Shown here: one piece after another, positions 1 through 49,179 of the stretch
Position numbering within the stretch: position 1 is the first letter of the stretch
Layout of the letters: the number at the start of each line of letters is the position of its first letter
DNA from: Candidatus Thorarchaeota archaeon
Lineage (GTDB): Archaea > Asgardarchaeota > Thorarchaeia > Thorarchaeales > Thorarchaeaceae
Assembly: GCA_046758445.1 (NCBI GenBank)
Contig: JBHIAE010000022.1
Location: 1-49,179 of the forward strand
Length of the DNA: 49,179 bases
Reading direction: 5' to 3'
Position numbers and translations under genes: made by a program
The notes under the pieces: model-generated
Database searches by the model: none
What the model saw: the letters and a program-made list of their open reading frames with translations, nothing else
Told to the model about the DNA's origin: nothing

Positions 1-2
1 AA

Positions 3-3000
3 GCTGAGGTTCAGAGTTTTGGAGACCAGTTTTCAGTATCTAATGCCTCTCAGGTACAATGGAACAGCTACTATTTCGTTGCTGTTCCAAATGGCTACGA
101 AGACTACTTCTTCTTCAATACCACGAAGCATAGCGCAAGGGTCATAGACATCGTGTCCGAGCCTCGCTATCCAAGTACCGATTTCACGTTCTGGTCGACA
201 AGCAGTGAGAGTTTGAACGTTTCAGTGTATAGTGGTGTGACGGGAACCTATCAGAACGGCTTCTGGCGAATTCAAGGACACTCGGCCAACATTGTCCAGG
301 AACTTCAGATGTGGACCGGAACGTCTTGGTCTCCCTCTTACATCTACCGAGCTAATGATAATGTACGATTTAGAGCACAGCTTGATACTTCCTTCAACGG
401 CGCCACAGTAACCTTTGTAGTCCGTGATCCAACGAGCGCCATATGGGACACACTGACAGCTCAAGTAGTGGCCGGCTACGCAGAAACATCTGACGTGAAC
501 TTGGATGCCTTCACTGCGACCGTAGGTGAATGGACAGTTCAGGCCTATGCGAATGATTCGATTTCTGGTGGCCCCGTTCAGAATGTGGGCCTATACTCAC
601 GAACATTCGCTGTTGAACACAGCACCGACATGTATGTTATCTATCCTAGGGAGTCTGTAGCTAGTTGGACTCGGAACCTCACATACGGTCAAGACATGCT
701 TCTCCAACTCCGAGTAAACGACTCTGACAACGGTGACTTACTTCCGGGTGGAGATGCAACATTCAATTGGACCACAGGTACTGAACCGCTCAACGACATG
801 GGGACTGGAGAATACAGCACTGTCCTCAATACCGCAGACCTAGGTGTTCCTGGTCGATATGCGATTGCCATCTACTGGAATCGACAGAACTATGATCCTA
901 TCTCGAAGGTCTTTGTAATCAATGTTGTTGAAGAAACGACCCTTCAGTCGCCCAGTGCTCCAGGGGTCACCGTCCCCCACGGTTGGAATGCAACTCTAGA
1001 GCTATTCTTTGCTGACTCTTCAGGGTCAGGAATCCAAGATGCGATATTGACATGCAACTGGACTGATTCTCCCTACTACATAACCCCTGAAGTCGGCGAA
1101 CCAGGGAACTACACACTGACCATAACCACCTACAATTCCGTTCTCGATACATTTGCAGTGCTAGTAAAAGCTCAGAAAGACTTCTACGTGACCTCTCAGA
1201 TTACGCTCTTTGTTGAAGTTAGACAATTGTTCACTTCTGTTTCGGTCTCACACAGCATCTTCAGTCTGCCAATTGGATATCAGGAGTCTATCACTCTGAC
1301 TTATTGGGACACTGACCATGATTTGCCGATCTTGGGCGCGGAGAGCTCTATCTGGACCAACTGGTCAGACTATCACCAGTTTGGCGATCAGAACTACACG
1401 GTTGCGATGGTTTCGCCTGGAGTCTATGAGATAGTATTCTTCTCTATAGAAACAGACACAATAGGCACAAACGCAGTACGATTTGAGGTTACTCGCTTTG
1501 GATATCAGAATCACACTTTCGAAGTCACCGTGGACGTTTCAACCCATCTAACTTCATTCAGACTTGACAACCCTGTGGAGCCGACACCGTTCACGGTCGA
1601 CATCGCTATCCAGGTCACCTACTTTGATGAATCTACGTCGACAGGAATCGTCGGACCAGACGTTCTGATTTACGCAACAACACCAGGCATCAGTCCGTTT
1701 CTCTACACTGTCACGAACGGTTCAGCTCAAGGGTCGTATGTCATAACGATTCCTGCCAACCAATGGGGCGACATTGGATGGAAGGACTTGACGCTCTATG
1801 CAAACTGGACAGGACCGCGCAGCAAGTTTGACAATCTTACTTTGGATGTCAGCGTTAGGATTTCCGGTTCGCCTGCAGACCTCTTCATTGGACAGAGTCC
1901 CGTTTCCACTCCTTACGGGGAGAACATCAATTTCACGGTCGTCTACTGGGACGTGGGCAACAGTACCGGAATAGTGAACGGTACTGGACCTTACGCATTC
2001 AACGTTACGATACGCGTAGATGTACTAACACCGGGCCAAACACTCACTCAGGCACTGATGATCATAACTGAGGTTGACTACATCAACAGACCCGGGGAAT
2101 ATCGTATCGTGTTCAACACCTCTCATCTAAGTGGGCTAATTGGATGCGAGTTGAAGATTTGGTTCAATTGGACCAGGGGTGCCATGCCTCTCTATGAGAA
2201 TAGGACTCTACTATTGACGGTCTATTCAACGTATCGTCAGACAGTTGTGGATACTACAAGTCTCCCTGTGTCTCCATTTGATGAGAAAGTGAACCTCACC
2301 ATTGCTTACAAAGATGTCCTCACTGGTGCCAACATCCAAGACAGCGGTAGTCTGTCGATAACAACGCCTGGCTATGCGTTCAATGTAATATACGATGGCG
2401 ATGCCACAGCGCTCTTCTTCATCGAGGTAGATACTCTTCTGTTCACTTCTCCAGGGACATATAGCTTTCAGGTTGTGGTTGAGTGGTCTGGGGGCCCCTT
2501 CTATCAGAATCGTACGGTCGACATTCTCATCACTGTTCGAGAGAGATACACCTCATTAACCCATGGTTCCTATGGACAAGTGCAGTATGGCAACAATCTG
2601 ACACTGGTGTTTACCTACACCGACCTAGATGATTTCACAAGTGTAGGCATGAATGGCGGAACGCTGACCGTACCAGGACTGGTTGGGTTCTATGATATCA
2701 CGGACAACGGCGACGGCACATATACATTAGAGCTAGGGACAGATGCATTCCCATCAGTAGGAACTTTCGTCGTCAATGTCTCAATTGTTTACGGAGGAAC
2801 CCGTCACTGTGCGGATGCCACAGATTTCTTCCATCTCACTGTTGTGGAGCGAAGGACCCAACTCACGAGTGATCCTCCAGACCCAGCACCCTTCCTGACC
2901 CAGGCGAATATCACAGTTCACTACATTGACGATAACACGGCCTCAGGAATTGCGGGGGCAGACGTCTACGCGACATGTGCCACTGCCACTGAGCCCCTAT

Positions 3001-6000
3001 TGTTGAACACAAACTATTGGGTCGACGACTTGGGTGGAGGCAGCTACCAAATCAGAATGTCCACGGTAGCACTTGGCAACTTCGGATCCTACACTATAGA
3101 AGTGACTGCAAATTGGACGGGTACTCCATTCTACATGGAACGTGCAAGAAGCGTTGACATTGAGGTTTCACGGCGACCTGTTGGTTTCACAGTTTCAAGA
3201 TCGCCTCTAAACACGCCTTTCCTCGAGAACGTGACATTTGAGATAACAATCTCGGATTCACGGGACGGGACTCCAATAACCGTAGATAAATCGACGCTCA
3301 TCCTGAGTCATAATGGCGGCATTGCTATTCTAAACTCGGAATACAGCATCAGTGGATCCAATGGAGTCTACTTGATTTCGATAAACTCGACTGTTCTCAC
3401 TCCGGTTCTCGTCACCGGTCATCCGATAGAGGTCAAGTTCTTCTGGGGTGACATGGTTCCATACTATGCCAATGCTACTACTGCGACTCAGGTAAACATT
3501 GGTCCGCGCTTTACACAGGGAAGAGTGCTTTCGACTCCTGCAGCCTTCTACTCATTCAACCTGAGTGCAGTCATTGAGTACAGCGACTATCTAACAGGAA
3601 GGCCGATTCCTAGTGCTTCGGTTACCTTCCTCTGTCTGAACGACTCTTCATTTTGGAGCGATATCATTCCTCTAGGCGATGGGAGTTACAAGATTCTCGT
3701 TGATACAAATGATCTCTCTGGCATTGGACGCTATTACTTCATGGCCAACTTCACCTGGACTGGCCCTCCTTACTACGACAATGTCTACGGTCTTGAGTTC
3801 AGTGTGGTTGTGAATCCAGTTTCAACCAGCCTCAATTTCGTACTACTGCCCGGTGTGACCTACTACCTCGGAGACATCGTCGTAGGGAACATTACCTTTA
3901 CCGATATCCTGGAGGGTCGTGGAATTGATGGAGCCATCATCACGAGTGACTGGAACTCAACATACGCTCCGTCTATTGCACTCATCACCCCTCTAGGGAA
4001 TGGTATCTATCGAATGTCCATAAACACCTCCGGCCTTGACGCACAGGTCTATCCCTTTACTGTGAGTGCATTCAAGCTTCTGCATCTAAATAGGTCAATA
4101 ACCGCCGACGTATTCCTGGCAGCAATTCCAGTCGAGATAGAGCTGGTCTTTACTCCGACGAATCCTGAGTGGGGGGAACCGGTAGAGCTGAGTGCAAACG
4201 TAACAGATGCTAGAAATGGGAATCCAGTCCTTCCAACTATCGCGGACCCGGAGCCGGTGAACCTGACAATCTCGGGAACAACCTACGTCATGGTACATCA
4301 GGGTGGCGGAATCTACAACATTACGATACCTACTGCAGGCTTTGTAGCCGGTGAGTACACACTGAGAGTCAGATGTGCTCTGCTTAACCATGAATCAAGA
4401 CAGAAGGACTTCCAAATGAGAATCTACAAGGTCGCCTCGAAGATCTCAGCATCCCTCGACCCACAAGTGGCAGTTAACGGCCAGACAGTCACGGTTGAAG
4501 CCGACTATCTTATCCTTTCAAATAACTCGCCAATTGGGATAGGAGTAGTGACCTACAGCTGGATTGGCGGCTTTGGTAATCTAACATGGGTGCCCGCTCA
4601 ACAGAAGTATGTCGCAAGCTTCATGGTTAGTAATGCTGCAGTTGGAAACCACCAGATTCTGATTCAGGCGACTTCAAGCGTCTACAAGAGCGTGAGTACA
4701 CCAATAACGATCGAGATTACAGAAATCACCACTTCATTGACAGCATATCAGGGAATCACTGTACTATCTGCCGTGTCCGGAGACACGGTCAACGTGACAG
4801 TCTATATGAACAACACAGCCCTCGGTCTGCCGGTCACAGGTGCGTCTGTTGCGTACAGCATTCCAGGAGCCGCCGGAGACCTCACAGAAATCGGTGGTGG
4901 TTACTATTCAGCGGATGTGTCTACAGGAACACTTCAAGTGGGCGAATGGATTCTTGGTGTTTCGGGAGCAGCGCCTGGCTTTACTCCATCTTCGACCCAG
5001 TTCACTATTACAATTCTGAAGATTCCCACAATAGTCGAGATACTAGGCGAAGCACTGATTGGCGAGTACTATGGTCGAAACGTCACCTTCCTCTTGCGTT
5101 TCCATGACATCCACAATGACGTCGGAATATCTGGTGCAACTGCGACGTATGTTCTCGAGCTAACGGGCGGCACACTCCAGGAGATGGGCAATGGTACCTA
5201 CTCGCTGACAGTCAACACGACCTGGGTTTCAGCCGGAATGCATTCTCATGACATTTCTGTGACTTTCCAGAAGAACCTGTACGACTATGCTTATGGTACT
5301 GTGAAGCTGGTGTCAATGCCAATTCCTACTGAGGTGATTGGCGCGGTCGAAGCCGATGTTCCCGTGGGTGACGATTACACCCACGTATTCCAGTTCAACG
5401 ATACTCTCCACAATGAGTTGTTGGATAATGCTACTGCTATTGCATTCTGGGATTTCGCACCAGTTTCTCTTACACCGCTCGGTGGAGGAGCATACAGATT
5501 CGGACCAACAGAGGCCAATCTGTCAAGCAGGCTAGATGTTCGAACTACACCGTACAGGATCAGGATCCAATTCAGCAAGGCTAACTACAGTGTTGAGGAA
5601 ATCACGTTCATGCTAACGATACGAGAGATAAGGACCGAGTTGAGAGTTGAACCACTTCCATCTGCCATCTACGTGCAAGAGGTCTTCTATGTCCAAGTGA
5701 CATTCTGGGACTTGGACCACGACGTTGCTATACCTGGTGCCTTCAACTCTACCACTGGCCTGGACAACTTGCCTGAGTTCGCAGAAGACTATGGAGATGG
5801 AACGTATCTGTTTGCATTTCTTCCGCCAGCGGTTTCCTCGTATGAACTTGTGATCACCCTGAGCATGATGGACTACCAAGATGCTTCAGAAGTACTGTTC
5901 ATTCAGGCCGAGTTCACGCCTGAAGCTCAGACTCTAATGCGTAGCTTCATGTGGGGTGGCATTCTCCTCATCTTGATCGCTGGACTTGCATCAGCTTATG

Positions 6001-6575
6001 TCAGAGTTTGGTCAGTTCCAAAGCTACTGAGGACCTTGAGACGAATGGTCAGTATGCTGCGCAAGGGTCAGATTCCTGCGCCCGCAGACGTGCGCGATCG
6101 GAGGGCGGTCATACTTGAGAATATGAACGAGGATTTGGCACCTGTTGGACTTTCGAAGGAGTACGAAGACGTAGCTCCTTCCACTGTCGAAGTAGAAGCA
6201 TTAGATGTTGAAAGACTACTCGAGGAGCTACGTGTGGTCATTGGACTGACAGAGGAAGACGTGACAGTTCTTCGTCACGATTTGGATCGAATGCGGCCTA
6301 GCGAGAGAGCAGGCTTCATTGGAGAGGTTCTACGTCAGGAGCGAGCTAGGAGGGCTCGGGAGCTCGCAGAGGCGGAACTGGTGGCGGAAGAACCTGAAGC
6401 GGTCGTTGAAGCCGAGAGAAGACTCACCGAGGAAGAGCTTGAACATCTCAGAGAAGAGCTGATCAAGATGGGCATAGAACCGTCTGAGGCCGACCTGATG
6501 GTAGAGCAGGCAAGGTCCCTGACCAAGGCGGAGATAGACGCTCTGCTTGATCAGATAGGAGGTTTGAAGGAATGA
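3..6575 (+). CDS. Giant single-pass surface protein, A-type paralog (A1); 5'-partial
   Basis: Frame is open from position 3 (AEVQSFGDQFSVSNASQVQWNSYYFVAVPNGYEDYFFFN..., aligning to ~residue 400 of the paralogs), so the GTG at 153 is not the true start. 17 ~100-aa Ig-like repeats (D-x-G-N/D-G-x-Y motifs), many N-x-S/T sequons, TM helix at ~5944-6010, acidic helical cytoplasmic tail ending IGGLKE. Confidence 0.9.
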   Translation, partial: AEVQSFGDQFSVSNASQVQWNSYYFVAVPNGYEDYFFFNTTKHSARVIDIVSEPRYPSTDFTFWSTSSESLNVSVYSGVTGTYQNGFWRIQGHSANIVQELQMWTGTSWSPSYIYRANDNVRFRAQLDTSFNGATVTFVVRDPTSAIWDTLTAQVVAGYAETSDVNLDAFTATVGEWTVQAYANDSISGGPVQNVGLYSRTFAVEHSTDMYVIYPRESVASWTRNLTYGQDMLLQLRVNDSDNGDLLPGGDATFNWTTGTEPLNDMGTGEYSTVLNTADLGVPGRYAIAIYWNRQNYDPISKVFVINVVEETTLQSPSAPGVTVPHGWNATLELFFADSSGSGIQDAILTCNWTDSPYYITPEVGEPGNYTLTITTYNSVLDTFAVLVKAQKDFYVTSQITLFVEVRQLFTSVSVSHSIFSLPIGYQESITLTYWDTDHDLPILGAESSIWTNWSDYHQFGDQNYTVAMVSPGVYEIVFFSIETDTIGTNAVRFEVTRFGYQNHTFEVTVDVSTHLTSFRLDNPVEPTPFTVDIAIQVTYFDESTSTGIVGPDVLIYATTPGISPFLYTVTNGSAQGSYVITIPANQWGDIGWKDLTLYANWTGPRSKFDNLTLDVSVRISGSPADLFIGQSPVSTPYGENINFTVVYWDVGNSTGIVNGTGPYAFNVTIRVDVLTPGQTLTQALMIITEVDYINRPGEYRIVFNTSHLSGLIGCELKIWFNWTRGAMPLYENRTLLLTVYSTYRQTVVDTTSLPVSPFDEKVNLTIAYKDVLTGANIQDSGSLSITTPGYAFNVIYDGDATALFFIEVDTLLFTSPGTYSFQVVVEWSGGPFYQNRTVDILITVRERYTSLTHGSYGQVQYGNNLTLVFTYTDLDDFTSVGMNGGTLTVPGLVGFYDITDNGDGTYTLELGTDAFPSVGTFVVNVSIVYGGTRHCADATDFFHLTVVERRTQLTSDPPDPAPFLTQANITVHYIDDNTASGIAGADVYATCATATEPLLLNTNYWVDDLGGGSYQIRMSTVALGNFGSYTIEVTANWTGTPFYMERARSVDIEVSRRPVGFTVSRSPLNTPFLENVTFEITISDSRDGTPITVDKSTLILSHNGGIAILNSEYSISGSNGVYLISINSTVLTPVLVTGHPIEVKFFWGDMVPYYANATTATQVNIGPRFTQGRVLSTPAAFYSFNLSAVIEYSDYLTGRPIPSASVTFLCLNDSSFWSDIIPLGDGSYKILVDTNDLSGIGRYYFMANFTWTGPPYYDNVYGLEFSVVVNPVSTSLNFVLLPGVTYYLGDIVVGNITFTDILEGRGIDGAIITSDWNSTYAPSIALITPLGNGIYRMSINTSGLDAQVYPFTVSAFKLLHLNRSITADVFLAAIPVEIELVFTPTNPEWGEPVELSANVTDARNGNPVLPTIADPEPVNLTISGTTYVMVHQGGGIYNITIPTAGFVAGEYTLRVRCALLNHESRQKDFQMRIYKVASKISASLDPQVAVNGQTVTVEADYLILSNNSPIGIGVVTYSWIGGFGNLTWVPAQQKYVASFMVSNAAVGNHQILIQATSSVYKSVSTPITIEITEITTSLTAYQGITVLSAVSGDTVNVTVYMNNTALGLPVTGASVAYSIPGAAGDLTEIGGGYYSADVSTGTLQVGEWILGVSGAAPGFTPSSTQFTITILKIPTIVEILGEALIGEYYGRNVTFLLRFHDIHNDVGISGATATYVLELTGGTLQEMGNGTYSLTVNTTWVSAGMHSHDISVTFQKNLYDYAYGTVKLVSMPIPTEVIGAVEADVPVGDDYTHVFQFNDTLHNELLDNATAIAFWDFAPVSLTPLGGGAYRFGPTEANLSSRLDVRTTPYRIRIQFSKANYSVEEITFMLTIREIRTELRVEPLPSAIYVQEVFYVQVTFWDLDHDVAIPGAFNSTTGLDNLPEFAEDYGDGTYLFAFLPPAVSSYELVITLSMMDYQDASEVLFIQAEFTPEAQTLMRSFMWGGILLILIAGLASAYVRVWSVPKLLRTLRRMVSMLRKGQIPAPADVRDRRAVILENMNEDLAPVGLSKEYEDVAPSTVEVEALDVERLLEELRVVIGLTEEDVTVLRHDLDRMRPSERAGFIGEVLRQERARRARELAEAELVAEEPEAVVEAERRLTEEELEHLREELIKMGIEPSEADLMVEQARSLTKAEIDALLDQIGGLKE

Positions 6576-9500
6576 AGGTCAGGACAAGAATGCTCGTTGT
6601 AACTCTGATGGCACTCCTAATGCTAGTCAGCGCCAATGTGATGAGTAGTCCATGGACGTCAGAATTCGGCGGCATCAATGAGTTCGCATCTTTAGACCCA
6701 GATACTTCTCAGAACAAAGAAGATGCAAGAATGCCGCAATCTCCAATCTTCTCTTTGTCCGAGCAGGGTCTGACTGAATGGTCGGGTCAGTCCACCGAAC
6801 TGCCCACGATGGCCTATGGCAATCGAATAGATATGTTCGAGGACAATCAGAACAGATACTTCCCTTCAAACGGTTCAACAAGCGATACCTCAGTCTTTGT
6901 GCCGATGGGAGCGGGATGGGAAGGTCAAGAGCTATTCGTCGAGGTCTATGAGCTTACCGAGAATAGAACTTGGTTTGTGGACCCGGAGATGGAAGTAGGT
7001 GGTGCCCCTTGGTCGTTGGGAACCGTATCCGTCGGAGGAGGTGCAGCTCCGGAGGCAAACTGGCTCCCTGACGGTCACGGAAGCGGAAACGACTGCGTAG
7101 AATTCAGGATGACGAGTCCAGATGGAGACCCTTCAACCGGAGAGAGAGCCTATGCACGACAGAACGTCGCCGTAGACCGCGGGGATGTTGTCTGGGCTGG
7201 ATTCAGACTAGACTACTGGATTGACTCCGCCTGGGGCGCAGACGGATTCGTGGCAGTATACGTGTCAATTGAAACAAATGACTATACTCAGCGAGTTTGG
7301 CAGAGGTCCTTTGCAGATGTGACACAGGCTCAGACTTGGTTTGACAGTGGACTTGTTGTTCTGCAGGACTTGAGCATCTTCGACCTATCAGATGGTCTAG
7401 ATATAGAAGTGGGTCTGTATAGTCAGCAGTCTGTGAACTACTGGCCAGACCTTGATCCCGAGGCAAGAGTCGACAATGTTGAACTATACATAATGACTCT
7501 TACAGATCCCAGCGATGTGAACCTCCAGGTAAATGGGCTGGACGTGAATGATTTTGTGGTTGGAGCTTCAACGATTCCTGGGCTCGGCAATCGAACACAC
7601 GTTCCTGCCACGGAATGGACTTCAAATCCATTGCAAGTCAACTTCACATGGACACCCAGTCCTTCAACACCAGATCCTGATAGAGAGATCAGAGTTGACT
7701 TTAGCGTAAGAACGACTCTCTACGCCAGAGGCGCCGGGGCAACTGTTACGACACAAGATCCGGCAGCCTTCGGGGAATCATTCACCGCATCAAATGCATC
7801 TGAAATAGAGTATCTCACATGGTTCCATGCAGATATCCCTGAAGGGTATGATGAGGAGTACTACTTCAACATCAGCCTTCCGGAGAATCGGGATGTTTAC
7901 TTCGTTGGATCTCCCCTTCTTACATCAGAGAATATCACCGACTGGGACGAGGGACATGGTCCAGGATGGTATGCAAACATCTCTGCATTCGAGCATCTGG
8001 ATAGATGGGGATACTGGCTGGTAAGGAGCCATGGGTCAAACATGATCACAAATATCCTCATGGTGAATTCCACGACAGGTCGGACATCTGAGTTTCTTGG
8101 TTTAAGAGCACACGATACAACCAGATTCGTCGTAGAAGTGGGTGCTCAGTTTGCTGGCATTGAAGTGAATCTAACGGTGTATGACCCCTCAGGCACCGAA
8201 TGGTATTCAGAAGCAGCTATCGTGAATGGGACCGGATACGCGGAAACAAGAGAATTGACATTTGGAGTGAATGCTACCGCTGGTCAGTGGCTAGTGCAGG
8301 CCTTGTGCAATAACAGCATGGCTGGCTCAGCATGGAACAAGACGGGCTTCTTCAGTAGGTCCTTTGAAGTGACGCATGCATCCTTCTCGGAATTGCTCAA
8401 TCCAGCAGATGCAGTCGTTACTTGGACCACCAATGTGACTCGGCCCGACCTCTTTCTTGTGAGGATTCGCATAAACGACAGTGACATACCTTCGATCGCA
8501 GTTTCTGGAGGCCAGATGAGCTACAATTGGACGACTGGTACAGAGTACTTCAGTGACAGTGGAACCGGGCAGTACACAGTGACTCTTGACTCGGGCGACC
8601 TCGCACAGAAGGGTGAATACACTATCAATATTGATTGGGTACACCCATACTTTGACGCGATTTCAGACGTTCTTACAGTCTATCTGAATCTCGATGCGGA
8701 GATAGTCCTCGAGGTTCCTGACTCTCCGGGCCTATCGATACCAAGCGGCTACAACGAGTCATTCAGAGTTAGGTTTGAGGACGACATTGGGAATCCTATT
8801 GACTATGGAATAGTCGACTGCAATTGGTCGAGCTACTACAGTGTTAAACCCGTTACTGGCTCACCAGGAAGCTACATCTTCTGGCTAAACACAACCTTCG
8901 TCGGTCTGGGAGAATACGTGATTGCGGTAACTGGAGAAGCCAGCTTCATTCTCCCACAGACATACCTGGTCTACGTTGAAGTGAGAGAACTATACACTCG
9001 TATTTGGTATCTTCAGAACGTACTTGAAATCCCGCTTGGTGAGGCAAGTGACTTTACTGTTGACTGGATCGATGCTGACCACGAATTGCCACTTATAGGT
9101 TTGAACAACTCCATTGAAGTCAACTGGACTGGTTCATACTCTGTTGATGAAATCTCACCAGGTACCTACAACATTACTATGTTCACGGAAGACGCCGACA
9201 CCTTGGGAACATATCCTGTGAAGGTGACCTTGTCAGGTTCATTGATGCAGAACCAGTCCTTCGTGATACAAGTGATTGTGAGACCGCATAATACCTTCTT
9301 CACGCTTGATGAACCGGTAGGCGACACTCCATACGGGGAGGAAGTCGTCATACTCGTATTCCACCTCGATACAGACTTCTCCACTGGGACCTCGAATGCA
9401 ACTGGGGACTTGAGTATCTCAGTTACAACTCCTGGGATTGTTGGGCTTCAGTACGTAGTTTCTGACTCTACTTTGGGTGTAGGCCATTTCAACATAACAA

Positions 9501-12500
9501 TACAAAGTGGACAGTGGAGTACAGTTGGTTGGAAGAACTTGACAATCCAGATCAGCTGGACTGGGCCCTCGGAGAAATACCAGACAAAAACAATTCAGAC
9601 AACAGTCAGGTTAGTTGGCACACAGACCGACCTTTACCTTGAGGTTGCCCCTGTTGCAACCTACTATCTGGATAACTTCACCTTCTCAGCCATATTCTGG
9701 GATGTAGTCAACTCAACTCCAATCTCGAACACAACTGGAAATGTACTCGTGTCCATCACACCTATCGGACCCCAGAATCCTGTAAGCTTCAATGATTTCC
9801 TGATTTCCATTATTCAGGAAGGACCAACATCCGTGTTCTATCGGTTTGAGTTGAACAGCACACACCTCGAAGGCGTAGGCTCGTTCAATGTCGAGATCTT
9901 GTTCCAATGGAGAAGCGGCCGGCAGCCGTTCTATGAGAATAGGACTCTGGCCGTTGCTTTGCTTGTGCTTGAGCGACCGACGTATGTGGACTACGGGCCC
10001 GTTTCTTCCACACCGTATGGTGAAGAGGCAACGTATGTGTTCAGCTATGTCGATTCACTGAGCACTATGAAGATAAGAAACTCATCATCACTTCTTGTAA
10101 GTCTAAATGAGGGCGGAGTAAGTTGGAGTTTAGCATATGACTCAGCCCTCCGCACATTCACCTTGGTCATCGACACGACTAGCCTTGGTGCTGCTGGTCA
10201 ATACAATCTGCATCTCAATCTCACTTGGGTAGGTGAGCCATTCTATCAGCAGATACCAAGCCACACGTTCAGCATTATAGTCACTGTTCGAAGCACTCAA
10301 CTTGCGCATTTGTCATTCGCACCAGAGCAGTACGGTAATAACGTCAGCATTGAGTTCATCTTCACTGACCTGGTTGCTCAGAGCACCTCTGGAATGACAG
10401 GGCTTCTGTCCCTGAACATTACGAAAGGTTGGTACACAGTTTCCTATTTGGGCAATGGTCACTTCGTTGCTGTGGTGAATACATCCGCACCTGATTTCGG
10501 TTCTGATGGAGTATTCTCAATAAATGCGAGCATTGTGCCATCTGCTCCAAACTTCGCAAATGCACATGAAGTCTTCAGCTTCGCAGTACTCAAGCGATCG
10601 ACACAACTGCGCTACGAGAGTCCTGACCCGACACCGTATCTCGATCACGTCACTTTCGGGATTGCCTATAATGATGACAGCACAGGCCGGGGTGTGACTG
10701 GGGCGCAAATTGCTCTGGACTGCACCAATTCCTCTCAGTCCTTGGTTTTGAACAGCAACTACTGGTTGACAGAACTTGGGTCCGGTCAGTATCTCATTGA
10801 AGTCAATAGCACGGCTCTTGGGGCTATTGGCACTTACTTCCTGAATGTGACTGTATCCTATACAGGCGCTCCGTATTATCAGCCTGCAAGCAGAAACGTG
10901 AACTCCAGAGTGTCTGAGAGGGATACGCAGACCTTGATCACGCAGACTCCTGGTGAAACACCATTCCTAGAGAACATTACTCTAAGGTTCAGGTATGAAG
11001 ACTATCTCACAAAGGCCATGATTCCAATAGACAAGAGTCACGTCACGTTGACGCATGGAGTCACCCAAGATTTGATTCCATCCGGCAGCTACACGCTATA
11101 CGATTTCGGCACCTTCTTCGAAATACGCTTCAACTCCACTATACTCAACCCGACGACGCTAGTGACTGGGCATGAAATACAGCTCGAAATTGATCGAGGT
11201 GCAGGAGTTCCCTACTATGCTGTGAGCGGCGCGACGACGGTTGCGGCAACGATTGAGCGACCGACACAGATACTCTTCCCACTGGTGGAGGAGGTCCCGT
11301 ACTTCAGCAATATCACGATTGAGTTAGACTACATTGATTTCCTGTCGAGTCAAGGCATCGAGGGAGCGTCTATCGACATCGTCAGCAACAACTGGACAAT
11401 AGCACTATACCAAGTAGAGGAGGTCGGCGGAGGATCCTATCGTGTCTATATCAACACGACTCTATTTGGTGGCGTCGGGACTGCTAACCTCGACATCACT
11501 GCAACTAAAGGTGGAGTGCCCTTCTACAGTACTAGGATGACTACCGGTGTTCCTGCCAGCATTCGACCAATCATTACGACGCTTCAGGCCGATCCTCCAT
11601 CTCCCGGTTCGACCGCAGTAGGAGTCCCGATAGTGGTCATCCTCACACTTGTAGACTTTGACCATGGTGTGCCACTGGAGGGGGCAACACTCACGTCTGA
11701 TTGGACTACCTTATACAGCACAAGCCATCAGATTGTAGAGGTCGGAAATGGTGTCTACAACCTGACTCTTGATATGACTGGACTTACCGCTCAGGACTAT
11801 CCGTTCACCGTGCAGGCTCAGAAACTCTACTACCAGACAACGACGGTTGATGTATCGGTGACGCCTGGTGCGTCAACTTTCACTATTGTTCTGGCCAAGA
11901 CTGCAGTGTTTGCAACCTGGGGCGAGATACCCGACATTCGTCTGGACGTCCGGGAGAGTTACTACTTCAGCCTCGTACCTGGAGCCAATGTGACTCTACT
12001 TTGGAACGGTACAATCTTCCAATTTGATGATCTTGGAAATGGCACATACACACTCGATCTAGACACGACTGCATCAAGCTTCGGCATCTACTCGCCACAG
12101 ATCTCTGTTTCAAAGCAGTACTATCAGACTCGCCAGACATCATTTACCCTCGTAGTTTCGAAAGCGCCTGGCCATATTCTGAGCTTGGACCCAGATACAG
12201 GAGAAGTCAGAACCTTCCGCAACATAGTCCTCAACACGGCAACTGATATCATCGTATACCTTAATGATACAATAAGAGGCGACCCTGTAGTGGCAACCTC
12301 TGTGACCATGGAATGGAACAACACTGTCTACGTGCTGGTTGCGAATGGAACGCCAGGATTCTATACTGCAAACCTGGATGTCACTGGATTCGACATAGGC
12401 CCCTACGAGCTTGTCATGTCTGCGGCATCGTTAAATCATGTATTCCTCGACGCCGTGGTTGATATCAATGTGGACCCAATCTCAACAGACATAGGACTAG

Positions 12501-14305
12501 CCAGTGGCGCAACAGCACTCTTTGTTGTACAAGGTGATGTCCTCAGCATACTCGTTGAGTACAATGATACCTACTATGGTGGCTTCATCTCCGGTGCCAA
12601 TGTGACTTACACAATAGGGGCCTTGGCCGGAACTTTGACGGAGGAGGCCAATGCCACCTATAGCGCGGTGATTGACACAAGTGATCTACCTGCTCAGACC
12701 ATCTTCCTTCGTATCACTGGAGCGAAGACTGACTATGCGACCACAACAAAGACTCTGATAGTCACAATTCAACCAGTACCCACCGAAGTAACAGTTGATA
12801 CGTTGCTGAATGAGGGATATCATGATGACGTCGTTGACTTCACTTTCTACTATAATGACACTCATCGTAATGCACCTATTGTCGGGGCCTTTGCAACTGT
12901 TTCATGGGACGGTGGTGCCGGCGACGTCACGGACCTTGGCAATGGATCTTACTTGGTAGAGATCACATTGACTCCAACTTCACCACGCCTCTATGACATC
13001 AATGTGGCATTTACTCTGCAGAACTTCACCACAGCCTCAACTATAGTGAGAGTTGTCATTCTGGCAACTCCTGCAATGATCGTTGGACCCAGTGACTACA
13101 GCGTCCCTGTCAATCACACCGCTCAGGTCATCTTCAATGTGGAGAACACTCTTACGAACGAAACCATCCCAGGACTCAATGGTATAGCGTACTGGGATGT
13201 GGCAGGTGCAGTGCCTCTCACTGTGCTTGAGAATGGAAGTTATGCAATCGAGATTCCCGATGATCTGCCCATGGCTACATACAGAATCGAGATAGGATTC
13301 ACAACATCAGTATACAGCATGACGACAAAGTTCCTTGACCTAACAGTTAGACCAGTAAGAACGAGGCTTTTGACTGCAAACACTACAATCTCGACTTCAC
13401 CTGGGAGTGGAATCACAATCGTCATTACCTATCTTGACGTTGACCACGGGACAGGCATCTCTGGCGTCATTCCCACTGTCACCTACTTTGAAGAGAACAT
13501 AACATACTTCGAAGATAGACTCGTTGAGTCAAGTCCAGGTGTTTATGAGTTGCCATTCCTGGTGACTGCCGGAAGAACGTTCACAATAACTGTCACCTTT
13601 GCCAAGGACCAACACGAAACAAAGAGCATCGTCTTCACAATCAACTCCGACATCTCGGCGGAACAGATTCTTGTTCAGAACTTGGCCCTTGGTGGAGGCT
13701 TCATCTTCATCATCCTTTCAATTGCTATTGTGGCCTATGTCAGGGTATTCAGCATTCCTAAGATGGTTAGAATCATTAACAAGATGATCGCTGCCTTGGC
13801 TGGCGGCAAGATTCCGAAACCGGCTGACGTACCGAATAGAGAAGCCATGGTGTTGGAGATTGTCAATGAGGGAATTCAGCCGGCTGGGATAACAAAGACT
13901 CCGGGCGACCTTCCAGGTCCGAGTATAGAGGCCATAGTCCCAGAGATAGAGGACTTGCTGGAACATCTTGCCGCGATCACCGGTCTGAGAGAGGCAGAAA
14001 TCGAGGCATTCCGTCAGGATCTTTCGAGAATGAAGGCGAGCGAGAGACCTGGTTTCATTAGAGAAGTAATCGAGCAGGAGGAGGCTCGTCGAGCGGAGGC
14101 CCTTGAAGAAGATGAGGAAGCAAGAAGACCCGAAGAGGCGAAGGAGGTACTCGAACAGAAGCCGGAGGAGCTTGAGGAGCTAAGAGTCAAGCTGCGGAGG
14201 AAGGGCATGTCCAATGACGAGATCGACATCACAATCGAACAGGCCAAGGGACTCTCCAAAGCAGACCTCGAGGCCCTCTTAGACAGTCTTGGTATCAGGC
14301 TGTAG
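6572..14305 (+). CDS. Giant single-pass surface protein, B-type paralog (B1), 2577 aa
   Basis: Signal peptide MKVRTRMLVVTLMALLMLVSA; jelly-roll-like head; 17 Ig-like repeats; TM (LALGGGFIFIILSIAIVAYV); tail ending GLSKADLEALLDSLGIRL; ATGA overlap with A1 and AGGAGG at 6557-6562. Confidence 0.92.
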   Translation: MKVRTRMLVVTLMALLMLVSANVMSSPWTSEFGGINEFASLDPDTSQNKEDARMPQSPIFSLSEQGLTEWSGQSTELPTMAYGNRIDMFEDNQNRYFPSNGSTSDTSVFVPMGAGWEGQELFVEVYELTENRTWFVDPEMEVGGAPWSLGTVSVGGGAAPEANWLPDGHGSGNDCVEFRMTSPDGDPSTGERAYARQNVAVDRGDVVWAGFRLDYWIDSAWGADGFVAVYVSIETNDYTQRVWQRSFADVTQAQTWFDSGLVVLQDLSIFDLSDGLDIEVGLYSQQSVNYWPDLDPEARVDNVELYIMTLTDPSDVNLQVNGLDVNDFVVGASTIPGLGNRTHVPATEWTSNPLQVNFTWTPSPSTPDPDREIRVDFSVRTTLYARGAGATVTTQDPAAFGESFTASNASEIEYLTWFHADIPEGYDEEYYFNISLPENRDVYFVGSPLLTSENITDWDEGHGPGWYANISAFEHLDRWGYWLVRSHGSNMITNILMVNSTTGRTSEFLGLRAHDTTRFVVEVGAQFAGIEVNLTVYDPSGTEWYSEAAIVNGTGYAETRELTFGVNATAGQWLVQALCNNSMAGSAWNKTGFFSRSFEVTHASFSELLNPADAVVTWTTNVTRPDLFLVRIRINDSDIPSIAVSGGQMSYNWTTGTEYFSDSGTGQYTVTLDSGDLAQKGEYTINIDWVHPYFDAISDVLTVYLNLDAEIVLEVPDSPGLSIPSGYNESFRVRFEDDIGNPIDYGIVDCNWSSYYSVKPVTGSPGSYIFWLNTTFVGLGEYVIAVTGEASFILPQTYLVYVEVRELYTRIWYLQNVLEIPLGEASDFTVDWIDADHELPLIGLNNSIEVNWTGSYSVDEISPGTYNITMFTEDADTLGTYPVKVTLSGSLMQNQSFVIQVIVRPHNTFFTLDEPVGDTPYGEEVVILVFHLDTDFSTGTSNATGDLSISVTTPGIVGLQYVVSDSTLGVGHFNITIQSGQWSTVGWKNLTIQISWTGPSEKYQTKTIQTTVRLVGTQTDLYLEVAPVATYYLDNFTFSAIFWDVVNSTPISNTTGNVLVSITPIGPQNPVSFNDFLISIIQEGPTSVFYRFELNSTHLEGVGSFNVEILFQWRSGRQPFYENRTLAVALLVLERPTYVDYGPVSSTPYGEEATYVFSYVDSLSTMKIRNSSSLLVSLNEGGVSWSLAYDSALRTFTLVIDTTSLGAAGQYNLHLNLTWVGEPFYQQIPSHTFSIIVTVRSTQLAHLSFAPEQYGNNVSIEFIFTDLVAQSTSGMTGLLSLNITKGWYTVSYLGNGHFVAVVNTSAPDFGSDGVFSINASIVPSAPNFANAHEVFSFAVLKRSTQLRYESPDPTPYLDHVTFGIAYNDDSTGRGVTGAQIALDCTNSSQSLVLNSNYWLTELGSGQYLIEVNSTALGAIGTYFLNVTVSYTGAPYYQPASRNVNSRVSERDTQTLITQTPGETPFLENITLRFRYEDYLTKAMIPIDKSHVTLTHGVTQDLIPSGSYTLYDFGTFFEIRFNSTILNPTTLVTGHEIQLEIDRGAGVPYYAVSGATTVAATIERPTQILFPLVEEVPYFSNITIELDYIDFLSSQGIEGASIDIVSNNWTIALYQVEEVGGGSYRVYINTTLFGGVGTANLDITATKGGVPFYSTRMTTGVPASIRPIITTLQADPPSPGSTAVGVPIVVILTLVDFDHGVPLEGATLTSDWTTLYSTSHQIVEVGNGVYNLTLDMTGLTAQDYPFTVQAQKLYYQTTTVDVSVTPGASTFTIVLAKTAVFATWGEIPDIRLDVRESYYFSLVPGANVTLLWNGTIFQFDDLGNGTYTLDLDTTASSFGIYSPQISVSKQYYQTRQTSFTLVVSKAPGHILSLDPDTGEVRTFRNIVLNTATDIIVYLNDTIRGDPVVATSVTMEWNNTVYVLVANGTPGFYTANLDVTGFDIGPYELVMSAASLNHVFLDAVVDINVDPISTDIGLASGATALFVVQGDVLSILVEYNDTYYGGFISGANVTYTIGALAGTLTEEANATYSAVIDTSDLPAQTIFLRITGAKTDYATTTKTLIVTIQPVPTEVTVDTLLNEGYHDDVVDFTFYYNDTHRNAPIVGAFATVSWDGGAGDVTDLGNGSYLVEITLTPTSPRLYDINVAFTLQNFTTASTIVRVVILATPAMIVGPSDYSVPVNHTAQVIFNVENTLTNETIPGLNGIAYWDVAGAVPLTVLENGSYAIEIPDDLPMATYRIEIGFTTSVYSMTTKFLDLTVRPVRTRLLTANTTISTSPGSGITIVITYLDVDHGTGISGVIPTVTYFEENITYFEDRLVESSPGVYELPFLVTAGRTFTITVTFAKDQHETKSIVFTINSDISAEQILVQNLALGGGFIFIILSIAIVAYVRVFSIPKMVRIINKMIAALAGGKIPKPADVPNREAMVLEIVNEGIQPAGITKTPGDLPGPSIEAIVPEIEDLLEHLAAITGLREAEIEAFRQDLSRMKASERPGFIREVIEQEEARRAEALEEDEEARRPEEAKEVLEQKPEELEELRVKLRRKGMSNDEIDITIEQAKGLSKADLEALLDSLGIRL

Positions 14306-14316
14306 GACCGAGTAGG

Positions 14317-14340
14317 TGCCTTGAGCAGCTCATCAAGGTA
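14317..14340 (+). terminator. Hairpin immediately downstream of B1 (possible terminator/stability element)
   Basis: tgccttga (14317-14324) pairs with tcaaggta (14333-14340), 8 bp with one G-U, 11 nt after the stop codon; no U-tract. Confidence 0.3.
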
Positions 14341-14522
14341 GAAGCTCCAAAGATCACAGAAGTCCTCCGTATCACGTTTGCACTTCGCGACAACGTACTT
14401 AATAGCTCAGGAAGGAATTGGTTGATTGATGGGGGTCTTGCCTTGTTCCAGCATTCCGGGCTGATGCTTTTCGAAAAAACGAGAGAGTTTGCAATCTACG
14501 GAATGAGGTTCGACAGAGCTGC

Positions 14523-14623
14523 TTATTAAAAGAGTAAGTCCCTTAGGCACTTGGCGGGTTCTCTGGCTTGGATTCGAATCTCAATCCAATCTTGGACAGT
14601 GAAAGCCCTACGCTCAAGGAGGT
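14523..14623 (+). promoter_or_regulatory. Putative TATA box, leader and Shine-Dalgarno for the A2-B2 operon
   Basis: TTATTAAA at 14523-14530; AGGAGGT at 14617-14623, 6 nt before GTG 14630; leader hairpin ttggatt/aatccaa (14568-14589). Confidence 0.5.
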
Positions 14624-14629
14624 CGCCTC

Positions 14630-17600
14630 GTGAGATCGAAGAAAGCTCTCATGCTGCTCCTGATTCTAATGCCACTGGTCTCTGGTGCTTTTCTATCCCA
14701 TTCGACAACGCATGATCTTAGTCCTCAGGTAAGACTTGCCGATGTCGGTGACGGTGAGGTAATTGAGTTGGGCCCTGACGAAACCCTGCACAAGTTTACT
14801 CTGTCTGACATGCCAACAGTGAGAGAAGGTACAGGTGCGCCACTGAATGGTTCAGAATACGGGTCACGCACTGACATGTTCCCATCTGAATCCATAATGT
14901 ACAATTCAACTAGTAGATCTACAAACCACGTGAATCTGACAGTGCCAATAGCGAAACACTGGGAGGCCTACGAGGTCTTTGCCAACGTTACTAGTCTCAC
15001 TGAGAATCGAACATGGCTTCTCAATCCCAGTTTTGACAATTCCGGAAACTGGACATATGGTACTCACAACGAGATGCCTGGAGTGAACGCAATCACCTCT
15101 GAATGGGACTCGAATGGACACGGTGCGGGTGATGGTTCAACGAGGCACCAAATCTTCGGTGACCCGTCGCGAACATACGACTTAGGCGACAAGGGGTACG
15201 CTACACAGAACATCTCATTGTCACTTGGTGAGATAGTATGGGTTGGTGTGAGTCTTGATTACTACGCCAGATTTCCGCCCTTGCCCGGAACACTGACTGG
15301 TTACTTCGAGTTGTTCGTATCATTAGGAGACCCAGATAAGGACCCAGACGATGATGGCGAACGGGATCCTGACTATTTCTGGTCAATTCAGTTCAATGAG
15401 ATCCAACAGGACTCTGTATGGTACTCAACTGGAATCGTGGAAGTAGACACTTCAATCACCGATTTCCAGAACGCCGAAATATGGGCTGGTCTCCGTTCAG
15501 TCGACGATGTTCGGTATGGTAGAAATAGGGATCCAGAAGGACGCCTTGACAACATTGAGATCTACATCAAGTCCAAGGCGACCCCGGGCCAACTGAATCT
15601 GAAGACAAATGATAAAGATGTAGAGGGCACGACTCCTGGACAAGGTCAGCTGAGATTTCCAGTGGGAATCAATGAGATGAAGGGGACTGCATACGCGGAC
15701 TTCTCATGGACGCCAATACCTGCGACTCCAGATCCCAATCGAGACATCACTGTCGACTTGGATGTTACACTTACTGCATACGCTTGGAGCTACAATGACT
15801 TTACGAAGAATAACACGGCTTCATTGACAAACGGGTCGTTATACTCCGTGTGGAACGCCACAGATGTAGATTGGGAAACCAATTTCCTAGCCATTGTCCC
15901 TGAGGGGTATGAGAATGAGTATTTCTTTAGTCTGTCAATCCCTGATAACAGGGATGTGTATACGGTGGCTGAACCGGACTTCCGGCACGTCAATCTGACA
16001 AGTGGGTGGACTTTGGGAGATCCTCTCGATGGTGCTGTCAACGTTTCTGTGTATGATATCACAACTACCAGTCAGAATGGCTTCTGGCTTGTAAAAGGCA
16101 CGTCACCAAACATGATTACGAATCTCCAAGTATGGAACGACGATACAAGCCAATGGTTGGGTACCGAGAAGTTCGGCGCAAACAATAACACCCGTTTTAG
16201 GGCCACGTTGAGTTCCTCCTACGCCGGAAACACCGTATACTTCACGGTCTATGACCCTGACGGAGCCGTATGGATTGAGCAACAAGCAGTAGTCGATTCT
16301 TCCGGGTACGCCACTACGAGTATGGTAAACCTCGATGCCTACAACGCTTCAGTGGGTGCATGGGAAGTACAGGCCTTTGTGGATGACTCAGTTTCAGGTG
16401 GAGGCTCAATTAACAACCTCGGATACTACCGAAGAGGCTTCAGTATCGGGCATGGCACCAGTATGTCAGTCAAGTATCCGGTGGGCTCAGACGTTTCTTG
16501 GAATGTCACAGTCGTTCACGGCACGTGGGTGCTGCTTCAACTTAGAGTCAATGACACCGATAACGGAGATTTCCTGCCGGGTGGAACAATGACCTATTCA
16601 TGGGCAGCTGGTTCCGGTGCTGTCAGCGATCTAGGTACAGGCGAATACAGTGTAACGCTCGATACGGGTCTCCTCGCTAGCAACGGTGAGTATGACGTAA
16701 CACTCCAGTGGAACAAGGGATACTACGACCCGCTGGTTCGCACTTTCAAGATTGTTGCGATCCTTAACACAGATCTCTTCTCCAGTGATGCTCCCGGAAT
16801 TGACGTCCCTAGTGGATACATAGCCCAGTTGAGTTTCAGCTTTCGAGATCAGTATTCGCAAGGTATCGCAGATGCTGAACTGACGACTAACTGGTCTTAC
16901 CCGTATACGGTTACACAGGTAATGGGACAACCAGGGGACTACACCGTTGAATTGAACACAACTGGGGCCCCTCTAGAAACATTCCTTGTCAGTTTCACAG
17001 CGAGCAAGGACTACTATGAAACTCGTACGGTAATCCTGTCCATCCAAGTCCGGGAATTGCACACCTCGGCAATCCCGTCCACGAGTCTCCTATCATTGCC
17101 AGTCGGCTATATCAAATCATTGAGAATTACTTATACTGATTCAGACTCTGGAAGTCCAATCAGCGGAGCTGCTTGGGCTATCAGGTGCAACTGGTCCGAC
17201 ATTCACTCCTTCGGTGACCAGAACTACACAGTTGTCGAAACCGGGACACCGGGAGAGTATGAGGTGACCATATACTCTGAGGATACCGATGTACTTGGTA
17301 CGTACAGCGTGGTGTTCAATGTCGAAATGCCTGGTGCTCAGAATCACACCTTCATCGCTACACTGGTTTTGAAGACGCATCTCACTTCATTCTCTTTGGT
17401 GAACCCCATAGATCCCACCCCATACACTGGAAATGTCCGCATTCTCGTCTACTACTACGACGCGGATGCCGATGCCGGCATAGAGAACGGGACGTCTGTC
17501 GGCTACTTTGTTGATATTGAAGTTAGGAGCTCCACCTTGCCATTGGTCAATTTCGCTTGGGCAAATGGAACGGTGCATGGGGAGTACATCCTCCTACTAT

Positions 17601-20600
17601 CTGCCGCCCAGTGGGGTTCAATCGGTGACAAGGACTTGACGATTTTGTGTAACTGGACCGGACCAACTGTCAAGTTCTACAACAGGACAATCAGTACCAG
17701 TGCGAGAATCACAGGTGCTCAAACGCAGTTATTCATGGGAGATAGCCCAGTGATGACTCCGTATGGAGAGAACGTTTCATTCTCAGTCGTATATTGGGAC
17801 GTTGGTGGAGGAGTGGGTGTCGTGAACAGCACTGGACCCTATGCAGGCAATGTCCATCTCTATGTCGATGTTCTGACGTCAGGTCAGTTGCTGACTCAGA
17901 GCCTAATGATGATAACAGAGGTGAACGCCATCATCAATCCAGGGGAGTACAGGATTGAGTTCAACACCACCTATCTTAGCGGGCTCATCAGTTGTGATCT
18001 GAGAATCTGGCTCAATTGGACGAAGGCTGCTTTGCCCTACTATAAGAACCAGACACTCCTTCTGACAGTCTACGCCACATATCGTCAGACGACTGTAGGC
18101 TGGACGCCGATGCCAGTCACTCCTTACGACGAATTTGTGAACCTGACTCTTACGTATCAAGATGCACTTTCTACGGAGAATATACGTGACAGTCCAAGCC
18201 TCTTGATATCTACACCTGGTTATGCATTCAGCTTGTTCTATGAAGGGGACGCTACCGCCGTTTTCAAGATACAAGTGAGCACTTCCGCATTTGGAAGTCC
18301 CGGCACACACACATTCCAGGTCGACATCATTTGGTCTGGCAGCCCCTTCTACCAGAACAAGACAGGCATGGTCATTCCAATCACAGTTAGAGAACGTCAC
18401 ACTCAATTCACACACGGTTCATACGCGCCAGTCCAATACAGCAACAATCTCACTATCATATTCACATACCTTGATCTTGATGACTTCCCATATACAGGCG
18501 TAAGTGGAGGAACAATTACGCTTGACTCCAGCCTGGGAGGTTTCTATTCCGTCTGGGACAATTCGGATGGAACGTATACACTGAAGCTCAACACTTCCGC
18601 ATATCTGTCACTCGGTACGTTCCAAGTGAACGCTACTATGACATATGGCGGTGTAAGATTCTGTGCCGACGCTACTGACACGTTCTATCTTACAGTCGCA
18701 AGAAGAATCACTCAGCTTACTGGAGATCTACCCCAGCCGGCACCTTTCCTGACCTTAGCAAATCTCACTGTACACTATATCGATGACTCGACCAGTCGGG
18801 GAATCATGAATGCAGATGTATCGCTCTTCAGTGCGACAGCAAGCCAACCACTGGTTCAGGGAGTGACTTTCTGGGTGGTCAATCTTGCCGATGGAGTGTA
18901 TGAGATTGGTGTCGACACAGGTGCTTTGGATGGCTTTGGGTCACACATAATCGACGCTACATTGAGTTGGAGCGGGCCTCCCTTCTACCAGCAGCGAACA
19001 ATTAGTATTACCGTCGAAGTCACTCGCAGGTCCGTTTCATTTGGCGTATCCAAGTCTCCTGTAACTACGCCTTTCAAGGAGCTGGTGGTCTTCGAGATAT
19101 CCATAACAGATTCTCTCACCGGAGCTCCAGTTCTACTCAACAAGTCGGTTCTGCTAGTCACCCATGGAAGTGGAACGGAGGTCCCGCCATCGCAGTATAC
19201 TCTTGCAGGTTATGGCGAGTTCTATACAATATCTATCAATTCAACAGTTCTGACAAGTGTACTTGTAGCAGATCATCCGATTCAGGTCAAGTTCTATTGG
19301 GGCGATTGGTCGCCGTTCTATGCAAACGCAACAACATCAACACTGGTAACGATTGGACCTAGATTCACTCAAGCGACTGTGCTTTCCACTCCCCCGGCAT
19401 CGTATTCATTCAACTTGACAGCCTTAGTCAAGTATAGTGACTATCTATCAGGGTCACCCATCACAAACGCAGCTGTGTCAATTCTATGCGTAAACGACAC
19501 AACATTTGCAAGATGGATCATCGACAACGGTGACGGAACCTACTCAATCATTGTGGACACTAATGACCTATCCGGCATTGGTAGGTACTTCTTTGAAGCG
19601 AACCTTACGTGGCTAGGGTCGCCGTTCTATCGTGACGTCATTGGCGTGGAGTTCAGTGTGGTGGTGACTCCGGTGGCAACAGTTCTGAATTTCGCCTTGC
19701 CTTCAGGAGTAGTATACTATCTGGGCGACATAGTATACGGAAACATCACCTATTTTGACGTGACCACCGGCCTAGGCATTGATGGTGCAGAGGTTGCTAC
19801 TAATTGGACCATCCGACATGGAACCGAGAGTACAATTACGCCAATGGGTAATGGCATCTACCAACTTGTCATTAACACCTCCACTCTCGATGCTAAGATC
19901 TACACATTCTCTGTCAATGCATCCAAGTTCCAGCACTTCAACAGGTCAATTACCACTGACATCCTGCTTGCCGCAATTCCAGTCGAGATTGAACTTCAGT
20001 TTGCACCTACAGACCCAACTTGGGGTGACGTGCTGGAATTGAGTGCCAATGTCACAGATGCAAGAACCGGTCAGCCAATCCTGGGAGCCGCTGTGAACCT
20101 AACCATAGCCTCAATCGCATATGACATGGTCCACCAGGGAGGAGGCATATACAATGCCACTGTCCCAACAGGTTCGTTTGACAGTGGGGAATACTCTATC
20201 TTGATCACATCCGTGCTCCTCAATCACGAAACCAGGCAGAAGACCTTCCAGATACGCATCCAGAAGGTGGCTGCCAATATCATTGCAAGCATAGACCCAC
20301 TGGTCAGTGTGAATGGTCAGTCAATCACGATTGAAGTTGACTATTTCATTCTCTCAAACTCTACACCAATCTCGGTCGGAGTAGTCACGTATTCATGGAT
20401 TGGAGGGTCGGGAACTCTCTCATGGCAACCTGCCCAGTTGAATTACACTGGTCAATTCATTGTCGATAATGCGCCAGTAGGAAACCATCAGATTCTGGTT
20501 CAGGCGTCTTCAAGCAACTTCAAGACAGTGAGTGTTGTGCTCACAATAGAGGTCAGGGAAACAAATACGGGGATGCGAGCCTATCAGGACAATACTGTGC

Positions 20601-22408
20601 TGTCAGGGGTCTTCGGTGACCTGGTGAATGTGACAGTCTACTTGAACGACACAGACGTCGGCCGGCCTGTCACAGGTGCAACTCTGACCTATGGAGTGGG
20701 TACTATTGTTGGAAGCCTTACAGACCATGGAAACGGGTACTACAGCGTTGGCGTTCCAACAGGCTTGCTTGAGATTGGTGTGTCGACTCTTACCGTGGCC
20801 AGTGTCAAAGATGGCTTCACTCCATCCTCACTGCAGTTCACGCTCACCGTGGAGAAGGTACCAACTAATGTCGTGATACTGTCAAATGCTGTCCTAGAGA
20901 AGTACTATGGAGAGAATGCAACCTTCCTACTGATGTACAGAGATTCTCACAATAGTGTTGGCATTCCTGGCGCGACCTCAGGATTCATTCTTGAGAGTGT
21001 CACGGGCTCCCTTGTCGATCTGGGGAATGGCAACTATGAACTGATAGTCAACACAACTGCGGTTGTGGCCGGTGTGGTCGCCCATGACATCTCGGTAAGT
21101 TTCGTGAAGGATGGATACACATTCACATCAGGACTTGTGAAACTTGTCGTGCGTCCTATACCGACAGAAGTCCTTGGACCGAGATTGTTCTCAGTTCCTG
21201 TCGGCGATGACTATAGTCAATCGTTCCAGTTCTATGATTCACTAAATGGCGAGCTGCTTGATGGAGCCACGGCTACAGCTATTTGGGAATTCGGCTCCGA
21301 TTCGCTCACCCCGACCGGAAACGGGACATACGTCTTTGGGCCGGCTGTGACAGGAATCCCAAGACTAGAGATTCGTGAAGAACCTTACATCCTGAAGATC
21401 CAGATGACAAAGGGCAACTACAGTTTTGGCAACGTGGAAATCAGAATGACCATTAGGGAAATTGCCACCGAGATCGTTTTCGACACCTTCCCGAGTCTTG
21501 TCGTGACAGGAGTAGACTTCGAAATCAGGCTCAGGTTCATGGATGTGGACCACCAAGTCCCCATCTTTGATGCAATCAACGTAACAGATCATTCTCGACT
21601 CACACGCTTGGTGGATCAGGAATATGTGCTCGAAGATGGCACATACGTGTTTGTCTTCAGATCGCTAATACCTGGATACACCCCTCTCGTGATCAGTTTC
21701 TCGAAGATAGACTACCAAACTGCAACCTACACCTTCGATGTATACTCGCGACTTTCTCCAGAGGCACAGGCGATGGCGAACACCGTCATGGGAGCTGGGT
21801 TGCTGCTCATCTTCATCGTCGGTGCTGCTGGCCTTTACGTGAGAGTCCTATCAGTCCCCAAGCTGCTTCGGATCCTGAGGAGGATGGTATCCAATCTTGC
21901 AAGGGGAGTGATCCCCGATCCTGCTGCAGTCAGGAGCAGAAGAGAGATGATTCTTGAGGACATGAACACCGATCTCAAGTCGGTTGAACTGTCTAAGACT
22001 CTGGATGACATTGCAATGGACACTCTTGAAGTTGGTGCACTAGATGTGCAGAATCTTGTTGATGAGCTAGCCCAGGTCATAGGCCTCACTGAGGCGGACA
22101 TCGCAGTGATGATGTCTGATCTGGAGAGGATGCGGCCCAGCGAGCGTGCAGGATTCATAACTGAGGTACTGAAACAAGAGCGTGCGCGAAGAGCCAAGGA
22201 GCTGGCAGAAGCAGAGATTGCCGAAGAAGAGGTCGCTGTACCTGAAGAGGCCAAGCTCTCAGAAGAGGAGCTTGCCGACCTGAAGGAGCGTCTGCTGAAA
22301 CTTGGCATCGAAGAGTCCGAAGCAGACATCATGGTCGAACAGGCCAGAAGCCTCACTCGTGCTGAGATTCGGGCACTGCTAGAAGAGATAGGAGGCTTGG
22401 AAGAATGA
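14630..22408 (+). CDS. Giant single-pass surface protein, A-type paralog (A2), 2592 aa
   Basis: Signal peptide MRSKKALMLLLILMPLVSG; collinear with A1 (e.g. AAIPVEIEL, MVHQGGGIYN, VGNHQIL, DTNDLSGIGRY); 17 Ig-like repeats; TM at ~21785-21840; tail ending IGGLEE. Confidence 0.92.
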   Translation: MRSKKALMLLLILMPLVSGAFLSHSTTHDLSPQVRLADVGDGEVIELGPDETLHKFTLSDMPTVREGTGAPLNGSEYGSRTDMFPSESIMYNSTSRSTNHVNLTVPIAKHWEAYEVFANVTSLTENRTWLLNPSFDNSGNWTYGTHNEMPGVNAITSEWDSNGHGAGDGSTRHQIFGDPSRTYDLGDKGYATQNISLSLGEIVWVGVSLDYYARFPPLPGTLTGYFELFVSLGDPDKDPDDDGERDPDYFWSIQFNEIQQDSVWYSTGIVEVDTSITDFQNAEIWAGLRSVDDVRYGRNRDPEGRLDNIEIYIKSKATPGQLNLKTNDKDVEGTTPGQGQLRFPVGINEMKGTAYADFSWTPIPATPDPNRDITVDLDVTLTAYAWSYNDFTKNNTASLTNGSLYSVWNATDVDWETNFLAIVPEGYENEYFFSLSIPDNRDVYTVAEPDFRHVNLTSGWTLGDPLDGAVNVSVYDITTTSQNGFWLVKGTSPNMITNLQVWNDDTSQWLGTEKFGANNNTRFRATLSSSYAGNTVYFTVYDPDGAVWIEQQAVVDSSGYATTSMVNLDAYNASVGAWEVQAFVDDSVSGGGSINNLGYYRRGFSIGHGTSMSVKYPVGSDVSWNVTVVHGTWVLLQLRVNDTDNGDFLPGGTMTYSWAAGSGAVSDLGTGEYSVTLDTGLLASNGEYDVTLQWNKGYYDPLVRTFKIVAILNTDLFSSDAPGIDVPSGYIAQLSFSFRDQYSQGIADAELTTNWSYPYTVTQVMGQPGDYTVELNTTGAPLETFLVSFTASKDYYETRTVILSIQVRELHTSAIPSTSLLSLPVGYIKSLRITYTDSDSGSPISGAAWAIRCNWSDIHSFGDQNYTVVETGTPGEYEVTIYSEDTDVLGTYSVVFNVEMPGAQNHTFIATLVLKTHLTSFSLVNPIDPTPYTGNVRILVYYYDADADAGIENGTSVGYFVDIEVRSSTLPLVNFAWANGTVHGEYILLLSAAQWGSIGDKDLTILCNWTGPTVKFYNRTISTSARITGAQTQLFMGDSPVMTPYGENVSFSVVYWDVGGGVGVVNSTGPYAGNVHLYVDVLTSGQLLTQSLMMITEVNAIINPGEYRIEFNTTYLSGLISCDLRIWLNWTKAALPYYKNQTLLLTVYATYRQTTVGWTPMPVTPYDEFVNLTLTYQDALSTENIRDSPSLLISTPGYAFSLFYEGDATAVFKIQVSTSAFGSPGTHTFQVDIIWSGSPFYQNKTGMVIPITVRERHTQFTHGSYAPVQYSNNLTIIFTYLDLDDFPYTGVSGGTITLDSSLGGFYSVWDNSDGTYTLKLNTSAYLSLGTFQVNATMTYGGVRFCADATDTFYLTVARRITQLTGDLPQPAPFLTLANLTVHYIDDSTSRGIMNADVSLFSATASQPLVQGVTFWVVNLADGVYEIGVDTGALDGFGSHIIDATLSWSGPPFYQQRTISITVEVTRRSVSFGVSKSPVTTPFKELVVFEISITDSLTGAPVLLNKSVLLVTHGSGTEVPPSQYTLAGYGEFYTISINSTVLTSVLVADHPIQVKFYWGDWSPFYANATTSTLVTIGPRFTQATVLSTPPASYSFNLTALVKYSDYLSGSPITNAAVSILCVNDTTFARWIIDNGDGTYSIIVDTNDLSGIGRYFFEANLTWLGSPFYRDVIGVEFSVVVTPVATVLNFALPSGVVYYLGDIVYGNITYFDVTTGLGIDGAEVATNWTIRHGTESTITPMGNGIYQLVINTSTLDAKIYTFSVNASKFQHFNRSITTDILLAAIPVEIELQFAPTDPTWGDVLELSANVTDARTGQPILGAAVNLTIASIAYDMVHQGGGIYNATVPTGSFDSGEYSILITSVLLNHETRQKTFQIRIQKVAANIIASIDPLVSVNGQSITIEVDYFILSNSTPISVGVVTYSWIGGSGTLSWQPAQLNYTGQFIVDNAPVGNHQILVQASSSNFKTVSVVLTIEVRETNTGMRAYQDNTVLSGVFGDLVNVTVYLNDTDVGRPVTGATLTYGVGTIVGSLTDHGNGYYSVGVPTGLLEIGVSTLTVASVKDGFTPSSLQFTLTVEKVPTNVVILSNAVLEKYYGENATFLLMYRDSHNSVGIPGATSGFILESVTGSLVDLGNGNYELIVNTTAVVAGVVAHDISVSFVKDGYTFTSGLVKLVVRPIPTEVLGPRLFSVPVGDDYSQSFQFYDSLNGELLDGATATAIWEFGSDSLTPTGNGTYVFGPAVTGIPRLEIREEPYILKIQMTKGNYSFGNVEIRMTIREIATEIVFDTFPSLVVTGVDFEIRLRFMDVDHQVPIFDAINVTDHSRLTRLVDQEYVLEDGTYVFVFRSLIPGYTPLVISFSKIDYQTATYTFDVYSRLSPEAQAMANTVMGAGLLLIFIVGAAGLYVRVLSVPKLLRILRRMVSNLARGVIPDPAAVRSRREMILEDMNTDLKSVELSKTLDDIAMDTLEVGALDVQNLVDELAQVIGLTEADIAVMMSDLERMRPSERAGFITEVLKQERARRAKELAEAEIAEEEVAVPEEAKLSEEELADLKERLLKLGIEESEADIMVEQARSLTRAEIRALLEEIGGLEE

Positions 22409-25400
22409 AACAACCATGGAAGTCAATTATGCCATTGTTTGTCATGGCTATCTTCATTCTTCAACTTGCGTCATTCGATGGTGCGGCTATTCCAAGCACA
22501 TCTCTGCAGAATGAACTTGTCGATCTGGGCGGCGGCAGGTCTATCGAGGTTAGTCCCGAAGAAACACTTCATAGATTTGCACTGACAGACCAAGGGCTGA
22601 TTGAGTGGAATGGGATATCTGATGGTCTGGTAGGTCAAGAACATGGCAGCCGAGATGATTCCTTTGGACCCATTAGTCTGGACTATACTCCTCTAGTAGG
22701 TACTGAGAATACGTCTATGTCAGTTCCGTTTGGAGCAGACTGGGAGGCCTACGAGCTTGAGGCTCGTGTTTCCGATATCACAGAGAATCGCACTTGGATC
22801 ACAAACGGGGAATTTGATAGCAGCGCCAACTGGACAGTTGGAACTGTAGGTGCGGGCAGCGGGAATAGTACCGTTTCTACCTATTGGGAGAGTGATGGGC
22901 ATGATGGTGATCCATGCATGTACTTTGAGATCGACTCGACAACCAGTTTCGGCGGCTTCTGGAGATATGACCAAGATGACAGGGGATATGCCAGACAGAC
23001 AATGGAGTTGCCAAGGGGTGAGGTTGTCTGGGCCGGAATCAGTTTTGACTATCAGTCAGGTACTTACAGCGGGAGCTGGACTTGGGCCCTATCCATGGCG
23101 CTCTATGTTGTCATTGAAAGCAGCAACCCATCCGATTGGGACTGGAGACTTGTTCAGACAGACATGAGTGTAGAGGGTGCATGGAACAGCACTGGACTCA
23201 TGACCATTCCAGTTTCAAACTTCAATACACCAACTGATCAGAATGTCACAGTAGAGGTCGGCTTTTGGAGCATGACCAGCGAGGGATTCAGCCCAGATCC
23301 TAATCCATATGCAAGAGTGGACAATTTCGAAATCTACATCAAAACGAGAGCAAAGCCCAGTGACATAAATCTTCAGATGAATGGTCTAGATGTTGTGGAT
23401 GATATCACGTGGGGCATTGGTACCGTGACTCAAGAGCCTGTGGTGCCATGGCAGACAAGTCCAGTTTCACTTGACTTCACTTGGTGGCCGACTCCGCTTT
23501 CCCCAGCACCATCTGTGCCCATAGCCATAGAACTGTCCATCGACACCAGACTGTTCGCTAGAAGGATAGACATCGTAACTGCGTATGAGCTAAGCCCGAC
23601 ATCCTATGGCCAGAGATTCACTGTGACCAACGGATCTACGGTTGAGTATACCACGTATTTCTTTGCAAATATACCCTCAGGATATCTCGACCACTACTTC
23701 TTCAACATGTCACTACCATCAGATAGGGACGTCTATCATGTTGGACCTCCATTGGACCTTCTGAATAATCTGACAACCGACTGGATAGGAGGCAACCCCG
23801 GAGACGGATATCTGAATGTGTCTGTATATCAAGTTGACCCAGAACTTGGCAAGCAGGGCGCATGGTGGATAAAGAGCGCAGCCCCCAACATGATTTCCGA
23901 CATTGACCTCTATGACTATGCGAATTCGCAATGGGCCCAGTCAATCGACTTCCGTGCCGGCAACTCGTCACGAATAAGAGTCTACACCGACCCATCGTTT
24001 GAAGGAGCAACAGTTAATGTGACCCTGTACGACCCAACAGGAAGCTCCTGGTTGAACCTTACCGCAACAGTTGACTCACTTGGACAAGCCACAACTCAAC
24101 GCTTTACACTTGGGTCAAATGCAACAGCGGGGACCTGGGTTGCCCAGGCTATTGTGAGTGATTCCGACGTAGGAGGCATCTGGTACTCTACGGGATTCTT
24201 CAAGAGAGCGTTCACAATCACGCATGAATCCGAACTGATTCTCGATCATCCTCTGGACGCAGTAGGCTCCTGGTTGACCAATGTTACTCATGGTGACTTG
24301 ATGCTCATCATTCTCAGGGCAAATGACACTGACAGCGATGTGTTAGTACCAGGAGGTGTGCTGACTCTGGATTGGGCGCTTGGAACGGATACATTTGATG
24401 ACAACGGCAACGGAGAGTATACAAAGGCAATTGATACATCCCTTCTGCCAACAAAAGGACAATACGTCATGAACCTGACTTGGACAAAGGACAGCTTCGA
24501 TACTTCAAACGCAACACTGCTTGTCAACGTAAACTATCCATCAATATTGAGTTCCCCTGACTACCCCGGAATCACAGGACCAATAGGATATGATCAAACT
24601 ATCATGGCGACCTACTCAAACACAAATGGTACAGGAATCGATGGTGCGGCAATGGTCTGCAATTGGTCCAACCCATATACAGTTACACCGATGGGTGGCG
24701 GCGATTATGAGTTCCTGCTTGACACGTCAGGTATTGGTCCTGGCCAATATCCAGTGATGTTGAACGCCTCCGCACCATTTGTTAATCCACAGACATTAGT
24801 CCTGTACGTTCAAGTCCGGGAGGTCTACAACTCAATATCATACTCTGCTAACGAGCTATCAATCCCGGTTGGAGAAACAGAATCATTCCTCCTTACGTGG
24901 ACAAACACTGACACCGATGAGAGGATTCTCGATGGAGAGAGCTACATATCCTGCAATTGGACTTCGTTCCACCGCCTGGGTGAGAGCAACTACACTGTTT
25001 CTCATCTGGGTAATGGGGTCTATAACATAACTATCTACACAGAGTCCGATGATCCTCTGACAACAGGGAACGAGTTCTACACGGCCACTTTCAATGTAAT
25101 GCGGAAGGACTTCCGGAATCATACTTTTGACGTCAAGGTCAGAGTTCGAAGTCACAACACCTTGTTTGTGCTCGACGAACCTGTTGAGAACACAGAGTAC
25201 GGTACAGACATCATTGTACTGGTCTTCTATCAGGATGCCGACATGTTGGAGGGCATAGTGAATGACACTGGAGAAGTCCGGTTCGCTATAACATCGCCAG
25301 ACATTGGCAGTGTTAAGTTCTCGGTTCAGAACTCGTTGCTTGGAGCCGGTCACTATAACACTAGTATACCGTCACAACAGTGGGGTAGCATAGGCTGGAA

Positions 25401-28400
25401 GAACTTCACCATCCAAGTCACTTGGCAGGGTGTTGTGACCAAATACTATAGTCGTAATATCCAGACTCGTGTGAGAATCACAGGCACAGAAACGAATCTG
25501 TTCCTTGAGGTTGCTCCTACAGCGACCTACTACCTTGATTTGGTGACCTTCACGACGACATATGCAAACATCAATGGTACCAAGATATCTAACACAACCG
25601 GCCATGTCCTTCTGGCAATTACGCCACTGACTTCAGGACATCCTGTGACACAGGCGTACTTCATAGTAGCAGAGTCTGGAACCGACCCCGGTTCATACAA
25701 ATTCCAACTCGACACTTCCGGCTTTCAGTCGATTGGTGTCTTCGACTTTCAACTTGACTTCATGTGGACAAGCGGGCAATCGCCCTTCTATGAGAACCAG
25801 TCGATGACTGTTTCTCTTGTGGTCCTATCGAGGCCAACCTATGTCGACTATGTTCCCGTACCTGCAACACCCTTCTATGAAACTGCTGATTTCACATTCA
25901 GCTATGTGGATCTGCTATCGACCGCAAAGATTCCTTCATCTCCACAATTGGAGATCAGCTTGAATGAACCAGGAGTCTCCTATTCTGTTTCCTATGATTC
26001 TGGTTCGTTCACAATGGCCATTGATACAGACTCACTAGCAGGAATCGGAACGTTCGTGTTGAATTTGAATCTGACGTGGACAGGTGAGCCTTTCTACGAG
26101 TCGATCTCAAGCTTCCCGTTCATGGTCGAAGTCATTCAAAGGACAACTCAGCTAACACATGATCCGTTTGAGTTTCCACAATGGGGGAACAATGCCACCA
26201 TTGTGTTCAATTACACCGATTTGGTTGCACATAGCACCATTGGAATGTCAGGAACTCTCGTCCTCAACATCACTGTTGGCTACTACGCAGTACAGTATCT
26301 TGGGAGTGGACAATACCTGGTTGTGCTAAACACTTCAGCGCCCTCCTTTGGGTCAGACGGAACATTCATTCTCAATGCCACCATCCAACACACTGATCCC
26401 TATTTCGCCGATGCATCCAGATTCTTTGGATTCACAATACTAAAACGCTCTACCCAGTTTGGATATGAGAATCCAGACCCTACGCCCTACCTGGACAACG
26501 TCACCTCTGTTGTTTCATACATTGATGACAGCACGGGAAGAGGAATATCTGACGCATCCGTTAGTGTGACAAACAATGTTTCGGCCCTCATACTCGACAC
26601 AAACTACTGGGTCACATACTTAGGAAACGGCCAATACCGTATCGAGGTCGATAGTGTTGCGCTTTCTGCCCCTGGTGTCTACGTGTTGAACGTCACCTCA
26701 ACCTATTCAGGTGCTCCGTTCTACCTACCACAAAGCAGAAACGTCAATGCGAGAATCACCGAGCGCACGACTCAGATCATCATCACCCAGACCCCGGGTG
26801 ATGTGCCCTATCTGGAGAACATTACAATCGGATTCCGATTTGAGGACTTTCTCACTGGGAATCCTGTTGGTATCGACAAAGGTGACATCACACTTACACA
26901 TGATGTGTCAATGACACCAATTACCTCAGGCCAGTACAACCTCTATGATTTCGGTACGTATTATGAGATTGTGTTCAACTCGACAATCCTCAGCCCATCT
27001 TCGTTGGTGAACGGACACCAGATACATCTTGACATTGGCACAGGACCAGTTCCTCCATACTATGGATTCCGGAGCATCACTACGTTCGCATCAACAACCG
27101 AAAGACAGACTCAGATATTCTTCCCCCTTGTCGAGGATACCCCGTACTTCGAGAATCTAACAATGGAACTGGATTTCGTTGATTTCTTGACAGGAAACGG
27201 AATCGAGGGTGCGACACTTACGTTGAGTACTTTCAACTGGAGCGTTCCCGAATACCAGGTAATCGAGCTAGGTGCAGGGAAGTACCGAGTGCTGGTGATT
27301 AGCACCGTCTTTGGTAGCACAGGGACTGTCTACTTCAACGTGACTCTTAGCAGACCGGGAATCCCGTTCTTCGCAGAGAGGACAACGGCGAACGTACCGG
27401 CGACCATACGGCTAGTTCAAACAGCAATGGTTTCTGAAACTCCAGCACCTGGTTCCACAGGAGTTGGGGTTCCGATCAACGTCACGCTGACTCTGAAGGA
27501 CTTTGACCATGATGTCCCGCTCGCGGGGGCAACAATAACGACTGACTGGTTCACACGATATGGTACATCATTCTCAATCATGGAAGTTGGTAATGGAGTC
27601 TACATGATCACACTGAACATGACGGGCCTTATTGCTCAGGACTACCCGTTCACAGTCCAGGCTGACAAGACGTTCTATGCGCCTGCAAACATAACAGTAG
27701 TTGTGACACCAGGTGCGGCATCATTCGAGATTCTGATACACAAGAGTACATACTATGCACTATGGGGTGAGCTGATTGATGTCCGTGTAGACGTGAGAGA
27801 GGACTACTATCATTCTCTCGTACCCGGGGCAAATGTGACGATGCTCTGGAATAATACAGTCTACAACTTCAGTGATTTGGACAACGGTACGTACTCTCTT
27901 CTGCTCTATACCTCAGACGCCAACTTCGGAGTCCATGAACCTCAAATTACTGTTTCAAGGCGGTATTACTCCGATAGACAGACATCATTTACAATGGTAG
28001 TCTCCAAAGCCCCTGCACAGATTGTGAGCGAGCTTGCAGTCGTACAGGTAGTCGTCGACACCACAACGAACTTCACAGTCTACCTCAACGACACGGTTTC
28101 GAATGCTCCTGTCATCGGTGCTTCGGTCTTCATGGAGCTGAACAACACTGTATATCTACTCTTCTACAATGGCACTCCAGGTTACTACGAGGGAACCATT
28201 GATGCAACTGGCTTTGACTTCGGACCTTACGAGATAACTCTGAGTGCCGCATCTGTCAATCATGACTTCCTTGATACAGTGCTTGAGATTAGTGTGGTGC
28301 CAATACCAACCGATATTGGGCTTGTTGGTGGCCTGACTTCATTGTCAGTCATCCTTGGAGACAGTCTACTTGTGCGTGCAAACTACAATGACACATACTA

Positions 28401-30117
28401 CGGTGGTTTCATTGCGGGCGCCACCATCAACTATACAGTTGGTAGTTTCACAGAAACACTCACTGAGGAAGCGAACGGGACCTACTGGGCCTTAATAGAC
28501 GTAAGTAGTCTAGGGGCACAAGCTATCCAGCTCAGGATCGTCGGGACAAAGGCCGGCTATTCAACTGCCAGCAGGACCGTTGTGCTCAACATTCTTGCCA
28601 TCCCAACAGAAGTGACTGTGAACACTCCCCTCAGGGACGGTTATCACGGAGACACTGTTCAGTTCACTTTCCACTACAACGATACCCACAACAACCTGCC
28701 ACTTCCAAGTGCAACTGTGGACGTTCTGTGGGAAGGAGCCAATGCAAATGTGACCGACCTTGGCAACGGCTACTACTTCGTCGAGACTGCGCTCACACCG
28801 ATTTCTCCGATACTCTACGATGTGGATGTGAGATTCAGCCTTCATGACCATGCGACCTTCACCTTGACAGTCAGTATTGTGATCATTCCAACGCCAGCAC
28901 AGATCATCGCTCCTGCTTCTGTTTCGGTCCCCGTGAACGATACGTCTGAGGTGTACATCAACGTCAAGAATCTCCTGACGAATGAAACTGTCACTGGATT
29001 GCCAGGTTCTGCATACTGGGACGTCTACGGCGAACAGGCTCTTGGGATACGCGCGAATGGAAGCTACATCCTGACGATACCTGACATCTATCCAATGCAG
29101 ACCTACAGGATTGATCTTGCCTTCTCAACCTCAATCTATGATCTGAGTCCAGTCCAGATAGAGGTCACAATTCGTGCTATTCGTACAGAACTCAGGATCG
29201 ACAACACAACCATCGAAACAGCGCCGGGAGCGGTCCACACTGTCAATGTTGTCTATTATGATCTTGATCATGATGAATTCGTCAGTGGTGCCGAGATCAA
29301 CGTCATGGAGTCTGATGATTTCGTGTATGAGGGGTACACACAGGAAGGGAATACCTACGTAATCACCATCAGGATTGTTGCAGAAAGAAGCTTCAATGTC
29401 ACAATCACATTCTCGAAGGAGAACTACGAATCAGAGATCTTGACTCTCGATGTGAAGTCAGACATCACACCCGGTCAGCAGCTTGCTGTGGCCTTGCAGT
29501 ACGCAGGCGGCTTCCTCATGGTTCTTTTCGCGATGCTGATTGTTGGCTATCTAAGGATTTGGAGCATACCTAAACTGGTTCGTCAAATGAATAGAATGAT
29601 TCGAGACCTCAGTCGTGGAAAGATCCCGAAGCCACCAACCGTGCCAGACAGACACTCAATGGTAGTTTCAATCATCGATGAAGAGTTTGTAGGGACAACT
29701 GTGAGGAAGGTCCCAGAGGAGATTGCGGTAGTGAGCATAGAGGCCATCGTTCCTGACGTGGAGGAGCTGCTTGCACACCTGGCTGCGATCACTGGTTTGG
29801 GCGACAAAGAGCTTGAGGCCTTCCGTCAAGATCTTGCCAGAATGAGAGCAAGTGAGAGACCAGGCTTCATTAGAGAGGTGATTGAGCAGGAGGAGGCTCG
29901 TCGAGCCGAAACACTAGCCGAAGATGAGGAAGCGAAGCGTCCCGAAGAGGCGAAGGAAATCCTCGAGCAGAAGCCTGAGGAGCTTGAAGAACTAAGAGTC
30001 AAGCTACGAAGAAAGGGAATGTCAGAGGACGAGGTCGACATCATAATCGAACAGGCCAAGGGACTCTCCAAAGCGGACCTCGAGGCCCTCCTAGACAGTC
30101 TTGGTATCAGGTTGTAG
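22405..30117 (+). CDS. Giant single-pass surface protein, B-type paralog (B2), 2570 aa
   Basis: Signal peptide; collinear with B1 (RPTYVDY, ITQTPG, LVPGANVT, YNDTYYGGFI); 17 Ig-like repeats; TM at ~29490-29550; same last 24 residues as B1 (IEQAKGLSKADLEALLDSLGIRL region); ATGA overlap with A2 and AGGAGG at 22390-22395. Confidence 0.92.
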   Translation: MKQPWKSIMPLFVMAIFILQLASFDGAAIPSTSLQNELVDLGGGRSIEVSPEETLHRFALTDQGLIEWNGISDGLVGQEHGSRDDSFGPISLDYTPLVGTENTSMSVPFGADWEAYELEARVSDITENRTWITNGEFDSSANWTVGTVGAGSGNSTVSTYWESDGHDGDPCMYFEIDSTTSFGGFWRYDQDDRGYARQTMELPRGEVVWAGISFDYQSGTYSGSWTWALSMALYVVIESSNPSDWDWRLVQTDMSVEGAWNSTGLMTIPVSNFNTPTDQNVTVEVGFWSMTSEGFSPDPNPYARVDNFEIYIKTRAKPSDINLQMNGLDVVDDITWGIGTVTQEPVVPWQTSPVSLDFTWWPTPLSPAPSVPIAIELSIDTRLFARRIDIVTAYELSPTSYGQRFTVTNGSTVEYTTYFFANIPSGYLDHYFFNMSLPSDRDVYHVGPPLDLLNNLTTDWIGGNPGDGYLNVSVYQVDPELGKQGAWWIKSAAPNMISDIDLYDYANSQWAQSIDFRAGNSSRIRVYTDPSFEGATVNVTLYDPTGSSWLNLTATVDSLGQATTQRFTLGSNATAGTWVAQAIVSDSDVGGIWYSTGFFKRAFTITHESELILDHPLDAVGSWLTNVTHGDLMLIILRANDTDSDVLVPGGVLTLDWALGTDTFDDNGNGEYTKAIDTSLLPTKGQYVMNLTWTKDSFDTSNATLLVNVNYPSILSSPDYPGITGPIGYDQTIMATYSNTNGTGIDGAAMVCNWSNPYTVTPMGGGDYEFLLDTSGIGPGQYPVMLNASAPFVNPQTLVLYVQVREVYNSISYSANELSIPVGETESFLLTWTNTDTDERILDGESYISCNWTSFHRLGESNYTVSHLGNGVYNITIYTESDDPLTTGNEFYTATFNVMRKDFRNHTFDVKVRVRSHNTLFVLDEPVENTEYGTDIIVLVFYQDADMLEGIVNDTGEVRFAITSPDIGSVKFSVQNSLLGAGHYNTSIPSQQWGSIGWKNFTIQVTWQGVVTKYYSRNIQTRVRITGTETNLFLEVAPTATYYLDLVTFTTTYANINGTKISNTTGHVLLAITPLTSGHPVTQAYFIVAESGTDPGSYKFQLDTSGFQSIGVFDFQLDFMWTSGQSPFYENQSMTVSLVVLSRPTYVDYVPVPATPFYETADFTFSYVDLLSTAKIPSSPQLEISLNEPGVSYSVSYDSGSFTMAIDTDSLAGIGTFVLNLNLTWTGEPFYESISSFPFMVEVIQRTTQLTHDPFEFPQWGNNATIVFNYTDLVAHSTIGMSGTLVLNITVGYYAVQYLGSGQYLVVLNTSAPSFGSDGTFILNATIQHTDPYFADASRFFGFTILKRSTQFGYENPDPTPYLDNVTSVVSYIDDSTGRGISDASVSVTNNVSALILDTNYWVTYLGNGQYRIEVDSVALSAPGVYVLNVTSTYSGAPFYLPQSRNVNARITERTTQIIITQTPGDVPYLENITIGFRFEDFLTGNPVGIDKGDITLTHDVSMTPITSGQYNLYDFGTYYEIVFNSTILSPSSLVNGHQIHLDIGTGPVPPYYGFRSITTFASTTERQTQIFFPLVEDTPYFENLTMELDFVDFLTGNGIEGATLTLSTFNWSVPEYQVIELGAGKYRVLVISTVFGSTGTVYFNVTLSRPGIPFFAERTTANVPATIRLVQTAMVSETPAPGSTGVGVPINVTLTLKDFDHDVPLAGATITTDWFTRYGTSFSIMEVGNGVYMITLNMTGLIAQDYPFTVQADKTFYAPANITVVVTPGAASFEILIHKSTYYALWGELIDVRVDVREDYYHSLVPGANVTMLWNNTVYNFSDLDNGTYSLLLYTSDANFGVHEPQITVSRRYYSDRQTSFTMVVSKAPAQIVSELAVVQVVVDTTTNFTVYLNDTVSNAPVIGASVFMELNNTVYLLFYNGTPGYYEGTIDATGFDFGPYEITLSAASVNHDFLDTVLEISVVPIPTDIGLVGGLTSLSVILGDSLLVRANYNDTYYGGFIAGATINYTVGSFTETLTEEANGTYWALIDVSSLGAQAIQLRIVGTKAGYSTASRTVVLNILAIPTEVTVNTPLRDGYHGDTVQFTFHYNDTHNNLPLPSATVDVLWEGANANVTDLGNGYYFVETALTPISPILYDVDVRFSLHDHATFTLTVSIVIIPTPAQIIAPASVSVPVNDTSEVYINVKNLLTNETVTGLPGSAYWDVYGEQALGIRANGSYILTIPDIYPMQTYRIDLAFSTSIYDLSPVQIEVTIRAIRTELRIDNTTIETAPGAVHTVNVVYYDLDHDEFVSGAEINVMESDDFVYEGYTQEGNTYVITIRIVAERSFNVTITFSKENYESEILTLDVKSDITPGQQLAVALQYAGGFLMVLFAMLIVGYLRIWSIPKLVRQMNRMIRDLSRGKIPKPPTVPDRHSMVVSIIDEEFVGTTVRKVPEEIAVVSIEAIVPDVEELLAHLAAITGLGDKELEAFRQDLARMRASERPGFIREVIEQEEARRAETLAEDEEAKRPEEAKEILEQKPEELEELRVKLRRKGMSEDEVDIIIEQAKGLSKADLEALLDSLGIRL

Positions 30118-30125
30118 GGAGCTCG

Positions 30126-30161
30126 ACATCCAGACCGAAGCGTCGTGCCCGGTCTGGATGT
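30126..30161. terminator. Perfect 12-bp inverted repeat between convergent genes (putative bidirectional terminator)
   Basis: acatccagaccg (30126-30137) / cggtctggatgt (30150-30161), 12-nt loop, between the B2 stop and the tyrS stop. Confidence 0.55.
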
Positions 30162-30197
30162 TCTCACTGGCTTGAGTCAACTTCCCTGTGGATCAAC

Positions 30198-31289
30198 CTA
30201 TCTCGTAATCTGGTAGCTCTTGACCTGTTCGTACAGCCGATTCGCACTTCCTTTCTTCTCGAAGTGGTCACGAATTGGCTGTACCATCTTGTCTAGATAG
30301 ATGGTCATCGCATTCTTCAAGTCCAAGGGGTGAAGCTCTCCTGCAACGTAGCTCTTCATGAGATCTTCATAGTTGGCGAACTCGATGTCCCCTCCGAACT
30401 TGGCCTTTCGTTCGACCTTCATACTATCAAATAGCTTGAATACCATGTGCTTAGCATAATCGAGCAGTGGATTTCCACTGACCTCCTTTGGAGGGCAGTA
30501 CGCCGCTAATACCTTGGCATGGATATCCTCCTCAGAATCATGCATGAATATACTAGACGATGGTTTGCTCTTGCTCATCTTTGTCTTAATCATGTGCCAG
30601 TCGCGGCTTATTTCATCTTGAATCCCATCGGGCTTTTTTGCCCCCTCGAGATTGATCAGCATGTGGTGACTGATAACGACGGGCTTCCAGAATCCCAGTT
30701 TCGGCCCAACCTCCCTTGCAAGCATGTTTGCTCTACGCTGATCCAGTCCGAGTTGGGTTATGTCAGCTTCCAGATGGAATATGTCCGCCGCCTGCATCAC
30801 CGGATAGAAATACTGAGCAACCTCTGACATCTCCCCTTCCTTTCTTCCCATTATGGTAAGTGCTCTGGTAGCCCTTGCCACCGTTGTGACTTTCGCTATC
30901 CTCACAACTCTCTCCCAGTATTCAATTGAGTCCATTGCATCAGATGCAAACAAGAATTCTACCTTGTCTGTTGGAACTCCAGCGGCCTTCCAGACCTCAA
31001 TGAAGTATTCTCCGGTCGTCCTTATCTTATCTAGGTCGCCATCCATTTTGTTGTTTATCCAGGCAAACCAATCGGCGAGCCATATCTTGAATCTGATCCC
31101 TGCTTTGACAAGGTCCTTGAGCAGGAGAGGGCGGTAGACACCGAATGGAATATGAGCTAGTCCAGATGGCTCGAAACCATCGTATGCGATTGGATGCTTC
31201 TTCTCTTCCAGTAGAAGTTTCAGCTCTTCCATCGTTACTATTTCTTCGCCTACGCCTGCAATGAGTCTGACTCTTTTCTCGAGGTCCAT
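30198..31289 (-). CDS. tyrS: Tyrosine--tRNA ligase (archaeal/eukaryotic type)
   Basis: AYDGFEPSG, HIGH-equivalent HIPF, YPVMQAADI, GLDQRR, KMSKS, AYCP, LHPLDLK motifs. Confidence 0.95.
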   Translation of the reverse strand: MDLEKRVRLIAGVGEEIVTMEELKLLLEEKKHPIAYDGFEPSGLAHIPFGVYRPLLLKDLVKAGIRFKIWLADWFAWINNKMDGDLDKIRTTGEYFIEVWKAAGVPTDKVEFLFASDAMDSIEYWERVVRIAKVTTVARATRALTIMGRKEGEMSEVAQYFYPVMQAADIFHLEADITQLGLDQRRANMLAREVGPKLGFWKPVVISHHMLINLEGAKKPDGIQDEISRDWHMIKTKMSKSKPSSSIFMHDSEEDIHAKVLAAYCPPKEVSGNPLLDYAKHMVFKLFDSMKVERKAKFGGDIEFANYEDLMKSYVAGELHPLDLKNAMTIYLDKMVQPIRDHFEKKGSANRLYEQVKSYQITR

Positions 31290-31332
31290 GTATCAAAGGA
31301 TTCAATGAACTCTTCTTAACTGTTCTCACGGG

Positions 31333-32373
31333 TCAGTCTACTTGCTTTGACCTTCGCCTTCTAGTCACGATGCCCAGAGCTAGGAATCCAACAATGACAC
31401 TGAACCACAGTGTGACGAAGCGTATGATTATCGTGGCAGCTCCCGCTATCACTTCTGCTGTCATTTCAGGCAGGCCCAAGAGTAGAATGATCAATGCAAT
31501 ACTGGTGATCTCGTAGGTTCCGAGACCTCCAGGTAGGAAAGACAATGCGCCTACTACAGATGCAGTTGAATGAATGAAAGTGGAGACCATCAGGAGATTC
31601 AATGAAGATACGGTCAGAGAGGGAAGTCCCACTCCTGTGAGGAGGGAGAGCAGCAACCACAGTTCTATGCACTCCATGAACCAACCGGGAACACTGATTG
31701 TAGTGCTGAGGACCATTGGTTTCGGGGAGAGGGTCTTTGCCATTGTATCTTCAATCAGTCCAACGCTGTTCTTGAATCTCTTGAGAGGCCCAAAGGAAGT
31801 CATCCTTCCAAGAAAGATGTTGTAGAATCTAGGTTGACCTAGCATTATTGCTCCTACCAAGACCACTCCGCCGAGAATGAGCACAGTTCTCAATTGATCC
31901 ACGCCTGACAGTCCAATCACAAGGCCGGCCATAGCAAGGATTACCATTGCCAACATGTCCGTTACTCTCTCTGAAGCCACCACTGGTACCGTCTTGGCAA
32001 TGGGTGTTCCATCCAAGTCATTGATGAAGTAGCCTTTGATGGCCTCACCTATCTTTCCCGGAGAAGTAGTAAGTGTGAAACCTGCCAGGAATATGCTGAA
32101 GCTGTCTGTGTGTGAAAGATTCACGTCAATCTGTCGTAGATAATACTGCCATTTGATGTATCGAAGCAGGTAGTTACCAAAGGAGAGCACCATCATGACT
32201 GGGAGGACCCACCACCAATCTATGGCCGCAATAGCAGCGGTTACTCGTTCAAATTCGAAGAAGAACATGATGGCTAGGTAGACCACGACTGCAGCCAAGA
32301 CGAACACTATGACCTTCCGGAGACTCACAAAAGAAACTGCAGAACTCTCAGGTTCATTGGCGGGCTCAGTCAT
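31333..32373 (-). CDS. LPG_synthase_TM / UPF0104 flippase-like multi-pass membrane protein
   Basis: Motifs LRYIKW, SPGKIGEAIK, ERVTD, LPGGLGTYE, IIRFVTLW; about 8 TM segments; ATG at 32373 gives an ATGA overlap with the PHP gene (ORF track starts at 32382). Confidence 0.85.
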   Translation of the reverse strand: MTEPANEPESSAVSFVSLRKVIVFVLAAVVVYLAIMFFFEFERVTAAIAAIDWWWVLPVMMVLSFGNYLLRYIKWQYYLRQIDVNLSHTDSFSIFLAGFTLTTSPGKIGEAIKGYFINDLDGTPIAKTVPVVASERVTDMLAMVILAMAGLVIGLSGVDQLRTVLILGGVVLVGAIMLGQPRFYNIFLGRMTSFGPLKRFKNSVGLIEDTMAKTLSPKPMVLSTTISVPGWFMECIELWLLLSLLTGVGLPSLTVSSLNLLMVSTFIHSTASVVGALSFLPGGLGTYEITSIALIILLLGLPEMTAEVIAGAATIIIRFVTLWFSVIVGFLALGIVTRRRRSKQVD

Positions 32374-33050
32374 GGTGGCCACCTTCTGAGTCTCTGCCAG
32401 AGGAATCCAGGGATGTGGACGTAGGGAAACGAGGAGTGTCCAGTAATCTGCGTTCTTCCTTTCCTCAGCTCCTCAAAGATGTCCTCATACGTTTCGATAT
32501 CTTGAAGCCATGTTCGCCCGTGTCCCACCTCTCTGCTAAAGTGACCGTCACTTCCTGCAGTTGTGGGCTTGCGAAGTCTTACTGCCAGCTTCTGGGCCCA
32601 TGTGTTGAATATTGGAAGGAGGCATCTCGAGTTTATTCCCTCTATGAGGTCCACATGTTTTCGGATGTATTCTGTGGGTAGCCCCTTCCTGATCGCGGTG
32701 TGTTTTCGTAGTGGGTCTCTGGGATGGGGGAGCACCACCAGACCGTTCTGGTCGTGAATGTCCTCTGCTATCTCCTCAAATGTTCGGTTCTCGATTGGCT
32801 CAGTGACAAAGAGTCCAATGATCTCGCCATGGTCAGACGATTTGTACTCGCACGCATTCAGCAGGAACATCCCGCCTTTTGAAATCGGCTTCAGTATTGA
32901 CGGTGCCCAGTGCTCTGTCAGCGCCACCCCTCTGAGCCCCTTCTTCTTCATCAGCTTGAACAATGACCTCGGATCATTGAATCCATCCTTCGAATGGGAT
33001 GTGTGAACATGCATGTCGAAGGATGAAACCCTAGAGGCCATTCTTCTCAC
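32370..33050 (-). CDS. PHP-domain metal-dependent phosphoesterase
   Basis: DMHVHT, ALTEH, VLPHP, IEGINSR, AGSDGH motifs of the PHP superfamily. Confidence 0.85.
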   Translation of the reverse strand: MRRMASRVSSFDMHVHTSHSKDGFNDPRSLFKLMKKKGLRGVALTEHWAPSILKPISKGGMFLLNACEYKSSDHGEIIGLFVTEPIENRTFEEIAEDIHDQNGLVVLPHPRDPLRKHTAIRKGLPTEYIRKHVDLIEGINSRCLLPIFNTWAQKLAVRLRKPTTAGSDGHFSREVGHGRTWLQDIETYEDIFEELRKGRTQITGHSSFPYVHIPGFLWQRLRRWPP

Positions 33051-34049
33051 CTACGGAAGCGGCGGTTCTGGTGGCGGGAATATTGTCTGGAAGAACTCGA
33101 AGATCGGTTGCCAGAAGAACATGGTCACTACAAGCGTAATTATGAATATTGCTGCGCCCACGAGTATCCCGAGGTCCTTTATTGCCAGGTGTGGTTTCCT
33201 GCCGACAGGGCTTCCAGCCTGCACAAGGTAGACATAGCGTAAGATTAGGCCAGCAGCTACGGGAACGGTCATCATAACGGGCTGGGCCACAGCATCAGGG
33301 AAGTTATTGAACGTATAGAGAGCATAAAACAAGACAAACCACGTTGCTGACATTGTGATTCCGTGATCAAGCATTGAATCGGTATACTTCTCGAAAACTG
33401 GCTTGTGAAGTTTCGCTTCTTCACCTAATAGCTGGAGCTCATTCTTTCTCTTGCCAAACGCAAGGACCAGAGCAAAGAAGAACACTCCAACAACCAGCCA
33501 TGATGTGAACGGCACGCCTAGGATGAAAGTCCCGGCAACGGCTCTTATAACGAAGCCGACAGCAATGACAACGACATCAATCACTGCCCACTTCCGCATG
33601 TAGTAATTGTAAAGATTCGCGTTCACAATATAGAGAAGTACTGTAAGGAGAAAGAGTCCGCCATAGGGACTAAGACCATAGAAAGCACCAATCATACCAA
33701 TGCCGAAATAGGAAAGCCAGAGGCCAATCCCCAGAAGAACTACGGCCAATATCAACGCAGTATTGCGCGAAGCGCCTCCAGAGGGCAATGGTCGCATCCT
33801 CTTTTCAGGATGTGCACTGTCCTTCTCGATATCCGAAATGTCGTTCACTATGTATCCGGCGCTGGACACCAGGCAGAGGGCTACAAATCCTACGATTAGA
33901 GGTGGGTAATTCACCCAATCGAAGACTGCCGGGAGAGTTGTCCATGGCCACTGATCAGGGACCTCGACAAACACGATTGCCAGAAATATCAGCAGGTTCT
34001 TGTACCACTGCCAGGGCCGCATGAGCTTGATGTAATCTTTGACTGCCAT
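33051..34049 (-). CDS. UbiA-family polyprenyl-phosphate phosphoribosyltransferase (DPPR synthase-like)
   Basis: MRPWQWYKNLLIF, YIVNDISDIEKDSAHPEKRMRPLPSG, GFVIRAVAG, FGKRKNEL are characteristic of the decaprenyl-phosphate phosphoribosyltransferase subfamily. Confidence 0.85.
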   Translation of the reverse strand: MAVKDYIKLMRPWQWYKNLLIFLAIVFVEVPDQWPWTTLPAVFDWVNYPPLIVGFVALCLVSSAGYIVNDISDIEKDSAHPEKRMRPLPSGGASRNTALILAVVLLGIGLWLSYFGIGMIGAFYGLSPYGGLFLLTVLLYIVNANLYNYYMRKWAVIDVVVIAVGFVIRAVAGTFILGVPFTSWLVVGVFFFALVLAFGKRKNELQLLGEEAKLHKPVFEKYTDSMLDHGITMSATWFVLFYALYTFNNFPDAVAQPVMMTVPVAAGLILRYVYLVQAGSPVGRKPHLAIKDLGILVGAAIFIITLVVTMFFWQPIFEFFQTIFPPPEPPLP

Positions 34050-34064
34050 TCCTAGTTCTCCATT

Positions 34065-35144
34065 CTATTCTGAATATGATTTCCACAATTCTCCCCACTC
34101 AGTTTCCTCCAAGAACCACTTCACCCACTTCCTGCCCTTCAACGGAAGCCAGATACCATCGTGATATAACCCTGACAGTTGGGTGGGTAGCCACATCAGT
34201 GGTGAGCGGAACATTAGGGTCTCCATGCCTGGGAACCTCAGGAATCCTCTATTCCAAGCAATCACAGGTGACTTTCCTGGATTCATATGAAAGTTGGGGA
34301 GGTCTTTCCAAGTTTCAAAATCGCCCACAATCTCAATCTTCTCAGGGTCCGACTCCCCTAACCCAAGCTCACTCGCCATCTTAAGCTTGTGAACACTCTC
34401 TTTATTCAGACCCATAAGTCGTGTCTGGACGGCGTCCGCAGCTACCATGTCATCTGTTGCCAACATCACGTTGCCAATCTTAGGTATCATGGTACGCGGG
34501 CCGTCTCCATCTCCGACTACTGTGCCATCAGTTAGAACGAACTCCGAATGAGATATCGTCTGCTGAAGTAACAACAGGTCAACTAGTACTTCATGGATCT
34601 TCAGATGAGCCAGATGTCTCTTCTTGGTCAAGTAGAGGCCAAAGGAGTCCTTCATTGCACCTGTCATCTGGGTGTGACCGTGAGTCTTTATGGTGGGGAG
34701 ATGAATGATGTTCGTTCCAAAGATCTCTTTGGGAGCGATGATCTCTCCGAAGGTGTCCTCTAAGACAAGAGTCTTTCTTGGGAGTTTCACGTCGACATAG
34801 GTTGCCTTAATCAATGGAAGGAACCTGATTTTATGGTTCTTCATCACCTTGTACCAGTTGTTCCCCTTCGTTCCCGCATAGATGTTGGTGACCACAGTTT
34901 CATTTTCCACAGCCTGAATCTTTCTGGGGCTGTAGCCGTCTGCAATCATCTTACGAAGAAGGCCATCAAAGACGTATGGATTCGTTGAGCATGCAGGATA
35001 GAACTTGGACCAAGATAGATTCAGTTTGATGGTCGTGGCGACATCCTTCGAGACGTGCTTTTGGTAGTCTGCGAGGTCAAGAAGTCTCGCAATGTCTTCG
35101 AAGACTGTCTTTGGTGTCGTCTTGACGACGGCGACTTTTGGCAT
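34065..35144 (-). CDS. DUF362 family protein (putative Fe-S/oxidoreductase-like)
   Basis: IKLNL, ACSTNP, LPTIKTHGHTQMTGAMKDSFG, DG...GDGP, DMVAADAV, HKLKMASELGLG match the DUF362 pattern. Confidence 0.8.
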   Translation of the reverse strand: MPKVAVVKTTPKTVFEDIARLLDLADYQKHVSKDVATTIKLNLSWSKFYPACSTNPYVFDGLLRKMIADGYSPRKIQAVENETVVTNIYAGTKGNNWYKVMKNHKIRFLPLIKATYVDVKLPRKTLVLEDTFGEIIAPKEIFGTNIIHLPTIKTHGHTQMTGAMKDSFGLYLTKKRHLAHLKIHEVLVDLLLLQQTISHSEFVLTDGTVVGDGDGPRTMIPKIGNVMLATDDMVAADAVQTRLMGLNKESVHKLKMASELGLGESDPEKIEIVGDFETWKDLPNFHMNPGKSPVIAWNRGFLRFPGMETLMFRSPLMWLPTQLSGLYHDGIWLPLKGRKWVKWFLEETEWGELWKSYSE

Positions 35145-35187
35145 TGGTCACTCCCTCTGAATCCATCTAAGGACCACTCTTAGGTTC

Positions 35188-35204
35188 CTTGAAGCTGCTT
35201 CAAG
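35188..35204. promoter_or_regulatory. Perfect palindrome, candidate operator upstream of the DUF362-UbiA-PHP-flippase operon
   Basis: CTTGAAGC-T-GCTTCAAG (8-bp arms, 1-nt spacer), 44-60 nt upstream of the DUF362 start. Confidence 0.4.
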
Positions 35205-35272
35205 TGTCCCCTATGATGACCTTAAGAACTTGCCTCAACTTGTACCTTTGTACTATCTCTCAGACCATACAG

Positions 35273-36139
35273 CTAGATAGGTACTGCCTCAGCAATCAGG
35301 TCATCTTGAAGTCTAATGACCTTAGGACTTACTCTTCCATTGTATGGTGTGCTGAAAACGCTGATCAGTTTCCCTTCGAAGAATCGCTTGTATCCGTTCT
35401 GAAAGACCTCATGAGCCCGGATCATCAGTCTAATCCCCAGGTTCTTCACGAACTCGCTGAAGGCAAGACGACCAAAGGTACGTGTTCCACCTCCACGCAT
35501 ATTCGACCCAAAGTGAAAGTCTGCTTCAACCGGGTCATTCCAGACAAGCTGAAAGGCAATTGGATTCTCTAAGTCGATTGAATGGCGGTCTATTGAGAGA
35601 ATCTGTTCTCTAGATCTGACGCCTTCAGGTACTCCTCCATGACAGCAGAAGACACCGCTTGAGCTAAGACCTGCAAGAGGAAGAGCTTTGAAGACCTCAC
35701 AGTAGTTGTCAAATAGCTTGGTTGAATATTGGCTCTTTACGACATCGTAGAAGCCGTACATTCTCGCAACCATTTTCGATTCATGGTTTCCTCGCAACAT
35801 CAAGACGCGTTTTGGATGCTGGATAGCCATTGAGATTACCAGGTTGAAAGTCTCAATCTGATTCATCCCTCGATCTGCATAGTCACCGAGGAAGACTAAC
35901 GAGTACTCGGGTGACTTGAGAAAGGTGTCTCGTATCGCTTGGGTGCTCATGAGGTTTCCATGAAGGTCTCCTACATAGATCGTGTTCTGTGAAGGCGTTT
36001 CTACTATGTTGGGCTTCTCAGCATATAGATTGGTGACTCCAGCTATGAGCTTTTGGATCTCTTCAACAGTGAGCTTTGTTCTACCTGCAATCACATCTTT
36101 GGCTATCTGCATGTCCGCACCAGCCAGGTTTACTCCCAA
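35273..36139 (-). CDS. PPP-family serine/threonine protein phosphatase
   Basis: GDLHG, GDYADRG, LRGNHE, HGG, LVWNDP, IRAHE, GY, SVFS(T)P motifs; start may be ATG 36112. Confidence 0.92.
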   Translation of the reverse strand: MGVNLAGADMQIAKDVIAGRTKLTVEEIQKLIAGVTNLYAEKPNIVETPSQNTIYVGDLHGNLMSTQAIRDTFLKSPEYSLVFLGDYADRGMNQIETFNLVISMAIQHPKRVLMLRGNHESKMVARMYGFYDVVKSQYSTKLFDNYCEVFKALPLAGLSSSGVFCCHGGVPEGVRSREQILSIDRHSIDLENPIAFQLVWNDPVEADFHFGSNMRGGGTRTFGRLAFSEFVKNLGIRLMIRAHEVFQNGYKRFFEGKLISVFSTPYNGRVSPKVIRLQDDLIAEAVPI

Positions 36140-36651
36140 CCAAGAACTCGAACGACTTTCTGCACCGCTTCAGCAGGGGTTTCAGCAGGAATAACAACAT
36201 CGTTTCTCCTATCATCGATTCCTGTGCCGGCCAGGCGTTCAGCCCATCCACCCGACGGCACAAGCGCAACCACTGGTCTATCTGAAAACCAGGCAATCGC
36301 CATCTCGCTAAGAGTTCCAGCAGATCCTGCAACTGCGATTACTGCATCCCCGGTCTTGGCCACCAAAAAGTTCCTAGCATAGCCAAGACCTGTAGGAATG
36401 GCCAGATCTACATACTGGTTCGCATTTTCCTTGAAGTCCGTTGGCAGAATACCTATGGTAAGTCCAGCATACTTCTTGGCTCCGCGGCAAGCTGCCTCCA
36501 TGACTCCCCCAAGTCCTCCACAGACCAGCGCAATCTCTCGTCTTGCTATCTCCTCTCCGAGTTGCTCTGCCATTTCTAAGATAGACTCGTCAGAATCGGA
36601 ACCACCGATAACTGAGATAGTCCTTAACTGCATCTCTAACACTCGCCTCAT
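36130..36651 (-). CDS. TIGR00725 / LOG-like (SLOG) nucleotide-binding protein
   Basis: VCGGLGGVMEAACRGAK, TIGILP, PTGLGYARN, GSAGTLSEMAIA. Confidence 0.88.
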   Translation of the reverse strand: MRRVLEMQLRTISVIGGSDSDESILEMAEQLGEEIARREIALVCGGLGGVMEAACRGAKKYAGLTIGILPTDFKENANQYVDLAIPTGLGYARNFLVAKTGDAVIAVAGSAGTLSEMAIAWFSDRPVVALVPSGGWAERLAGTGIDDRRNDVVIPAETPAEAVQKVVRVLGWE

Positions 36652-37781
36652 GTATCGTGGGTTATTTCATGCATGCGTCTTAGTCCTCTCATAATCGTAT
36701 CATAGTCTGCGGGAGAAAGTCGCCCTTCGCGAACTCTTCTTTGTGCTACCGCTTGGAGCGTCCGCTCTTCGGTGCGACTTGCATAGCCCAGACGCATGAG
36801 CTTCTCGTGTACTTCGGTGGACTCCCCCAAATCTTTACGCAGCTCGAATGCGGAACACCGAGAAGACCGCTGAAGTTGCATCCTAACATGGTCAGGCAGT
36901 CCTCCAGTAGCGAATCCATATATCTTGGCCATTGTTAGTAGCGCCCTTTCTCCGACGTCTACAGAAGCCCACCCAGAGTCCATGCCTACGATACAGAGAC
37001 GGGGGAACCTCGAACAAGTATTGAGGCAGTAACTGCAGATGGCGGCTTCCAGCCTAGTTTCTCCGGTACTGAATTCAATCCTGATCGTTCCCTCGTCAAG
37101 GTCAATTGCGCAATGCGTTGACGTACAGGATACTCCAAATACCTCCGCGACTTGTCGGATGAGTTCAATTTCCTCCCTTGAGCTTGGCGGCATCGACCTT
37201 GAATCCAAGATTGGGAGTTGGGCAGGGCACTCGTCTTCGTCAAGCAACGCAATAAGTGGAAGACTCGTCACTTCTTGAAACCTCTCACTGAGGCACGATG
37301 CCAATAGCTCTAAGCAGCTCGTTACACTGTCCATGTGTCGTATGTGAGGAGTCCTCCCTATGACCCGTGAAACTTTGAGTACAGCTTGGTCAAAGTCTGA
37401 ACTAGGCCCAACGAAGACAATCATCAAAAGACTCCGTGCTCTTTCTGAGAGTCGAAAGAACAGTTGCTCGAACAGATCAGTTTCGTCCGGACGCAGGACC
37501 ACGACAGCGCCACGATGCCCTTTCATGAAGGTTTCTGTGATGCCGTGATATCTCTCGGAAAGTGGCAAAGACCAGAGCTGCAATACCGCTTGGCAGCCGT
37601 CTTCTAACGTGCTCCTAGATACCCCTATCCCGACCCCCAAAGTAGGATATAGTTGGAACGCTGCATTTCCATTTGAGGCTCTGTTCAGGAAGCCCACCTG
37701 CAGTGCGAGGTCTGCACCCAATACCAGCGCCTTATGAATGAGTCTCCCAGTAGCGGGTGCCTCTGATGCCGAACGAATCAC
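36648..37781 (-). CDS. Hypothetical protein with N-terminal degenerate Rab/Ras-like GTPase domain and Cys-rich C-terminal domain
   Basis: KALVLG...PTLGV...VLQLWSLPLSERYHGITETFMKGHRGAVVV follows the Rab scaffold but lacks GKS/T and DxxG; CSYCLNTC cluster; ATGA overlap with the next gene. Confidence 0.7.
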   Translation of the reverse strand: MIRSASEAPATGRLIHKALVLGADLALQVGFLNRASNGNAAFQLYPTLGVGIGVSRSTLEDGCQAVLQLWSLPLSERYHGITETFMKGHRGAVVVLRPDETDLFEQLFFRLSERARSLLMIVFVGPSSDFDQAVLKVSRVIGRTPHIRHMDSVTSCLELLASCLSERFQEVTSLPLIALLDEDECPAQLPILDSRSMPPSSREEIELIRQVAEVFGVSCTSTHCAIDLDEGTIRIEFSTGETRLEAAICSYCLNTCSRFPRLCIVGMDSGWASVDVGERALLTMAKIYGFATGGLPDHVRMQLQRSSRCSAFELRKDLGESTEVHEKLMRLGYASRTEERTLQAVAQRRVREGRLSPADYDTIMRGLRRMHEITHDT

Positions 37782-37817
37782 ACTAATGGGTTCTCATTCA
37801 AGGAGAAATAGCTATGG

Positions 37818-38066
37818 GTGGTGGGAAAGTCGCCAACAAAAGGCCTGAAAATGGAGGTGCACAAATACGACCCTGTGTCACTCAATTGTGTCCCCTCTCC
37901 AAGAAATCTGGTGATAAAGACGATGAGGCGTATCAGGTTCAACCGACACCTACTTAGACGCGTCAGGAGCAGGCCGCGAAGCATCACGAATGACTTCCCT
38001 GTTCTCATTCCAGAATCCGGTCCCAAGGAATGTGAAGAAGAGAGTTCCTCTCTTCAAGATGACTGA
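37818..38066 (+). CDS. Possible small hypothetical protein (basic centre, acidic tail)
   Basis: Fills the gap between divergent genes; no recognisable motif; may be spurious. Confidence 0.25.
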   Translation: MVGKSPTKGLKMEVHKYDPVSLNCVPSPRNLVIKTMRRIRFNRHLLRRVRSRPRSITNDFPVLIPESGPKECEEESSSLQDD

Positions 38067-38125
38067 TGAGTACTCCGATTCAGTAATGTTCTTCTTTCGG
38101 TGATTCTCTGACGTGTTTGATAATC

Positions 38126-38497
38126 ATGGTTGAGATCCATAGAGCATCAGATGCAGAGCTCAAGGGAGGGTTAGGATACGGAGTGAGGTATGTGGCTGAT
38201 CTCACTTTCAGAGAACCCCTTGAGAGTTCTGGTTTCATTATCGTCAAGATTCCTCCTGAAATGAAGACCTCGCCCCATTCTCATAGTGTCCTGACTGAAG
38301 TCTTCGTCATAATGAGTAAGACAAGAATGGGAGTGTCAGAGACTGTCTACGACTTGAACGAGGGAGATGTTGTCGTGGTTGAGCATGGAGAATCTCACTG
38401 GTTTGAAACCCCCTCGGGGCCAGATGTGGATGTGATTGCTGTCAAGATGCCTAATCTGAAGGATGACAAGGTCGAGGAACAGCGTGACAAGCTATAG
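38126..38497 (+). CDS. Cupin domain protein
   Basis: PHSH...EVF and GDVVVVEHGESHWF cupin motifs; ATG 38126 preferred over TTG 38117. Confidence 0.85.
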   Translation: MVEIHRASDAELKGGLGYGVRYVADLTFREPLESSGFIIVKIPPEMKTSPHSHSVLTEVFVIMSKTRMGVSETVYDLNEGDVVVVEHGESHWFETPSGPDVDVIAVKMPNLKDDKVEEQRDKL

Positions 38498-38911
38498 TTC
38501 ATCATCCTCGTTCTCGAAGAAGATGTCCAGACGGTCCCTATCATAGGCTCTCCGAGGTGGGTTTGGCACAGCCCGCTTCAGTACGTCGTCCAGCTCGCTC
38601 CAGTCTTTGTATCTCTTCCTTCTACCGTACACGCCTGCGGCAGTGATAATGAGATAAGAAGCGACGCCGATTACGAAGAGTTCAGTCCTTGTAGCAAATG
38701 CTGACGACATGATGGCCATGGCTATTACAAATATGCCGCCGACAATCATGGTGTTGAAGAAACAGTCACATTGTATCTGCATTCCCGGAGGCCCAATTTT
38801 GAAGTCCTCGGGATCTGAGCCAGGGGCACGGTTCAGTATGTAGTTGAACCAGGAAACAGCGGCAACTGCAACAGATATGACCAGAAACACTAGAGGGTCC
38901 AACTCACACAC
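38492..38911 (-). CDS. Hypothetical membrane protein (3 TM)
   Basis: Three hydrophobic segments, CDC motif, charged C-terminal tail; directly downstream of the PIN gene on the same strand. Confidence 0.65.
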   Translation of the reverse strand: MCELDPLVFLVISVAVAAVSWFNYILNRAPGSDPEDFKIGPPGMQIQCDCFFNTMIVGGIFVIAMAIMSSAFATRTELFVIGVASYLIITAAGVYGRRKRYKDWSELDDVLKRAVPNPPRRAYDRDRLDIFFENEDDEL

Positions 38912-38927
38912 ATCCGTTCTTCAGAAG

Positions 38928-40742
38928 CTAGGTTTCTGGTTCCGGCTCGGCAAGTTTGAGCCAGCTGAACCCGTATTCTCCCTCATATGAGATCTCGGCG
39001 CTTTCCGCGGGGGTCAGAATCAGAACAACTGCGTACTTCTCTAGCACCTCTGGACTTGCATTAGTCAGTTTGAACTTGCCATTTGTCAGAGCTACTCGAT
39101 GTCCAGTCTTTAGACTCCTTAGGTCATGATGTTCCCTTGTGTCAATGCCAACTCTCGCTTGAAGCTTATCGTTGCGTACTACCAAAGTCTCGGTTTCTTC
39201 TATGGTTTCAAGCGAAAGAACATCCATCCAGCTATGGAGCTCTTCGGGGAGTTCCGTCAAATCCACAGCTTCCTCAGTTGACATCTCTTCGATGGGTGGA
39301 ATGTGTCCTTGGATTTCATTCAATATGGGGGTGATTTGATTCGTGTCCCATCCCTTCTTCACAAACATCTTCAGTGCGTGTTCCGCAATCTTCTCCAATG
39401 CTGGCTTAAAGCGATCATGAGAAGATGATGAAACCTTGTAAAGCATCAAGAATGAAGACAACGCACCTTCCTCCTTCCCATATGCAACGCCTATTTTATA
39501 CGCCGTGACCACCAACTGCCAGGCATTGTCGTGTTCATCGAAATTGAGTGAGTGCTTTGCGATATCATTCAGAAGAGCAAGAGTTGCTTCGGCATACTGC
39601 AGCTTGCTCTTGGTAAGTGAGAAACCTCCCATGAACTCTCTCAAGACCTGCATGATAACGTAGAGCCCCTCCGAGGTTTCGATCATGTCCTCAAGCCCCA
39701 CTCTTCTAATCATGCTGTCGTAGAGGCTGTAATAGTAGTCAATCTCATCGTAGTCCTCGCGTATGAGGGCCAAGACTATACGAACAAAGAACACACCTGC
39801 CTTCAGCTCTTCGTCTGAAACTGCAGCGAACATGAGCAATCGAAAAGATTCGTCGGATATCTTCAAGGCGTCTTCGATTCCTTCCTTTGTGCCTCTGTAC
39901 AGATGACAGATCATTTCAAGATAGTACAAGAATAGAGTCAGGTCTGAGGCATGCTTGACAAGCTTGGCGTGAGTTTCCTCATCATTTGTCAGAGTGGACA
40001 CTATGAGAAGGCGCTCAATCTCGTTCTGAACGGCCTCAATCTCGTTCGCCAACGTATTATACTTTCCAGCCTTGAAGTCTTCAAACATCGTTGGAATGCC
40101 CGCCTTGATGTCTTCCAGAAAGTCCAGAACAAACAAGGGCTGCCCTCTCGAGAGTCTTCGATCTAGATCCTCTGCAGGGGCTTTCACTGTTCGAATCACT
40201 CGTAATGCGTGTTCCTCAATCAGACGGATCCGTGTGACTGGGTCATATGCCTCTTGCCGAGCAATGCTGTACCTTACTTCTTCGCCGTAGATCCTCTCTC
40301 GGATAACGGTGAGTTTGCCTCTCAGTTCCTCATCTTCGATGGACTCCACGAGTTCGAGTACAAACGCTGACCCCACAATACCCTCGACATCCACCTGAAT
40401 CTCTTGAATGGTGTTAAGGAGCTTCAGGTCACTCGTCACAATCTTAGATTTCTTAGCCCTCATCGCCGCCAGAACGAGAGACATGTCATTGAGCTGCGGC
40501 AGAGCTGTCTCTGGTTTGTTGATGCTCTCCATCAATTCCTTGATGTCTTTCGATAGGGTTTCCTCAATCTGAATCATTTGCTCGACTTCTCTCCGAAGGT
40601 ACCATCTAAGCTCCTGGAAGATCTGTCTGGTGACCCATAGTTCCATTCCTGCCTTCTCAGCTGCCTCCTTGATGGTGAATACATCCTTTGGTCTATCACT
40701 GAATCCGCTGATGAAGAAGTTGGCATCAAGGTATATTCGCAT
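38928..40742 (-). CDS. PIN-domain protein with long helical region and C-terminal beta domain (604 aa)
   Basis: N-terminal IYLDANF, FQEL, NDMSL, IVTSD acidic PIN motifs; the remaining ~470 aa are mostly helical (solenoid-like). Confidence 0.75.
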   Translation of the reverse strand: MRIYLDANFFISGFSDRPKDVFTIKEAAEKAGMELWVTRQIFQELRWYLRREVEQMIQIEETLSKDIKELMESINKPETALPQLNDMSLVLAAMRAKKSKIVTSDLKLLNTIQEIQVDVEGIVGSAFVLELVESIEDEELRGKLTVIRERIYGEEVRYSIARQEAYDPVTRIRLIEEHALRVIRTVKAPAEDLDRRLSRGQPLFVLDFLEDIKAGIPTMFEDFKAGKYNTLANEIEAVQNEIERLLIVSTLTNDEETHAKLVKHASDLTLFLYYLEMICHLYRGTKEGIEDALKISDESFRLLMFAAVSDEELKAGVFFVRIVLALIREDYDEIDYYYSLYDSMIRRVGLEDMIETSEGLYVIMQVLREFMGGFSLTKSKLQYAEATLALLNDIAKHSLNFDEHDNAWQLVVTAYKIGVAYGKEEGALSSFLMLYKVSSSSHDRFKPALEKIAEHALKMFVKKGWDTNQITPILNEIQGHIPPIEEMSTEEAVDLTELPEELHSWMDVLSLETIEETETLVVRNDKLQARVGIDTREHHDLRSLKTGHRVALTNGKFKLTNASPEVLEKYAVVLILTPAESAEISYEGEYGFSWLKLAEPEPET

Positions 40743-40932
40743 TCATTTCTGACTCCATTACTCACTACTGCATGCTGGGTAAGGTGATTACGGGCTAGCA
40801 GTCGCTAGTCCAGCGTCTCGGCATCCGTCCGACATTAAGGTCTTTCGCTGGGAGGCGTACCTACACAATTGAGTGAGTCCACGGAAAAACGTTTTGCTAG
40901 ACACCAACGTGTCCCAATTTTGAAGGGCGTGG

Positions 40933-41567
40933 TTATCCTCTCAATTCACGAGCCTTCACGGCGGCCACCGTAGCATCCATGTCACGGCCCTGAGCTTGAT
41001 AGATGACTTGTAGAAAGTCCCACCCTTCTGGTATCTTGGGTGTAACCTCAGTCACCTTCTTCATCGCCAACTCGGCACTGTCCAGCCGTCCCAGCTTGAG
41101 GTTGAGGAGCCCCATAGCAAACCAGACCTCTCCCTCTTCTGGGTTAAGCTCTATTCTCTTCTTAGAAGCTTCCTCTGATTCATCATATCTTTCCAGTCCG
41201 AGGAGCACTGAGCCTAGACCTGCCCAAGAACCCGAGTCCATTGGATGGAGTTCAATCGCCTTCCGGAAACACTCTTCTGCTTCAGCGAATCGACTTTGTG
41301 GCTTCAGAATCTGTCCCAAAGTTCCCATGTACGCCAGATAGGTTCACTTTGCTCAAGAAACCTCCTAGCTGATCTCTCTGCATCGTCTAGTCGTAACTGC
41401 ATGAACTGGCTCTTTGCCAATGACAACCAAATCGCGGCCACCTCCGGACGGTTGTCGACTAGCTTCAGGAAGATGTTCTCTGCTTGCTTGAAACGTTGCT
41501 GCTTCATGAGATCCAGGCCATTCTGGAAGTCATCAAGGAGCTCTCCGAAGTCGTTTCCTGCGTTCAA
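40933..41567 (-). pseudogene. Tetratricopeptide-repeat protein split by a frameshift
   Basis: Two overlapping TPR ORFs (41304-41567 and 40933-41328); adding one base to the C3 run at 41324-41326 fuses them into ...IWRTWGTLGQIL..., a well-formed TPR helix. Confidence 0.7.
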
Positions 41568-41757
41568 TAGCTCACTTCCATCGGAGGATGCCCGATAGCG
41601 CTAGACAATAATGAACCTTCGGGTGAGAGAGTGGAGTGTCAAGACAGTTTGGTTTCGCTGTATAAGATATTATTATATACTACTAATTCGTATTATGAAA
41701 GTGACAAAGGAGATCGCCGTGACCATCACCCCTACTTTCTTGGGAGTGACGTAGAAA

Positions 41758-41770
41758 CCGAAAGTTATAT
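41758..41770 (+). promoter_or_regulatory. Archaeal BRE + TATA promoter
   Basis: CCGAAAGTTATAT resembles the BRE-TATA consensus; the next clear CDS starts ~290 nt downstream. Confidence 0.5.
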
Positions 41771-41791
41771 CCGCTTATGCCCCATGGAGAA

Positions 41792-42000
41792 CGGCGAGGC
41801 AGTGACGTGGGTGCATTAGCGGTCATGACTGTTTCCAAACCAAGGGCGCAGCACTGATTGTGTGGGTCGGCTACGGACTCTGGCGTGCGGTCCGAGTCTT
41901 GCATGTTGCCTCAAAATGGGCTTCATGGAACGTGGCGCACAAATCATTAGGTGGTGGCGCGGCAAGCGTTACGTTGCCCACTGTGCGGCGCCCACCTCAT
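41792..42000 (+). ncRNA. Candidate structured RNA or long structured 5' leader (unassigned family)
   Basis: Downstream of a consensus-like promoter, GC-rich, with several complementary segments (41796-41801/41907-41912; 41855-41864/41936-41946; 41875-41880/41894-41899; nested hairpin 41949-41997). Confidence 0.3.
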
Positions 42001-42058
42001 TATTCCTTAGTCAATTCACTTATTATGCCCTGCAGATTGACGAGCCTGAAGAGATACC

Positions 42059-44848
42059 ATGTTTCGTTATGCGCTGAAAAGGGTAGTCAGAGGGTATCGA
42101 CTGTTTCTTGCTTTGACAGTTGGTGTCTTGGTTGCCACTACATTCTTCGCGGGCATGGTAGTATCTGCTGATGTTACGTCTAGAGTCGCACTGCTGAACG
42201 CGCTTGATGATGTGGACTATGACTTACGAGTCCAGGCAAACAATGTCACGTGGTCTAGCTCGGATATGTTGGAATTAGAAACACTACTCCAGGATCTGCC
42301 AGAGGTCGTATCAGCAGACGTCTACTCCAAGGTTCCCTACACATACAACCAAACAACGGGAACCACGTTTGACATCATAGGCATGGACCTGACAAGTACT
42401 GCTTGGAGTACGTTGCAGTATGTCAATGGCTCAACCACTTTGGCTGCTAATGAAACCTATGTCGTCGCGAGCTCGGTAAACGCTTCCGCTCTGTCAATCG
42501 GCCAGATTCTACAGGTTCCAGTCAAGGTGCAGACATCAGAGTTCCCATACTTTGAGGAACTTGAGCTAAACTTGACTGTCGCAGGGTTTGTCGATATCCC
42601 TGAACGTACTGCTCGGCTGTTGAATCCACCACAGTTCTTCAATCTTGGATTCATCCAGATTGAGCTTGGGAACTGGCGCAACTACAATCTGCTACTTACT
42701 GATTGGGATGCTACGTTATTTCCCCTTATTGAATGGTACGATAACCAAGAGAATGCTACACGGATGTTCATGACAACAGGTTACACGTGTCAGCTCGATA
42801 GGGGCATGGTCATCAATCCTTATGATGTAGGAGGCTCTTCATCAACAGTCAACGACATCGTTGCCAGGATTGAGGATAGAACAGCCGTCTTCAACACAGA
42901 TGTTACGAACCTAGTTGGCTCGACGCTCACATTTGTTTCACTCATGTCCACAATCCTAGTCCTTGCGTTCGTGAGCCTTGCAGCACCAATCATCTTCATG
43001 TCATGGTATTCCTCGACAATGCTTAGTGATGTCAGCTACAATCTGCGACGGAGAGAGTTTGGCCTACTCTCGACCAAGGGGCTGGGGCCCAGGTCAATCA
43101 AGAGAATGCTTGTTCTGGAAGGAGTGATCATAGGACTCATTGGCGGAATCATGGGCCTGATATTTGGCACGATCCTCGGCAACATGGTCGTGGGAGAGGC
43201 AATCGATGACATATTGCTGGCATTTGTGGGCAACCCATTGACATCGGTCTTCGTTGTGGCGTTCGCGCTCATCCTGTCATACTGGTCAGTTCGTGGTCCC
43301 GCAGGCCGGGCATCAAAGCTGGACCCTCTCGATGCATTGAAGCAATACGTCTACATTGAGGAGCAGAGAGAATACAAGAGACTATTACCCACTATTGCTC
43401 TAGCTCTGGGTTCATACAAAATCGCGGCTTGGATATTGGGAATAAACATGCAGAGCCTGCTCACTGGAGCACTCTCCACGAACTTCCTTCTCCTCATCAT
43501 TACTGCAATCTGGACTCCTGTAGATGCGTTTCTGAACTTCGCGGGCCCCATTATGTTTCTCTATGGTTTGACCAAGATTCTGCTTCGAGGCTCCCAGAGA
43601 TTCCAAGAGGGAATTGTACAGGCCTTCAGTCGTTTCTTTGGTGCCTTCGGTAGACTCGCTACTAGAAACGTGAAGAGGAACCCCTCGAGAAATGCAGCAC
43701 TAGTGTTCGTTGTTGCTCTCATAGTTTCTTATGGCCTCTTCAGTGTCGGAGGTCTCTTCTCAGAAGCGGACCGAGTTGACCGTGCAACTCGATATGATGT
43801 AGGGTCGGACTTGAGCGCCGTATTTGGCGCTGGAACAAATCTGACAGATGCGGTAGAGGCAATCGAGGAAATGGATGGTGTGGAGGCAGTCACGCTGGAG
43901 TTCAGGATCTCAATGAGCAGCACGAGTGGCAGTATGGAGGTGCGGGGGATTTCCCCGGAGAATTGGACTGATGCAGCGTTCTATGAAGATAGCTGGTTCA
44001 GCGGTCCTAGTTTGGACGAAGTCTTCTCAAACTTCACTGGAAATAAGATTCTCCTCTCTATTTCCGTGGCAAGAAGTCTTGATCTCAGAATTGGCAACTT
44101 CATCACGCTTCGCGGCAGAAGTGCAAGTGACATTCATCGGATGGAGATTATCGGCTTTGTCGGTTTCGTGAGTCCGATTGAAGCGTTGCTTGGAGATATT
44201 GGGCGGACCTTTGGGCAGTTTGCATTTGGCGGGACATACCCCTCATTCGTTCCCAGGGACTTCCTGAATTCAACAGGTCTTGTTGAATATGCCGAGGGAC
44301 ACGTTCTCGTAAAGACGGCTGACAACATCAATGGCACATTACTCGAGGAAGAGATAAGATCACAGTTTCCTGAAGTGCAAAGCACAGATTCAGTTACCAC
44401 TTCACTGAAGGCAATGCAGGTGAACACGTTCGAAGTCGGTGGGACAAGAGCCCGATGGGTGGGGGTTGTGTTTGCGGTCGTGCTGGCAATCATTGGTACT
44501 GCTCTCGTTGTAGGACTAACTCTAAAGGAGAAAGAATACGAAACCACTTTGCTCAGGGTTCGCGGATTTACGCGCGGTCAGGTTCTGAAGGTCTTGCTCG
44601 CCGAGATAATGGTGATGGTGGTATTTTCGCTTATACTTGGGGTAGGGACCGGTTTCATTCAGTTATTTGGAGATCTTGCCAACCAGAGCCAGAATCTACA
44701 GCAACTCGTGAGACCGCAGGTGGTCCTGTCCGGGCCGGCTTTGATTGGTATGATTAGTATGGTAGTTGCAGTAGTCGGTGCTGCAGTCATACCGATAGTG
44801 ATGGCATCTAGGTTCACAGAAGAGAAAGTTGATGTTCTTAGGGAGTAA
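42059..44848 (+). CDS. FtsX/MacB-like ABC transporter permease (duplicated architecture)
   Basis: Two large extracellular domains, each followed by an FtsX TM block (RRREFGLLSTKGLG; EKEYETTLLRVRGFT); sequon-rich ectodomains. Confidence 0.88.
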   Translation: MFRYALKRVVRGYRLFLALTVGVLVATTFFAGMVVSADVTSRVALLNALDDVDYDLRVQANNVTWSSSDMLELETLLQDLPEVVSADVYSKVPYTYNQTTGTTFDIIGMDLTSTAWSTLQYVNGSTTLAANETYVVASSVNASALSIGQILQVPVKVQTSEFPYFEELELNLTVAGFVDIPERTARLLNPPQFFNLGFIQIELGNWRNYNLLLTDWDATLFPLIEWYDNQENATRMFMTTGYTCQLDRGMVINPYDVGGSSSTVNDIVARIEDRTAVFNTDVTNLVGSTLTFVSLMSTILVLAFVSLAAPIIFMSWYSSTMLSDVSYNLRRREFGLLSTKGLGPRSIKRMLVLEGVIIGLIGGIMGLIFGTILGNMVVGEAIDDILLAFVGNPLTSVFVVAFALILSYWSVRGPAGRASKLDPLDALKQYVYIEEQREYKRLLPTIALALGSYKIAAWILGINMQSLLTGALSTNFLLLIITAIWTPVDAFLNFAGPIMFLYGLTKILLRGSQRFQEGIVQAFSRFFGAFGRLATRNVKRNPSRNAALVFVVALIVSYGLFSVGGLFSEADRVDRATRYDVGSDLSAVFGAGTNLTDAVEAIEEMDGVEAVTLEFRISMSSTSGSMEVRGISPENWTDAAFYEDSWFSGPSLDEVFSNFTGNKILLSISVARSLDLRIGNFITLRGRSASDIHRMEIIGFVGFVSPIEALLGDIGRTFGQFAFGGTYPSFVPRDFLNSTGLVEYAEGHVLVKTADNINGTLLEEEIRSQFPEVQSTDSVTTSLKAMQVNTFEVGGTRARWVGVVFAVVLAIIGTALVVGLTLKEKEYETTLLRVRGFTRGQVLKVLLAEIMVMVVFSLILGVGTGFIQLFGDLANQSQNLQQLVRPQVVLSGPALIGMISMVVAVVGAAVIPIVMASRFTEEKVDVLRE

Positions 44849-44850
44849 AG

Positions 44851-45747
44851 GTGAAAGCTTTGTTGACCAGTTACATAGAAACACAAGACTTGGTGAAGGT
44901 GTACCAGCTAGGCGATGTTGAGGTGCAGGCCCTAAGAGGTCTATCTATGAGGGTAGACAAGGGTGAGATCATCTCAATCGTTGGGCCGAGCGGGTCGGGC
45001 AAGACAACTCTGTTGAATATCATTGGTGGTTTGACCTACGCAACTGCCGGAAAGAGTTGGGTGGCAGGAGAGGACATCTCCTCTTCATCTCCAGCACAGT
45101 TGGGTGCTTTGAGACAGAAGGTTGTAGGTCACATCTTCCAAACTCTGAATCTCATCCCCACACTGACTGCTTATGAGAACGTTGAGCTTCCGATGCTCGC
45201 GATTAATACTCCCAAGGACGAGCGGAAGAAACGAGTCACTGAGCTACTAGATCAGGTGGGACTGGGTCTAAGGATGAATCACAAGCCCGACGAGCTCTCG
45301 GGAGGAGAGAAGCAGCGGGTTGCCATTGCTGCGGCTCTCGCCAACGATCCACCCATCCTTATCTGCGACGAGCCAACCGGGGACCTTGACACCGACACAG
45401 GAGCTAAGATCGTGGAGTTTCTCATAGGTGTAAACAAGCACATGGGGAAGACGGTTCTGATTGTCACACACGACCCGGCAATTGCTCGGCAGACTGACAG
45501 GATCTATAGAATCATGGATGGTAGAATCATATCTGTGCAGACACCGAGCGAATCTGAAGAGTCCGATGCTGCAATGAGGATACAGATGTATAGGGATCGC
45601 CTTGCAGAAACTGATGAGGAGCTTGAGGTCCTTCTAAAGGCGTATAATGAGCAGAGAATCACTCCCGGAACATTCGCAGAACGTTGGCACAATGTCACAC
45701 AAACGAAACACTTCCTGGAGGAAGAGCTTCATCGGATGGGCGTCTAG
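44851..45747 (+). CDS. ABC transporter ATP-binding protein (LolD/MacB/FtsE-like) with C-terminal helical extension
   Basis: Walker A GPSGSGKT, LSGGEKQR, ICDEPTGDLD, VTHD; ~65 extra C-terminal residues. Confidence 0.93.
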   Translation: MKALLTSYIETQDLVKVYQLGDVEVQALRGLSMRVDKGEIISIVGPSGSGKTTLLNIIGGLTYATAGKSWVAGEDISSSSPAQLGALRQKVVGHIFQTLNLIPTLTAYENVELPMLAINTPKDERKKRVTELLDQVGLGLRMNHKPDELSGGEKQRVAIAAALANDPPILICDEPTGDLDTDTGAKIVEFLIGVNKHMGKTVLIVTHDPAIARQTDRIYRIMDGRIISVQTPSESEESDAAMRIQMYRDRLAETDEELEVLLKAYNEQRITPGTFAERWHNVTQTKHFLEEELHRMGV

Positions 45748-45805
45748 CGATTTGAGGTGAACGTTGCATCTTAATAGGACGACTCTATCTGAGCACAAGT
45801 CGAAG

Positions 45806-46678
45806 ATGTCAGGATCGGCGATTGTTGTCCATGGGGGTGCCACCCGCTTTGACAAGAAGCACCACAAAGACATTCTGAAGGCCGTCGAGGGCGCAGCCGT
45901 CGCCGGTAAGGGCATCCTAAACAAAGGTGGCTCGGCAATTGATGCCGCAGAGGCAGCCATATGGGAACTTGAAGAGACTGAACTCTTTACTGCGGGTAGA
46001 GGAGCTAGTCCCAATCGTGATGGGGAGATAGAAGTCGATGCTCTGATTATGGATGGCAACAGACTTCAAAGCGGCGCCGTGATGGCAGTGCATGACATAG
46101 TTCACCCAATCTCGCTAGCGCGGTATGTACTAGAACGGACGTCAAACTCGCAGGTTGTTGGCACTGGGGCAAACAAACTCTATGAACAGATGATATCTGA
46201 AGGATATCGTGAAGAAGTCGCGCCAAGGAGTACTGCTGGAGGACCTATGACTGAGAGATATGATACCGTTGGCTGTGTGGTTGTTGACTCAAATGGGCGA
46301 ATTGCCGCGGCATCCTCGACAAGTGGGTGGCCCGGGAAGCTTCCCGGACGTGTAGGGGATTCACCGATCATCGGGGCTGGTGCCTATGCGAATGAGGAGG
46401 CTGCAGCTAGTTGTACAGGAAAGGGTGAACAGATACTCAGGATTGTGATGGCGCGCATGGCGGTTCTGTTCGTCGAAGAGGGAAACAGTGTCCAAGACGC
46501 ATGTTCAAGATCTATGAGGCTCCTTCGCGAGAGGACCAGTGGAGAGGCCGGTCTCATAATGGTGGATAACAAGGGCAATGTGGGAATGGGCTTTGACACA
46601 CCGCATATGCCAGTTGCAGTGGCCTTTGAAGATTCTGAACAGATGTACGCGTCAATGACACCAAAGTGGCCGCCCTAG
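45806..46678 (+). CDS. iaaA: Isoaspartyl peptidase / L-asparaginase (Ntn hydrolase, asparaginase 2 family)
   Basis: VVHGGA, DTVG (nucleophile Thr), STSG, GRVGDSP, TGKGE; ATG 45806 preferred over TTG 45764. Confidence 0.88.
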   Translation: MSGSAIVVHGGATRFDKKHHKDILKAVEGAAVAGKGILNKGGSAIDAAEAAIWELEETELFTAGRGASPNRDGEIEVDALIMDGNRLQSGAVMAVHDIVHPISLARYVLERTSNSQVVGTGANKLYEQMISEGYREEVAPRSTAGGPMTERYDTVGCVVVDSNGRIAAASSTSGWPGKLPGRVGDSPIIGAGAYANEEAAASCTGKGEQILRIVMARMAVLFVEEGNSVQDACSRSMRLLRERTSGEAGLIMVDNKGNVGMGFDTPHMPVAVAFEDSEQMYASMTPKWPP

Positions 46679-46703
46679 TTTCCGATACGTCCTATCCCTG
46701 CAG

Positions 46704-47114
46704 CTAGCGTCCAGCAATCAGGCCATCTCTGTAGAGTAGGACAAGCGTAGCCAACGCAAGGATGAAATCGAACGCCGTGGACACGATGAGTAGCGTCGCC
46801 ATCGATGGGGTGTCTATGACTTGCAGACCGGTCAGCACCGGTAGAAAGAAACGAACTAGACAAGCGGCGACCGGGACTGCAACGTATCTCTGTGGATTCT
46901 GAGCTGCGACGATCTGCAGACTGCCGAGTGCCATTGCCAATACACCCATCGTTCTCCAGTAAAGTGGATAGCTGGGAATAGTCGTCATTCCAGTTGCCAG
47001 GCTGACAATCAGATCTCCCCAAGCAAGAACCGCGAATCCCATCACAAGTTCAAAAATGCCTCCTATGAGGATGACACCTATGAGTGTCCGGGATGGTATA
47101 ACATCACTCCCCAT
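46704..47114 (-). CDS. Hypothetical membrane protein (4 TM)
   Basis: Four hydrophobic segments in 136 aa with an ATG start. Confidence 0.7.
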   Translation of the reverse strand: MGSDVIPSRTLIGVILIGGIFELVMGFAVLAWGDLIVSLATGMTTIPSYPLYWRTMGVLAMALGSLQIVAAQNPQRYVAVPVAACLVRFFLPVLTGLQVIDTPSMATLLIVSTAFDFILALATLVLLYRDGLIAGR

Positions 47115-47248
47115 TTTCTGTCACCATTGTAGAATTGAAACGGTGACAGTTGCATGTGGCTGTGGGATAAGAGTTCCTATCCCTTACTCAGATATCTAGG
47201 CCCGGAGCTAATGGCTGATGATCTGCTGACTTTATCATACCCTCTGCT

Positions 47249-47995
47249 TCACAAGACAGCCTTGATCTCGCCTCGTACACCTAGGATGTAGGTTCGCAAC
47301 GGAATGTCCTTTCCAGAGAGTTGGATGGCTTCCTGAGTCACTCTCGCAAGCCCGTGGCAGCACGGGACTTCCATATGGACCACCGTAACGTCCCTGACAC
47401 TGTTCATCCTTAGTATTGTCGTAAGCTTCTCGAGATTTGCCTGGTAGTCCTCAAACTTTGGACATACCATAACTGCAGCCTTGTCCTTGATGAAGTCTTC
47501 ATGAAGACCAGCATAAGCGGGTCCTGCGCAGTCTGCAACAACCAGCAGATGTGAGTCGGCGAAGATTGGGTGTTGAGGACTGAGAAGTCTCAGCTTGACG
47601 GGCCAGTGATTCAGTCTGGACGGAGCAACCTTCTCTGGAACAGCCCCGTCATGTTCAACCTCTGTGTGGCCTGCAGAATATGTGAAGGCCTCTGATCCTG
47701 CACAACCGCTGGATGCACTTCCACTTGTAGCATCAACCGTCTGCGTCTGCATCTGGGCAACATGCGCCATGGCTGCTTCCTCGTCAAACTCGACCGTTTC
47801 TACTTCTCTGAGCGTGAGAGCATCTTCAGGACAGTGTCCAAGACAGGCACCAAGTCCATCACAGAAGGTCTCAGAAACCAGTTTCGCTTTCCCATCAACG
47901 ATTTGCAGAGCACCCTCAGCGCAGCTGGGGACGCACAGTCCACAACCTGTGCACTTGTCTTCGTCAATCATGATCATTAATCGTCTTACCATCAT
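47249..47995 (-). CDS. 4Fe-4S ferredoxin-domain protein with Cys-rich C-terminal domain
   Basis: CTGCGLCVPSCAEGA and CDGLGACLGHCP, followed by WPVKL, ADC, CPK and MEVPCC motifs of a conserved anaerobe Fe-S protein family. Confidence 0.85.
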   Translation of the reverse strand: MMVRRLMIMIDEDKCTGCGLCVPSCAEGALQIVDGKAKLVSETFCDGLGACLGHCPEDALTLREVETVEFDEEAAMAHVAQMQTQTVDATSGSASSGCAGSEAFTYSAGHTEVEHDGAVPEKVAPSRLNHWPVKLRLLSPQHPIFADSHLLVVADCAGPAYAGLHEDFIKDKAAVMVCPKFEDYQANLEKLTTILRMNSVRDVTVVHMEVPCCHGLARVTQEAIQLSGKDIPLRTYILGVRGEIKAVL

Positions 47996-48016
47996 TGGTC
48001 ACACTTTCATAATACA

Positions 48017-48045
48017 CGAAACTGTTATAAAGATAGTAGTTACTA
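48017..48045. promoter_or_regulatory. Promoter and candidate operator of the HxlR/ferredoxin divergon
   Basis: CGAAA (48017-48021), TTATAAA (48025-48031) and inverted repeat TAGTA-GT-TACTA (48034-48045) in the 58-bp divergent gap. Confidence 0.45.
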
Positions 48046-48053
48046 AATAGATA

Positions 48054-48470
48054 GTGCCCAATATGCAGATACCTAAGCGTTCCAAGCAAGATGTTGAGAA
48101 CTGTCCAGTATTCATCGCATCTAACATTCTGGGAAAGCGCTGGACTCTTCTAATACTCCAGACGCTTATGACTCATGAGGCGGCGGAGGGGCTGAGATTT
48201 GGCCAGATTCAGAGTCATCTTGACTGGGTGAGCCCAAAGGTACTGACACAGCGACTGAGAGAACTGGAACATGAAATGATCATTACTAGGGAAGTCGATG
48301 CATCATCAATTCCCGCAAAGGTTTCTTATTCTCTCACAAACAAAGGCCAAGACCTGCGTGGGATTATCCAACTCATGCAAAATTGGGGCAGGAAGTACGG
48401 GGGCGATGCGACGGCCGGTTGCTTGGGAGAGGATCTTGAGCACTGCCAATCTTGTCCGGAAGACGCCTAG
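48054..48470 (+). CDS. HxlR-family winged helix transcriptional regulator
   Basis: CPV...ILGKRWTLLIL, LRFGQI, SPKVLTQRLRELE, VSYSLTNKG; C-terminal C-x7-CxxC. Confidence 0.9.
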   Translation: MPNMQIPKRSKQDVENCPVFIASNILGKRWTLLILQTLMTHEAAEGLRFGQIQSHLDWVSPKVLTQRLRELEHEMIITREVDASSIPAKVSYSLTNKGQDLRGIIQLMQNWGRKYGGDATAGCLGEDLEHCQSCPEDA

Positions 48471-48952
48471 TTGTCAGAATCTTCCTTCCTGTTCAGGATG
48501 AGCCAAACAAGTTCTTCTTCAATACTACGTGTGTTTCGAGGCTTGGTCTTGATGCGCCCAACCTCTTCTCCAGACGCCTTGAACACAATAACAGTTGGGC
48601 TGCTTCTGATATCACACGTTTCAACTTCAATTGGGCTTGGAGGGACTGCCCAATTGACATCAGATCCGTAAGGCGCCCTTGTCATTCCTCCTAGCGCCCT
48701 AATCTTGATATCGAGCTCCTGCTCAAGAAGTGAAAGCACCGGGATTGCCCTTCTGGAATCACCACACCAGTCTGCAAAAAGGGCCACCACTTGATAGTCG
48801 CCAACAAGCTCCCTCAATTGGTCAACGGCCACTTTGTTCAACTTGTAGTGATCTCTCTGTCTGATGAATCCGCCCCTGTACGTAGGTGTCATGTTGTCAA
48901 TGTACTCTGTGCAGCTTGGTGCATCATCGGTGATTTCACTTAGTAAGGCCAT
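48467..48952 (-). CDS. Thioredoxin-like protein (WCGDS, CxxS type)
   Basis: FADWCGDSRRAIP, cis-Pro SSPTVIV, GEEVGRI; ATG 48952 preferred (ORF track starts at 48961). Confidence 0.82.
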   Translation of the reverse strand: MALLSEITDDAPSCTEYIDNMTPTYRGGFIRQRDHYKLNKVAVDQLRELVGDYQVVALFADWCGDSRRAIPVLSLLEQELDIKIRALGGMTRAPYGSDVNWAVPPSPIEVETCDIRSSPTVIVFKASGEEVGRIKTKPRNTRSIEEELVWLILNRKEDSDN

Positions 48953-49179
48953 ATGTCTCACATACCATGTTTGATGTCAATATTGCACGATTGTTTACTG
49001 CTCCCGCTTGTTGGCGCACCTATGATATTTCCGGTGTCACCACCGATTACATGTGCCCCCAGTCAAGTCGCACAATCCATGCTTAACAATAGTGAAGAAT
49101 TTGACCTTATAACTTTTTTCGCAAGGGCGGCTCTGTTGCAAAACTGATGTAACACTCGGACAGAAAGAGTGGGAGGGGT

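Follow-up and report, generated by a model that had tools for sequence, protein, structure and literature searches.

A tandem of promoter-A-B cassettes for giant surface proteins in Thorarchaeota

Two adjacent cassettes, each consisting of a promoter, a gene of class A and a gene of class B, lie in the window analysed here, a 49,179-nucleotide stretch from a contig of an uncultured Asgard archaeon, Candidatus Thorarchaeota. The promoter-A-B cassette is Thorarchaeota-specific, and the two copies appear to be old versions of it that were inherited and duplicated as a unit. We think there is about an even chance that the cassette encodes translationally coupled, glycosylated, lectin-tipped A and B rods, a putative matched pair, with a shared docking tail. 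No published description of the pair family was found in the literature searched.

Four giant open reading frames of ~2,580 amino acids, none of them disrupted, follow one another in the order A1-B1-A2-B2 and fall into two alternating classes (Table 1). The truncation of A1 is due solely to the contig end. Its 5' part lies on the minus strand of another contig, C74, whose end is the window's opening 55 bp, a unique sequence; this contig adds the first ~390 residues of A1, including the signal peptide, and gives a full-length protein of 2579 amino acids. Over their full lengths, A1 and A2 are 53.5% identical and B1 and B2 48.4%, while A and B are colinear and 31-32% identical. An earlier note on this DNA had described paralogues of ~2,600 amino acids in two alternating classes, and the intact reading frames and identities agree with it; the class-specific C-termini that it reported, IGGL(K/E)E versus LLDSLGIRL, also match. 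On the 3' side of the cassettes, the window holds housekeeping genes on the opposite strand, and inspection of the neighbourhood revealed no conserved cytoplasmic partner gene adjoining the pair.

Table 1 Features of the two cassettes, in window coordinates.
Feature	Position	Strand	Basis
A1 (class A, pair 1; C-terminal 2190 aa, 5'-open)	3..6575	+	ORF list; same-genus A orthologues, 68% identity
A1 transmembrane helix	5946..6002	+	hydropathy scan
A1 cytoplasmic tail, ~187-190 aa, helical, net acidic, sequon-free	6003..6572	+	
GGAGG in A1 I-G-G codons, 9 nt before B1 ATG; ribosome-binding site of B1	6558..6562	+	
B1 (class B, pair 1; 2577 aa)	6572..14305	+	start overlaps A1 stop (ATGA)
B1 transmembrane helix and cytoplasmic tail	13667..14302	+	
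Spacer with pair 2's own promoter region, 324 bp	14306..14629	+	promoter-region alignment
ACGGAATGAGGTTC box	14498..14511	+	pattern ACGGAAYGAGGTTC and aligned promoter regions
TATA-like box TTATTAAAAG, ~100 nt before A2 start; putative function	14523..14532	+	sequence reading
GGAGGT Shine-Dalgarno-like site, 6 nt before A2 GTG	14618..14623	+	sequence reading
A2 (class A, pair 2; 2592 aa; GTG start)	14630..22408	+	93% orthologue in G007
A2 head, beta jelly roll, CBM-like fold in the model (aa 45-320)	14762..15589	+	AlphaFold model and Foldseek
A2 stalk, 17 tandem beta-rich repeats of ~100 aa each (aa 665-2374)	16622..21751	+	iterated HMM
A2 transmembrane helix	21782..21859	+	hydropathy scan
A2 cytoplasmic tail, ~182 aa	21860..22405	+	
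GGAGG in A2 I-G-G codons, 9 nt before B2 ATG	22391..22395	+	
B2 (class B, pair 2; 2570 aa)	22405..30117	+	start overlaps A2 stop (ATGA)
B2 transmembrane helix and cytoplasmic tail	29482..30114	+	

Within each pair, the stop codon of A and the start codon of B overlap as ATGA (6572-6575 for A1/B1 and 22405-22408 for A2/B2). These overlaps, and an inter-pair gap of 324 bp with its own TATA box and Shine-Dalgarno site, had been read from the sequence before; the coordinates held, and both GGAGGT and TTATTAAAAG were located. Alignment showed that the promoter regions of pair 1 and pair 2 are homologous, and in the whole 3.25-Mb genome there are exactly two matches to the pattern ACGGAAYGAGGTTC, the second of them upstream of A1 on C74. 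Among relatives, the junction is ATGA in 7 of 11 and otherwise GTGA, TAATG or a gap of 4-5 nt. GGAGG stands 9 nt upstream of the B start, within A. Given a stop/start overlap and a ribosome site for B inside A, translation of the two genes should normally be coupled, with near-equal amounts of product.

All four proteins begin with an N-terminal hydrophobic Sec-type signal peptide (that of A1 is encoded on C74), and A and B have the same domain order: signal peptide, head, a few further beta domains, 17 repeats, transmembrane helix and tail. We compared an AlphaFold model of the A2 head (pLDDT 80, pTM 0.72) with the PDB using Foldseek. The best matches were carbohydrate-binding modules (CBMs) of families CBM61, CBM11, CBM27, CBM16 and CBM4 (probability 1.0, E 5e-5 to 5e-4), with target TM-scores of 0.5-0.59 and sequence identities of 10-16%. 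The head superposes on the jelly rolls of these modules but is larger, at ~270 amino acids, and belongs to no Pfam CBM family; none of the four proteins matched one at E 0.1. Searching the ESM Atlas with the head gave weak leads only (scores 0.80-0.82). As modelled, then, the head is a carbohydrate-binding-module-like beta jelly roll, and its fold similarity suggests that the tip may bind glycans.

Iterated HMM searches placed the 17 repeats at corresponding positions in all four proteins. Those of A2 are only 10-30% identical among themselves and are old and diverged. Scanning each repeat against Pfam produced scattered, weak beta-sandwich matches below threshold, and a phmmer search of A2 against the PDB returned nothing. 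The repeat profile had a lone match among PDB sequences, an MS2 coat protein fusion (E 1e-5), which we judged to be due to chance. Of the Ig stalk proposed in the earlier note, the tandem beta-rich repeats of ~100 amino acids stand; the Ig fold, hinted at by the sub-threshold beta-sandwich matches, was overstated. N-glycosylation sequons number 59-66 per ectodomain, against ~23 expected, and 0 in the tails, from which heavy N-glycosylation of the ectodomain is predicted.

The A-then-B tandem recurs in 34 other genomes of the Thorarchaeota family, where 7.6-7.9 kb separate the two head-bearing giant reading frames; the family genomes examined show no alternative arrangement. Each of an initial eleven relatives carries one such pair, and named metagenome-assembled genomes of Candidatus Thorarchaeota, among them SMTZ1-45 and AB_25, have the same order. 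The pair is present in 20 of the 23 high-quality genomes of the family, and the survey met no informative genome with just one class. This survey bears out the suspected conservation of A-B adjacency, in tandem order and with coupled translation across the family. Lengths are kept across genera at only 45-50% identity: most A proteins have 2568-2649 amino acids and B proteins 2558-2636, and several A genes reach ~2,880-2,915 amino acids through an N-terminal extension. Stalks are 51-54% identical within a class versus 30-31% across classes, and within-class identity is also kept in the tail. In the head, the class signal is not kept (39% within versus 33-36% across).

Phylogenetic analysis recovered an A clade and a B clade, each with a support of 100, and placed the two genes of a second-family genome basal to A and to B, respectively. 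The classes thus separated, as had been anticipated, before the pair duplicated, and even before the family split. A2 is sister to a clade of A1 and its orthologues (support 97), B2 is sister to a clade of B1 and its orthologues (99), and the next outgroup is identical in the two trees; the deep nodes are short, and FastTree alone placed B2 differently. An AU test rejected the clades A1+A2 and B1+B2, ruling out a recent local duplication of the pair. Having two diverged cassettes side by side makes it possible to test the unit of duplication at this locus. Because pair 2 branches at the same node in the A tree and the B tree, the cassette was probably copied as a unit; together with the homologous promoter regions, this upholds the idea that A+B is what was duplicated. 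The mutual closeness of A1 with A2 and of B1 with B2 is true inside the window but not in the trees, where A1 groups more closely with the A of other species, at 68% identity, than with A2, which marks the pair duplication, on these sequences, as ancient.

Neighbouring genes are inherited together even if their products never bind, and tree congruence therefore speaks of linkage and not of contact. A and B could be independent paralogous adhesins with differing ligand preferences, held in an operon for co-regulation without forming a complex, while the two cassettes broaden the repertoire. We regard this as a tentative possibility, somewhat on the doubtful side. Linkage alone would explain the congruent trees; the heads evolve fastest, at 33-39% identity in all comparisons, which fits diversifying ligand specificity; and the family often has other tail-bearing giants in tandem arrays. 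However, the strict A-then-B order and the stop/start overlap have persisted since before the family split, no informative single-class genome was found, and A and B have remained equal in repeat count and length over deep divergence, whereas copy number and repeat number are usually variable in such adhesins.

That same constancy of length and repeat number across genera is unusual, and could mean that the pair is mainly structural: an outer coat or glycocalyx spacer of fixed height on a cell without a crystalline S-layer, in which ligand binding is secondary. The very high sequon enrichment and the presence of the pair in 20/23 high-quality family genomes are consistent with such a role, as are the complex surface proteins of cultured Lokiarchaeia, which have no S-layer (PMC9834061; PMC12993045). 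We nonetheless consider a mainly structural pair unlikely, as no S-layer family in Pfam or NCBIfam was matched and the distal lectin-like head suggests binding; a coat also overlaps our preferred explanation of lectin-tipped, docked rods rather than excluding it.

A hydropathy scan identified one transmembrane helix per protein, near residue 2370-2410, followed by a K/R-rich stretch. Hydropathy, profiles, head model and repeats agree on the topology read earlier from the sequence, running from signal peptide through head, stalk and single transmembrane helix to a cytoplasmic tail. That tail had been called large and folded; it is conserved and helical but not large, comprising ~185 amino acids (182-187 in the four proteins) of small helical modules. 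Aligned across all four, its invariant columns form a juxtamembrane Y-x-R-x-x-S-x-P-K motif, a G-x-x-P-x-P turn, a D-x-x-x-M-x-x-S-E core module and a terminal three-helix module.

Searching 1.84 billion proteins with the tail profile yielded 163 representatives, in every one of which the tail is C-terminal in a large protein. In the Thorarchaeota genome studied, it terminates at least six giant proteins, and it ends many others in the family. The tail had no Pfam or NCBIfam match and no PDB match by Foldseek below E 0.6; against 48,161 chains, VIA-align gave a best Z of 7.0, within the range usual for helical models. We take the tail, from its sequence, to be a new domain family common to many giant surface proteins. 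A search for candidate partners found no free-standing small protein with the last three-helix module in the genome, and apparently 'small' four-copy matches to this module in a large library turned out to be pieces of giant tails cut by a contig start.

Since the tail ends many giants besides A and B, it more likely serves a shared function than A/B pairing, and the best-conserved part of the proteins, not being pair-specific, offers no argument for pairing. Predicting a complex of the A tail plus transmembrane helix (alignment A3) with its B counterpart (alignment A4) gave a score of 0.01, with controls not run; this score speaks neither for an A-B contact nor against one. An obligate heterodimeric adhesion receptor, in which lectin-like heads bind partner-cell glycans and the tails couple to the Asgard cytoskeleton or membrane-remodelling machinery, seems to us quite improbable. 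Least probable of all is a signalling receptor in which an outside ligand alters the state of the tail for relay to a cytoplasmic effector: the type I topology resembles that of eukaryotic receptors and the conserved, folded tail has invariant motifs beside the membrane and in two helical modules, but Pfam and NCBIfam revealed no kinase, HAMP, methyl-accepting or other signalling domain, no conserved signalling gene adjoins the pair, a stalk of ~2,300 residues would be a poor transmitter, and the identical tail type occurs on many unrelated giant ectodomains.

Our preferred explanation would instead have glycosylated A and B rods standing on the cell, with a length of ~80 nm at ~4 nm per beta domain, and tips that may bind glycans of substrates or partner cells. 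Production would be 1:1, and A and B would most likely stand side by side as a putative matched pair. Their common tail may dock all of the giants onto one shared cytoplasmic or membrane-proximal partner.

Bacterial fibrillar adhesins such as SiiE, LapA, Bap and MpAFP carry a distal binding domain on many tandem repeats of beta-sandwich type, and lectin-like or CBM-like tips are common among them. The Thorarchaeota proteins are likewise very long, with a head on a stalk of 17 tandem repeats each. They differ in having a Sec-type signal and neither a type I secretion signal nor a sortase motif (Pfam and NCBIfam domains for an LPXTG sortase motif, a type I secretion signal or a retention module were absent from A and B). 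Their anchor is a true membrane helix, and behind it comes a conserved, folded cytoplasmic tail of 185 amino acids; their repeats are old, 10-30% identical and fixed in number; and they always come as two translationally coupled paralogues, in an archaeal host and with heavy predicted N-glycosylation.

Integrin alpha and beta resemble A and B as two distinct type I membrane glycoproteins, each with a big ectodomain, one helix and a cytoplasmic tail. Unlike integrins, A and B lack FG-GAP propeller, VWA/beta-I, PSI and EGF domains (Pfam, E 0.1), their head is a jelly roll as modelled, and they are paralogues of each other, which integrin alpha and beta are not. Their tails, which are helical and of greater length, have no NPxY-type motifs, and their heterodimerization is putative.

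Among archaeal envelope proteins, SlaA and SlaB of the Sulfolobales S-layer are cooperating, glycosylated products of adjacent genes, one of them anchored by a C-terminal helix. The two are unrelated in sequence, only SlaB is anchored, and neither has a sizeable cytoplasmic domain. A and B are also encoded by adjacent genes and are predicted to be glycosylated, but they are paralogous, both anchored and both tailed. With archaeal S-layer glycoproteins they share a signal peptide and a predicted heavily N-glycosylated ectodomain; in place of a short C-terminal anchor, they have a transmembrane helix and then a ~185-residue tail, and neither NCBIfam nor Pfam revealed a PGF-CTERM match.

Cultured Asgard archaea of the Lokiarchaeia lack an S-layer and bear complex surface proteins, and these have been suggested to make the contacts between cells that bear on how eukaryotes arose (PMC9834061). 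The A/B cassette provides concrete candidates for such Asgard surface molecules in Thorarchaeota. Near-universal in the family, it encodes predicted type I membrane glycoproteins that combine a lectin-like tip with a cytoplasmic domain that is conserved and folded. Few prokaryotic proteins are built in this way. The tail domain could act as bait for the inside partner of the Asgard surface. The tandem of two old cassettes suggests that evolution handles A+B as one unit, and for this reason the heterodimer question merits a direct test. If A and B did prove to be a heterodimeric receptor, prokaryotes would have evolved, independently, a counterpart of integrin-type outside-inside linkage, and the several types of cassette would determine partner specificity.

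The source MAG (3.25 Mb, 93% complete) has bases 3-30117 of contig C22 filled by four long ORFs on one strand, A1, B1, A2 and B2, arranged as two successive pairs. Full-length BLASTP alignments were colinear and gave 53.5% identity between A1 and A2 and 48.4% between B1 and B2, against 31-32% for any A with any B. These values bear out the earlier note, which had read the four paralogues as two alternating classes; the ATGA overlap of A stop and B start in each pair and the 324-bp spacing between the pairs are likewise present. From the contig ends, we conclude that A1 is an intact gene, 2579 aa in full, because the start of C22 shares 55 bases with the end of reverse-complemented contig C74, an overlap unique among all contig ends, and the C74 piece codes for A1's missing N-terminus including the signal peptide. 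Housekeeping genes lie 3' of B2 on the opposite strand. Directly upstream of A1 is a polytopic membrane protein that matched no Pfam family; with its many hydrophobic helices it is reminiscent of GT-C-type glycosyl or mannosyl transferases, a putative likeness.

Coordinates of the paired genes, their upstream element and other features of the window and related loci
Feature	Location	Strand	Remarks
A1	window 3..6575	+	ORF, 5' end open
B1	window 6572..14305	+	ORF
A2	window 14630..22408	+	ORF
B2	window 22405..30117	+	ORF
ACGGAAYGAGGTTC, A2 copy	window 14498-14511		TATA-like box follows
ACGGAAYGAGGTTC, A1 copy	L007 (C74) 1345-1358	-	TATA-like box follows
Polytopic membrane protein	L007 (C74) 1675-2904	-	409 aa
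377-aa ORF	window 36648-37781	-	no Pfam match
604-aa protein	window 38928-40742	-	sub-threshold PIN_12 match only; 71%-identical homologue directly upstream of A gene in relative G022
Abutting giant tandem	L008 (C83) 4-5751 and 5830-9735		source genome
Metzincin-motif gene	L014:17444-19651	-	relative
Metzincin-motif gene	L024:668-2902	+	relative
Metzincin-motif gene	L012, L015, L016, L018, L020		relatives
A and B-like pieces	L021/L022 (CP070658.1, single contig), ~0.81 Mb and 1.67 Mb		A's C-terminal third, then B-like head fused to other sequence

We found the A-then-B order conserved across the family. Each of the eleven relatives in the first set examined carries exactly one such pair, with abutting ORFs. 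A family-wide search with the A2 head matched 59 of 86 genomes; two head-bearing giant ORFs lie 7.6-7.9 kb apart on one contig and one strand in 34 genomes besides the source, and are split over separate short contigs in seven. This search showed no other arrangement. The adjacency expected from the earlier proposal holds in the eleven relatives and in the 34 genomes of the family-wide search. CP070658 (G004) is the single exception: a stretch of 0.86 Mb separates its truncated A and B pieces. The ORFs there are also fragmented, and the locus looks either rearranged, with breaks in the giant genes, or misassembled.

The A/B junction is an ATGA overlap in 7 of the 11 relatives, and GTGA, TAATG or a 4-5 nt gap in the remainder. 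In both window pairs and in relatives, A ends in I-G-G-L-K/E-E, coded by ATA-GGA-GG, which sets GGAGG 9 nt before B's ATG. The A-specific ending therefore doubles as B's ribosome-binding site. Overlapping stop and start codons with an upstream ribosome site usually bring coupled, near-equimolar synthesis, as would be expected of A and B. In seven relatives, a conserved gene of ~740 aa immediately precedes A and is read in the same direction. Its product combines a signal peptide with an exact metzincin-type H-E-x-x-H-x-x-G-x-x-H motif and a C-terminal membrane helix; it matched nothing in Pfam, and no homologue was found in the source genome. This protein might be a surface protease acting on the A/B pair.

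Phylogeny dates the two classes and the second pair. The A and B clades are separate with full support, as anticipated. A second family is represented by one genome, whose upstream gene is basal in A and whose downstream gene is basal in B, placing the A/B split before the family. The single pair of same-genus genomes is orthologous to A1 and B1 (68% and 62% identity, respectively). For A2, an orthologue at 93% occurs in only one other same-genus genome, G007, where a B-type head also follows. Trees built with IQ-TREE, with the second-family genome as root, make A2 the sister of a clade of A1 plus orthologues from three genera (support 97) and B2 the sister of the clade that B1 forms with its orthologues (support 99); one set of genomes is the next outgroup in the A tree and the B tree alike. 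AU tests rejected an A1+A2 clade (p 3e-40) and a B1+B2 clade (p 7e-8), so the claim that these are each other's closest relatives stands for BLASTP identity within the window and falls in the phylogeny. The mirrored topologies imply that the whole cassette of promoter region, A and B was duplicated once, before the three genera split. The exact duplication node is not firm, since deep branches are short and FastTree places B2 differently from IQ-TREE. Acquisition of a cassette of equal age from an unsampled relative is the other possibility. In a 99%-complete relative, G093, two closely related A genes occupy different contigs (L107 on C144, L108 on C75); this may reflect a copy gained recently or a mixture of strains within the MAG.

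The upstream regions carry a similar signal. Only two exact matches to the 14-mer pattern ACGGAAYGAGGTTC exist in the genome, one ~120 nt ahead of A1 and the other at that distance from A2. Chance would give ~0.05 occurrences in 6.5 Mb (both strands), and the pattern is a candidate site for a shared regulator. This exact form is not conserved in other genomes; A upstream regions across the genus share instead a TCG-N-AAAA-NN-CG box and a TATA-like box. The promoter likeness of A1 and A2 would fit copying of the cassette as a unit, and, with the congruent trees, it sustains the earlier view of the A+B pair as what was duplicated.

All four proteins follow the proposed order of signal peptide, head, stalk, single membrane helix and cytoplasmic tail. 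Each has an N-terminal hydrophobic signal-type segment and, near residue 2370-2410, one more hydrophobic helix, after which come a K/R-rich stretch and another 182-187 residues. Before the helix we counted 59-66 N-x-S/T sequons where composition predicts ~23, and none in the tail, which favours an ectodomain lying outside the cell and a tail within it. An AlphaFold model of the head (A2 residues 45-440, from an alignment of 24 A and B heads) is confident and all beta (pLDDT 80, pTM 0.72), and its first domain matches CBM61, CBM11, CBM27, CBM16 and CBM4 (Foldseek probability 1.0, E 5e-5 to 5e-4, target TM 0.5-0.59). The head matched no Pfam CBM family, so the likeness is one of fold only. An iterated HMM resolved the stalk, roughly residues 650 to 2360, into 17 repeats of ~100 aa whose positions correspond across the four proteins. 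The repeats share just 10-30% identity with one another and matched no family beyond weak similarities to the beta-sandwich MG2, Invasin_D3, InlK_D3 and CarboxypepD_reg; an Ig-like fold is plausible.

Members of a class are most alike in the tail (66-73% identity), then in the stalk (51-54%, versus 30-31% across classes), and least alike in the head, where A1/A2 identity (39%) hardly exceeds that of A/B (33-36%). Length and repeat number are almost constant family-wide (most A 2568-2649 aa, B 2558-2636 aa); in several A genes an N-terminal extension raises the total to ~2,880-2,915 aa. Class-specific stalks that keep their length and change slowly, topped by heads that change fast, fit the picture of a structural rod with a tip for binding. 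The pattern is compatible with class-specific lateral A/B contacts, without proving them.

The tail matched nothing in Pfam, NCBIfam or the PDB and represents a new domain family. It was modelled as helical throughout (pLDDT 74, pTM 0.29). The membrane helix is continuous with a basic juxtamembrane helix; next in order are a short helix, a three-helix module centred on the invariant core D-x-x-x-M-x-x-S-E...F-x-x-E-V-x-x-Q-E, an acidic linker and a last three-helix module. A profile built from six tails of the source genome found only 163 cluster representatives among 1.84 billion proteins. In the full-length matches the tail forms the C-terminus of large proteins of up to ~5,500 aa; many others are short fragments, and some library matches contain the last module four times. 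At the level of whole genomes, the tail was detected in 23 of 24 sampled family genomes, in a single genome from another family in that order and, weakly, in one more family; the query used did not find it in 12 other families of the phylum. A tail-pattern scan matched Candidatus Thorarchaeota genomes including SMTZ1-45, AB_25 and OWC MAGs. The source genome encodes at least six tail-bearing giants, four of them in the window; contig C83 holds a 1915-aa tail-bearing protein with another giant ORF directly after, and contig C48 starts with a tail fragment. Being carried by many giants, the tail says little about A/B pairing and more likely serves a function common to all these tail-bearing giants.

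Other tail-bearing giants (3,000-6,500 aa) also form abutting tandems (G005:C8, G015:C19, G011:C75, G020:C3 and G018:C36), apparently as two alternating pairs in G005:C8 (5505 then 3991 aa, 6560 then 3996 aa). Pairing may be usual throughout the tail-bearing superfamily. One library protein, P0132 (245 aa, representative library), belongs to the undecaprenyl-diphosphate-synthase family and ends in two copies of the tail's terminal three-helix module, the only examined match joining that module to an enzyme domain. Undecaprenyl-diphosphate synthase makes the lipid carrier for glycosylation.

Together, these comparisons show a conserved two-gene cassette, predicted to be translationally coupled and to yield a matched pair of type I membrane proteins; both join a CBM-like head and 17 repeats to a cytoplasmic tail that is conserved. 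Among archaeal surface proteins, enrichment in sequons accompanies N-glycosylation, and beta-sandwich domains span roughly 4 nm each; the ectodomains would thus be N-glycosylated rods of ~80 nm. Heads may bind glycans, A and B may associate side by side, and tails may dock on an internal partner. We consider a paired adhesin or coat an evenly balanced proposition; within it, true physical heterodimerisation of A and B is a tentative idea that we rate somewhat below even. Bacterial fibrillar adhesins are the nearest functional analogues but differ in export signal, anchor, fixed repeat number, obligatory paralogous pair and cytoplasmic tail. S-layer proteins resemble A and B in signal peptide and predicted glycosylation but lack the tail, and integrins offer an architectural analogy only, their defining Pfam domains being absent from A and B. 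The literature library searched contained no description of the family. Cultured Lokiarchaeia are reported to bear complex surface proteins of unassigned identity in place of an S-layer (PMC9834061; PMC12993045). The two old cassettes standing in tandem in the window are evidence that the A+B pair is the unit of evolution.

Follow-up and report, generated by a model that had tools for sequence, protein, structure and literature searches.

In adhesins of the Bap/Esp/Rib/alpha-C type, SiiE and the Lig adhesins, Ig-like domains in tandem form a surface rod with a binding head held outward. In bacterial repeat adhesins, the number of repeats varies owing to near-identical DNA repeats. Cadherin and titin are built from old, individually specialised repeats, and their orthologs keep a fixed repeat number and order. 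GP210, of the nuclear pore, has approximately 15 domains, and it is not the product of two paired paralogous genes. Integrins consist of two type-I subunits, alpha and beta, which have large ectodomains, single transmembrane (TM) helices and cytoplasmic tails and are produced 1:1; their association has been demonstrated, and they are not paralogs of each other.

In Asgard archaea, adhesin-like membrane proteins with FN3/Ig repeats have been described from Nerearchaeum marumarumayae (10.1101/2025.07.22.663070). These proteins have a signal sequence, a long FN3/Ig array and a membrane anchor, and some of them carry beta-propeller heads (10.1101/2025.07.22.663070).

The DNA analysed here, termed the window, comprises 49,179 nucleotides at the start of contig C22 of a 3.25 Mb assembly in 113 contigs. 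Close homologs of its giant proteins are labelled almost uniformly Candidatus Thorarchaeota in source records. An earlier note on the window, made from the sequence letters and their translations, had drawn attention to four giant proteins with equally long stalks. It had suggested that selection holds the stalks at equal length, as in side-by-side pairing or a fixed spacer of tens of nm. The number of stalk units, its conservation and the possible reasons for its constancy are described below.

Four giant genes in two A-then-B pairs

The ORF list of the window contains four giant ORFs, all on the + strand and all within the first 30 kb. They form two pairs, A1 with B1 and A2 with B2 (Table 1). 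In both pairs, the stop codon of the A gene overlaps the ATG of the B gene in the tetranucleotide ATGA, at 6572–6575 for A1/B1 and at 22405–22408 for A2/B2. Contig C74 overlaps the start of the window by exactly 55 nt, and the A1 reading frame continues through it to a signal-peptide N-terminus. With the part on C74 added to the part in the window, A1 is approximately 2577 aa long, and the full lengths of all four proteins lie within 2570–2592 aa.

Downstream, between 30198 and 46678, the window contains genes for a class I Trp/Tyr-type tRNA synthetase, a UbiA prenyltransferase, a PHP-domain protein, a DUF362 protein, a calcineurin-like (Metallophos) phosphoesterase, a SLOG protein and an FtsX-type permease. 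No evident link of these neighbour genes to the giants was seen.

Table 1. Positions in the window of the giant genes, their stalks and the features modelled in A2
Feature	Position (nt)	Strand	Extent and basis
A1 gene	3..6575	+	5′-truncated at contig end, 2190 aa in window; ORF list and translation
A1 stalk, 17 Ig-like units	630..5897	+	aa 210–1965; HMM tiling, i-E 1e-16 to 1e-27
B1 gene	6572..14305	+	2577 aa; ORF list and translation
B1 stalk, 17 Ig-like units	8396..13636	+	aa 609–2355; HMM tiling
A2 gene	14630..22408	+	2592 aa; ORF list and translation
A2 domain 0, MG2-like beta-sandwich	16100..16453	+	aa ~491–608; AlphaFold2 strands, model residues 17–127
A2 stalk, 17 Ig-like units	16466..21736	+	HMM aa 613–2369; structural boundaries aa 609–2374
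A2 predicted transmembrane helix	21758..21835	+	aa 2377–2402; AlphaFold2 helix 809–834 in model
A2 predicted cytoplasmic helical tail	21836..22405	+	~190 aa; AlphaFold2 helices; conserved between A and B
B2 gene	22405..30117	+	2570 aa; ORF list and translation
B2 stalk, 17 Ig-like units	24247..29448	+	aa 615–2348; HMM tiling

Number of stalk units

By eye, the earlier note had counted 17 Ig-like units of approximately 100 aa in each of A1, B1, A2 and B2, within a span of 620–29470. A repeat HMM agrees with this count in all four proteins, and its unit spans (nt 630–29448) match that stretch. The motifs by which the units had been recognised (T-x-L, Y-x-D, I-x-GA, D-x-G-N-G-x-Y and G-x-Y) are present in the HMM consensus, and the translations, read at the HMM coordinates, place QWGxIGWK in unit 4 and YxDDxT in unit 8 as proposed. 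The HMM was seeded from rough A2 windows only and then taken through three iterations. After iteration, the 17 units abut gaplessly in each giant, with i-E values of 1e-14 to 1e-30, while 20 shuffled and 4 reversed control sequences contained zero matches below 1e-3.

Repeat detection and structure prediction, which had been recommended as a check on the domain boundaries, give the same boundaries. AlphaFold2 models of A2 480–1670 and 1569–2592, from input alignments of 79–80 rows, have mean pLDDT values of 87 and 85, respectively, and contain 17 all-beta beads, in which the last strand of each bead passes almost straight into the first strand of the next. The unit boundaries in A2 lie at aa 608, 713, 810, 917, 1030, 1152, 1256, 1359, 1467, 1578, 1682, 1781, 1880, 1978, 2077, 2177, 2278 and 2374.

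The model also contains one beta-sandwich outside the 17 units, domain 0, at the head-stalk junction of A2. Weak Pfam MG2 matches are found at the equivalent place in A1 and B1. Domain 0 reaches an hhalign probability of at most 11% against every unit profile, so it is not homologous to the units. The number of homologous repeats is thus 17, and the number of consecutive sandwiches is 18.

Since the HMM was trained on these same proteins, 17 might be a product of a self-trained model or of counting by eye, with true domain numbers that differ between partners. A2 is the sole giant with a structure model, and the extra sandwich before unit 1 brings a purely structural count to 18. We consider such an artefact barely conceivable. 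The seed-only HMM (iteration 0), made from A2, already gives 17 units in each protein, with a worst i-E of 0.002 in B1 and B2, and it is set against shuffled controls that give none. The AlphaFold2 boundaries coincide with the HMM units, and the extra sandwich is common to all four proteins. Moreover, A and B align without a unit-sized indel (2623 columns for 2585 and 2562 aligned residues). The structure-based count covers A2, and the B counts come from the HMM and from this indel-free alignment to A.

Fold and predicted topology

The giants have hydrophobic N-termini, read from the translations and, for A1, by way of C74. Their ectodomains contain 54–66 NxS/T sequons each (59 in A2), and the tail contains zero. 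The tail has many invariant columns in alignments. Taken with the TM helix and the helical tail of the A2 model, these features indicate a predicted type-I topology, in which a signal peptide precedes an ectodomain that carries all the sequons, and a TM helix leads into the helical tail.

An Ig-like domain is usually about 4 nm long. From this value, a rod of 17 units would measure roughly 60–80 nm.

Among Pfam Ig-like families, Invasin_D3 (PF09134), MG2 (PF01835), InlK_D3 and Ig_J were considered. No Pfam family exceeded its gathering threshold for any giant; the best scores were 24.2 for Invasin_D3 (cut-off 33) and 21.1 for MG2 (cut-off 32.8). A profile search of PDB sequences gave a single marginal match, the S-layer protein 4uid_A (E 0.003). 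Foldseek searches with the A2 stalk model matched the Ig arrays of GP210, titin, contactin and DSCAM. ESM Atlas feature searches with the tail yielded nothing usable, and those with the head yielded only a sub-threshold lead, a GH101/galactose-binding-like domain with a score of 0.75.

Register of the units between A and B

BLASTP aligns every pair of giants in one collinear HSP without a unit-sized indel, at 54% identity for A1/A2, 48% for B1/B2 and 31–32% for A/B. The giants are thus paralogs over the whole gene. It had been proposed that repeat n is most similar to repeat n across the classes. Within a class this is true of all 17 units, both for A1/A2 and for B1/B2; between A and B it is true of most units, not of all. 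The same-index unit is the best match for 12–14 of 17 units by local alignment score and for 10–12 of 17 by identity over HMM columns. Profile-profile comparison recovers it in 15 of 17 rows and 16 of 17 columns, and units 12 and 13 are ambiguous. At every index, the median unit pitch of A and B differs by no more than 6 aa.

Over HMM columns, mean identity is 18.5% between units within a protein (maximum 34%), 30% between same-index units of A and B, and 50–55% between same-index units within a class. No intragenic direct DNA repeats were found in the giants, in which the only long repeats link paralogous genes. The earlier note had presupposed that repeat proteins of this kind gain and lose units freely. 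For units this dissimilar, and with no repeats in the DNA of a gene, that premise fails: the substrate for slippage or recombination is absent because the units have diverged and share no DNA repeats.

Concerted evolution offers one account of the shared register, in which gene conversion between the adjacent paralogs keeps A and B collinear and equal in count. Sequence exchange is indeed suggested at two places. Over 300 nt at their 3′ ends, B1 and B2 are 79% identical, and in genome G002 the A and B proteins are mutual best matches (44%) and fall together in a C-terminal tree. However, these conversion signals are either between B1 and B2 or confined to the tail, and so lie outside the A-B stalks, which at 31–32% identity have no shared DNA tracts in the window. 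Gene conversion is therefore a very unlikely cause of the equal counts.

Conservation across the order

Two database searches gave 214 relatives. The constancy of the count, which had been read from four proteins, extends well beyond the window: the HMM finds 17 units in 146 of 146 full-length proteins of the A/B clade. Among full-length homologs the stalk spans 1754±7 aa in A and 1739±6 aa in B. Approximately 25 A orthologs have a 6-bladed beta-propeller head and are about 290 aa longer, and their stalk still has 17 units.

The 41 genomes sampled from the order represent 17 genera and two families; the queries used detected the protein family in 34 of them, and in 23 of the 24 that are of high quality. 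B follows A directly on the same strand in all 20 loci fetched from other genomes, including loci from the second family of the order. Every other locus in which both stalks are complete (15 of 15, spread over 17 genera) is 17/17. The A/B junction is an ATGA overlap in 11 of the 20 loci, and in 16 of them the two genes either overlap in this way or lie no more than 5 nt apart. In addition, a single query for the module of TM helix plus tail found it in 27 of 27 other genomes of the order and in 0 of 123 genomes from 25 other families of the phylum.

The junctions point to an A-then-B operon that is, by its sequence, translationally coupled throughout the order. From the stop/start overlap, A and B are expected to be made together by co-translation, possibly in a 1:1 ratio, and they likely act together. 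Their joint action may serve adhesion or recognition at the cell surface, with the head as the variable part and the cytoplasmic module as the conserved one. A predicted complex of A2 2170–2592 and B2 2155–2570, which contain units 16–17, the TM helix and the tail, had a score of 0.27 (mark 0.32), a value that speaks neither for nor against binding.

Relatives with other unit counts

Two further groups of relatives also keep their counts. Eight proteins with 21 units retain this number at 44–82% identity, and five proteins with 23 units do so at 34–82% identity. P0202, with 23 units, has no giant neighbour, and the sole giant neighbour of P0209, with 21 units, is divergently transcribed. In the type III clade, too, 23 is the common count, and it is shared by a protein without a giant beside it.

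Other relatives have 26, 27, 30, 31, 32, 36 and 38 units, and gains of units, to 26–38, are seen among relatives that lie in loosely linked tandem arrays. A quick tree of the last four units and the tail groups the 32- and 36-unit proteins (P0105 and P0104) with A and B in one clade; of these two, P0104 has no giant neighbour. The expanded proteins contain recently duplicated units with 45–94% identity in the outer stalk, as exemplified by units 6, 11 and 16 of the 38-unit protein P0237. In the static proteins of 17, 21, 22 and 23 units, the identity between units never exceeds 34%.

Tail-bearing giants are also found near Rad51 and GCV_H genes, where their number is one to three per genome and differs between genomes. 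Single giants at this locus have 21, 27 or 30 units, and one divergent pair has 31 and 21. Neighbours in the same direction have 22 then 21, 31 then 30, 31 then 21, or 31, 23 and 21 units. The gaps between such co-directional, uncoupled neighbours are roughly 140–600 nt. A second type of coupled pair, with the stop/start overlap TAGTG and heads of 1130–3531 aa, has counts of 23/23 in the two genomes examined. The coupled pair types are accordingly 17/17 and 23/23, and the uncoupled neighbours 22/21, 31/30, 31/21 and 31/23/21.

Origin of the equal unit count

The reading that we prefer, with a probability of roughly 0.55, is that the equal count was inherited from a 17-unit ancestor and has been kept by the divergence of the units together with ordinary purifying selection. 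According to this model, the paralogs A1, B1, A2 and B2 would be type-I membrane glycoproteins, and their host a Thorarchaeota-like Asgard archaeon. From the N-terminus, each would run through a signal peptide, a head of approximately 490 aa, the MG2-like sandwich and a stalk of 17 diverged, tightly joined units; one TM helix and the helical cytoplasmic tail (approximately 190 aa), which is conserved, would come after the stalk. Diversification of the repeats would have come first. A duplication of the 17-unit gene would then have given the A-then-B operon, at a time when the order had not yet divided into its two families, and a second A-B pair would have been gained later in this genome. Since the units had evidently diverged ahead of the whole-gene duplication, 17 equals 17 by descent. 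The count could have stayed fixed for two reasons. Each unit would be position-specific, leaving no similar unit with which it could recombine, and ordinary purifying selection would act on the architecture, much as in the 21- and 23-unit relatives, whose counts are equally constant.

Three observations weigh against descent alone. The count has not changed in 146 sequences at 31% identity, although counts vary in the superfamily. The A-class head was exchanged for a 6-bladed propeller, and this left the 17 units intact. Finally, both types of coupled pair are exactly matched, while uncoupled neighbours are not. The complete lack of change in two lineages may exceed what a missing recombination substrate can account for, because relatives in the same clade have 32 and 36 units.

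An alternative explanation is length matching, in which A and B form a 1:1 heterodimer, side by side or two-ended, or serve as a spacer of fixed reach, and selection purges count changes in one partner and so keeps both at 17. The operon with its stop/start overlap has been kept across the order, zero count changes have occurred in 146 proteins, and at no index are the unit pitches of A and B more than 6 aa apart. The relatives are capable of expansion; the other coupled type is also matched at 23/23 despite heads of 1130–3531 aa, and loosely linked neighbours are mismatched (31 then 21; 31, 23, 21). However, descent explains equality in both coupled types, 23 is also the common count of the type III clade and occurs there even in a lone protein, and the contrast with uncoupled neighbours includes only two coupled types (n=2). 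Measured in residues, the stalk span of one partner does not correlate with that of the other (r=0.07, n=17), and the mean B stalk is 15 aa shorter than the mean A stalk. In addition, units 12–13 have diverged to approximately 17% identity between A and B, and contact between A and B is hypothesized from operon structure. We therefore hold length matching to be a serious possibility that falls short of probable.

The claim that selection keeps the stalks equal in length thus stands in part. Coupled pairs are matched and uncoupled ones often are not, but common descent suffices, and the 21- and 23-unit relatives are equally constant. Matched lengths are not needed to explain the data.

A more specific proposal combines several of these elements. 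A and B would be obligate partners in a translationally coupled heterodimer whose two rods, each about 70 nm long, run in parallel; the 17 units would be a spacer or ruler under selection, and the order-specific tail would signal inward. We regard this full picture as rather doubtful. If it were true, the ruler could define how far from a Thorarchaeota cell a partner cell or a substrate is kept. The pair would then act as an adhesion receptor of two subunits in archaea related to eukaryotes, and the 23/23 pair would follow this rule as a second case.

Inheritance from a 17-unit ancestor, which we favour, and length matching both concern a major surface component present across the order, with subunits that are paired and a rod length that is strictly conserved. 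The analysis provides a defined system with domain boundaries, 146 homologs and a conserved operon junction. The coupled 23/23 pair and the uncoupled arrays with changing counts are its natural comparison groups. If the lengths are matched by selection, the pair would be a rare prokaryotic two-chain molecular spacer; if they are not, it would be a clean example of diverged repeats that stay fixed while similar repeats expand.

Comparison with known systems

Literature searches found no description of the A-B pair. The general class to which the giants belong resembles that of Nerearchaeum in having a signal peptide, Ig-like repeats and a TM segment, and the approximately 25 A orthologs with a 6-bladed propeller add to the likeness. 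The proteins in the Nerearchaeum paper, however, are single (e.g., one of 54 domains), and no conserved gene pair is reported there (10.1101/2025.07.22.663070). A and B, in contrast, are a coupled pair fixed at 17+17, with a tail module found only in this order (27/27 versus 0/123 genomes).

With the bacterial repeat adhesins, the giants share the rod of Ig-like domains and the head, and the GhpA neck is also among the Foldseek matches. They differ in that their units are approximately 18.5% identical, their count is constant and DNA repeats are absent. Repeat-variable adhesins are marked by near-identical DNA repeats and by counts that differ between strains or species, and A and B have neither trait.

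With the A2 stalk model as query, Foldseek ranks NUP210/GP210 first (7r5k_10, E 8e-30; also 9hcj_10). Like the giants, it is a type-I protein with a long Ig array, one C-terminal TM helix and a short tail. TM-scores are 0.11–0.15 at approximately 10% identity, and any long Ig array scores alike.

The units of A and B resemble those of cadherin and titin in being position-specific and fixed in number, and titin I65–I70 is one of the Foldseek matches. The sequences are nevertheless unrelated, and the fold subtype is different.

For the pairing of A with B, integrin alpha/beta may serve as a functional analogy, with the association of A and B suggested by the structure of their operon. As in integrin-like heterodimers, A and B are co-encoded, being adjacent in 20 of 20 loci, and would be made together. 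The general class of these proteins has thus already been described, and what is new is the fixed, paired 17+17 architecture and its contrast with relatives in which the count is labile.

Unit Numbers in Partners and Neighbors

About 25 A orthologs carry an N-terminal six-bladed β-propeller, recognized by NHL-type Pfam matches (P0010–P0013, P0032, P0036 and P0040 among others; loci L009, L014 and L016–L020); these proteins are longer by about 290 aa. The B proteins paired with them are of the usual length, and the stalks of both A and B remain at 17 units. A second type of translationally coupled pair, also of giants bearing the transmembrane (TM)-plus-tail module, is found in the genomes G013 and G023. 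Here, the upstream partner is 5180 or 6208 aa long, while the downstream partner lies in a frame that spans 3979 or 4011 aa from stop to stop and is about 3800–3850 aa when counted from an inferred start; in G013 the stop and start overlap as TAGTG. Each partner has 23 units in both pairs, despite a head-length difference of 1300–2400 aa.

Unequal unit counts are possible between co-directional neighbors. At one syntenic locus, upstream of the Rad51 and GCV_H genes, there are one to three giants depending on the genome (L030, L041, L042, L043 and L044). These have 21–31 units and can follow one another as 31 then 21, or as 31, 23 and 21. Expanded relatives (P0237, P0206, P0111, P0108 and P0217) contain recent internal unit duplications, roughly in units 3–16. 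In P0237, units 6, 11 and 16 are 89–94% identical to one another, which suggests that blocks of five units were duplicated.

Divergence Between and Within Classes

The divergence of A from B peaks at units 12 and 13, where identity falls to 16–21%, on par with unrelated units, while inside each class these units are well kept (55–64% identity). In G002, the sole sampled genome of the second family of the order, A and B are reciprocal best matches at 44% identity and cluster with each other in a quick tree of the last four units and tail; even so, both proteins are nearer to members of their own class than to those of the opposite one. This closeness could reflect slower divergence or partial gene conversion. 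The tail-coding 3′ ends of B1 and B2 have 300 nt in common at 79% identity. This far exceeds the identity of the remainder of both genes and is a hint that the two B copies have undergone gene conversion with each other.

Gene Integrity and the TM-Plus-Tail Module

The N-terminus of A1, about 390 aa including the signal peptide, is absent from the window and is encoded on contig C74 of the same assembly. When reverse-complemented, the beginning of C74 shares exactly 55 nt with the first bases of the window. The A1 gene is thus split at an assembly break and not truncated in the genome.

The TM-plus-tail module is seen only in this order (27/27 genomes, compared to 0/123 from the rest of the phylum). 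A single genome can encode as many as 7 proteins with it, and the present assembly has six matches; its carriers range from giants of 2.2–6.2 kaa to a 313-aa frame on contig C48. The ectodomains of A1, B1, A2 and B2 contain 54–66 NxS/T sequons each (2.5–2.8 per 100 aa), while none occurs in the TM-plus-tail region of any of the four. Cysteines are very scarce in these proteins (3–6 each).

Locations of the features discussed
Feature	Location	Remark
Four giants, A1 to B2	window 3-30117	sequon counts
A1 5′ overlap	window 1-60; G000:C74:1-1300	locus L005
TM-plus-tail matches	window 21737-22405; G000:C48:180-722; G000:C83:4978-5544	
Second-type coupled pair	G013:C13:15330-42300	L036/L037
Second-type coupled pair	G023:C6:35500-65636	L038/L039
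A and B of G002	G002:C33:5800-22100	L023
B1 and B2 3′ ends	window 13921-14220; 29733-30032	
A2 units 12-13	window 19943-20536	compared with corresponding B1 and B2 units
A2 stalk model	window 16067-19639	AlphaFold2, mbbf8e097f006

Resemblance to a Nuclear-Pore Protein

The top Foldseek matches in the PDB to the predicted A2 stalk are human and Dictyostelium GP210/NUP210, a nuclear-pore membrane protein (E ~1e-29 to 1e-30; TM-scores 0.11–0.15). The two are similar in architecture, a likeness that does not in itself establish homology.

Follow-up and report, generated by a model that had tools for sequence, protein, structure and literature searches.

A conserved, predicted helical tail with a putative docking role on giant surface proteins of Thorarchaeota

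Introduction

A membrane helix followed by a few basic residues is the usual C-terminal end of archaeal surface proteins. The described systems closest to the giant proteins considered here are the C-terminally anchored archaeal S-layer and cell-surface glycoproteins such as the Pyrobaculum SLP, which resemble them in having a signal peptide, a very long, sequon-rich ectodomain of tandem Ig-like domains, and one membrane helix at the C-terminus, followed by basic residues. The tail of the colossal Ig-repeat SLP of Pyrobaculum is short and highly basic (bioRxiv 10.64898/2026.08.21.746120). The Thorarchaeota giants are unlike these glycoproteins in that the membrane helix is followed by about 190 net-acidic residues, which are predicted to fold and to include two helical modules.

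Eukaryotic type-I adhesion receptors (integrin alpha/beta, classical cadherins) provide a works-like analogy: they too combine a conserved tail with a single pass through the membrane and a large, glycosylated ectodomain, and the giants resemble them further in being encoded here as a conserved paralogue pair. However, most integrin and cadherin tails are peptides that are either short or disordered, while the Thorarchaeota tail is predicted to be a folded helical domain. No sequence or fold relation between these tails was found, and no NPxY was seen in the tails of the giants.

A strongly conserved tail of 190 residues that is predicted to be folded is found on every giant surface rod of one family, in a lineage near the origin of eukaryotes, and gives these proteins a receptor-like topology. 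Full-text literature searches turned up no description of the giants or their tail.

Results

Four giant open reading frames (ORFs) lie on the + strand of the window, i.e., the whole stretch of 49,179 nucleotides that was analysed, at 3..6575 (A1, 5' end open), 6572..14305 (B1), 14630..22408 (A2) and 22405..30117 (B2). A hydropathy scan gave one C-terminal hydrophobic segment in each, followed by about 190 residues; in A1 this single transmembrane segment is at 5934..6017 (+), residues 1978-2005 of the open frame 3..6572. All three complete ORFs have a signal peptide at the N-terminus, and each giant ectodomain holds 54-66 N-x-S/T sequons compared to 0 in the tails. Because the residues just past the membrane segment are strongly basic in the giants, the tail is placed in the cytoplasm, and on this sequence reading 6000-6575 encodes the cytoplasmic tail of A1, a giant type-I membrane glycoprotein. 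The corresponding tails of B1, A2 and B2 are at 13739..14305, 21839..22408 and 29551..30117, all on the + strand. When the A1 tail was searched against its own genome, it matched 6000-6572, 13739-14293, 21839-22405 and 29551-30105, within a few bases of the four tails in the original prediction. Two further copies were found on other contigs of the same genome (C48 and C83), which gives six giants in total. A PGF-CTERM/archaeosortase signal was considered and rejected, as none of the four C-termini has a PGF-type motif before the membrane helix and about 190 residues follow it.

The ectodomains of the giants gave only weak matches, to MG2 and Invasin_D3. The A and B paralogues are ancient and coupled in translation, and both have retained the tail. 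At least 25 genomes preserve their arrangement as a gene pair with an overlap of stop and start. Unpaired giants bear the same tail as paired ones, and the conserved differences that separate A-type from B-type tails are small. We regard the giants as one lineage-specific superfamily of Ig-repeat surface proteins, with the tail as its C-terminal signature.

The four tails are pairwise 41-65% identical and share 61 invariant columns, which bears out the conserved cytoplasmic domain of about 190 residues that had been proposed, near-invariant core included. The invariant columns include the juxtamembrane P-K, a G-x-I-P-x-P turn and the core D-L-x-R-M-x-x-S-E-R-x-G-F-I-x-E-V-x-x-Q-E-x-A-R-R-A. 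Eleven core positions are invariant in 18 tails from different genomes (D94, M98, S101, E102, F106, E109, V110, Q113, E114, R117 and A119). The tail had also been called the best conserved part of the proteins. This holds between the A and B paralogues, with 38-45% identity in the tail versus 18-42% in ectodomain blocks, but not within type, where the central ectodomain blocks of A1 and A2 are conserved as well as the tail. Compared with 12 orthologues, the B1 tail is generally the more conserved part (52-78% identical, ectodomain 45-62%), but the two values are equal in 2 of them.

Alignment and AlphaFold2 (AF2) model agree on a helical, modular tail with an acidic linker of variable length, as originally predicted. 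The whole-tail model has a mean pLDDT of 80, rising above 90 for model residues 70-120, and speaks for a folded tail over the disorder that had been named as the alternative. The tail begins with a basic amphipathic juxtamembrane helix at 6015..6062 (+; model residues 6-21, charge +5, hydrophobic moment 0.75), in which P7 and R11 are invariant across the 18 tails from different genomes. A K-G-x-I-P-x-P turn and a second helix (model residues 34-49) follow at 6063..6146 (+). Module M1, an orphan three-helix unit, spans 6207..6359 (+), with helices at model residues 70-81, 85-96 and from 100 onward at pLDDT >90, and contains the near-invariant D-L-x-R-M...A-R-R-A core at 6279-6356 (+). Its third helix is modelled at about 40 residues and projects past the bundle. 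The acidic linker at 6360..6428 (+) has a charge of -6; its first part is modelled as an extension of M1 helix 3, and pLDDT is about 50 at model residues 134-136. In tails of the C48/C83 type this linker is tens of residues longer. Module M2, a terminal three-helix bundle, occupies 6429..6572 (+) and was modelled on its own with a pLDDT of 89 and a pTM of 0.69. Net charge is -10 to -17 for the tails and -2 to -9 for M2 itself. The models thus describe the tail as a probably folded, all-helical and modular domain.

This domain gave no significant match to a described protein family or solved fold, and no catalytic motif was seen in it, as had been noted before. For whole tails against Pfam the best E-value was 5e-4 (CCDC47, 19.8 bits versus a cut-off of 27.7), nothing came near the cut-offs in NCBIfam, and 57 M1 and 89 M2 copies scanned singly against Pfam gave no family at E below 1e-4. 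The matches of tails or modules in Pfam and NCBIfam were all sub-threshold, to CCDC47, Bap31_C, RecX_HTH1/2, Pex14_N, MobC_2 and PSK_trans_fac. Among PDB sequence profiles, the whole tail matched RAP domain 3 at E = 0.004, and M1 and M2 matched designed helical repeats and designed TIM barrels only. With Foldseek, neither the whole tail nor M2 had a PDB match at E <= 0.001, and VIA-align gave flat lists in which Z fell from 6.5 to 4.4 (whole tail) and from 5.4 to 4.0 (M2). In the ESM Atlas, the shape search with the whole-tail model yielded nothing over the generic three-helix background and the feature search no usable match. The structure searches barely covered the first 66 model residues, and we consider their matches generic three-helix arrangements that carry no functional information. 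No characterised domain was significantly matched, and sequence profiles confirmed none of the folds that had been suggested as candidates, i.e., UBA, SAM, LEM/HeH and death-fold: UBA_9 appeared in 2 of 57 M1 copies (E = 0.038), SAP in 6 of 89 M2 copies (E = 0.018), and pyrin chains in the PDB reached E = 0.32. EAD1 matched one M2 copy only (E = 0.017).

M1 and M2 are both predicted three-helix units, and the original prediction saw in them a duplicated unit of about 40 residues. Our profile comparison did not confirm this, as hhalign gave a probability of 6% with 18 sequences and 42% at most with deep profiles (P = 2.6e-4 over 21 columns); the deep-profile match pairs M1 helix 2 with M2 helix 1, a register that differs from the one proposed. 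M2 does duplicate separately, which is new here: relatives of the tail carry 1, 2 or 4 copies, with charged linkers between them.

Also new here is the occurrence of M1 beyond the giants, namely in one STAND NTPase and in small soluble proteins. The NTPase, P0189, is detected by the tail profile (E = 5e-17), and M1 with its preceding helix forms its C-terminal end. The ORF of P0189 runs to the contig end without closing. Over residues 1-184 the protein aligns with an nSTAND5-HEAT protein (residues 389-571 of the latter; E = 3e-34), and the nearest Thorarchaeota homologues of P0189 have HEAT repeats where it has M1. None of six nSTAND5-HEAT proteins, nor a seventh ORF taken from one such locus, significantly matched the M1, M2 or whole-tail HMM. 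The small proteins P0208 and P0212 (185-191 aa) contain M1 and, by sequence reading alone, no evident membrane segment. All three are single metagenomic sequences on short contigs, and the N-terminal domain of P0208 was not found in 301 genomes of the phylum. In the present genome, which is 92.7% complete, M1 and M2 are confined to the six giants (the M2 profile found only the six tails), and searches for a soluble M1 protein and for homologues of the P0189 STAND region were negative. Across 40 genomes of the family, every listed M2 match fell within the ORF of a giant or within a short frame that a contig end has probably truncated.

The tail is narrowly distributed. A profile search of 1.84 billion representative proteins returned only 143 relatives, 90 of them at E <= 1e-30. 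Within Thorarchaeia it was found in 72 of 76 genomes of the family and in the one genome of the sister family (1/1), with about 1-14 matches per genome. Weak matches occurred in 15 of 19 genomes of a further family (f12), whose diverged form is tied to Hermodarchaeia through cluster names. In the Hermodarchaeia form M2 is lacking and two M1-like units are present, and the juxtamembrane motif is the best-kept part in this distant branch. Most other families of the phylum had no match at threshold (e.g., 0/28 and 0/68), and three others had single borderline matches (E about 1e-6). A search of viral contigs yielded relatives of neither the tail nor P0208. The stretch itself is present in just three DNA runs, all of them hydrothermal-vent metagenomes marked as a possible source of this DNA, and no RNA run with it was listed.

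Discussion

Protein docking is the most likely function of the tail. A role in protein interaction is suggested because M1 is also found on a STAND NTPase and on small soluble proteins and because M2 occurs in one to four copies; such modularity is typical of docking domains. The basic juxtamembrane helix would lie on the inner leaflet of the membrane, and M1 together with the flexibly tethered, multipliable M2 would serve as docking modules that recruit a putative cytoplasmic partner. Such recruitment would link the cell interior to the surface rods, whose genes form conserved A-B pairs with coupled translation. We propose this coupling tentatively, as a plausible reading that may well be wrong. 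It is weakened because M1 and M2 are found only on the six giants in this genome. The conserved neighbour genes include no obvious cytoplasmic partner; the neighbours in synteny include a gene cluster of the lipid-linked glycan type and a gene resembling a membrane metalloprotease.

The confinement of the modules to giants would also fit tails that bind each other, A to B or M1 to M1, and cluster the giants from inside into a coat or lattice that needs no separate partner. The retention of the tail in both of the coupled paralogues is in line with this, as is the projecting M1 helix 3. Furthermore, a domain that is shared by receptors, a STAND NTPase and small proteins follows the pattern of homotypic STAND adaptor domains (death-like, effector-associated, Pfam EAD). 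However, no significant match to such domains was obtained, and the STAND fusion is known from one metagenomic contig and is absent from this genome, where the same domain was not found on a STAND NTPase and its partners. The small differences between A-type and B-type tails, and the presence of the same tail on unpaired giants, speak against tails that bind each other, and we consider such binding rather unlikely. A complex prediction for the A and B tails with separate alignments returned "no answer" (score 0.00) and is not counted either way.

Returning to docking of a separate partner, a more specific version would make the tail the archaeal counterpart of an adhesion-receptor tail, which would recruit cytoskeletal, ESCRT or small-GTPase-type adaptors or a STAND-type NTPase and signal contact or force via the A-B rods. 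We judge this version to be distinctly unlikely. Being small, helical and soluble, M1 and M2 offer a concrete bait for what lies under the Asgard membrane, and a partner, if found, would show whether coupling between surface and interior existed in Asgard archaea.

Many surface proteins of one genome can share C-terminal sorting domains. The membrane segment, juxtamembrane helix and tail could accordingly form a biogenesis, sorting or retention signal for a lineage-specific machinery of insertion, glycosylation or quality control. This would account for a single C-terminal signature common to all members of a surface-protein superfamily in one lineage, and it is consistent with the preservation of the juxtamembrane motif in Hermodarchaeia and with the glycan-type cluster and metalloprotease-like gene in synteny. 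However, known sorting signals comprise about 25-35 residues, with few after the membrane segment, compared to about 190 here that are predicted to fold. M1 also occurs in proteins with no evident membrane segment, and the PGF-type motif is missing ahead of the membrane segment of the giants. There is thus only a slim chance that the tail is such a signal, and docking remains the preferred function.

Two readings that concern M2 are highly improbable. M2 could be a RecX-like or HTH-like unit, anchoring nucleic acid or a filament of the RadA type at the membrane: like the RecX repeats (PF21982, PF02631) it is a three-helix unit of about 50 residues that can be repeated in tandem, and weak matches recur, with sub-threshold Pfam RecX_HTH1 in 39 of 89 copies (E <= 1, best E = 2.4e-4) and RecX_HTH2 in 17 of 89. 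These matches reach 16.6-17 bits against a gathering cut-off of 26, no RecX chain is among the top structural matches (50 listed per model, best Z 5.4-6.5), and M2, unlike the RecX repeats, is acidic, within a tail that is acidic as a whole, belongs to a membrane protein and has charged linkers between its copies rather than packed copies. Nor is the last helix of A-type tails likely to mimic the N-terminal CheY-binding peptide of FliM (LSQAEIDALL) and dock a phosphorylated receiver, although its LTKAEIDALL is similar and conserved in A-type tails across genera and four stand-alone receiver domains are encoded in the genome: within the confidently modelled M2 bundle the string forms helix 3 and is not a free peptide of the FliM-N or CheZ-C kind (mean pLDDT 93 for residues 31-40 and 79 for residues 41-50 of the M2 model), most M2 copies differ in their third helix, which in the consensus of 89 copies starts with L-P-R and lacks the motif, and no CheW was found in this genome at its 92.7% completeness.

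The tail represents an unannotated domain family that merits an entry of the Pfam type for M2 and another for M1 together with the helices that precede it. One NCBI label in use, "VapB antitoxin", may perhaps stem from matches of the PSK_trans_fac type.

Architecture of the giant proteins and conservation of their tails

The four giant surface-protein ORFs all lie within the first 30 kb of the window, on the + strand: A1 (3..6575, cut by the contig start), B1 (6572..14305), A2 (14630..22408) and B2 (22405..30117). The genome that bears them is 3.25 Mb in size and 92.7% complete, and the names given to close relatives of its proteins assign it to Thorarchaeota, an Asgard lineage. Both A-to-B junctions have a four-base overlap, and the A-B pair is duplicated in the window. 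The A-then-B order on the same strand is found again in at least 25 of 301 genomes sampled across the phylum, the two tails being spaced by about 7.7 kb. The three complete giants have an N-terminal signal peptide, and all four carry 54-66 N-glycosylation sequons in an ectodomain with weak Pfam similarity to MG2 and Invasin_D3, while no sequon was found in their last 190 residues. Each giant has a single hydrophobic segment about 190-215 residues from its C-terminus. As the residues that follow this segment are strongly basic, the tail, i.e., the C-terminus of about 190 residues, is assigned to the cytoplasm.

When the four C-termini were translated and aligned, every tail feature listed in the original prediction was seen. 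A basic helix opened by P-K stands immediately C-terminal to the membrane segment and is followed by a G-x-I-P-x-P turn. Next come the near-invariant core (D-L-x-R-M ... A-R-R-A), a variable acidic stretch and another module of helices. Identity among the four tails is 41-65%, and 61 alignment columns are invariant. A genome search with the A1 tail as query recovered all four where predicted, and additionally two copies on other contigs (C48 and C83), in which the acidic, proline-rich linker is much longer. The tail had also been described as the best conserved part of the proteins. This holds between A and B paralogues, where it is the best conserved block (38-45% identity, elsewhere 18-42%), and moderately between orthologues (52-78% versus 45-62% for the ectodomain, equal in 2 of 12). 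However, it does not hold within one type, where central ectodomain blocks are conserved equally with the tail.

B1 and B2 are nearly identical in DNA sequence at their 3' ends (14231-14305 and 30043-30117), with 95% nucleotide identity over the last 25 codons. In this stretch the same codon is used at 88% of identical residues, against 35-67% further upstream and 40-44% between A1 and A2. Judged from these sequences, the pattern would be compatible with a recent conversion of one B tail by the other. The C48 giant is adjoined by a gene for a 259-aa protein (C48:957-1736, - strand; locus L005) which by eye resembles a RecA-superfamily (KaiC/RadB-like) protein.

Predicted structure and search for known domains

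An AlphaFold2 model of the A1 tail, built from an 18-sequence alignment, has eight helices and a mean pLDDT of 80. The juxtamembrane helix (model residues 6-21) and a second helix (34-49) precede a three-helix module containing the near-invariant core, M1 (70-81, 85-96 and 100-139; pLDDT above 90 for 70-120), and a terminal three-helix module, M2 (144-156, 161-171 and 176-190). The pTM is low at 0.39, and the pLDDT falls to about 50 at residues 134-136; a flexible joining of the predicted modules is consistent with the low pTM. Modelled alone from 89 copies, M2 forms a confident three-helix bundle (pLDDT 89, pTM 0.69). The juxtamembrane helix has a charge of +3 to +5 and a hydrophobic moment of 0.53-0.77, and would lie on the inner leaflet. 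The net charge of the whole tail is -10 to -17.

The tail was predicted to be unrecognised, and it matches no described domain in sequence-profile or structure searches. Pfam and NCBIfam gave only sub-threshold matches on the tails. When 89 M2 and 57 M1 copies were scanned one by one, M2 had recurrent weak matches to RecX_HTH1 (39/89, best E = 2.4e-4), Bap31_C, RecX_HTH2 and Pex14_N, and M1 had no recurrent family match beyond MobC_2 (9/57). Among PDB sequence profiles, the whole tail matched RAP domain 3 (E = 0.004) and the single modules matched designed helical proteins. Foldseek against the PDB returned no match at E <= 0.001, and searches of the ESM Atlas with the tail no usable one. VIA-align against 48,161 chains gave flat lists of unrelated three-helix proteins, with best Z values of 6.5 (M1) and 5.4 (M2), both under the tool's own meaningful level for helical models. 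Given these searches, M2 is by predicted shape a generic small three-helix bundle and M1 an orphan. A full-text literature search found no description of the Thorarchaeota tail-bearing giants. Collectively, the tail is a genuine and so far undescribed cytoplasmic domain with strong conservation.

Even though a three-helix unit is predicted for M1 and M2 alike, the proposed origin of both by duplication of a unit of about 40 residues was not established. Profile-profile comparison gave 6% probability with a small alignment and 42% with deep profiles (P = 2.6e-4 over 21 columns), and the latter match pairs M1 helix 2 with M2 helix 1, a register different from the one proposed.

Distribution and module variation

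Run against 1.84 billion cluster representatives, the tail profile matched only 143 proteins at E <= 0.001, of which 90 reached E <= 1e-30. Among the 301 sampled genomes, the tail is present in 72 of the 76 from the window's family and in the only one from its sister family. Weak matches (E 1e-8 to 1e-14) occur in 15 of 19 genomes of a further family, and isolated borderline ones (E about 1e-6) in each of three others; most other families in the phylum had no match at threshold (e.g., 0/28 and 0/68). Since cluster names link a diverged tail form to Hermodarchaeia, the further family is probably this lineage. All tail-bearing proteins compared have a common repeat-type ectodomain similarity (22-33% identity, in several registers). 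On this sequence evidence, the tail is therefore read as the C-terminal hallmark shared by a single superfamily of giant surface proteins with Ig repeats, and not as a domain shuffled among unrelated proteins.

M2 was found in 40/40 near-complete family genomes tested, with 1-14 matches each. It is an independent repeat unit, present once in 195 of 207 proteins, twice in 3 and four times in 9; the four-copy tails, with short charged linkers between copies, are on proteins of 3,371-4,257 residues. In the Hermodarchaeia tail, the juxtamembrane motif and M1 are retained, a further M1-like unit is present, and M2 is missing. M1 also occurs outside the giants. Two metagenomic proteins of 185-191 residues (P0208 and P0212) carry it C-terminally, with no membrane segment evident in their sequence. 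A third, P0189, matches the tail profile (E = 5e-17) from the end of the juxtamembrane helix through the second helix and M1. Its residues 1-184 align with residues 389-571 of a Thorarchaeota protein (E = 3e-34) in which an nSTAND5-type P-loop NTPase is followed by HEAT repeats. As its ORF is open to the contig end, P0189 is taken as the 3' part of an nSTAND5-type NTPase, in which the tail module occupies the position of the HEAT repeats in the homologues. New here are the variation of M2 in copy number, the divergent Hermodarchaeia tail, the occurrence of M1 in soluble and in STAND-fused proteins, and the negative outcome of the duplication test.

The tail-profile search also returned four single-contig metagenomic proteins (P0197, P0205, P0216 and P0220) in which an M2 unit is fused to unrelated N-termini. 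By eye, these N-termini look like a RodZ-type HTH with a membrane helix, the signal of a lipoprotein, and fragments of UppS and of an OPT transporter. The four fusions are probably chimeras that arose in assembly or gene calling. The Ser/Thr/Asn-rich P0230 (457 aa) has four distant M2-like repeats (E = 7.7e-4), a sequence hint that the M2 helix-turn-helix core may be more widespread.

Possible function of the tail

The tail contains no catalytic motif. The explanation we rank first, although tentatively, is that its modules would dock a cytoplasmic protein partner, as their features are those expected of protein-docking modules: a pair of small helical modules that are rigid and conserved, an acidic, flexible tether that differs greatly in length, a varying number of terminal modules, and the recurrence of M1 on a STAND NTPase and on small soluble proteins. 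Ranked second and rather less probable is self-association of the tails. It is favored by two observations: A and B are conserved as a pair, and no M1 or M2 protein apart from the giants was found in the genome. A role in biogenesis or sorting comes third and seems improbable. The last helix of the A type resembles the FliM receiver-binding peptide, but this is probably coincidence; the string belongs to the M2 bundle in the model, is absent from most M2 copies, and CheW was not found in the genome. Nucleic-acid binding is unlikely because the tail is so acidic.

The nearest described proteins are the C-terminally anchored archaeal surface-layer glycoproteins, which have the same overall plan. 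In a colossal Ig-repeat protein of Pyrobaculum, the C-terminal membrane helix is followed by a short, highly basic tail (bioRxiv 10.64898/2026.08.21.746120). The Thorarchaeota giants are one architectural variant of archaeal surface anchors, to which a predicted folded tail of 190 residues is added. By virtue of this tail they have the same topology as eukaryotic adhesion receptors, but no homology to these is detectable.

Neighbouring genes

In five genomes, which represent three genera, a gene for a cytoplasmic nSTAND5-HEAT protein (about 1,080-1,180 residues) is located within about 3-18 kb of the A-B locus (L073:282-3524 in G299; also L074 in G128, L075 in G075 and L076 in G179). By coordinates, it is divergent and about 2.7 kb upstream of A in G299 and G128. 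Neither the window's genus (0/13) nor the largest genus (0/25) yielded a copy, which rules out its product as a general partner of the tail.

Downstream of B2, the genes at 31333-40742 (- strand; LPG_synthase_TM, PHP, UbiA, DUF362, Metallophos, SLOG and a 604-aa PIN-like protein) are syntenic beside the A-B pair in three genera. A 377-aa ORF (36648-37781, - strand) overlaps the SLOG gene; it has no Pfam match, and an orthologue was found only in a same-genus locus.

In three genera (G227, G233 and G055; L021:9606-11807 in G227, L023:263-2437 and L025:583-2757), the next gene upstream of A, in the same orientation, codes for a conserved protein of about 730 residues. This position is outside the window, which begins within A1. 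The G227 copy, the one read fully, has no Pfam match; it combines a signal peptide and a metzincin-like motif (HExxHxxGxxH) with a C-terminal membrane helix and a tail that is short and basic. The sister-family homologue (L027, G112) is about 6 kb further away.
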